This document shows, piece after piece, positions 1 to 64,000 of a stretch of DNA of 64,000 bases. The first letter of the stretch is position 1. Each line of letters starts with the position of its first letter. The DNA lies in NCBI GenBank assembly GCA_977017645.1, contig OZ360227.1, forward strand, positions 101,742,001 to 101,806,000, in the 5' to 3' direction. Source of the stretch: Torpedo marmorata (taxonomy: Eukaryota). Below the pieces are notes generated by a model that was given only the letters and a program-made list of their open reading frames with translations, did not search any database and was not told the DNA's origin. A program made the translations under genes and the position numbers.

Positions 1-531
1 TAAACGCAAATAAAATATCTAACTGTAAACTTTTTCTTAGTTAATTAAATGGATTATTACATTATTTACATACTTTTGCAACAAAAGGCCTTTTGCACTT
101 AATTCCCAAAACATCGATTTAGATATTACTAAGTTACATTCTTGGCTATTTATACTAATAACTATCAAGAAATCCGCAATTATCGAAACACATTTACGCC
201 CCGGGAGAAAGAAAATAAATAATATGTTGATAAATAAATGAACACATTTGCAAATTATGTGCCTTTACAAACCGGATGCACTTTCAGGTCTAATTCTCCT
301 CTTTGGTTTAATTTAAATTGAGACAATTGTCCTATGGGTTTAATGTGGGCCACTTGACATTCACAACTGCACATCGTTCCTAATATTTTCGGAAATGAGA
401 TGGAATTAGGATCCAATTTTGATTATTACATTTTATTTATTAAACCAAATATTTATTGTCGTTTAAACATTTTAATTGAATTGCCCACGATTAACTGAAC
501 AATTCTGCCTATCTCTCTATCAGTTATTAAT

Positions 532-582
<51 letters not shown>

Positions 583-583
583 C

Positions 584-616
<33 letters not shown>
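532..616. repeat. (GATA)n microsatellite
   Basis: About 21 units with one interruption, ~400 bp 3' of the HoxD10 stop. Confidence 0.97.
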
Positions 617-617
<1 letters not shown>

Positions 618-1013
618 GCGAGCAACTGACACATGCATATAAAAAGGAATTTTTCATTAGGTCCCCATCGTACTTTTCAGAAATGGGGCAATGAGTTTAG
701 TAATTGCAATTAAGACTTCAAACCGTGCTCTGAAGAACAGCAATCTTTTCTCAAATTGTACGAAAACCGTATCATGTCAACTAACTTAAACTTTTCCTGC
801 CAAGCAAAGTAAATTATTCGATGGAATGTTCTTTAAAGGAAATATTCTTGCCAAGGTAAACGTGCTATTGTTCCTTCAGAGAACCACGACGCAAAAACAT
901 TGAGATCAGAATTATCGATAATATCTCAGTGGATAAACAGGTTAATTCCACAATACCCAGTAAGCCACTACAATATCAAATGTGTTGTATCACTTCGAAT
1001 TCGTGCTTCAGGT

Positions 1014-1285
1014 TCATGAGAAGGTTTGGTTCGTGGTCAGTTCTCGAATTCGGTTTTCCCTGCTCATTTTCTTCAGCTTCATTCTACGATTTTGAAACCA
1101 GATCTTCACTTGTCTGTCGGTCAGATTCACGCTCTTACTTATCTCCAGACGGCGCTCACGAGTCAGATACATGTTAAATAAAAATTCTTTCTCTAATTCC
1201 AGTGTTTGATGTTTGGTATAAGGACATCTCTTTTTCCTTCCACTATTTGCTGTTAGCCAGTTGCTTATCGGAGTTTTGGTCTCTT
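1014..1285 (-). CDS. HOXD10: HoxD10 exon 2 (homeobox); spliced protein 336 aa
   Basis: Not in the ORF track. Hand translation after acceptor ttcttatag|: [90 protein letters not shown]. Phase matches exon 1; EISKSVNL is HoxD10-like. Confidence 0.96.
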
Positions 1286-1353
1286 CTATAAGAAGTAAGA
1301 AACAAGAAATGAGACTTTAGCAAATTATGTTATTTTTATTATTATTAGAAAAG

Positions 1354-1461
1354 TACTTTGATGAAGGGCTCAATCCCGAAACGTCGGTTATGTATTTTTA
1401 TTTTTGCTATATAAAGGACACTGTTTGACCTGCTGAGTTTCTCCAGCATTGTGTTTTTACA
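1354..1461 (+). mobile_element. Short 3' fragment of a Penelope-like element in the HoxD10 intron
   Basis: tactttgatgaagggctcaatcccgaaacgtcggttatgta...ctgctgagtttctccagcattgtgttt is nearly identical to 31030-31135 and 62130-62230. Confidence 0.88.
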
Positions 1462-2478
1462 GTGCAATGTATTTGAATATATGTTATTGAGATTCAAGAG
1501 AAAAGTGCGTCACTGTTAGATGTCTGCAGATTGTAGGCAACCATTTTTGGCAAATTGTTAAAACAATATCGACACAATTTGTAACAATTCAATAATAAAG
1601 ATGTTTTCATTGAGTAAGATAATTGGAAAATATATTTCGGAGTTTGTAAATAGCAATGCAAAATTCCATGCTTATTAATTTGCACAATTTAGCAGATATT
1701 TATGAACCTCCAAATAAGTAACTAATTCAAGCGAGCATATTGAATTATCAGGTATTGTTATTACCTATGAACTAAATAGGATACTGTAGGATACAAAGAA
1801 CCGATAGTTTTTTTTTACCAATTACTTCTTTTTCAATTTCGGAATTAAATTGTGATTTTCTAATACCGACAGTACAAATATGCTGACAGTAAGTTCGAAG
1901 GTAAATCTTAATATTAAACGTATCACCAGTGGCGCCCAGAATGTGGCTGAATTCGAATTCGATGGTTGGCAATATTTCAAAATATTTGAACGGAGCTCTT
2001 CCCCACAAGCTATGATAATATGTTATCGATTTAAAGTAAAGTATTCAGGCCTATTAAATAGATAACCGTAACAGAGGCCAGCACTTCTCATTCAACCCTT
2101 CCAAGTCAGAGGGGTTGTAAGTAGTTTACATTCCAAAATTGTGCATGTAAAATTTAAATTGCGTCCTTGGGATTAATATAAAAATATTTACATTTAATAA
2201 ATGTCCCCGCTAGAATTGAAGGTTCGTACAATACCATAAGCAACATCTGTGCTGGAATTTACTATGCCACTAACAATTACATGGTCATTACTGAGCAACA
2301 TTTTCAACCGCTCGTCTTAATATCAAATATGAGCTGTGCATTTAAAATAATAAACAAAAGTCCATACAATTAGTTAAATATATTGCCACAATAAAGTTCA
2401 GCATTATGATGGCAATTTAAGTTTGTGATTGAGCTTTACAATACTGTCATGCTCAAATTAAATCTTTCAAATGCTCAC

Positions 2479-3217
2479 CCTCAGCATCTTTGTCTGACTG
2501 TTCCGAGCCAGACTCGCCCTCTTTCGCGGATGTATTGGCGTCCAATAAACTCGGCTTTGGCTCAGGACTTTTTACATATCGTCCCTTAATGGGTTCCCGT
2601 GCGTTTGGCTTCTCGTTTATTTTCGTTTCCGCTGGACACTGGTTAGACACCTGAAGTTTGCTGATAAACCCAGGATTTGAGCGCGGCACCACATTTGAAC
2701 TGATCTCTCCTGCGTGATTGTAGTCCAGACTTTTCTCCAGTGGGTAAGCCTGGCAAAGTCTGAAATATCCCGGGATGGGAATCTCAGGGTTTTCAACAGG
2801 ACAGCTTTCTGACACCAACCTGGAATAAGTGGTAACTGCGGCAGGATTGATCTTGGCACGTTTATCAGAATTATACATGCAGCAAGTGTTTTCTTCTTTT
2901 ATGCTAGCAGGAAAAGAACACGTGGGTATCTGTGGAGTAACAGGTTGTTCAATTCGGCATGATCTCGAAAGGTCAGCCCAACCGTCTACCTGAGATAAAT
3001 ACGGATGAACGCTCATCGTCATATTTTGATGGGTAATCTCTCCTCGTTTAGTCATGGTCGGGAGCAGTCCACAGGTCTGCATTCCGTAAGTTCCCATATC
3101 AGTACTCGATGGCATGTATCGGGAGCTATTTGAATAGAAGCTATCACCCCTGCAAGCACTAATCAGGGAATCCACTAAAAACGAGTTAGTAGCGGGAGAG
3201 CTATTGGGACATGACAT
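2479..3217 (-). CDS. HOXD10: HoxD10 exon 1
   Basis: Starts [29 protein letters not shown] and contains the Hox10 motif [11 protein letters not shown] at 3217 (the ORF track's TTG start is not used). Donor G|GTGAG at 2478; 739 nt, phase 1. Confidence 0.95.
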
Positions 3218-3309
3218 TTTGGAGAGCAATTTGAAGAAAGCAGATGATGTCCTTTGTAGGCTGACATCTCAAACAAAACATTCCCTGTGTAATTGTGGGA
3301 GCCTTTGCA

Positions 3310-3385
3310 CAGCCACATGACTATCGAGCCAATGGAATTTGAAAGTGGGTTTGAAGCACTACCTCCCCGTACATCACATGATCGG
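3310..3385 (-). promoter_or_regulatory. HoxD10 proximal promoter motifs
   Basis: CACATGAC - CCAAT - TCACATGA arrangement about 100-165 bp upstream of the ATG. A similar GTCATGTGATCCAAT occurs upstream of HoxD11 (13023-13037). Confidence 0.5.
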
Positions 3386-6078
3386 CAGACAGTTGAATTT
3401 GGTCTTAACTGTGGACAACAGCGACACCTACAAATCTAACTCCAAGGAGGCGCCCGCTCCTTTTCATTGCAATCTGCCCACAGATCCTTCAAATCCTTCA
3501 CGCATGCAGATTTCATGTTGTATATTCTCATCCGGATCATCAACGGATTTGTATTCCGATTACTAAAAGTGCAGCAGCATTTTTTAAGGCAACAAAGAAG
3601 TCGATCGATATAAACTAATTACAGCCATTTCTGATCCCCGAGAACCGTAAACGAATGCAGATCAGATTTCTGATACATGTTGAAGTTTTGGAAATCATTG
3701 TATGCTGTGTACCTTATTTTTATGTAGAATTAGTCCGATCATGCAGCATTTTGATTTTGAACTACAGTATTGTGTTGTGAAGTCGATGAATGGAATCAAC
3801 ATTTGAATTCTTATTGCTATTTATCGGTAGGGTTCTTGTGGAACTATGTAATCATATCACAGCTGCAAACATATAAAAATGTTTCTTGCAACTTAAACCA
3901 AATCTTCATGAGAGAAAACAATGACTGCAGCAGTGCTCGCCCACTTCACGCCCTCACCAGGGTGGACCTCGATTCTTTCCATGACGCAATTATCAATGCT
4001 GAGTAAAATAGAAGCACGCCTCGGGGTGACAAGGCACAATTCTTAAATGCAGTTCTTTCTTGCGAAAATTCGCACATACATTTAAAATTTAAGACTATGA
4101 CGGAGGAAGCGCCACGTTTGCGGTGCATCTAATTAATTTGCTGGGGCAGGCGCTCGGGGTTTATTGCATTATTCTAAAACGCTCTCACTTCAGGTCACGT
4201 TCTTACCATGTCTCCTTGTCGCAGGTGTGTAGGTTCGTCAATGACGTTTCGTAGAAACATTTTCAAAAATAGGACGAAAACGTTTCCAAATCCCCATGTC
4301 AAAACATCATGAAATATAACAGAAAAGCTATCAAAATGTTTTCCTGCTTTCTACCTTTCAATGTTTATTGAATTCCGCTTGACTAATGCTCTTGCAATGT
4401 GTGCTGTGATTTTTCTGATTTTTCTGCGTATCTCGAGGCACTTTTACCATTCGCGCATATACCATTGGGAGAATCTGCTCGGTGGGCATCAGCTATGGCC
4501 GAGCAATTTGACACCCATATAACACGACGAAATTTCCTCCTTCACACAAAGAAGTGAGGTCGACAGTGTCAGGGTCAAGGTTGTCACAGATGCGTCATTT
4601 CTTTTATTTTGTAATGTAACTCCACTGTGAAATTGATTCAGCGTGTTATGAATTTCAGTCTTGCATGAAACATTTAAAATTGTACGAATAATTACAGTGA
4701 CCGTTAATAATAAAGAACACGCATGGATCATGCGTGCCACACACAAATGGATACAATTTTTAGTTGATAATCCGCTGTGATATACTTAAAAATTATATTT
4801 GTAATTTAACGTTTGCACTCTATTGTTTTTTTTAATCAATTCTACTTCACTTGAGCATTCTAGGTTCAATGTCCGTTATGCTCACAGCTATTCTAAGTCA
4901 GAACGTAACTTCCTTCGCAGCGGCCAGATGTTATACAGCACAATTCACTCATACCAAGTATTCAATCCGATAAGTATTTGCAACGAAATCTGGACCCTAG
5001 AGTGTTTATTATGGCGCTAAGGGTTATTTATCTCTGAAATAACTTACTGTTCCCAAAAACAAAATTTATCCTGGAAAAGGAATTCCAAAAAAAACACGGA
5101 AATACTCTGGAAATTTTTTTCTTTCCAAACAAAATAATTTGATTAAGTCTTTAAAAGCCACATGAAATAAAGGGGTATGTAGTGCATGAAGTTGAGACCG
5201 GATAAGTCTGGTATTGTTGGTAATTTCGTCATTGATAATGTTCATATAACGATTTAATGCTCTTATGTAAAACCTGTTTCTAAGCAAGGGCAAAAGCAAC
5301 AGTACAAATGGAAATATTCCTTCACTTAATGCTTTCGGACTTCAGCCGCAAACATGGGATTAACCATAAAATACAATGGCAAAACAGATCAATGCAATTT
5401 ACGATTCACGTCTTTATTATTTAATCCGTTATCAATTCGTAACTACCTCAAACCTTACATTCCTCAACTTAAATATTAACAATTTATATCTCAGTAAAGT
5501 GTTCCATGCTCGATCAATGCAGCCGAGCAGACGTTACGGATACCATTCAGTAAACACACTTAGGGAGTACGACTATACCAAGAATATGATGCTTAAATGA
5601 GAATCGCAGTTGTTTGCGTACATAAGCAATCGTTTATTTCAACTATATTTCCAATGTCGCTTATTAGCGATGTTATTAAGATGGTGGCGAGTTAATAAGT
5701 ATTCTGAAGCATTTAATCAAGCAACCGTGATTTTGGAAGTTCTACGTTAAGAACTAATGCTGCACTATTTCCAGACAACAGATGCGTTGCTGAGCCTTGA
5801 AAGACAGCTAACTAGGCGTCTGGTAGCCCGCACAATACAAAACTGCTTTTATTCGCAAATTGCGATGTCAAACTTTTGCAGCCTTCAATAGAAGCGATTA
5901 ATTAAACTTAAAGCAGACCACGCATAGTTTAAAAGTATTTTCACCACGAAGTCTTCCTTTTCCACCCAATGCAAGGCCATTCGCTGTTTGCGGCGTTCCG
6001 GGCCTATATTATTTCAGTTAGTTTTGCTCAAACGGTGGTAAAATGAAGCAACATTAGTGTCCGTAATATTAAGACATA

Positions 6079-6223
6079 NNNNNNNNNNNNNNNNNNNNNN
6101 NNNNNNNNNNNNNNNNNNNNNNNNNNNNNNNNNNNNNNNNNNNNNNNNNNNNNNNNNNNNNNNNNNNNNNNNNNNNNNNNNNNNNNNNNNNNNNNNNNNN
6201 NNNNNNNNNNNNNNNNNNNNNNN
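6079..6223. other. Assembly gap
   Basis: Run of N. Confidence 0.99.
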
Positions 6224-9200
6224 GTAGGAAATATTTTAATTTTATAAAGCAATGTTAACATTTGTTTGTACAGTTATTGCTTATTTACAAGCTAATTCTT
6301 TTGATATGTTTAGTAAAACAAATATTAGTTGATTATTTTGTGGATCAAACTTTAAACGGCATTGCAGCAATCACCAAAGATTGCATGCCAACTGACAAAA
6401 TACCTTATTTTTTTATCACGAAATTCGAAAATATATAGACCAACTGCTAATTTCAGTTAACTCAAATAATATTGTGCCTGTAAATTTGTATCCTAAAATC
6501 CCTGGAATTAATTTTTAAATCTCATACAATCTTACAATCATACTGGAATTAACGGCCATGTATTCTTTGAAATATAAAGATTGGTATAGTATAAAACTGT
6601 GGTTATCATCCGGTTATACTCGTCGAACCTATAGCCAAGTTTTAGCAAAGGAATTATTGTATTAGTATTATTTACAGAATATTGCCAGATAGTGAAGTGA
6701 CTGATTAGTCTCCAAACTACACTTCTACGTTTAATAACATAGTTAAAAGCTGTTTATGGGATAAACGTTACATACAAATCCTCTTTAAATTAGTTCTAAT
6801 GATGGAGCTTAATTAAAATCTCGTAATACTTTAAAGTGCCAATGTGGGATGGGTTTTGCTGGAAGGGTTTATATGATAGCAGCTAAATGGATATTAGAGA
6901 TACACAGGAACATAAAGGCAACTATATTATGCCTGCAACGATTTACAAAGAGTTTTCATTCTCCCTCACTGAATGCAACTAACTGCTTATATAATAATAA
7001 TTATACTGACAATATATATAATGCAGACAATTTCTCCAAAAATGTTGGTCGAATAATTTTAAATGATTGCGTTTTAGGTCGAACAAAAATATATTTTGCT
7101 TCCTCATGAAACAATGTCCCTATATTTTTGGAGGTGTGCATTTCTCTTGATTTCCCCATTAACGTGGTTTATGATCCAAACACTGCCCACCACTAGTATA
7201 CTTAATTTTCACTTTAATTTTTTTTATTATTTTCCAGATTCAACGTTATTATCATAATAATTTTGCCATACGTTTTTCTTTCTGCTTACACATAAATGTA
7301 GAAAGGGTTGTATGAAAATTTCCCTTCTCATCTGAATATTCCAGAAACATCCGGCTAAAATGCATGTTAAGCGTTAGTCAGTACCACTGCAGTTTTCTTT
7401 AACAAACTTTCCTTTGATGTTACCACCTGTACATACTGAGGAAACATTTTTGTTCATTCGAATGTTTTCAGTTAAAGTGTGACTGAAAGCCAATTTATCG
7501 CGTATATGGCTGCTGCTTTCATAATGCTTGACTACAAATTGCAAATTACTAACAACACAACTCCTCATATTTAAATCTATTTACTCGTTGTCACGTTAAA
7601 TTAACTGTTGCAATTTTTGCTATCACTAAACCATCGCAGATATAACTGACTAGATTATTAATGTTTCAAATTATATAAATCTATACATCTCCCCCGATAA
7701 AACACACACAGCATTTTATGACCTTGTAAAATGAACTGGCAGAAAAAAATAAACTCTTTCAGAAGAGTTTCTCGTTATTTTAAACCAAAAGCAATGTTTT
7801 AGGAGAACAGAGAAATCGAAAATATGTTCCAACAACATTTGACTAAAATGTGCGGGCATGAAGGAATGATATTCGCTCAGCATGAACTTGTCGGCTTTGT
7901 CATGAGAAAAAGAAACACGGCCAGACTATGGTCAGAGGCTCGTTAGCGTGGACCGGGTGTGAAAAAAAATTACACAATTAATACACATATGTTATTAGAG
8001 TGGGAGCGGATATTACCGTTATTTACTCTTATCAGCTACTGCATATTCAGAAATATGTTACAGAGCTCCCTTTTACAAAAGATATTAAAATCATTTTCTT
8101 GTATACAATATAGATGATCAACTTCTAAAACTAATCTTAATTTCAAAGAATGATGAAAATTTCCTATATTAAATATTCCAGCGCATTGTACGTTTGATTG
8201 CACTTGAACAATTTACGGAATATTGCCAGAATTATCTAGATCGCTATAACTTATAGTATTGGTCTTTATTGTCAGTGACAAAAGTCGGCAGCTGCAATTC
8301 TGCATTGCTAAGTACATGTTTCATGAAATATTTCCACTTTGCAAAAGGGAGGAATTCAGGACCCAAAACGATGTAAAATCGCCTTTTCTCTTTTAATTAG
8401 GGAAATGAATATGGCAGTTAAACATACACTCGTTATCGAAATGTATTATACAAACTTCATCACTATCTATTTTATAATTTTGTAGGCCATTCTGATTGCG
8501 GGGAAGCGCCAAGGAGGGATCCTGGAGAAGTCATTAGAAAGCAGTGAGTCCAAAAGTGCGCTGCTGTTTCAACCGGCTACATCAGAAGATTGTGAATACT
8601 GCTTAGCACTTGTCTGATAGATTTAACGATTTCCACATATTGCTAAATTGTCTTATTGGAAGTTCAAATTAACGATATCATGTTCTCTGTATTTATAATG
8701 CGCATGCACAATTATAAGAAGCTGTTAGATAAATAATTCAACAAGTCTGGTTTGGGTTTCATACTGCACGTTACAAAATCTTTGTTTCGGCCTCATGAAT
8801 GTAACTTCTATACTTCTGCATCCAACAAATCTGATCAAAGAGTTTTAAAAATACACTGATTAAAAAAAATTAACATGTCCCTCCGAATAATATTAATGGA
8901 ACATTTAGGAACATTTATGTTGCACTCATTACAGAGAGAACTTAGCTGTTTTTTCGAAGCGAACTCTAAACCAAAACCGATGAAAATAAATCGCAGTCTA
9001 TAATGTATTTAATTAATCAATACCTTCTTCGGCCTGCTGTTCCAAATATCTCACGGCAACGAGACGAACTTTACGGCTTCCAAGGCTTAACATTATTTCA
9101 GTTGATGTCATGGTCATCCCCGAAAGCCACTGCCATGGACCTTGACGACAACTCCGGTCGGTCGCGAGCTGTAGTGCGCCTCCATGTGGTTTTTTTTATG

Positions 9201-11477
9201 AAAGCAACCATCTTTGGTAATGCTAAGTGCATCACTGTAAATTCTTCTCTTTGTTCAGTCGTGATTTCAGCTTAATCCAATATTATTATGTATGTTATAA
9301 GTTATTGCAGACAGATATGCAAGCAATAACCTTGCGCATAGACCAGAAGAATACTTTACAAGGATATAGAACAAGTCATAGGGTCAGATTTTTGTTGAAA
9401 ATTTCACCAGTCATAAATTACATTTTCTCCCATTTCCATGGAAACCAAGATCCTCGCGGATGATTGGTGTAGTGTACAGGCGATACGATGTATATTTTGA
9501 CCCGTTCAGCTGGCATGTAAATGATCGATACTATATTTAAGCAATAAGAAATGCAAAAAGATATTCGAATTAATGTTGCATACTACCGATGTAGAGTATT
9601 GTTGAATGGAATATTTGGAAAACACAACGCTTAGCAATAACAGAGAATTGTTTCACATTTTACTAGTTGAGTTTTTAAGCATGTGTACTTATTTATAATG
9701 TTATAAATAATGGAGTTTCTGTTTTACTTTGGTAGGAAATTTTTAAGATCAACCCAACAGTCACCAGGCGCCTTTGTCTTCACAAAGGTTAAAGGTGTTG
9801 ACCTTGACATCAGAGAAGTTCAACGGCAACATGATAAGCATCCTCGTCACGAAATATGCTTTAGTATGCTCACGAGACGACACTGCTTTCAGAGCACCAT
9901 CCTGGCCTTCATTACGTTTAACATATTAGCTTGACGTGATTTATGCACGATCCAGTTTTTTAAAAACTTTTTTTCAAATGTTAAACTTTATAAATGTAAT
10001 TGGCTATGTATTTTCTTCCTTTTTAAAAGCATCTAGTTGTTCCTATTTACTTTTATTTTCCTCGATCCTTTGTTTGGTAGAAGGCCATCTTAGTGGCTAC
10101 ATGGTGCAATAAGTCGCTATGAAGCTGTTTCGAGCAGTGAACTTTACGATGTTGTCTAGACAGTTCAAGGTTTTGTAAACAACAATGCTATGTCATGCGG
10201 CACCGAAATTTGGCAATTCTTTTTCGAAGAATTTTGTGAAGCTTTACTCGCTCTTCTTCTAGTCTCCGATGTGAACTTCAAGTTGTCCAATTTATGTGTA
10301 TATTTAAGCGCCCCCCTTCTGCTGGAATTCAACTAATTTTGCACATCTGCTGCTATTTGTCTTTACTTCTTCACAAGCAACCGAAATAGATCTATCAATT
10401 AATTTCTAGTTACTATCTGGAAATAATATGAATGTAATTTTAAAAAAAAAAATCAAATTACAACTACTATGATGTCTCCAAGAAAAAAAAAACGTAGTTT
10501 AACACATGACTTTTCATTTATAATAAAAGTGATCAAATAGCAGCGTTTATGTTTCCATTTTCGTTTCAAGGCTGCATCCTAAATGGCTGCTCGCCGAAAC
10601 ATGAAACATAAGAACCAGGGATGTACATGCTGAATATAGTCAGGAGATTAGCAATATGAATTCTATTCGGGTTCCCGTTATTTTGCCATTAATCCAATAG
10701 ACTATAATGTTTGCTTTTCGTTGAATTTCAGAACTTCAAAAATAATGGTGTGATTTGAATGTGGGGTCTGAAATCTGGAACCATTTGCACCGGATTTTCT
10801 TTTAAAAATGTAAGTGGGCATGAAAAACGTTTTATTTGAAATATTTCGAACAACATTTTTATTAATTTAGAAAGGAAAGACATCTTATCACATGCGTTTA
10901 ACATGAAATGTCAACTAGTGTGTATTCCGGAAACATTATTATTAAAATCACATCTCGTCCCTCGCTACAGTATATTATCATTAACTCGTGCCATAGAATA
11001 CAAAAGTAGAGTAATAAATATGCATTTCTTCTTTTCATCAGAATACACAATTAAACAATTCTGGGTGGTTTCACAATACGTTGACACAAAAAAGAAATAG
11101 ATCATATTATCTGATTGACCATCGCCGTTAACTAATAATATTCTATTTTTGCCATTGGCTACCCCGATTTATTGTTTAAAACGAAATACTGCTTATTTGT
11201 CCTGAATATCCCGCGCCGCAGAATCAAGCTGCTTCCCTTGGGAGGAAATAACATGAATGCTGAGGTAACAATGTTCCCTAATTAATATTACGCCCATGTT
11301 ATCTGCACCACCACGTCACCTCAAATCCAATTCTTTGTCAATCATTTAACCTGGTTTCCACGTAAGAACAGCAGAACTCTTCCATCAAACTTGCAGCCCA
11401 TCCTTGTGGAAATGAATATTGATTAAGGCAATGAAGAGTAGGTCAAAGGGAATCCATCGGTGTAAACTGTATCATAG

Positions 11478-11710
11478 TCACAATAAAGGATTACCAGTAA
11501 AAAAGTGCAGGCGGTCTCTGCTAAATTTCTTTTCTTTCATTCTCCGATTCTGGAACCATATTTTAACTTGTCGGTCGGTGAGGTTTAACAATCTCGACAA
11601 TTGCAAGCGTTTTTCTTTGTTTATGTAGACATTGAAGAAAAATTCTCGCTCAAGTTCCCGGATCTGATATTTGGTGTAAGGACATCGTTTCTTTCTGGAT
11701 CGCAGCGCAG
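11478..11710 (-). CDS. HOXD11: HoxD11 exon 2 (homeobox); spliced protein 281 aa
   Basis: Acceptor tttccatcag|; encodes [57 protein letters not shown]...FTGNPLL*. Confidence 0.96.
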
Positions 11711-12247
11711 CTGATGGAAAAGTGTTCAAAGAGTTACAAATGATCTTCTACCAAATGGGCGACATTTTAATTTCCTTGTGCCTGGCTAAAATCGATATGA
11801 AATGGAGCAAAACTAAATTATTCTATTTGACTATACCTCGCGATCACTAATTAATCTTCATAAATATATTTAATATATATACTGTATTGAAATGCGTTCT
11901 TATTAATTTCTCGTGCTGTGATATTTATATTGAAAGCAAAGTAGCAGAAATGAACCCTGAGCGAAGCTTTGTCTTGTTTGTACGAACAAATGGATTCACA
12001 AATAAAAAAACAGAAATAACTGCTGGACAAATAACAATAACACAGAAATTATTGTAATAACTTAAAATCGAGTATTCATCATTTTGCATATTCAAAGAGC
12101 CCACCTAATCTGATTTCCAATCGTAAACAACCTTTACGGCTTTAAACAGATATTATAGGGTATATAAAATCCTGCATCTGGTTATAAAATTTCACATAAA
12201 ATTTGTGAGACAAAATGTGTTGGCCCTGTGTTCTAACCCTAGGTTAC

Positions 12248-12860
12248 CACTGCACCTACTGGATAGGCTGCTTTTGTCGGACGCGCTGGTACCGGATGAC
12301 TCGCCTGTGTTCTTTTCGGTTGCATTTTCTTTCATCTGACCCAAGGAAACTTTATCAGATGTTGTAATGCTCTGGCACGTAGACACGGACTTCTCGGTCA
12401 ACTGTTCAGAATTAGAAGAGTCAGAAATCCCATAGTCTGTCTCAAAAAACTGATCAAAACCTTGCGGGAGTATTCCATTCCTGCCAACTGTGGTGTAGAA
12501 ATTGCAAGATGGATTTGAGCTTGCGTGCTGACTGTATATGTTATCACTTTTAAACAACATTCCCGTTCTGACCGGTGGCTGGATATAATCTCTGTGCATT
12601 ATCTCTTCTGCCGAGCAATAAGGAGTATAGTTGCTCCTGTAATGCCATTTAGTTGGATGTTCTATCCCGTAATCTCTGAACGACATTTCTCGAACAGGTT
12701 GAATTTGAGCTAAATTAGAGTAAGGAAATGTCATTTGGCAAGAATTTGTCTGCGGTAAGAACGTTGACACTGCCGAAAAATCTTGGGCTGAAACATAGTA
12801 CGTGCAGCTGGGTAGGTACATGCTCGAGTTGCAGCTACCACGGTCTTCAAACTCAGTCAT
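12248..12860 (-). CDS. HOXD11: HoxD11 exon 1
   Basis: MTEFEDRGSCNSSMYLPSCTYYVS...VREMSFRDY...VGRNGILPQGFDQFF are Hox11 N-terminal motifs. Donor G|GTAACC at 12247; 613 nt, phase 1. An in-frame upstream ATG at 12914 could add 18 aa. Confidence 0.94.
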
Positions 12861-15800
12861 CTTTTGTTTTCGTGGTTTCGAGAACGAATTATCAGGATTG
12901 ATGGCGTTAAACATGCTCCATCTATTCTACTCTAAAGGCGTATGAACGGGACGGCGAAAGAAAAAAAAAATTGAAACGTATGCTGACGTGGAATTCATCT
13001 TGATTGATTCTAAGGGTAAAAGAGTCATGTGATCCAATGTAGAAATTACCATATATCATTAAGATCCATCCTTGGGAACCCGTAGATAATTCGAAGTGAG
13101 CCTATCGGCTTCAGTTGTTGCAAGTTAGCTGTGTTTCTTTCTCAGGACCAAGATTCGCGTTTTGACTCAGGAGTAAGCAAACTCTATAACAAATAATTAA
13201 GTGTTCGCATCATAGTCTGTCACAGATTCATTTGTATCTATGGAAACTTCAAAACCGTCAATTAAGTTTCATTGGCTGGCGAATTCATATTCATAAATAT
13301 GAGCCATATACTGTCAGACAGAATATAAAATTATTAACATTTATCATAAATTCCTTGGGTAACTAAGATAATTTATAAATAATTTTGTGTTGGTAAATGT
13401 AAATGCTGCGTGCAGACTAAACTCTATTTCATGGTCGAATATAATTTTCATTACATGTATCATAATTAAAGAACGTAGAAATGCCTATCAAAGTAAAGGA
13501 TAATGAAACAAGTTTGAAAAGGTTAAATTTTGAATCTTTTCCTTAAATATATAAAATCATGTATGAACTTTCTATTGACAAGGATATGAAATTAACTTTT
13601 ATTTTTATCACTTTCAAATAATAATATATTCATTACATTACTTAAAAACTGTCCTATGAGTTTGAATTTGACGTAATATTTTAGCACTCCCAGGAAATGT
13701 ATAAATCACACAAAATTTCGAAGGCTGGAGCCTCGTGAACTGCAGGAAAAAGCCCCTACTCCCTGATGATTAACACCAAAATATGGCTGTATTACAATAT
13801 TTATAATATTCTCAGGACACCAGATTTAAGGGAGGTGCACGTGTTTCACAAGAATGACACAGGTTCCTTTATGGATTGTAAAATTAAAACAATGGAAATG
13901 TAGAAAAAGCAAAGTCGTATTCTAACAGTTCAGAATTTGTTTTCAATACTCTTCAGGATTAAGACCAGCGCATTGCTTTCCTTGATCTACCTCATTCCAA
14001 CAATCTGGATATTTCTTTTCAAGATATTTTGATTGACATAAGAGCGAAATTCTGGTTTAAAATGTGTTTGAATCTCCATTGCAGCTGTTTTAATGGAATA
14101 CCAGACAAACGAGAATTCAGCCGGTTAAGCGTGTATGTAACTACCAAATGCCCATTGATATATAGGAAAAATAGCTTAACAGAGAAAAAGTTCTATTCGT
14201 ATTGATTTTAACTTCATGCATTCATCAATGAATGCTTGTGATTACTTACAAACGACTAAATATCACGCACGGTCAGTGTTGGTCAGACTACATTTGACCG
14301 TTTAAGTCATAATGCTGTGCAACTTACTCGAACAACCTAAGAATAGCCCCTATCCTGACTGAATGGGAAGGCTTTATTGTTGCGTATTGAACCAATTTCT
14401 TTTAATGGTTACAGATTTTTTTCGGGAATATATAGATTCACAGAAACGTCTAAAAGTAACAGACATGTGAAGTTAGATTAGTTTATTCTACGAGCACAGA
14501 TATAAAATGTGACATCCGGTCGATGCCAGCAGAAGACATGTGACATTGTACTGCTTTGATTAGTCAGGACTGGTATATCGTGCGGCCTTTGTTTATTGTA
14601 AAATATTAATGTCAATTAATCTCAAAACAAATGAAAAAATTGAAACGGAATACAGCTGCCTGATCTAGCGTATGGTTAGTGGTGACAATTACAACAAAAA
14701 ATATAGTAAACACGAATAAAGGATAGCGTGCAGGGTATTGAGTATCATTGCAGTTAAGTTACTAGAAATGCGTCACTTCCAACACACACATACCACATAG
14801 GGGGACTTTAAACTTTCTGTTTCAACCTTATTTTGTTTTATTACTGTAGATCTCATGGCTGAGGGTTCTATTCATAGATTCGTGAATTATACAATTAGTT
14901 AAATTGTGCTTTGATTGTAATATGGCTTCTGTTGTTCTATATAGTTACTGCAAAACGTTAATGTGCTGGCAAAAACCTCAATGTAATTTGCCACGATTGA
15001 TAAAAACGGAACTATCAAATAGCATTAGCCAATAGTTCTGAATGAGCCTGTTCAATAATATGGCAACAGCTATAAGTAGAACGAGAATTAAGCGTGGCCT
15101 TTGTTCTCGTCTCGTGTTCGGAGCTCACTTAACGCTTGTTGCTCGCAAATATTTAACACGCCGCAGAACGTTGATAACGAATCAACGTTAATTCGCTTTA
15201 CAAGATGTGTGTTTTTATATTGTACAAGTTTGAATATTATTCTCTTACATGCGATATAAATCGAAGCACTAAAGCAGTTTGTAGGGTAGTTTTTTTTCTT
15301 ACGCAATGCATCAAGGCGACGATCTATAGTTTCAGTTTTGAAGATCCAGCAAAATATTTGCTTCGTTTTTTGTTTGCACCTCGGCAAACTTTACATATTT
15401 CCAACGTGGAAACAACATTCATTGGTCAAGCAAAGTACATATCAGTGGAATGTTAGGCTTCTGCAGTCCAAAACGAGACTCTAACTTGACCTTAACTTTG
15501 TTATGGCGCCCCCAGTATCTGGAGAGCGTGCAGAGACACCGTCTGGCAGCTCGACAATAAAACTGAGATGGAAAAGAGATTCTGAGCAATTCGACCGAAT
15601 GTCGAACAATTTCCCAAAGCTTGGGGTAAAATTGCTGTATATTCAGTAGCATTGTTACAATATATTTAGATGTAAATGCATTTTTTTTAGTTAATCTTAT
15701 CCAACAGATTAATGTAAATTACGGAATGAAATAATAGTCCATACTTAATAGTAATCGCATATTGTGCACCAGAAAAAAAAAAACATTCAGAAATTCAGCG

Positions 15801-18800
15801 CCACGCTCAGGGCTGATGCTTCCTATCAAAATACCAGCCGTTAAAATCGCATGACGATATTTAAAATTCAATTTCTAAGTTAATTGGCAAGTCAATTCGT
15901 AACGCCTAAGTACTCGAATCCCGGGCACTTTTATTTAAAATTTGAACCAGAAGGACAATAACTAACAAATATTTTTGATTTAGATGAATGTATGGCCTTT
16001 CGGTGTTTATATCTTTTCAGAATCTGGAAAGGCCTACATGCTTCAAGAGTATGTGCATATTCATGTGATTTAAAGTCAAAGAAGCGGTGGAAATATTACG
16101 GTCATATTTGTGATTGCACGGAGTTCTCGCAGCAAATGAACAATATCTTTGCAAATTGCTGCATGCGTTCATTTCAACGTATTTAATGGTGAAATCCACA
16201 GAATATTATGTAAATACGTACCAATCCTGGTAAAAATGGAATTTGATGGAACCTTTATCCATGTATCCTAATCTGAAGTATTTTCTGTCATAAAACCCAC
16301 CTGCCTGAAAAGTAAAAGGCTCCAGACAATTATAGTACTTCTCTTTTCATTGCCCAGTCTACAGGAACACAGGGAACTGCGTGTAACATCGCGGCTACAG
16401 GCATCTTCTTTTTATTTCATTTACTTGCTAGAAACACGAAGCCCAAGAACTAGGACATCGTTTTACCACAAGGAAGTATTTTAATGTAGCGCGAGGATCA
16501 TTTTAATTCTGTTAAATATGTGAGTGTGTGGTTTGCAGCACTTCCTCGTCTACATAGATCGACTGAAACAAAACACTGTTTGAATTTGAAGAACGTCGTT
16601 ATCCCAAAAACTAACTGTTCGCTTCTTATTCATGAAACTTTGTTGATGAATCACAAAAGTTTATGCAATATTATGTCACTGTATGTAATCAATTATTATT
16701 TCTTTGTATTGATATGTTTCAATAAACCTTTTTAAAAGACTCATGAAAATCGCACGATGCATGTTTAATTAATGGGAGCCCAGACAAATGGCGGGATTGG
16801 AAGTAACTGGCTGTTTTCTGCCCACCTCCGCCCTGATTTGCTAGAAAGAGAAGTACAGAGACTGCATGTCATTTGTTCTCGTTTACATCTTCTGCTAAAT
16901 GTTCAGATACAGATGCAAAGAGTTTATCTAACAGTCCTTGTTGATTAGCAATCACAACTTGATAGAATAAAACATTTAAATTCATTAGAAGTCTACCATA
17001 CTTGAATCCGTCAATTAATAAAATGAGTTCGTTCGGACCTGGCCGTGATGTTATTCATAAAAGGGAAGTGAAATGATCTTCTTCGGAAGAGGTTGCTACC
17101 TTTTGACTCCATTCTTGAAAATCGATCACTATTGCTTTAGTTCTAGGAAGCAATAATTTCTAAACTGTTCAGCAAAAAAAGTAAGTCGCTCCATCAGGCT
17201 GCAGGAAATTAAACGAATAAAAAGCGAATTATGGCTTCAAATGAAATAGGTCGCATCTTATAATCGATCAAATAACTTCTAATCTACCGGAAAGACTATG
17301 TGATTTCATTTGAATTATTTTATACTTTTGTCTTCACTTGTTTGTCTTGTAGCTGTTTGCTCTTTCAGAGGGCGAATAATTTGAAATTAATAGTTAAGAT
17401 TCCCATAGTGAGGCACCTAAATATTTCCTTCCAAATACCGGCATAAAAATAAGTTTTCCATAATACCTCTCAAACTAGAGAATTAAATCGCTTCTTTAAC
17501 AAATGAAACCCAATACATTAAAAGTGAAAGAGAAGATCACGGGTTTCTTAAATTATTATTCAGATTCTACTGGGCACCGTTATCGCATTAGTATGGGAAG
17601 AAGTGTTTGCTTCGTTTATTCCGGATTCGATATATTTTAATTTTTATTGTTTTAAAATATTCAAGCGGCCGCTACGTGTTCCCCAGTCCAATCCTCGTTA
17701 ATCGGTAAACTCGGTAAAAAAAATATTGTGGAAAACGAGTTCGCGTGTATAGTAATGGAGCAACATTGGTGCCTTCTCAATGACATCGCTTGGAAGCGAT
17801 TGATTTGGAAACGATCTACCTTGTAATTTGTCTATTTGGCTCTTGATATTTCCGCAGCTTATGCATCAAAGTTAATATTATATGTCCGAATTAAAAATCT
17901 AGTGCATAAATACTGGATCATTTTTGAATTCGTCCCCTCAATAAATATGTTACTGAACCAGAACAATAGCAATAAATTAATTGTAAAAAAGAGGCGTGTT
18001 TTTATTATTATGCTCGATGTGGCCCTTCAAAGGAAGCAAGAAAAATACAAATATGAAACTGTTTATCAACTGCATGTTTATTTATTTTCTGGCACGATTG
18101 CTTACTTGTTTTATTGTACCTGCCAGTTTCACCTGTAATTTCAGTAGAGTAACTCCGAATAAGGCGGACTGGGTAGGTGCAATCTTGAAAACAACATAGC
18201 ACCAATATTGAAGCCTGGCACACAATTTAAATCATGTAAACGCACCAATTCCGAAAGATGAATTTAACATTGCTGGTTAAACATGTCTCTTTGCAAGATC
18301 TTCGTTCATCTTAGAATTAATCGGTTTACCGGCTCCAACTCTACAACACAATTAGGAAAGAATATGACGGATATACAAATGAACATTTGTTTCAACATTC
18401 GTTTTATTATTACTCAATTTACATAGGTAGAGTGCATGCATAATATTTATATACTTACGATTAAAATACTAAGGTTCAATTTTAATTACCTTTTGTACTT
18501 ACATTCTCAAAATGCAGAATATCTGCTTGTTGATCAAGTGGACAGCCGTGGAACAATTTAACCAAACCGAAGACATGAAATAATTACAAATGTCATTGAA
18601 ACTAATCAATGATGATGAGAAGGCGCTGGCACGTTATGCGTGAACAGCAAGATACAGGCTAAAAAAAAAGTCTCTTTATTTTTGCCTGTCGATTAATTTC
18701 CTGCTGTAACAAAATTTCACGAGGTATCCGTAGTTTGCATCTCAGTCCCTGTATGTTGCTGAGGTTTAACTAAACCAACACGCCCTGGACTAGAGGCAGT

Positions 18801-18966
18801 GGCAATGTAATGGTAGAGAGCTGTTTTATATGACAGCACATCAAAGGAGCACCTTTCCATTAAAACAATGGATGTTCTTGATCTACATGCTTTCTGTGAG
18901 CAAGCTTAATTACCAGATAAAGTTCAATTCACGACCTTGAAACTCACATTTAAATTTTACTTTGGC

Positions 18967-19205
18967 CTAAAAGAGTGAAAGCGTTTGTTCGCGCATAACA
19001 AGTCTCTTCTTTTTCATGCGCCGGTTTTGAAACCAGATTTTTACTTGCTGGTCGCTCAGATTTAGTCTATCGGACAATTCCTTTCTCTTCTGTCGATTGA
19101 TAAACTCGTTCGCGAGGAATTCATTTTCAAGTTCAGCTATCTGTTGCTTTGTGTATGGCTTACGTTTCCTCCTTGATCTCACTTGGGTTGGGCACCACGA
19201 TAACC
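18967..19205 (-). CDS. HOXD12: HoxD12 exon 2 (homeobox); spliced protein 272 aa
   Basis: Acceptor ttgcag|; encodes [79 protein letters not shown]. Confidence 0.96.
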
Positions 19206-19907
19206 CTGCAAATCGAAATTAGAAAAGAACACGCTGAAGGAATTGTAGCACTTTACCATACCTATTTAAACTTTGAGTGTGATTTTTTTTTTAGTTCAGG
19301 CCGTTGTCAGCATTTAAAAATGAACATTTTTGTTATTCTTAGACACGATATTCTCTATTTTGGTGACCTTTAATCTTACAAACAAAAGTCAACACTGTTA
19401 AATCATTTAATGAGTCAAGAGCCAAATATAATTAACACAAATATTTAAATAATATATCCGATTGTCTTCATATTATGTCACAGTTAACGCGAAAAAAAAC
19501 TCTCTAATTTAAATCCTAACAAAGCATCTCCTTAACTTTTGTTTCTAAATAAAATGACAAAACATCGGAAATCAGATACATTCTCTTCCTCGTTAAAAGT
19601 CGACTAAAATTTAAACGGAAACATCAGCGTTGTAATTTACGTGTTAGTTAAAATAACTATTTATCACCAATGATTTGTCATCATGCTTTGAGTTTCATTG
19701 TTTGTTATTATTTCGTCAGAATAGTTTTTGAATTTACAATAATTGTTTTCATGGTGCTTTTGATTGATTTAAGCATAACTGTGCCAGGATCACTGTTTGA
19801 TGTTCAGCAACTGAAATTCACGTAAAGATGACAGGTAGCACGTTGAACAAGGAAGGATACCGCATTTTTCAAATGGTCATTGCTTTAATTTTGCACTGAT
19901 ACTATAC

Positions 19908-20487
19908 CATCGGAGGATCTGTCGCACACTGGCGTTACTGATGACTGTAATGACATATTGAGGCTCACACATTGCTTGCCCCCTTCATTTACAGAGGGAG
20001 AGGTGGAATTCAATTCAAAGCCTTGATTATGTAATGACGAGCCATGGAGAGATGTTTCCACGTTTAGGTACTCATACTTGGCAGGATTGATGTTGACTGA
20101 AGAGGGGATGTTGGTATCACTTGGATAGGACTGATTGTGTCTGTATCTCTCGTCCAGTTTTCGGCTGCTGTCTTGGAAGTAATATTTGTTAGGCTCTTCG
20201 CCGGCTGCAGCTTTGTCTGATCCATGCCTATTGATGCTGATGGAAACTGAGTTGCTGAGATAGGACTGAGAGTAGCCGCTGAAGGCGCGGCTCTGCGGCG
20301 GCGATGCGCATGGACTGGAAGTCCACGGGAACGAGCACACCTCCCTGCGTGTGCAAGAGAGTGCTGGTGACAGATTTGCCAGTTGAGCCGCATTCGGACG
20401 CAGGTTAGGGAAGTAGAAGGGCTCCGGGCTGGCAAAATTTAACAGAGAGCCGACATAACCTGAATTTAGCAGATTGTGCTCGCACAT
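19908..20487 (-). CDS. HOXD12: HoxD12 exon 1
   Basis: MCEHNLLNSGYVGSLLNF...FYFPNLR is the Hox12 N-terminus. Donor G|GTATAG at 19907; 580 nt, phase 1. Confidence 0.95.
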
Positions 20488-23147
20488 TTCCGAGAAGCGC
20501 GATCAGCTCTTCTCTGTCTCCTATTTAGCTTCCAGACAGAGATAAATGAAAGGCGCTCGCCGATTGGCTCCAGGAGGATCACAAGACAAGCGGAAGCAGC
20601 TTTTTTTGGCACCGCCTTCGTCCCAACACAACTCGCAACCGAAATGTCCAAGTCCACGTCCATGTGTACTTCACCCCCTTACGGCTGTTAGTGCGATGCC
20701 GTAACGGGATGCAAATATAGTTCAGAAAAATACTTTTATGTAATAATTATAACATCCTGTATGCAACTATACTACGGGATAACTGCTCTATTGGTTACAT
20801 TCGAAATTTGATGAATTTGATAAACGCATATTGTATTTGCTTTCAACCCGAAATTATTCCATGTTATGTTAAGTATTTCAAAACAGTTAAAATTCTTCAA
20901 AACATCAAACTCATCTGATACATTAGCTGAGATAATACATTATTCTATAATAGTATCCAAGAGTAATATCTATTTAGGTCGAATAAACGTGGAACATTTC
21001 CAATAAAATGCCTCGACTATTTATATTTGGCACGTTTTTTTATTCGTGTATCAGTAAGTATCTTCGTGCAGTCCAAATCCCTTCTGAACCACATCCATGT
21101 GTAAATTCGACAACTTACATATTTTGTTTCTGTTATCAAATCGAAGACTTTCAAAAATCAAACACGTGAACATTCATTCAAATCTTCTAAAGAGGTTAGA
21201 AAAATATATTCTATGCCAAAATAATTTTGAGACTAGTAAAAAAAATTCGAATACGCCAATTTACAAGTTGAATGCAATGTGCTAAGGCTCGTTTCAGTGT
21301 TTAGCAAGTAAATACATATTAAAAATAAAATTATACTGTGCGTAGATCGACATTATTTTTGCTGTAAAGTAAATGGCAAACATGCTCCCAATCTCGTAGT
21401 CAAATGTAATCATCTCAGGCATTTTGACTTTTAAAAATCAACTCGTTTATCACATTAAAACCTGTAATTCGTTTGTTGGTGGAAACTAAAATGGCTCTGT
21501 TCCCAGCGTGTCCATATTTTAACAGAATAGTGTTGTGCAGCCCTAACGTGTGCGGCTGGGTTTAAAAAATACTGACGGTATTTTGATTATAAATTTGTGT
21601 TTACAATGCGAATATTTAAGTAGATTTTTGAAAATTGGATTTTATCCTTCTTTAATTTGAAGGTGTTTTGTTGAAAAGGTACAAGATGTCTGAAGATTGC
21701 CATCTGTAAATTAGAGCGTCGCAAACCCTCACTTTAATTCAAAACGAATGGAAATCTCGAAATTTTTGCTGAAGCAAATGCTAGCAGATTTTCCAACATT
21801 GGTGTCAAGATCACAAGAGTGAATCGTTTCTTGCGTTATCTGCTTTTAACTTTGATATTTGACTGATTTGTAAAACCACGCGAGAAACATCAAAATCCTT
21901 AATGGTTAAAATATTAACATGGCGCTTAACACCATTTATCAGCTGCAAAGCAAATGTAATAACATTAATCCAAATGTGTATATCCTTATCGAACTATACA
22001 TTTTATTCTGTCAAAATTTATTTTAGATAATCAAAAGTCACTCATGCCCCCTAAAGTAACATATATAACGTGGCATCGACTGCAGAAACACATTTTGTTT
22101 TGTTTGCAATATAAGTTACTGCGTCTATAATTGAACAAAGTGCTTCACTCTTTAAATATACATACCTATCTACAACTTCACCAAAAAATGGTCCTTTCAG
22201 TGCAAATCACGAGCAGTAAAATCAGAGCAGACACCGCCACCATATCCTCACCGGAAGGAAAAAGGACTGTTTGTCCCCTGTCCTTTTATGACCCAACGAT
22301 TCTCTACAAAAATCTCGAAAAATGTTTCCTTCAGTAGGACATCAAAATCCAAAAACAATTACAAAGGCTTTCTATCGAATCTTGCAAAATCTTGAAATTA
22401 CTCTGAAATTAAACTGTGGCCCAGTTCAAGGTCAATGTCGAATGAGATCAAATCGCTGATTTGTTTACTATGCATATTCTTACATTGTTTAAGATTAATA
22501 TATGCTTTGCCATTTCAGTTTGAAGCTGGGCGTCAGGTAATGCACAATGAAATTTTCATTTGATTTAATGCAACCAAGGAATGCACTCGGGTCCCGAAGC
22601 TCGCTTTACAACCTCTATAACAAAAAGCTGTTTTATTTTTAATTATGATTCTCAAACTTCTTATGCAATCCCGGTTAGCCTTTAAGTTCTGTTTATGATA
22701 TTTTATCGCTGCGCATTGAAAAAAAAAACGAAAAAAATATATGCCATAGAAACTATCCGTGCGGAGGGGCAGAATTACTTAGAACATAATTCCAATTCGG
22801 GATGCGCCGTGTTTTCAGGGATCTAAATACCAAATAGACCTATATATAGAAATATCATATTATGCATGACTTCGTGAAATCCTGCTGAGTTTAAATAATG
22901 AGAAATATACCTCAGTTTTTTACACGTTGAACACTGGCCTTCGAAAATCTCATTCAAATTGGTTCAGTCAAAGACATGTTTTCTCGTGCTTTCCTTGAAC
23001 AAAAAATACCCATGCATCCTATCATTAAGACCACGGAAATAAAAAAAAGGCAAAATTCTCCAACCTAAAGTTACGACCGAACGACCATCTTGAAGCCCGC
23101 GCTTCAGTTCCAACAACTGTGTTCCTTCATGTTTTACAGCAGGTTAT

Positions 23148-23161
23148 CCAGCAGATGGCGA
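23148..23161 (+). promoter_or_regulatory. CTCF consensus site between HoxD12 and HoxD13
   Basis: CCAGCAGATGGCG matches the CTCF core CCASYAGRKGGCR at all 13 positions. Motif match only. Confidence 0.65.
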
Positions 23162-25669
23162 ACTAATTCCGTGGTCAAGATAGCTTTTATTATTCATGAT
23201 GCTAAATAAAGTCAAGGTCAAAGACTATAACCATAGTCAAGGTCAATGGTAAATAGAAATCTGACGTCAGAAGTGTGAACATCCCTGCAGAAATATATTT
23301 TAATGTCACAAAGTTCCAACAAATTTAACGGAGAAATGTCAGATTGTGTGCACATGATCTGACTTTGAATGTAACATGAGGAAACATAAATCTGTTACAT
23401 TTGTTTCTACGTTTGACCAACAGAACTTATCACAATGCACAGGAATATGGTTAGCAATTGTAAGCAGGTGGTAAATAAAGATGGCAGGGTCAACAGCATT
23501 ATCACCTACTAAGTTAGTGCTCATATGAAAGCAATGAATCTCACATAATTCTAAATTTCATCACTTAATATGTCTATTTTGAAACTAGGAACTGATTTAT
23601 CGCCTCCACCCCACTTCCACTTCCTTGAACTTCAATATTCACCCCATTCTTTTCTTGAAGGAGCGCGTTGGAAATCCAGGCTGGCTTTTAACTGCTCTGA
23701 ACACGTTACCCATATTATCATGGGTACACACGGTTGCCAACAGGGACGATACAATTAATACTTACTTTTGACATCTCTGCGGAGATCGTTATATTTCCAA
23801 GTGTCTCAGTAATATCAAAGGAATGAAATGAGGTCTATGGTGTGCACACGGAAAGAGATTTCACTGTGAATATTTTGGCAAGCCCAATGTAAAGTAGTCG
23901 CTTCTGATATCCACCGGGTAATCCACTTTATTTATTTGGGTGCAATACTTATGTAATGTTGAAGTGCTTCTATGTGATAAACGTGGGCATTGTTTTCAAT
24001 TAATCTGCAAAACGCGAAAATCAGATGTTGCAATTGAGTAGTTTTTAAAGAAATCTCGGAATTGTATTCTACTGTAATTCCAAGCAATTTTGCATTTTAC
24101 TCACGTCTGGACATGACAGAGCGAAACCATTCTGACAAATTATGCTATTCATAATTTGTTTTAAAGCACAGCTACATAGATATCTTGCATATTTAGAGAA
24201 TCTTAAATTATGTTTACAAAATACCCAAAAAGCTTATGGGCGTACAAACATATGTCATTAAAACATCAAATAGCATCTTTTCAGTTTTAGTTCCTTCCAG
24301 TTTATAAATGAAACAATGTCTATTTATTCCCTTTATTTGAATTTCACAGATAAAATGCAATATTGCAATGAATTCTGAACATTCATTCAAGCATTGTACA
24401 GTTCAATATGATACACGAGGATGTACTAAAATATGCCGAATTAATTTACAAGAAATATAAAACTTCGACACAGTTGAAGAGTGATTTGTTTTAATTTTTA
24501 CATAGCATTAATCCATGTAAGAAAACGACACAATATCAAATTTAAAATGTCCTAGGTAAAGAAAACGAGGGAAATATGAACAATGCTTATTTTAAAAATA
24601 TACATAAAACACCGGAATGATGTTCATGATTTACTCATATAGTAATTGTGATTAAAATAAAGAAGTAACATAATGAGCCATTAATTAGAAAATAGCTGAA
24701 GAGAGTTCAATTAAAGATTCCGCATTCAAAATATCAATCGGGCTTTCAAATATATTAACATTTGTTTTGAAAATAACAGTTCAAAGAACAAAATATTCAA
24801 AAGGTAGAAACATCGCCGTTCTTATTTTAACATAACAAATATACACGAAGACGTTTAAATTGGACAAATATTTCACTTGAAACTGATGTTTCTCTTTAAT
24901 TACTACATTTGCTTTCGGAAATGTGTTACCTAAAATTTTTCTGCTGTTAATCAACGTACAGCTTTTTCGGTATATGGACTAAATAATTTGTTATCAACAT
25001 GATTGTAAATTCGCTGCGGATTAAAATAACAATAGTACGACGTTTCGCTGCACGGAGTCTGCACTGTTGCAAATAATATCTGATGGGCATTAATTTTAAC
25101 ACTACATTTTCAATCACTAAATGATTTTTGCTCGCATTTGCGATTACCATTTGACCCCATTCACAATGCAGCTTGGCATTTCTTGCAAAACATGACAAAA
25201 TGTTAAAATGGAAATAAATATCGTCGTACACGAAGCAAGAAAGTAGCAAACTTTATTTAATGTCAGCGTTTGGGTCTAAACGTATTATCAGTTGACATTT
25301 TATCTCCATATTTCGAAAAATCGCTCAATTTATCTGAATTCAGAAAATATTATTAAGACGGAAAAAACATTTTTTTGCAACTTGTGCACTATCGCTCGTG
25401 AAAATGATCCAGCACGGTAACGCGATACAAATATATCAATGTAGAATTAGTCGCTCTCTCAAAGGAGTGCCTCATTTGTTCTCATGTGGTGATGAGTCAC
25501 ATTTAGCATTTTAGCAAAGTTTTGCAATAACTTGCCACTTCAAGATTTTTTTTGTTTATAAATCCGAATATGTTGCTTACTGTCTCCCACCTTTAGTTAT
25601 CTTCCGTTTGTAAAATACCATTATGTATAATTTACGATGCGCCATTGTTGGCTTGTGATGTCTGCGCAA

Positions 25670-25920
25670 TCAAGGTATACTTTCTTTGACTTTGGAAACC
25701 ACTTTTTTCTCTTTGACTCTTCTGTTCTGAAACCAAATGGTAACTTGTCTTTCGGTAAGGTTGGTGGTTGTAGATATCCTTCGTCTTTTTTCCTTGGTTA
25801 TGAATTTATTAGTGGCATATTCTCGCTCGAGTTCTTTAAGCTGCATTTTCGTATAGGGAACCCTTTTCTTCCTCCCTCGCCTGTAAATGTTTATATCTGT
25901 CTGATTGTGCATCACATCTC
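25670..25920 (-). CDS. HOXD13: HoxD13 exon 2 (homeobox); spliced protein 311 aa from ATG 26932
   Basis: Acceptor ttctcttcag|; encodes [70 protein letters not shown]. Confidence 0.96.
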
Positions 25921-26247
25921 CTGAAGAGAAAATGTAAATTAGAAGAACATAAGCTCCAAGAAGCTTCAGCTGAAAAGGGAGGGGAAAATAAAAGGGAGGA
26001 GATGGTGAAAGTTTTTTTTAATAACACGCTTGAATATTTGGTACATTTGATAACTCATTTGAGATTTTTAAGCATTCAGACAAATGCATCTGATATATGG
26101 GTTCTAAATGTTATTTATTTTAAATATTCCAAATGGAAAAATAAATTAGAACATTCCCCATAAAGGTAAATGAAAGTTTCCTCCATTTTCTTTGGTTAAC
26201 ATTAAAATGAGTTTGAAATATTTTTCTGTGAAAATATTTTATGATAC

Positions 26248-26932
26248 CTGAAAGAGGCGATTTCCAAAAATGTGAAGACTGTGTCTGATCTTTAGGGCAA
26301 TACACTTGACCATTCCAGCCATTAGCAAAGGTCCAAGGCTGGTAACCCTCCATGGATATTAAGGCTTCATGCCTAGGCTCTCCGTGGCCACTTATGGTCG
26401 GGACTACTGGAACGTCCAAATAACTAGATACCCGTTGATAAGGATTAGGGTAACTCTGATAAAAAGCAAATTCTTTTGCCCGAGTTGACACCTCATCACT
26501 GGGGATAGAACTGTTGGTCAAACCCGAAACATCCATGTATTTGTCCACCGGGTAACCGGCTAGAGACGCGTGAGCACCAGATTTCAGTCCTGCTTGCTGT
26601 ATACCAACATTTCGACAACTGTAATAGCTGCTTCCAAAATGATAGCCATAACTGAAGGCTGGGTTTGAAGGGCTTTGAGGAGCTGGACATGGGCTGCATT
26701 GCTTAGCTGGTTCAGAAGTGACAGAATGCGTCCGATCTCCGCCTGAGTAAGCAGTTCCCGAAGATAAGGAGTTGTGATGAGGTCCAAATGCAGAGGCAGA
26801 TAGAAAATTCCTGCATTGATTTGAAGGGACGTTCCCACCCAATCCTTCCATCTCCGGATTATTCGTATTGTTTCTGTTGTGCAGGTATCTGACAGTATCA
26901 GTTCTCCAAGGGGCTGAAAGAAGAGCTGTCAT
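26248..26932 (-). CDS. HOXD13: HoxD13 exon 1
   Basis: Hox13 motifs [48 protein letters not shown]. Donor CAG|GTATC at 26247; phase 1. The start is either ATG 26932 (MTALL) or ATG 26851 (MEGLG). Confidence 0.92.
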
Positions 26933-26959
26933 ATCACGACCCACTGCAAACTAAGTACT

Positions 26960-27070
26960 GCTTTATAAAAGCAGTCTCGGGAGTGGAAAGATGTGCTTAT
27001 TTTCACTGATGAGAGTGTGCATTGCGCGAGTGCAACGCGATAGGTCGGTTGTGACCACGTGACACGCCGC
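26960..27070 (-). promoter_or_regulatory. HoxD13 proximal promoter motifs
   Basis: E-box GTCACGTGG (minus strand, about 27055-27063) and TATAAA (26962-26967) upstream of exon 1. Confidence 0.5.
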
Positions 27071-30000
27071 GGCTGATCTTGCTTCATACTCATTGCCCTC
27101 CTTTCCCGATCTTAATTTTTTTCAAAATAAAATAAAATAACCGACACTGTGAAAAAGAGGATTGTTACTTCTCGGCAATACTACAACTAATGCTGTTTAG
27201 ATGATATTTACATGGGATAATATTGATGACATAAAATATATTATATTATTTGAAGTATCAGTTCTTTACAAGTATTGAATACATGAAGGTTCTTTGAGGA
27301 TTTTTAAAGTTAAAATTAAGTATTGGAGAATATGTGAAATTTGCCATTTCCATTTGCAAATGGGATTATGTTGTTGTCACGCGTTATCATAAATGGACAG
27401 AGTGCTGACTGATTTTTGTATTTTCATGAATTCTGATGAAGAATCTCGGTAACAACCTTTTTAGCGTCAAATGTGTTGGTCGTGATAACATAGACCTGTT
27501 CTATCTACAAAACCACCACGAAATACATTTTAAAGATCACATATTCTCTTTTTTCTACTTAATTCTTAAAGAAATCACTCTTAAATTGATACTTTATTTT
27601 TAAAAAATCGAGTGGAAGTGACTTGAATCGAAGTCTTTTTTTTCTCTCAGCACTGTAATTTTTGTATTATGCTATTGTGCTACAGAACAACATGTTTCCA
27701 TACGAGGGCTGAGTTTATAGTTTGAATTGAGAAAGCTAAGTTATTCTAAATTGTCAACTTCCTGAGCGTAGTATAACCGTGCTAGAACTTTCAATTATAT
27801 ATGTCAAGCAGACAAAAACATGATTTCGGAATCACCGGCTTTCTCAATGGGCTACGTTTTAGCAAAAATCTGAACATATCGAACTTTTAGTTGAACATTT
27901 TAGCATAATTCGAGTGCCTGGTTCGTTTAACCCAATTGTTATCTCAGACTTTAGGGCAGTAGCAATAAAAAATAAAAAATACTAAATAACTCAGCTATGT
28001 GGAATAGAACACCTTTAGATTACGGCAATCTATAAACAATAAATGTGATGTAAAAGTCTATCTAATTGTCTACCACAGTTTATTTACACCACTATTTACT
28101 TATGAGGTTAATGCAATATATGTTTTATATGTTAAACCAAGCCATAGACTCTTTAGAGATTATTTGTACGAGCAATGGATGTTATATTCATTTTCTGATT
28201 TACGAAAAGGAAGAAATGTGCAAATATTTAAATAAAATTTATAGATCGGATGTAGCTACAAAAAATAGGACCAGCAACATTCAACAAATGTTAAACGGAT
28301 AATGGAAAGAGATCAGACTCTGTGACCTAGTTTTCAGCAATGAATATTGTGGTGCACTGAAGGGGCTCATCTAACTATTTAAGAGAATAGGTTGACCTGC
28401 TTTCGCGAAGCGAGTCTGTGCACTAGCAAATTTGTTGTCTATGTTGCCTCTCAGAGAAACATGACACGGTTTCAACAATGATTGAAAATGTCAAGCAATT
28501 CAATTCCACGCAAGAGGAAAAATAGGATTGTGATCATATTTTTAAAAGTCGTTTTGAATCTTGGCGATTTGTTTTTGAGAAGGCAAGGGGCAAGAATAAA
28601 AAAATAAAAGAAGTTATTTCACAGGAACAAACCACAAGTGGAACCCATGATTTTGAACTGAATCACATGCATTAATTTCTGTGAACCATTTGATTTACTT
28701 CCTTCATTTGAAAAATATACTTTTCCTGCACTGGCGGTAAACGAATATTTAGATAAAACAATTCTAATTGCAATTTAATAATCTGAAAGAACTATCAACC
28801 GAGTTCAAATCTTATCCTTTACGCCCTAGAATCATTTAAAAATGCAGCGCGTTTATTTGATAGCTTATGAATTGTATCCCACATCAGAGAGAGAAAAAAA
28901 TACAAAATTAGTAACTCCTACTTTCACAGTGGAGGATTTGCTAACATTAGTTTTCGGGTAGCTGTTGTTATTTAGAAAATGCATGATTGAATTAAAAAAA
29001 AAAGTCGCCCTCTCAAGTTGCTCGCATCTCTGGTATGCAGACAAAGGGGTTCTTTCCGGAAGTAGACGAAGGCCAAGGTCAAGGTGGAGAGGGGGTGGGT
29101 GGGTTGAGGAGGAAATAAAATAGAGAGAGGGAGAAAGACGGTAAATAGCGGTTTTAAAGCAATTCAACGGTTCAGTGGGAATTACGTGAGAATTCGAAAA
29201 AAAATGACGTTAATAGTAATTAATAATAGATTCAAAAATATGGCATTTCTAATATGTTAATATATTATTTAAATATTATAAAATGTGGCTCTAATTTTTC
29301 TTACAGGGATGTATTAGTTTGCTTATTCAATTCGCTTTAAAAGCAGAACGCCATTTTCATTAGCAAGTTGAGTTAAATTCAAACAGGATTATACTGGAAG
29401 GCCCATTGTTAATTTATCAGGCAATTAGCAATGAGCAATAAATGTGGCTTCAGGGAATGGACTGCCTCTAGAACAAATCAAACATGCAGAATCCGATGAT
29501 GCCAATATAAATATAAATAAATCGCATTTTATTTTGGTATATTAGCAGTATTCCCATGTAATATATTGAAATTACTTAGCAAGCAAATGTAACGTTTTAA
29601 ATTACTTACATACACATTAAAGACATTATTTGAATGTTATTTTTATCCACAATTATACTATTTTATTGTTCCACATTCTTGTGGAATGTTCGACATTTAA
29701 ATTTTGTGGGAAATCGTAGTTGGGATATTTTCTTTCGAACATAAAAAATCATTTACTCGATATAGTTTCAGTGCTATTATTCGATGTGGTTTCCTCTGGT
29801 ACTTTTAAATTTTGGTTTTGGGGCTACCAGAAGTAGCATATAATAGTTATGGTTTAAAATTGTTCCCGAATATTATTCTGAATGTCAAGACCCCATCCAT
29901 CGATTCATAACCCTAATAATGTGGTTCACAATTATACCTGTTAAAAGATATATGTGGACAACGTCCACTATCTAGTGTCAAGAAGTTTAATTTGACAACC

Positions 30001-30433
30001 TGTTCTATTTTATTTAGTTATATTAAGAAAGATGTTACAAGTTTGGCCAATCTTGAATGATTTGAACTTGACCTTGCTACCTAACGGGCCATTCAATTCA
30101 TGCAAAGCAATTTCATGCAATTTAAAACGTAGGCATAACAAAATAGATATTAAAATACAAACGTATTATTTAGACAACAATAACAGATACAATGTGTTAC
30201 AAACAATAATCAATTGATCAAAGATATATCCAGGTTTTCATAACTGAATCCCACTCTGTAACAAGCTATATGAGTCATGTTTGAATACATGACTTCATGT
30301 TGACCATATATAGTTTTGCGATGACCGCTATTAATAGCGGAATAAAACCAGATTACTCACCAGAAAATATATGTTATTTTGCCAATACAAAACGAAAGAT
30401 TGATTATCAAGACCTGGCTAATCAGTATACAAA

Positions 30434-31175
30434 ACACAAATGCTAGAGAAACTCAGCAGGTCAAACAGTGTCTTTTATGTAGCAAAGGTAGAAATACATA
30501 ACCGACGTTTCGGGCTTGAGCCCTTCATCAAAGTATGAGAAAATGCCGGCAGGCGTCCGAACAAAAGAGTGAGGGGGTAAGGGGGGTGGCAAAGGCAGGA
30601 GATAATAGGTGGAGAAAGGAGGGAGGGGACAGCAGCAAAGAGGGGAAGGAGGGATGGCTAGGTGGGTGGAAAAAATAGGAAGGACAGGTGAGGGGGGAGG
30701 GGAAGGGAACGACAAGCAGGTTTAGTGGAAAGCAGAAAAGTCAATGTTAATGCCATCTGGCTGGAGAGTGCCGTTTCCGTCTAGGTACTCTCCAGCCAGA
30801 TGGCATTAACATTGACTTTTCTGCTTTCCACTAAACCTGCTTGTCGTTCCCTTCCCCTCCCCCCTCACCTGTCCTTCCTGTTTTTTTCCACTCACCCAGC
30901 CATCCCTCCTCCCCCTATTTGCTGCTGTCCCCTCCCTCCTTTCTCCACCTATCATCTCCTGCCTTTGCCAACCCCCCCCCTTCACCCCCCCCTCACTCTT
31001 TTGTTCGGACGCCTGCCGGCATTTTCTCATACTTTGATGAAGGGCTCAAGCCTGAAACGTCGGTTATGTATTTCTACCTTTGCTACATAAAAGACACTGT
31101 TTGACCTGCTGAGTTTCTCCAGCATTTGTGTTTTTTTACTTCAACCACGGTGTCCACAGATTCTCGTGTTTTACT
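30434..31175. mobile_element. Penelope-like element insertion: inverted copy (30434-30773, -) plus direct copy (30774-31175, +), flanked by a 15-bp TSD
   Basis: The arms are reverse complements, and both match the 3' part of the GIY-YIG-coding element at 61919-62235. TAATCAGTATACAAA occurs at 30419-30433 and 31176-31190. Confidence 0.9.
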
Positions 31176-34114
31176 TAATCAGTATACAAATTGTGTTGCA
31201 CAGTATATGTAATTGAAAATAAATTCCAAACAATCGCTGATATTAAATCGATTTTATTTGCAACATCTCTGAATTGCATCGATAATAAACTGCACTCATA
31301 ATTAATTTAGAACCAAAATAGATGTGATCCACCAACAATGACCAATATAACGAAATATATATTTAATCTAACGTAATTACCAACTAGTTAAACACTTAAA
31401 ACGAACGCCTCCTGCTTCAACTTGGAAACGTGTGTTCCAGTTAGCACCGCTGAAGTAATTTCCTGCATTGCAAGCCAGTACATTATTCCTTCTGCCCCAG
31501 GTATCTCAAATATTTCAAAGATAAGTGTCAGTGTATCTATAGAGAATTTTTGTAATTGTTATAAAGGCAATGTATTTAATCAAAGAAAGCCACTGTAAAA
31601 CATTATTTAAAAAGTATACCCCTTCTTCGCACAACAAACACATTCAAAACGCCATACTGCTGTTGTGAGGACCTACCATGCTAAAACCCTGCCAACAGAA
31701 TCAACTGCATCTTTAAAACAGGTAGATGCCTGTTTCCAATTCAACATTCCCAATTTAAGTTCAAAATCATGTATCAGAACAGAGGATTCTTTAAGGATCA
31801 ATTATTCTATGTGGAAATGAATTTACTGGTCAAATCCAACAACAAAATAATTTTATTTGACAGATATAAAACTTGCCAATAAGCAGAAAGTAATGTCCCG
31901 CGAAAAGGTGTGGAAGTTGAATACATGTAAAATGCAAAATATTTGTTTGTAGTACCAAATTAGAGTGGCATGCCATGCAATATACTTCAAATGAATTTCA
32001 GAATTACGAAATAAAAGATGCTTTGATCTGTATAGTACATAAACATTTTCAAATGAGTATCATTCAGATATGATGTAGTGAATAAATAAATGGTAGTTTA
32101 GTGTTTCAAATGAAATACCATGAACATTGAAATTGTTATTAATAATATTCTGTTTGAATAACCATTCCAATATTCAACTGTTTAATAATATCTTATATTG
32201 CATTCACAAAAGCTTTAATTATTGGAAATTCGAGTTCACCATGACCAGCAGTGTTCATGAATAAAGCATGATGCACATACCTATTTACTTTTGCACAATA
32301 CTTTGGCCTTTACTTTTGTGCAACAGGAGCTATGAACAAATGCAGCCTTCAGTGGAACACCCACACGGCATGATTCATTGAATCAGAGGGTGCAGACTAA
32401 ATTCAGTATTAATTTTTACACAACCAATGTTTACATTTGTATTTCTATTTATAAATGATGGAAATGTGTAAGTTACTAAAATATAATTATCATAAAAGCT
32501 GCGATATATGTAGAGCTGGCATTCTGGTTTAATTTCAAGGTGGCAAACATGATAGTCAATTTCTAACATTAAAGCCAACTTAAAGATCTGAACATGAAAA
32601 GGTTGAGAGGAATGGAAACACAGGTAGAGTTGTTAATGCATATTTTTCGATATCTGTAGGAATTGCCCTACAGCAATTGTCTATTTAGTGCATTGACTCT
32701 GTTCCAAATGTTCTTGAGGAAAGTAGAACTTGACGTTTTCCATATCAACTAGTCTGATATTAAAGGATAAAAAAAGACAGGAGCATTTCTATAAAAAAAT
32801 CCACTACACTATTCCAAGTAAACTGAAAGTTTTTCTGCTATGTTACCATCTTCTATCACTTAGTAAGACGACCATGTCAAGATGATCTGAATATTAACTT
32901 GACAATACAGCTCAACATTACATTATGCCGTTCTTGAATTATTTGCTCGACACAAAAGATGATTTCAAAATAGAATTCATTCTGTGAATGGTTTTGTTAA
33001 GAGTGGTATAATAAGCACAATGCCTTTAAGCAAATGAATATTTGTCCTTCTGTTATACATCTGAAAACGATATACTGTAATCGGACAATCGTTCGAATGA
33101 TTCTCAGTACAACTAGCCAATGAATAACATGTTTCTCTTTGATTATTATGATTTACCATAATTTATAAACCATTTATCTGGATATGCATATCAAATTTTG
33201 CGATGTGGTGTTTTAAATTAAATCCAAACTTCTGTTATCTTATGCATTGGACTATTTAGATATGAGCACGATCGCCGAACATAGGCTTGATTCCTACATC
33301 TTGTTTGATATTCCAGCGCAGTGCCGAGTTTGTGCCGCACTATCAGAAGTAGGGTCTTTGAAATGAGACGATGAACTGAAATCACATTAGTTCTCGCAAA
33401 TGGACACATAACATCCAATGGCATCATTTCAAAGAAAAGTTGTTGCCAGAGTACTTTTGGATATTTTGAGTATCCCGAAGATCTCCGCCGGAAAATGATA
33501 GAACGATGGCTTGGTTCTTCTGGAGAAATTGGGAACTGGGAAACTATGCCTTTTTTGCCTATCGTACATTTTTAGTTGTGATGTAAACGACGAACCATCG
33601 ACAGAACCGAGAATTATGTTTTGAAAGTCAAAACACGTCTTACATAAGTAAAACATGTGTAAAACAAACTGCAGGGGCAAAAATGAAATGATCATTCTGG
33701 AGCAAACGTCGTTTCTTTATTAGTTTTAATAATTCCGTTGCAGAACCATCAAATTTTGGAGAGAAATACTACAGCGACAACAAAAATGTAACATTTCACA
33801 GAGCAGATAACATAACAAATCCGCAAGTTGTATTTAAGTAAACTGTTTTCACTTGTTAATTAATTATATTTGCAGTGGAATCATACTTTATTTCCATTAT
33901 AATCAAATTTAGCTTTGCAAGTGAAAGTCCAGAAGCTAACTCACTGTAAGTGAAATAATACTGAGCACAATGTTAACCCATGAACTAAACTTCCACTCTA
34001 ACACAAATGGAAAGTACACTTTCGTTCAGGAATGACTTAATTACTAAAACTAAAAACAAAGGGAATCGCAAATTCTCAAGAATGAAATCACCATGAAATA
34101 ACATTTGAAATTGA

Positions 34115-34123
34115 ATAGATGGG

Positions 34124-34171
<48 letters not shown>

Positions 34172-34203
34172 CATATGGATAGATAGATGGACAGACAGAC
34201 ATA
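34115..34203. repeat. (GATA)n / (GACA)n imperfect microsatellite
   Basis: Directly visible, ~600 bp 3' of the HoxD14 stop. Confidence 0.95.
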
Positions 34204-34785
34204 CATATTGTGATGTGTTTTAGAAAGTAGAGGTAAAATTGTTTTTACTGTATACCACTGCAATGTAGCGCCTTCACAAAGTTGCCGATTTTATTAAAAT
34301 ACATATTATTATTTCGTACAATGCAGTGTTTCAAATCATTTTAAATTTGAAAATAAAATATAAAATTTGCAAACATTCACCTGCAAACCCTCCACAATCC
34401 TTACCAACATAATAATTTGAGCATTTAAGTTCACCTTCAGAGAATCATTACCGCATTCTAATAATCATACACACGTTAAACGTATTGGATTTACAGATAA
34501 TAATTATATTAACAAATCAAACTGAATATCTCCTTCAAGAATTAAATTCGTGGTGTAAATATTCGTTGTTTCCCATCTTTAGCAACATCAAGTACGCAAT
34601 GCAAAAAAAAAGTGGTCAATAAAAACTTTTCCACACAGGTACTTGTTTGAAAAAATATGAAAATGAACTTGCTCGTTGAATGCAGGTATGTCTGAAGAGG
34701 AGTGATTGGCCATTACATGCTGGAAAATATTTTTGTAACAGTCAAAGCCATGCTTCCTTTACACAAAGCTGTTCCTTTGTTACAG

Positions 34786-34869
34786 TCAAGGGCAGCTTGA
34801 GTGTATCGGTTGCTGCATGCGAATAAGTTTTTTCTCTTTCTGTCGCTGGTTTTGGAACCATATTTTTAC
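34786..34869 (-). CDS. HOXD14: HoxD14 exon 3 (helix 3 and C-terminus); spliced protein 261 aa
   Basis: Acceptor ttttcag|; hand translation VKIWFQNQRQKEKKLIRMQQPIHSSCP*. WFQNQR and the split homeobox are characteristic of vertebrate Hox14. Confidence 0.93.
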   Translation of the reverse strand, partial: VKIWFQNQRQKEKKLIRMQQPIHSSCP

Positions 34870-35032
34870 CTGAAAAGTAGAAGGTCATTTTAAAAACAGA
34901 AGAAGACAAATAGGAATAGTCTCGGTTTAATGTACAATGGGAACAAATGCGGCCACCTGTTGACAATTAAGAAAGACAGCATCTGCGGACTGGTATTTCC
35001 CTTATTCATCTTGTAAAAAAAAGTTGTCTTAC

Positions 35033-35208
35033 CTGCCTTTCTGATAAGGCTAATTTGAAAGAAATACCTAATCGTATTTCAGGAGTGAGGAATCGGTTTT
35101 TTTCAAAAGCTTTTTCCAATTCAGCAATTTGATGCTTGCTGTAAGGGATTCGTTTTTTCCTTCTTCTGGTTTCTGGATTTGGCGACGTTGACCATTGCGA
35201 CTTAAATC
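35033..35208 (-). CDS. HOXD14: HoxD14 exon 2 (5' part of homeobox)
   Basis: Acceptor ctttag|; encodes GFKSQWSTSPNPETRRRKKRIPYSKHQIAELEKAFEKNRFLTPEIRLGISFKLALSERQ. Donor CAG|GTAAGA at 35032, phase 0, between homeodomain codons 44 and 45. Confidence 0.93.
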
Positions 35209-35956
35209 CTAAAGCCGGGGCAAAATACATATCCATAAGAAAGTTTAACATGAATCTAAAGCAATAACATTAACCTATAATTTATTTTTGTACATGCAAG
35301 TCACTGTTAACCGAACCACAATGTGGAATTTTAATTTAAGTTAGCATTTTACCACCACGACACTGATATAGCCTGCATACGGAAATTAGTTTCAATTTAA
35401 TGTATTCGTTCTCTCCTTCATCTTTAAAAAGTAATTTTGTACCCAATTTTAAGCATGCGGAATAAATTTGAATATACCATCCATTTTCAGATTTGGATTC
35501 CAACGTGTTTGAAAGGGTGGTGACGAGCATTTGATTTTCGACTTATCTCCCAATGTTAAAGTACTTTGACTACAAACAGTAAAATTCGATTTGATCTTTG
35601 AAATATTTCTTGAAAAACAGATAGGAAACAATTGAGTGAAAACGAACCAACGTTGATGGATCACTTTCCTTGGGTAAATTGGTCGAATGGACGTCATAAG
35701 TGTTTTAGGTTTTCTTTAGAGAAAACATATTTCCTAAAGTGTGGTGGCTTTAGTTTTCTAAAAATTAATATAAAATTAAATGCTCTGCAGCCGCAGTTAA
35801 GTTAAAGTAAACACAGCCAGAGCAGATTGTCGGGTGGTGTTATAACACAAGAAAATACCAGTCTTATCTTTTTAAAAACACATATTGAAAACGATGGCAT
35901 TATTGTTCAAACACGTTAGCCATCACTAAATGTCAGATATGCACTCACAGACTGAC

Positions 35957-36482
35957 CTAAATGCATTGGGCCGTTGGGACTTGTATGAAGTGCTGCTCCT
36001 GAAATGGCCGCTCCGTAACATTGGGAATAGTTGAAGGCAGACGTGTCCAGGTCATCGGGATATGGCTGGACCTGAGCAGGTGCAGCCAGGGTACATTCTA
36101 ATGGCCAATTCTGATACGTTGATGTGCTTGTTGGGGTTTCGCCTCTAATGCAGAGATTGTGGCGGTAGTTACTAAACAAAGGTATATGACTGTCAATTTG
36201 AAGCTGGTTGGCAGTGAATTGACCCGCCTCAGGTGAGATTGCAACTATCTCCCGATTTCCGTTTCCCTGCGAATTACAAGTTGAAATATCTTCTGAATAC
36301 AATCCGTGGTATCTTCCACTTGGAGTTGGTTTCAAAGCAGAAGGAAAAATTGAAGGCGAAAATCCAATGTTCTCCGAAAGTACTGGTTTCATATCAATTG
36401 GACGTATTCCATCTTGCAGCATTACTGTCTTATCGCTAGATGTCTCTAACGTCAGTTTGTACTGCAGCGAAGTTAAATCCAT
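35957..36482 (-). CDS. HOXD14: HoxD14 exon 1
   Basis: Long ATG-initiated ORF (MDLTSLQYKL...) just upstream of the Hox14 homeobox exons. Donor TTAG|GTCAGT at 35956 gives 526 nt, phase 1, matching exon 2. The nearby GTGAGT donor would be out of phase. Confidence 0.82.
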
Positions 36483-38628
36483 CTTACAATTTTACTAAAC
36501 GATCGTCTTAACTCCAAACCTTGCAGCTTTAGTCTCTCAAATACCTTTTGTTGCTACTTGAAAGCGAAATGTTTTGTTCAAAATATTGAGAACTGGTGCG
36601 GGCAATGTGCAAGTAGTTTAACTTCCACCTCCCAGAAATGGCACTAACTATCTACACCTTGGTCTAAACTACCTGATCTTTTTATTGCTGTAACTCTACT
36701 GCAGTTCGCAAATAAAACACAGTGTGGACTCTTTGCAAATTGAACTTAGTGAACAAACTTCAAGGACATGAACTGCATTTCAGAATGACACATCTGTACT
36801 GTAGCTGTTGACCCAAGGTCAATGATGAGTTTTGTGATCATTTGTATCAGCCTCCTCTTTCTGATTTTCTTTATCAGACTTGTCCCCGCTGAACTTAAAT
36901 GGCAATGCTCGGTTGCTAGTTACCTGGATCTGGAAAGACCTCTTTATTTTTTCACATCGAACGCCAGAGTGGAGCAGTAACGTAGTAGAACTGTGACTGT
37001 AATCTGAAATAAAACCTTTTCATTACAATGCAGCATGCGTCAGACAGAAAAAGCATTTAAGAAGCTTTTATTGCCTGCTATAACCCTTAAAACTCCAGAA
37101 TTACACCTCGCGTACCAGTATGAGATGAAATAATAGCAAATATTTAGTCTATTATTGTAAACCTTTTTGAGGACGCTGAAATGAACTACTGCGGCACACG
37201 GAAGTGTGATCGATCTGTTTCTCCGGTTTTTATTAGTTGTATGACCTTTCTATCCGATTAAAACTTTCCATTGACATCATTTTAAAGGTAGTTACAACAT
37301 AAAGGATACAAACGAGAATCAGAACACGGAACAGTGGCTTTTCAATATGAAACCCATTTCCAATACACTTGCCGGTTTCTTTCTGTTGTATTTAACACTA
37401 TCTTGTCAGTTTAATTAATTAGTATTATGTCAATAAAAATAACATTATTCTACAGTCGGCAAAAGGTCGCTAATTAATAACCAGATAATTATAATGAGAT
37501 TATGCTTTCACGATTCAGAGTTTTAGGTTATAGGATAGATTTGCAAATCTGAATTTCTGTCCTTATTTTTCATTAACCACTTGATCTCGACAATTACAAA
37601 TCTTCCATGATATCCAGTGTTTAACAATGGCATTGGGCAATCAACTGTTAGCCCACAAAATAACACAAAACTCTGAGGTCAGTTCATTACAAAGTTAATG
37701 CAAATCAATATATGCATTTATCCTTTGTATCAACACTTCTGAACTGACTCGATATGAAATAATTGATCTATACGAAAGTTAACTCATGCGGACAACAAGG
37801 CGAGTTCTACCTTTTAACTTGTCAGCTTATTTCTCGATGCCTCCGAATCTCAGGAAAAGTAACTCTCGGGCTGCCATGGAGCAATATGGCTGTTGTAATA
37901 AATTAAAACAGACGAGGGCGCCAGAGGACAGATATTTTGGCTGAGTGCAGTTAATCTCGATTCTATTCATTTTTATTTATCTAACACCGTAAGTTAAAAA
38001 TACTGCAAAGCTTCAGAATTAATTAGACACAATATTCATTCGTTTTGAATCGTGGGCCACTGATCACAATATTGAATATTAAGCTTGAATAACATTGTTA
38101 TCAATGTCTCAGAAACACCATTGTATGCAGGAATAATGTATTTTGTTCATCGATAAGCTTTTTAAGCGAGCTATGTCAGGATCCGAAATTTTAATACGAT
38201 TACTAACTATAACACAATGCTAACTTGTAGTACAAACAATTCATATGATGACAAAAAGGTGTATTGCTGTCGACCTAATGTCATTTCGTACTTCAGTAAT
38301 TTATCATGATTTGAATGAATATTGTAACTTATGTTTTATTGTTAAACAACAACATTAAAATGCCTTTGTACTATACAGAAGTCGCTGCTGTTGCACGAGA
38401 TCCATGGGAAGAAAACACCATTTTCATCGTGCAACTTTTAAAACTGCCTTTTAAAGCATTTCTTACCCACAAATAACGTTAATGGCTTTGGCTTCCCATA
38501 TACTGTAGAATATTATTGCCTTGTTTCTATTACCGTTGTTTTGGACATTTATTGTCTATTATGTTTTGTTTGAACGCAGAAATTAGAGTAAATACTGAGT
38601 ACAAAAATACGAATATGATAATTTATTG

Positions 38629-38801
38629 NNNNNNNNNNNNNNNNNNNNNNNNNNNNNNNNNNNNNNNNNNNNNNNNNNNNNNNNNNNNNNNNNNNNNNNN
38701 NNNNNNNNNNNNNNNNNNNNNNNNNNNNNNNNNNNNNNNNNNNNNNNNNNNNNNNNNNNNNNNNNNNNNNNNNNNNNNNNNNNNNNNNNNNNNNNNNNNN
38801 N
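38629..38801. other. Assembly gap
   Basis: Run of N. Confidence 0.99.
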
Positions 38802-39084
38802 CTGTTTCCATTCCATGGCATAGAGGACAGTACTAATTAAGCCATTTAGCAGCGATGATATAGGCTCCGTCTATGCATTATTTAATATTAATTATGCATC
38901 TTGAAAGCGTTTGCTGCATTGTCATTTCCCATAATGGGAATTTGGTATTAGCTATTCTATGATATGAACAGGAAATATCAGTTAAGTTTTAACCAGCATT
39001 TCACGCTAGTATTTCGCAACTTAGCGGATAAGTTTCGCTTTTCACGGTAAACATTGATTTTAAAAACCAGAGTAACTACGGTAA

Positions 39085-39150
39085 TGATAACAACAACAAA
39101 TTCATCATCATTATCATCATCGCTATCAGCGTCATCATTACTACCACTAT
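39085..39150. repeat. Degenerate trinucleotide low-complexity tract (ACA/TCA)
   Basis: aacaacaacaaattcatcatcattatcatcatcg... Confidence 0.7.
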
Positions 39151-53484: not shown

Positions 53485-53643
53485 AGAATGTGTTAGCTAA
53501 AACTAAACTTGTGTGGAACTTTTATTCTGCATCTTGATTGTATTTTCATAGATGAATTTGCCAATTTTACAGGTTTACAGTTATTTATGCATCCTGATAA
53601 ATTGGTCAGTTATCCAAATCACAGTCAACCTGAGTAAACCAAA

Positions 53644-53670
53644 ATGGGAGTGATGCTTTCTTGTTGGAGG
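53644..53670 (+). CDS. LNPK: Probable first coding micro-exon of lunapark (ER junction protein); remaining exons not found in the window
   Basis: aaaATG GGA GTG ATG CTT TCT TGT TGG AGG|GTAAGT = MGVMLSCWR with a consensus donor. Resembles, from memory, the human LNPK start MGGLFSRWR. Acceptors at 53572 and 53580 (ttttacag|gtttacag|). Synteny and strand fit Lnpk beyond Evx2. Confidence 0.75.
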
Positions 53671-55498
53671 GTAAGTGAGTAATTACATTTATATTGTATC
53701 AAATTGTATTAAAACTGAGTTTTCAATTTAACTCAGGAATATTTTTTCAATCTAATAGTTTAGAAAAATAAAGGCTGTGACAAGATTGCAAATGTAATGA
53801 ATCTGATGAAAAAATATTATTTAGATTTTCATGCCAATGTTGTTACAATCTTTAAGAAAGAAGATAAATTGGAGTGCTAATGTTATCAAGGGATTATTGT
53901 GCTCTTGAAAGTATGAAAACGTCTTGCTTATAAACTCTTGGAATTTCCATGCAGTTTTAGACCATCCTGCAGAACAACTGACTTTGTACTGGCTAAATAC
54001 GAATGCCCCAAAATAGATGAAAGTATTCATGTTTCTTCAGAATTAGTTGTCTGCCACCATTCTCTGTATTGATTGTATTGATTCATCGTACAAATTGGGA
54101 TTTAAAAAAAAAAAAAAAAAAGTGGTGTTATTTTCCCAGCCTTGTTTCTTCATCTATATAGTATTAATTTTTGCAATTGGTGAAGGCAGACTATGCACGC
54201 ACTACTGATCTTCAACAGGTTGACCATCCTTCCATGTAATGATGGTGACCTTTGTTTGCATTGGTTCTTTTTGCACATGTTGTAGCTTGGGATTCTCACT
54301 TGAGAAGACCAAGATGTTCTGTCACTGTGTATCAAACTTTGCATGTGTTCTGTCACAAATCATTATCGAGGCATTGATCTTGGAGCCAATTGAAGCTTTG
54401 ATAGCCTTCTTTCTCAAAGTGCTAACATCAAATTCACATGGGCTTCAATGGGTGAGTGCTTCCTCTGGATGAGTGTTTGGCATTTTTACGTTGTGACCTG
54501 CCAAAGGAAATCAAAATCCAGGAGTATAATGGAGTTGTGAAACCTGAGTGATTTCTTGATATTTTAAGTCTGGTGAGGTTCCACCAATGATGTCTCTAGA
54601 TTAATATCCCAAACATCAAATGAGAAGATTACCATATTAATGCCAGAATTCTCACTGAAACCAATAAAACCAATGCTTAGACAATGATCATCTGCTATCA
54701 ACTCGGTAGCGTATGTGAATGCCAGATTTTCATCTCAAATATGTTCTACTTTCAGTTCAGAAAGTCAGTGATTCCAATAGTAGTAAGAAAAAAATATTAC
54801 TTTTAAGGATTTTAAAAAGTTTAAAGAGAAAAGGCATTTATTTTGCTTTTGGAGGAAAGAGTTGACTTAAAATGCATCATTTTATGGAAAAAGTGAAGTC
54901 AAAATGGGCCAGAAGATTAAAGAGAGGAGACTTGTAAAAGTGATTGCTTAAAGAAATTTATTTTGATGTTTTCTATGCTACATTTTGCAAACTACTTGCA
55001 GAGAGATCAACATGAAACTTGTCTAGTGGAGGGAGGTGCCTCTCTGTTGCACATAGCAAGAAACTGTTCCACTAAAGATCATTGCTTTCTTGAATGGTTC
55101 ATTTTTTCCCCCTGAAATAGCAGCAGTGTTTCAGTATGACCTTGTTCTCAAGAGTAGCTTAATTGAAGGTTAATTTCTGAAACTTCCTGGTTTGTTTGCA
55201 ACTTTCAACCCTTTACAAAAATCTGGTGCCTACGAATTCTCTGTATATTGGTTTGATATACTTGAAGTAATTACAATGTAATAACATTGCAGTTGAGTGT
55301 TAACTGCACTCTGAAATAGCCTTACAAATTATTAAATTGTATCACATATATTTCAGTAAAACAGCACTCAAATATAATTGAAAAAGCTTCAAGGCCTGTA
55401 CTGGATTCTGACAGGACAGTGTTATTCCCGATCTTGCAAAGCCCTCCTTGCAAGGCTTCTATTGTCCAATGTCTAAATTAGAAACCTGTTCCAGTGAC

Positions 55499-55710
55499 CA
55501 AAGCATAGAAATGCTGGAGGAACGCAGCAGGTCTTGCAGCGTCCACAGGAGGTAAAGATGTATTACCGATGTTTTGGGCCTGAGGAAGGGCTCAGGCCCG
55601 AAACGTCGGAATGCATCATTACCTCCTATGGATGTTGCAAAACCTGCTGAGTTCCTCCAGCATTGTGTTTTTGCTACAATCACAGCGTCTGCAGACTTTC
55701 GTGTTTCACT
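55499..55710. mobile_element. Second, older head-to-head PLE terminal-repeat fragment (imperfect palindrome)
   Basis: aatgctggaggaacgcagcagg...gggcctgag is mirrored by ctcaggcccgaaacgtcgg...cctgctgagttcctccagcatt; centre near 55585. Confidence 0.8.
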
Positions 55711-56219
55711 CAATAGCTTGGTACTGTCGTACCATTACAATCATTTTGGCAAACACTCCATTGCAGTCTCATGTGCAAGAGAGACCTGCGCGCAATGGCA
55801 TCACAATAGTATGCAGATGTGCAGAACGAGCCACGGGGCCTTCAACATTGATCAGCCCAATCAATCACAAGGAAAGAAGCTTTTTTCCTGATTACCACCT
55901 TGAAATTTCATACTCAAAAGTTCTCTAAGATTGCGTTTCCTGAAAGCTTTTCAGCAGTTCAAGAAAACTGCTCGCCACCACATCCTGAAATGGCAGTTAT
56001 CTGGGCTACATGCTGCCTTTCATCACATCCTTTGTATGAGCAAAAGAATGTGACTTCTCTAGTAAATCTCAAAATTTTGTTTTAGCTTTAGAAATTTCAA
56101 GCTGTTGATTTGTTAATGTGATATAAACACTGTCAGTGAATTTATAGAATAATACAGCACAAAAATTAGTTTGGTCCATAGTCTGCATGTCTCTTGCAGA
56201 GGGCTTTTAAATTTCCATT

Positions 56220-57590
56220 TTCAAGTAGTGCTCCCTGCTCCATTCCCTCTCCCCACCACTCTTTTACAGCATTCTTTTCATGATCCCCTGGGCCACCCTT
56301 GCTTCACCAACATTGAATCTCCTTTTTCCAATTCCTTCCTGTGCAAATGCAGGACGTGCAGCTCCTCTTGCCTTTTCTCTCCCACCTTGCAGGTGAAACA
56401 GCAAACTGCATTTCCAATTTGGCATACTTTTGTTGCTTTCAATGCAGTCATAGTTATACAGTATGGAGCAGGCCCTTCAACCCAACTTGTCCATACTAAC
56501 CTTTGGTGTTCCAGGCTACTCTGGTTTTCTGTGTTTGATTCATATGCTTCTTTAAAAACTTAACATTCAAAAGATGTTGGACAGACATATGAATATTGCA
56601 ATTAGACCTGCCTCAAGTTTCCTCTGGTAGTTTTTTCCAGATACGGATCATCCTGTGAGTGAAAAAGTTGCCCGTCAGGTCCCCCTTAAAACGTTCCCTT
56701 GTCACCTTAAACATATGCCCTCTAGTTTTAGAATCATCTACCTTGGGGAAATCAACTGAACATTCACTTTATCTATTTGTCTCGTCATTTATAAACCTCT
56801 GGCTCCTTTGCTCTGTGAATAAAGACTAAACCTATCAAAATCCAACTTCTCCCTATAACTCAAGCCCTCTAGTCCTAGCAACATCCTGGTAAATCTCCTC
56901 TGCATCCCTTCCAATTTATGTCCTTCCAATAGCCATGTGACCAGAATGGCATACAGTTCTCCAAGTGTGGTCTCACAACACACTGTTCAGCTGAATCATG
57001 AGGTCCCAACTTTTGTACTTTATATCCTGCCCAATGAAGGCAAGCTTGCCAAACACCACCTTCACCACCCTGTCCACCTATGTTGCCACTTTCAGGGATC
57101 GATGTACCTGGGCCTCTTTTAGTACTCTCAAAGGCCCTGCCATTCGCAGTGTCAATCCTACCCTTGTTTGACTTGGCAAAGTGCAACACCTCACATTTAT
57201 CAGAGTTAAATTCCATTTGCCACTCCTTAGCTCATCTACTCTGTGGTCTCTTTAATGGAGAAACCAAGTGCATATTGGGTCACTGAATTGCTGAACACCT
57301 CGCATTTTATTCACAAATATGATCCTGAGCTTCCAGTTTTATGTTGCATAAATTCTCCATATCTGTTGTAGCCTGACTGTGATTTGGGTATTTGGACATT
57401 TTGTATGTTCATACGAGGCACAATATAATCATCAGAACTGCCTTGTTGTGATTTTAAAAAGTCATCCATTTGTAATGCAACCCTAGTTCTCTCTCCCCTG
57501 CCCCCTGAATACACCCCTTACAGATTCTGCTCGACCCACTGGATAGGTCCAGTATTTTCTGTCGTGATTTTCAACATCTACAGCTTTTTG
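56220..57590 (+). mobile_element. Degenerate Penelope-like element interrupted by a CR1
   Basis: Decayed GIY-YIG region: CKCRTC...LQVKQ before 56450, then CGLFNGETK..LG...AEHL and DPELPV after 57238, then a PLE-type tail near 57520-57590. Boundaries approximate. Confidence 0.65.
56451..57238 (-). mobile_element. 5'-truncated CR1 LINE
   Basis: MEFNSDKCEVLHF...VRPHLE...MQRRFTRMLLGLEGLSYRE in broken frames; CR1-type tail (gaagggcctg...ctgta) at the 56451 end. Confidence 0.88.
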
Positions 57591-58164
57591 ACCCTTTACA
57601 ACAGTTTCAATTTCTTGTTGTTTCCCCATATTTCCCTTTCAACTTGTCTACTTCTATTTTCATGGTTACCATTGAAACAATTTACTGCCCTATTAAAAGA
57701 TATATTTTGAAACCCAACCATTCATTATTATAAAGTTTATTTCTCATGTTATCTAACTAATGGCCTTTGATGTGTTGTCTTTGATTTGCACACCTTTACA
57801 TATTGGAAAGCATTTTGCCTGCATAAGCACTTCATGATTTTAATACTTGTCTACTTTTTGCTCTGCTCGTGTAAACTAAATATCTTCGGTCCTCCAGATT
57901 ATTCTTTTTTTTTTTTTTTTTTTTTTAAAAAAGTTATTGTTATCCTTTGTTCCATTTTAGGAAACTCTTCTGTGCACAATTTATTCTACATGTTCTTTCT
58001 AATGACTAGGTCCATAATTAAGTTCAGTGCTCTTAGTTGAAGTTGACCTGAACATTTAATATAAATATCTTTACTATTTTTGTCGTCTTATGCCTCTGTT
58101 TATACCTTGGTACCTGTAGAGGCTGAGATGCATAAACATGCTTTTAAATTTAATTGCATAAAAA

Positions 58165-60891
58165 TATGAAAGTGGCCATTAGTGAAACTTGGTGCAGGAG
58201 GGACAGGATTGCCAGCTCAATGTTCCGGGCTTCCGTTGGTTCAGATGCGATGGAATTGGGAGGGATGAAAGGGGGAGTAGCTGCATTGTTCATCAGGGAA
58301 AATATCACAGCTGTGCTTAGGCAGGACAGACCAGAGGGCTCGTCTACTGAGGCTATATGGGTGGAGCTGAGGAACAAGAAAGGTATGACCACACTCATGG
58401 GGTTGTATTATAGACTGCCCAATAGTCAACGAGAATTGGAGGAGAAAATCTGCAGAGAGATAGCAGACGGCTGCAGCAAACATAAGGTTGTGATAGTAGG
58501 AGATTTTAATTTTCCACATATTGACTGAGACTCCCATACTGTAGAATGGATGGCTTGGAGTTTGTCAAATGTGTTCAGGAAAGTTTTCTAAATCAATATA
58601 TAGAGGTACCAACTAGAGAGAGTGCAATACTGGATCTTCTATTTGGGAAAGAGACAGGACAGGTGACAGAAGTAAGTGTAGAGGAGTATTTTAGGTCCAG
58701 TGATCATAATGCCATTAGTTTCAAGTTAATTATGGAGAAGGATAGGTCTGAGCCTCGGGTTGAGATTCTAAATTGGAGAAAGGCCAATTTTGAGGAAATG
58801 AGAAAGGATAGAATGCGTGGATTGGGATAAGTTGTTTTCGGGCAAGGATGTGCGAGGTAAGTGGGAGACCTTCAAAGGTGAAATTTTGAGAGAACAGAGT
58901 TTGTATGTTCCTGTCAGGATTAAAAGCAAGGTTAGTAGGCATAGGGAACCTTGGTTTTTGAGGGATATTGGGGATCTGTTTCAAAAGGAGAGTTGTGTAG
59001 CAAGTATTAGGCAACATGAAACAAATGAGGTACTTGAGTTTATATATAAAAAAAAAAAAAAAAAAAAAGCAAGAAAAACCTCAAGAAATCGGGAAGGCTA
59101 AAAGAAGACGAGGTTGCTTTGGCAGACAATGTGAAGGAAAATCCTAAGGGTTTCTACAGGTATATTAAGAGCAAGGGACAAAATTGGTCCCCTTGCAGAT
59201 CAGAGTGGTCGGCTTTGTATGGAGCCAAAAGAGATGGGGGAGATCCTAAATGGTTTTTTTCATCAGTATTCACTCAGGAAACAGGCACAGTCGTGGAAAA
59301 TAAGCAGTGAGGTCATGGAACCTATACAGATTAAAGAGGCGGAGGTGCTTGCTGTCTTAAAGCAAATAATGGTGGATAAATCCCTAGGGCCTGACAAGAT
59401 ATTCCATCGGACCTTGAGGGAGGCTAGTGTAGAAATTGCAGGGGCTCAGGCAGAAATATTTAAAATGTCCTTAGCCACAGGTGTGGATTGGAGGGTAGCT
59501 TGCGTTGTTCCGTTGCTTAAAAAAAGGCTCCAAAAGTAACCTTGGAAATTATAGGCCGGTGAGCCTGACGTCAGTAGTAGGTAAATTATTGGAAGATGTT
59601 ATATGAGATCGGATATACAATTATTTGGATAGCCAGGGACTGATTAGGGATAGTCAACATGACTTAGTGCGTGGTAGGTCGTGTTTAACCAATCTTGTAG
59701 AGTTTTTCGAGGAGGTTACCAGGAAAGTTGATGAAGGAAAGGCTGTGAATGTTGTCTACATTGACAAGGTCTCACATGCGAGGTTAGTCAGGAAGGTTCA
59801 GATGCTAGGCATTCATGGTGAAGTAGTGAACTTGATTTGACAATGGCTGGATGGGAGAAGCCAGAGAGTAGTGGAGAATGATTGCTTCTCAGACTGGAGA
59901 CCAATGATTAGTGATGTGCCTTAGGGATTGGTGCTGGGAACTTTGTTGTTTGTCATCTATATCAATGATCTGGATATAATGTGGTAAATTGGATCAACAT
60001 GTTTGCAGATGACACTAAGATTGGGGGTGTGGACAGTGAAGAAGGTTTTCAAAGCTTGCAGAGGGATCTGGACCAGTTGGAAAAATGGGCTGAAAAATGG
60101 CAGATGGAATTTAATGCAGACAAGTGTGAGGTGCTGCATTTTGGAAGGACAAACCAAGAAAGGACATACACGGTAAATGGTAGGGCAGTGAGGAGTGCAG
60201 TAGAGCAGAGGGATCTGGGAATACAGATACATAATTCCCTGAAAGTGGCGTTACAGGTGGCTTGGGTTGTAAAGAGAGCTTTTGGCATGTTGGCCTTCAT
60301 AAATCAAAGTATTGAGTACAGGAGTTGGGATGTTATGTTAAAGTTGTATAAGACATTGGTGATGCCAATTTTGGAGTATTGTGTGCAGTTTTGGTCGCTT
60401 AACTACAGGAAGGATATCAATAAGATAGAGAGAGTGCAGAGAAGATTTACTAGGATATTGCCTGGACTTGAGGAACTGAGTTACAGGGAAAGGTTAAACA
60501 GGTTAGGACTTTATTCCCTAAAGCATAGATGAATGAGGGGAGATTTGATAGAGGTATTTAAAATTGGGGGGGGATAGACAGAGTAAATGTAGGTTGGCTT
60601 TTTCCACTTAGGGTAGGCGAGATACAAACCAGAGGACATGGGTTAAGGGTGAAAGGGGAAAAGTTTAGGAGAAACATGAGGGGTGGGAGTGTGGAATGAG
60701 CTGCCAGCTGAAGTGGTGAATGCAGGCTCAATTTTAACATTTAAGAATTTGAACAGGTACGTGAGTGGGAGAGGTATGGAGGGCGATGAACTGGGTGCTG
60801 GTCAGTGGGACCAGGCAAAAAAAAAATGGTTTGGCACAGACTAGAAGGGCCGAAGGGGCCTGTTTCTGTGCTGTAATGTTCTATGGTTCTA
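58165..60891 (+). mobile_element. CR1 LINE with decayed ORF2 (APE endonuclease + reverse transcriptase)
   Basis: VAISETW, GGVAL, IVGDFNFP, SDHN (APE); YRPVSLTS, GRSCLTNL, FADDTK, WQMEFNADKC (RT). Many stops and frameshifts; tail ggcctgtttctgtgctgtaatgttctatggttcta. Confidence 0.93.
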
Positions 60892-61720
60892 CTTGTTATA
60901 TTTTTACTTTTGCTGATCAATATTTTCCTTGGCCTCAGCATCACTGATCACTGCAGTATGTGACCTTCATGCCCATTTTGAATTGAAGCACCCCTTCTTG
61001 TGCAGTTTGTCGACTGGAAGTAAATGTCAGTGAAATGTTTACCAATTCATTGTCACTATTGCTGTTTTTTTGAATACGTGATGTAAACTGTTCATTTTTT
61101 TTGGAGGAGGCAGGAAAATAGACATTTGATCAACTTGTAAGCTTGAAGTAAAACTAACCAGCAAATTACTTGCCCTAACCCCCACCGTGTGCACCCCTCA
61201 ATCCACAAGTCTACCCAATCCATTTTCTCCTCGTGTCTTTGTTATTTCCTTTCACGGCTTTTTAGCTTGTTCATTAAACTTGCCACTTACTCCTTTGACC
61301 TTGTTCCCTTTGCATTGACCAACCAACTTCCTTTTTTGTCTCCCATGTGATTGATTTTGTTAATTTTATTATCAACTCTAATTGGAGTTGTATATGATGT
61401 CAGTTGCAGAGAGTCTGCTTCATTTACAGATATTTGACAAGGAGTGGGATTGAGTCGATGGTTCTCATTCAGTCTTGAGCATTGGTAGTCTGACAGTTTG
61501 GAGATGGAGGGATCGCGAAGGTTAGAAGTTGTCATGATGCATGTGATAACTCATGCCTTTCAGATTTTCCTTTTGGGGACAGCATGTTGAGGGTCATCAA
61601 TCCTACGGGGATACCCGAAGCAATGTTGCAGGCACAGGAAGAAATGCCATTAAACTCTTCCCTTCCTGGCAGTGGTATGATGTTCACTCCCAGTGTGAAC
61701 TTGAGAGACCAAATCTAAGG

Positions 61721-62235
61721 CATTCTCTACATTGGAGAGACCGGCCGTAGATTGGGAGATCGCTTCGCTGAGCACCTCCCCTCCGTCCGCAACAACAGCG
61801 ACCTCCCAGTAGCCAACCATTTCAATTTCGAGTCACACTCCCACACTCACATGTTTGTCCATGGCCTTATGTACTATCCCACCCAGACTACCCGCAAATT
61901 GGAGGAACAACACCTTATTTTCCGTCTCGGCACTCTCCAGCCAGATGGCATTAACATTGACTTTTCTGCTTTCCACTAAACCTGCTCGTCTTTTATTTCC
62001 CCTCCCCCCCCCCCCTTCCCTGTCCTTCCACCCACCCAGTCATCCCTCACCCCCCTCATTGCTGCTGTCCCCTCCCTTCTCCACCTATCATCTCCTGCCT
62101 TTGCCACCCCCCCCGCCGGCATTTTCTCATACTTTGATGAAGGGCTCAAGCCCGAAACGTCAGTTATGTATCTTTACCTTTGCTACATAAAGGACACTGT
62201 TTGACCTGCTGAGTTTCTCCAGCATTTTGTATTTA
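61721..62235 (+). mobile_element. 5'-truncated Penelope-like element (GIY-YIG endonuclease C-terminus plus terminal repeat)
   Basis: Hand translation LYIGETGRRLGDRFAEHL...PVANHFN...RKLEEQHLIFRLGTLQPDGINIDF, followed by a pyrimidine tract and the hammerhead-like motif at 62134-62161. Confidence 0.9.
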
Positions 62236-62254
62236 CTACTACCAAATCTCTTTC

Positions 62255-64000
62255 CAATATTTTATTTATATATATATATATATATCCAACAAAGTAAATA
62301 AATATAAACAAATGGCTGTAAACAACCTATGAAAGAGACAAAAAAAATATGAAAAAAACTACTCATAATCTCTAACCTCTCCCTTGTGAAGTTATGATTA
62401 AACATATATGTTCCACTAATGTATGAAAGAAAAAGCAACCAAACCATAAAATGGGATCCAATAATCTTTTAAATTCTGATAATAATTAAGGAAAGGACCC
62501 CATAAGTTTAGAAAATTAAGGTTCATTTCATTTAGTAGAGCATCTGATTTTTTTTTTTTCCAAGAGTCAAGCATGCCATCACATCAGATAACCATTGAGT
62601 ATGTGTAGGAGGGACAGCATCCTTCCATCTCATAAGTATAGCTCTTCTGGCATTAAGAGCAAAGGGAACTATATGGGATTGTAGCCTAGATAAATTTAAA
62701 TCAGCTGACTTACTTATTCCAAATAGGGCTAGAAAATGGTTAGAAGCTAAATTAATATTAAGAACTAAAGACAAGGTACGGAAAATACTTTCCCAATAAT
62801 TGGAAAGCGAGGAACATGACCAAAACATATGAAATAATGTACCTTCTTCAGTCTTACATCTATCACATTTTGATGAGAAATTAAAATAAAATTTAGCCAA
62901 TTGAACTTTGGAATAGTGAGCTCGATGTACTACTTTAAATTGCAATAATGAATGTCGGGCGCATAGAGAAGATGAATTAACCAATTTCAAGATAGAATCC
63001 CATGTTGCATCAGAAAATTCTTGTTGAAAATCTTGCTCCCATAGTGGTTTAGTCTTGTCTAGGGAATTACCACTAGACATCAATAATAACTCATTAAAAA
63101 AAAAACTGATAACTTTTTAATATTCGTTTTAAGATTATAAATCTTCTCTATCATCTTTAATTGCAAATCTTGAGGGAGTTTTAATACCAAGGAATTAAAA
63201 AAACTCCTAATCTGTAAATATCTGAAAAAATGTTTAGTTATTTTAAATTTAGAAGATAATTGTTCAAAAGAGGCCAAATTTTGGTCAATAAAGAGATCTT
63301 GAAAAGATTGGATACCAAACTCTGACCATCGGCAAAAACCAAAATCTTGTACCGAAGGTAAAAAAAAAAAGGAATTAGCTAAAAGGGGACTGATTAATAA
63401 AAATCTATGGCATCCAAAATGTTTTCTAAATTGAAACCAAGTCCTCAACATATGTTTAACAACAAAGTTATCAGTTAATTTAGAAGCAGAAAAGGGTAAT
63501 GGTGCTCCAACTATCGAAATGAGGGAATACTTCTTGGTAGAATCAATTTCCAAATTGATCCAACGAGCAACATCCTGTCTGTCCTTACGATGAATCCAAA
63601 AATAAAAAATCTAATATTAGCTGCCCAATAATATAATCTAAAATTAGGCAATGCCAATCCCCCTTTCTTTTTAGGATTTTGAAGGAAAGTTTTATTAAGA
63701 CGGGGGCGTTTATTTTTCCAGATAAAGGGAGAGATAATAGAATCGAGCGAATCAAAAAAAGTTTTGGGAACAAAGACAGGTACAGCTTGAAAAATATATA
63801 AGAACTTAGGCAGGATATTCATCTTAATAACATTAATACATCCAATTAGGGACATTGAAAGAGGAGACCACTGAATGAGGGATTTCTTAACATGGTTCAT
63901 TAAAGTAAGAAAGTTTTCCTTAAACAGATTGTTGAAATTCTTAGTAATAGTAACACCTAAATAATTTGATTTTTAACAATTTTATAAGGAACGGAAAAAT
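62255..64000 (-). mobile_element. L1-clade LINE, decayed ORF2 C-terminal half, truncated by the window edge
   Basis: IKMNILPKFLYIFQ, FIWKNKRPR, GGLALPNFRLYYWA and zinc knuckle CDRC...HMFWSC; frameshifted; AT-rich tail near 62260. Confidence 0.9.

Follow-up and report, generated by a model that had tools for sequence, protein, structure and literature searches.

In Torpedo marmorata, all four Hox clusters were found to carry, in their posterior halves, an excess of unspaced direct repeats of nuclear-receptor half-sites (DR0). A probability of about 0.5 was assigned to the reading that these repeats are sites where dimers of NR6A1 (GCNF) would bring in co-repressors and keep Hox10-13 silent for as long as NR6A1 persists. 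The window, a stretch of 64,000 nucleotides, is the posterior HoxD cluster of this cartilaginous fish, in which HoxD10 (1014..3217), HoxD11 (11478..12860), HoxD12 (18967..20487) and HoxD13 (25670..26932), each with two exons, and HoxD14 (34820..36482, three exons with a split homeobox, 3' end approximate) lie on the minus strand, and Evx2 (40652..43270, three exons) lies on the plus strand.

A preliminary description had claimed four exact copies of the TCAAGGTCA core, and these were found at 9799 (minus), 22426, 23212 and 23237 (all plus), with no further exact copy on either strand of the full 64 kb. Its ten near-matches were all located, exactly or within a few bases, but their grades were unequal and about half were of chance grade. 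When mismatches were counted against the consensus RGKTCA-RGKTCA, none was present at sites 22423 and 30063, one at 4566, 9799, 23209 and 29070, and two at 9105, 10162, 15487, 18932 and 23234. Sites 7719, 9137 and 36813, with three mismatches each, were rejected as DR0s, although 7719 and 36813 do contain the CAAGGTCA core. The window therefore holds six sites with zero or one mismatch and four exact cores of the kind that defines a DR0 response element (AGGTCA-type half-sites with zero spacer, or the TCAAGGTCA core). That every interval from HoxD10 to upstream of HoxD14 contains at least one site is a weak statement, as strict DR0s (at most one mismatch) are missing from the HoxD11-HoxD12 and HoxD14-Evx2 intervals and the density of two-mismatch DR0s is still 0.8 per kb past Evx2.

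The two perfect repeats are AGTTCA-AGGTCA at 22423-22434 (22417..22440, plus), accompanied by weak third half-sites, and AGGTCA-AGTTCA at 30063..30080 (minus), directly preceded by CA and lying 3.1 kb 5' of the HoxD13 ATG. At 4566..4583 (plus), 1.35 kb 5' of the HoxD10 ATG, three half-sites abut, GTGTCA-GGGTCA-AGGTTG. A two-mismatch DR0 at 15481..15498 (minus) coincides with region X (RX) if positions are scaled, but not by unscaled offsets, and two weak sites with 2 and 3 mismatches at 9105..9145 match the tetrapod footprint fp27 by position, a speculative assignment. The sequence CCAAGGTCA at 36813..36821 (plus) is a monomer-type site and no DR0; its identity with region XII was rejected by position, as it lies 0.33 kb 5' of the HoxD14 ATG as against 1.5 and 2.6 kb in the horn shark.

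The core TCAAGGTCA occurs 33,471 times in the 6.22 Gb genome, which gives 0.17 copies expected in 32 kb against four seen (P=3e-5, or 8e-4 if the tandem pair is counted once). Among the first 100 genome matches listed, on contig C1, groups of four within 32 kb numbered 0/100 and groups of three numbered 2. Comparison with local dinucleotide shuffles gave the same picture: none of 300 matched the four copies of TCAAGGTCA (0.24 expected), the eight of CAAGGTCA (0.83), the six of CAAGGTCAA (0.33) or the 42 DR0s with at most two mismatches (22.1), and nine of 300 reached the five DR0s with at most one mismatch (1.5). DR1, DR2 and DR5 were not enriched in the HoxD region (1, 3 and 0 copies, about 1.6 expected each from local shuffles), and a classical RARE identity (DR5/DR2/DR1) was rejected on these grounds. 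As a post hoc check, TCAAGGTCA ranks just 16th-40th among the 1,451 nine-mers seen three or more times, and CAAGGTCAA, a word that overlaps it and has 6 copies, comes 6th-8th, after microsatellite and purine-tract words. No site overlaps multi-copy DNA and the local SINE contains a lone half-site only, so that an origin from repeats was rejected. An Rfam scan of positions 1-45000 of the window at the gathering threshold gave 0 matches (N stretches being unscorable), and the elements are thus not explained by any described RNA family.

The HoxA, HoxB and HoxC clusters of the same genome, unseen by the preliminary description, served as a held-out set. All ten CAAGGTCAA copies in these clusters fell in posterior zones (P=5e-5), which make up 37% of the length and whose edges were fixed after the sites had been viewed; the bias held at P=0.012 or better under all eight boundary choices, and after removal of five paralogues of HoxD sites the remaining copies were still posterior (5/5, P=0.007). 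Posterior zones also held 17 of 24 CAAGGTCA cores and 27 of 46 DR0s with at most one mismatch (P=0.0025), while the bias of the exact nine-mer TCAAGGTCA varied with the boundary (P 0.009-0.32). HoxC contributed a weak signal, with one CAAGGTCAA. DR1 to DR8 displayed no posterior bias in the held-out clusters (all P>=0.14), and DR5 tended to be anterior (31 anterior, 16 posterior). Enrichment and the DR0 form, both proposed beforehand, were thus upheld by the HoxD shuffles and by replication in the held-out clusters. The notion of a HoxD-specific array was not: the repeats characterise posterior Hox clusters in general and reach their highest density near Hox13. Likewise, of the proposed ancient repressor-binding array gating posterior HoxD, the enrichment, DR0 form and age stood, but strictly posterior placement within HoxD did not; the anterior control agreed in HoxA, HoxB and HoxC, but the anterior 64 kb of HoxD has two TCAAGGTCA and four CAAGGTCAA.

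Chance, a post hoc pattern or repeat-derived motifs could be invoked, as the motif was chosen by eye, about half of the listed near-matches were of chance grade, and IR3, one of 14 control spacings, was nominally biased in the held-out clusters (P=0.019). This explanation is very improbable and largely refuted already by the shuffles, the replication in three unseen clusters, the syntenic paralogues described below and the lack of multi-copy overlap.

The sequence around the cores bears on the form in which they would be read. Posterior CAAGGTCA cores were bordered on either side by more half-site bases than expected (upstream 58 vs 37.4, downstream 82 vs 49.8, P=5e-5), and no such surplus was found beside anterior and flank CAAGGTCA cores. 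Half-site bases on both flanks fit abutting dimers or oligomers better than monomers, by which they are not needed. It is improbable, then, that the cores are elements to which NR5A1/2 or ERR bind as monomers and through which posterior Hox genes are switched on in epiblast, cloacal, genital or gonadal tissue, even though a C or T directly precedes the core in 18 of 25 posterior cores and the NR5A word YCAAGGYCA (22 posterior, 9 anterior; held-out P=0.00025) is as biased as DR0 itself. Three exons of the genome are presumably NR5A-like, being named from sequence features, and the ERR word TNAAGGTCA had the weakest posterior bias (P=0.037).

Three HoxD elements have counterparts in other clusters. 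Whole-cluster blastn was weak for E2 (E=0.21) and E1 (E=1.5) and missed E3, and interval-restricted and core-masked tests were therefore applied. E1 (9775..9835, 1.65-1.70 kb 3' of HoxD11) comprises the DR0 ATGTCA-AGGTCA (9799-9810, minus) with additional half-sites beside it; it has a clear paralogue in HoxB (score 48, null maximum 36) and a marginal one in HoxA (38, null maximum 37), and its pair ranked 3rd of 218 cross-cluster pairs with the core masked. E2 (23191..23250, plus, 2.4 kb 3' of HoxD13) consists of two DR0s in tandem, 25 bp apart, paralleled 1.5 kb 3' of HoxA13 by a DR0 pair 26 bp apart in the same orientation (score 53, null maximum 35), and its core-masked pairs ranked 2nd and 4th of 218; the alignment of E2 with the HoxB site 3' of B13 ends at the motif. 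E3 (29065..29087, plus, 2.1 kb 5' of the HoxD13 ATG) consists of the abutting half-sites AGGCCA-AGGTCA-AGGTGG, a motif that recurs in the same orientation on the 5' side of HoxA13 (at 3.0 kb) and of HoxB13 (at 3.55 kb); the likeness between HoxA and HoxB is strong, and that of HoxD is restricted to the half-sites. The top five of the 218 core-masked site pairs were the positionally equivalent ones.

Site 4572 (4566..4583) had a weak match in HoxC, whose score of 38 ties the null maximum of 38, and no convincing syntenic paralogue was found by interval-restricted search of the Hox clusters for 7719, 9105, 9137, 10162, 15485, 18932, 22426, 30063 or 36813, an AT-rich, opposite-strand hit for 7719 being rejected. 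As E1-E3 are each matched by an element at the equivalent place in HoxA, HoxB or both, they likely predate the Hox cluster duplications, and the several DR0 motifs shared between duplicated clusters are probably very old, in support of the age proposed for them. Surveys of paralogous CNSs (Matsunami 2010, Mainguy 2003) reportedly may already contain some of these elements. By published footprint coordinates (PMC3091776), E1 corresponds in position to the mouse Hoxd11 RVIII/RIX footprint (fp26), at its distal end, its HoxB and HoxA paralogues being noted here, and E2 corresponds by scaled position to fp17, a footprint without a name that is listed in 10/11 jawed vertebrates.

The repeats may also be real nuclear-receptor elements that are read chiefly by COUP-TFs or non-activating RAR/RXR, and that set spatial limits or shield posterior genes from retinoic acid with no NR6A1 timing; this seems unlikely. 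The position of E1 at RVIII/RIX is in its favour: region IX is reportedly a nuclear-receptor-binding silencer (Gerard 1996) that bound RAR and COUP-TF in vitro, these and not NR6A1 being its reported readers, and in which a point mutation is said to shift Hoxd11/d10 and the sacrum forward. The genome also contains DNA-binding exons which we take, from sequence features, to be COUP-TF-like. COUP-TF favours spaced repeats (DR1/DR2/DR5), and it counts against these readers that DR1, DR2 and DR5 lack a posterior excess and that DR5 leans the other way. It counts for them that COUP-TFs and RAR/RXR, like ESRRB and NR5A2, can bind DR0 (PMC4446430; for RAR/RXR also PMC7515732), and against them that RAR/RXR prefer DR1/DR2/DR5 spacings and that RXR-RAR binding to DR0 is weaker and non-cooperative (PMC7515732). 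Also in their favour, E3 of HoxD and of HoxB agrees at 14/16 bases with the mouse Hoxb13 DR0 (PDB 6XWH), the best-known DR0 of a Hox gene, selected as a binding element for RAR/RXR (PMC7515732), and these are its two best matches in 1.06 Mb (four clusters and flanks); the half-site order is swapped, and any orthology is putative.

NR6A1 itself was absent from the first 20 receptor exons and present among the next six. Its DNA-binding exon (G000:C2) is identical to 5KRB at 68/72 aligned residues (E=6e-44), and the fish, as judged from this exon, has an NR6A1 gene whose DNA-binding domain is almost unchanged. According to PMC10909835, the NR6A1 homodimer favours DR0, and the known elements (Pou5f1, Nanog, protamine; PDB 5KRB) have the same AGGTCA-type DR0 and TCAAGGTCA core; the Torpedo sites, which are putative, differ in being many, intergenic and arranged in pairs or triples across gene clusters. 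In the mouse, according to Chang et al. 2022 (PMC9755267), NR6A1 loss makes Hox11-13 activation faster and gain delays it in all four clusters, repression acts via NCoR/SMRT and DNMT3/MBD, and ChIP reanalysis placed putative Nr6a1 sites in each Hox cluster. Direct, ancient NR6A1 control of Hox timing has thus already been suggested in print; in the passages covered here it takes a single sentence, which gives neither coordinates nor motifs and mentions no posterior bias or comparison of paralogues, and no paper mapping DR0/NR6A1 sites in posterior Hox clusters was found among the open-access papers listed.

The motifs are likely handles through which NR6A1 would keep the tail-end Hox genes silent while the trunk is still forming. 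We infer that NR6A1 dimers, as main readers in vivo, would occupy DR0s in the posterior Hox halves and recruit co-repressors there, that Hox10-13 would be kept off while NR6A1 is present, and that its clearance at the trunk-to-tail transition would release them and set their onset time. NR6A1 may activate too (PMC12957460). Quite unlikely is that the repeats are shared receptor hubs with NR6A1 as one occupant among others, having a minor or redundant part in timing and a mostly indirect effect. Receptor exchange on DR0 hubs is known at Pou5f1 (PMC4446430), a large share of posterior Hoxd timing in the mouse is ascribed to long-range influences (PMC2642670), and PMC10909835 and PMC9755267 leave open whether the NR6A1 delay is direct. 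The retention of E1-E3 across paralogous clusters speaks against mere hubs, as it implies long selection on these sites.

The direct NR6A1 reading, if true, would provide the Hox clock with a sequence-specific brake and evolution with a point at which to alter the length of the trunk. The few candidate elements common to paralogous clusters, each 20-60 bp long, bear on the directness of the delay, and E1-E3 tie that question to two older results, region IX and the Hoxb13 DR0. In anterior Hox genes, the retinoic-acid response elements (DR5/DR2) are activating, spaced and retained across paralogous clusters; the Torpedo DR0s are likewise kept across clusters but are unspaced and posterior, a mirror image. 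Tentatively, a second, posterior nuclear-receptor code of vertebrate Hox clusters may descend from the single pre-duplication cluster, its DR0 arrays around Hox11 and Hox13 forming a direct NR6A1 brake opposite the anterior DR5 elements, with the mouse region IX silencer and the pan-gnathostome footprint 3' of Hoxd13 among its sites and its tuning altering trunk vertebral number. In public runs from three related organisms, 5-47% of words were shared, which gives no evidence on the elements.

By homeodomain reading, the minus strand of the window (G000:C39:101742001-101806000) carries HoxD10, D11, D12, D13 and D14, the last with three exons, and its plus strand carries Evx2. This gene set suggests a cartilaginous fish. 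In D14 (34820-36482) the homeobox is split, and the frames of the three exons are apparently open. The remaining Hox clusters were found by homeodomain search, clusters and genes were named by reading homeodomain sequences, and four clusters with flanks (1.06 Mb in total) were analysed.

The preliminary description, which proposed an array of NR6A1 (GCNF) repressor sites timing posterior HoxD, had reported four exact copies of TCAAGGTCA; all were found in place, with no further copy anywhere in the window. Genome-wide, TCAAGGTCA occurs 33,471 times in 6.22 Gb, giving 0.17 expected in the 32 kb where 4 were seen (P=3e-5; taking the tandem pair as one raises this to 8e-4). None of 300 local dinucleotide shuffles reached the count of TCAAGGTCA (4 vs 0.24), nor those of CAAGGTCA (8 vs 0.83), CAAGGTCAA (6 vs 0.33) and zero-spacer direct repeats of receptor half-sites (DR0) with two mismatches (42 vs 22.1). 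DR0 with one mismatch (5 vs 1.5) was matched by 9/300, and repeats with spacers of 1, 2 and 5 (DR1, DR2, DR5) were at background level in the same region and shuffles. In an unguided ranking of 1,451 recurrent nine-mers, CAAGGTCAA was 6th-8th, after simple-sequence words, and TCAAGGTCA 16th-40th. The motif observation is real, and chance is a very improbable source of the pattern. The near-matches listed earlier proved to be of mixed grade, three carrying 3 mismatches to DR0, and the statement that every interval has a site failed for strict DR0s, which are absent from D11-D12 and D14-Evx2.

Zones were drawn from homeobox positions, the posterior one running from Hox10 to 12 kb past the last gene. 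Over the four clusters the posterior zones sum to 306 kb, the anterior ones to 362 kb and the flanks to 395 kb. Since the edges were fixed after sites had been seen, eight boundary choices were compared. In HoxA, HoxB and HoxC together, CAAGGTCAA was posterior in 10/10 cases (P=5e-5; 0.012 to 5e-5 across choices), CAAGGTCA in 17/24 (P 0.02 to 0.0009) and TCAAGGTCA in 9/12, a bias that depends on the boundary (P 0.009 to 0.32). One-mismatch DR0 was posterior in 27/46 (P=0.0025, overlapping matches counted separately), and DR1 to DR8 showed no posterior bias (P>=0.14); DR5 tilted anterior (31 vs 16), and IR3 was the one nominally biased control spacing (P=0.019). After repeat-derived words, two receptor half-site words, CAAGGTCAA and GAAGTTCAA, ranked highest among the nine-mers common to the four posterior zones. 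GAAGTTCAA was likewise posterior-biased in HoxA, B and C (13 vs 2), and posterior HoxD holds 3 copies. Anterior HoxD holds 2 TCAAGGTCA and 4 CAAGGTCAA, which counts against a strictly posterior rule, as does the small contribution of HoxC. In contrast to anterior HoxA, B and C, the four CAAGGTCAA of anterior HoxD occupy the D3-D4 interval (three copies) and the D8-D9 interval (one copy; G000:C39:101692557-101706679 and 101731387).

Around the 25 posterior CAAGGTCA cores, half-site bases were in excess both upstream (58 vs 37.4, P=5e-5) and downstream (82 vs 49.8, P=5e-5), also in held-out clusters alone; the 10 anterior and 10 flank cores showed no such excess. Triple half-sites were posterior-biased at spacer 0 only (27/49, P=1e-4). 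Compared with monomers, receptors abutting as dimers or oligomers give a better fit to these flanking half-sites and triples, and the reading of the posterior cores as NR5A/ERR monomer elements is rather unlikely. The densest group observed was seven CAAGGTCA cores flanking HoxB13 within 15 kb (G000:C61:16235757-16249916).

Element E2, a tandem DR0 pair 3' of HoxD13 (23191-23250), has its counterpart 1.5 kb 3' of HoxA13, where an equally oriented pair aligns with it (score 53 vs a null maximum of 35 in 30 shuffles). E1, 3' of HoxD11 (9775-9835) and containing one GAAGTTCAA, aligns with a HoxB site 19 kb 5' of B10 (48 vs 36); its alignment with HoxA, 3' of A11, is marginal (38 vs 37). E3, 5' of HoxD13 (29065-29087), was found again 5' of HoxA13 and of HoxB13, these copies having about 60 bp in common. 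This near-identical HoxA/HoxB element, centred on the E3 half-sites and lying 3.0 and 3.55 kb 5' of Hox13 (G000:C5:115889215-115889297 and G000:C61:16240654-16240734), gave the best paralogous match of all. When the core was masked, the top five among 218 cross-cluster site pairs were these positionally equivalent ones; with neighbouring half-sites masked as well, four remained top and the HoxD E3 pair was lost, so that motif, place and orientation are the grounds for its homology. The search of the other clusters gave no convincing paralogue for nine other listed sites. As elements common to paralogous clusters, we infer that E1-E3 predate the Hox cluster duplications.

Mouse region IX is reportedly a receptor-binding silencer. 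Footprints tabulated in PMC3091776 were mapped by horn-shark offsets, which are positional rather than alignments and accurate to a few hundred bases. RVIII/RIX falls at 9784-10288 (9845-10331 scaled; 10095-10599 counted from the other gene), placing E1, by position, at its distal edge. An unnamed footprint (fp17), listed there for 10/11 species, maps to 23106-23255 when scaled, spanning E2, and the two unscaled offsets land just to either side of E2; RX includes 15485 under scaling only. The two best matches (14/16) to the mouse Hoxb13 DR0 in the 1.06 Mb were E3 of HoxD and HoxB, with half-site order swapped.

It is highly probable that these sites are receptor elements under selection, whoever reads them, a conclusion much safer than the identity of the reader. 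DR0 is described as the best NR6A1 site, bound as a homodimer, and mouse Hox11-13 as held back by NR6A1, whether directly being left unclear (PMC10909835); Chang et al. report putative NR6A1 ChIP sites in all four mouse clusters (PMC9755267). An exon for the NR6A1 DNA-binding domain is present in the genome (68/72 residues identical to structure 5KRB), and an NR5A-like gene lies some 250 kb away from it. The most likely mechanism, with a probability of about 0.5, is that in trunk-stage progenitors NR6A1 dimers would occupy these DR0 pairs and triples and bring in co-repressors, and Hox10-13 onset would be held off until Gdf11 and miR-196 remove NR6A1. Some targets may be activated by NR6A1 (PMC12957460), and long-range control of timing is emphasised in PMC2642670. 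COUP-TF, RAR/RXR, ESRRB and NR5A2 are also given as DR0 binders (PMC4446430, PMC7515732); reading by COUP-TF or silent RAR/RXR is a less likely alternative, and a redundant receptor hub is unlikely. Receptor elements in Hox clusters are already known and NR6A1 control has been voiced before; no paper mapping such a DR0/NR6A1 array was found in open-access text. The posterior, DR0-specific bias over four clusters and the short list of paralogue-conserved sites appear to be new.

HoxC lies on a small contig (G000:C1163:78000-308000, 45% GC) with homeoboxes of C13, C12, C11, C10, C9, C8, C6 and a C3-like gene, and its posterior half carries a repeat in about 100 copies. Repeats in HoxD (1354-1481, 30419-31193, 504-658 and 34085-34239) comprise SINE-like copies, one within the D10 intron and two in tandem in the D13-D14 interval, together with two GATA microsatellites. 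Past about 49600, LINE-like fragments start.
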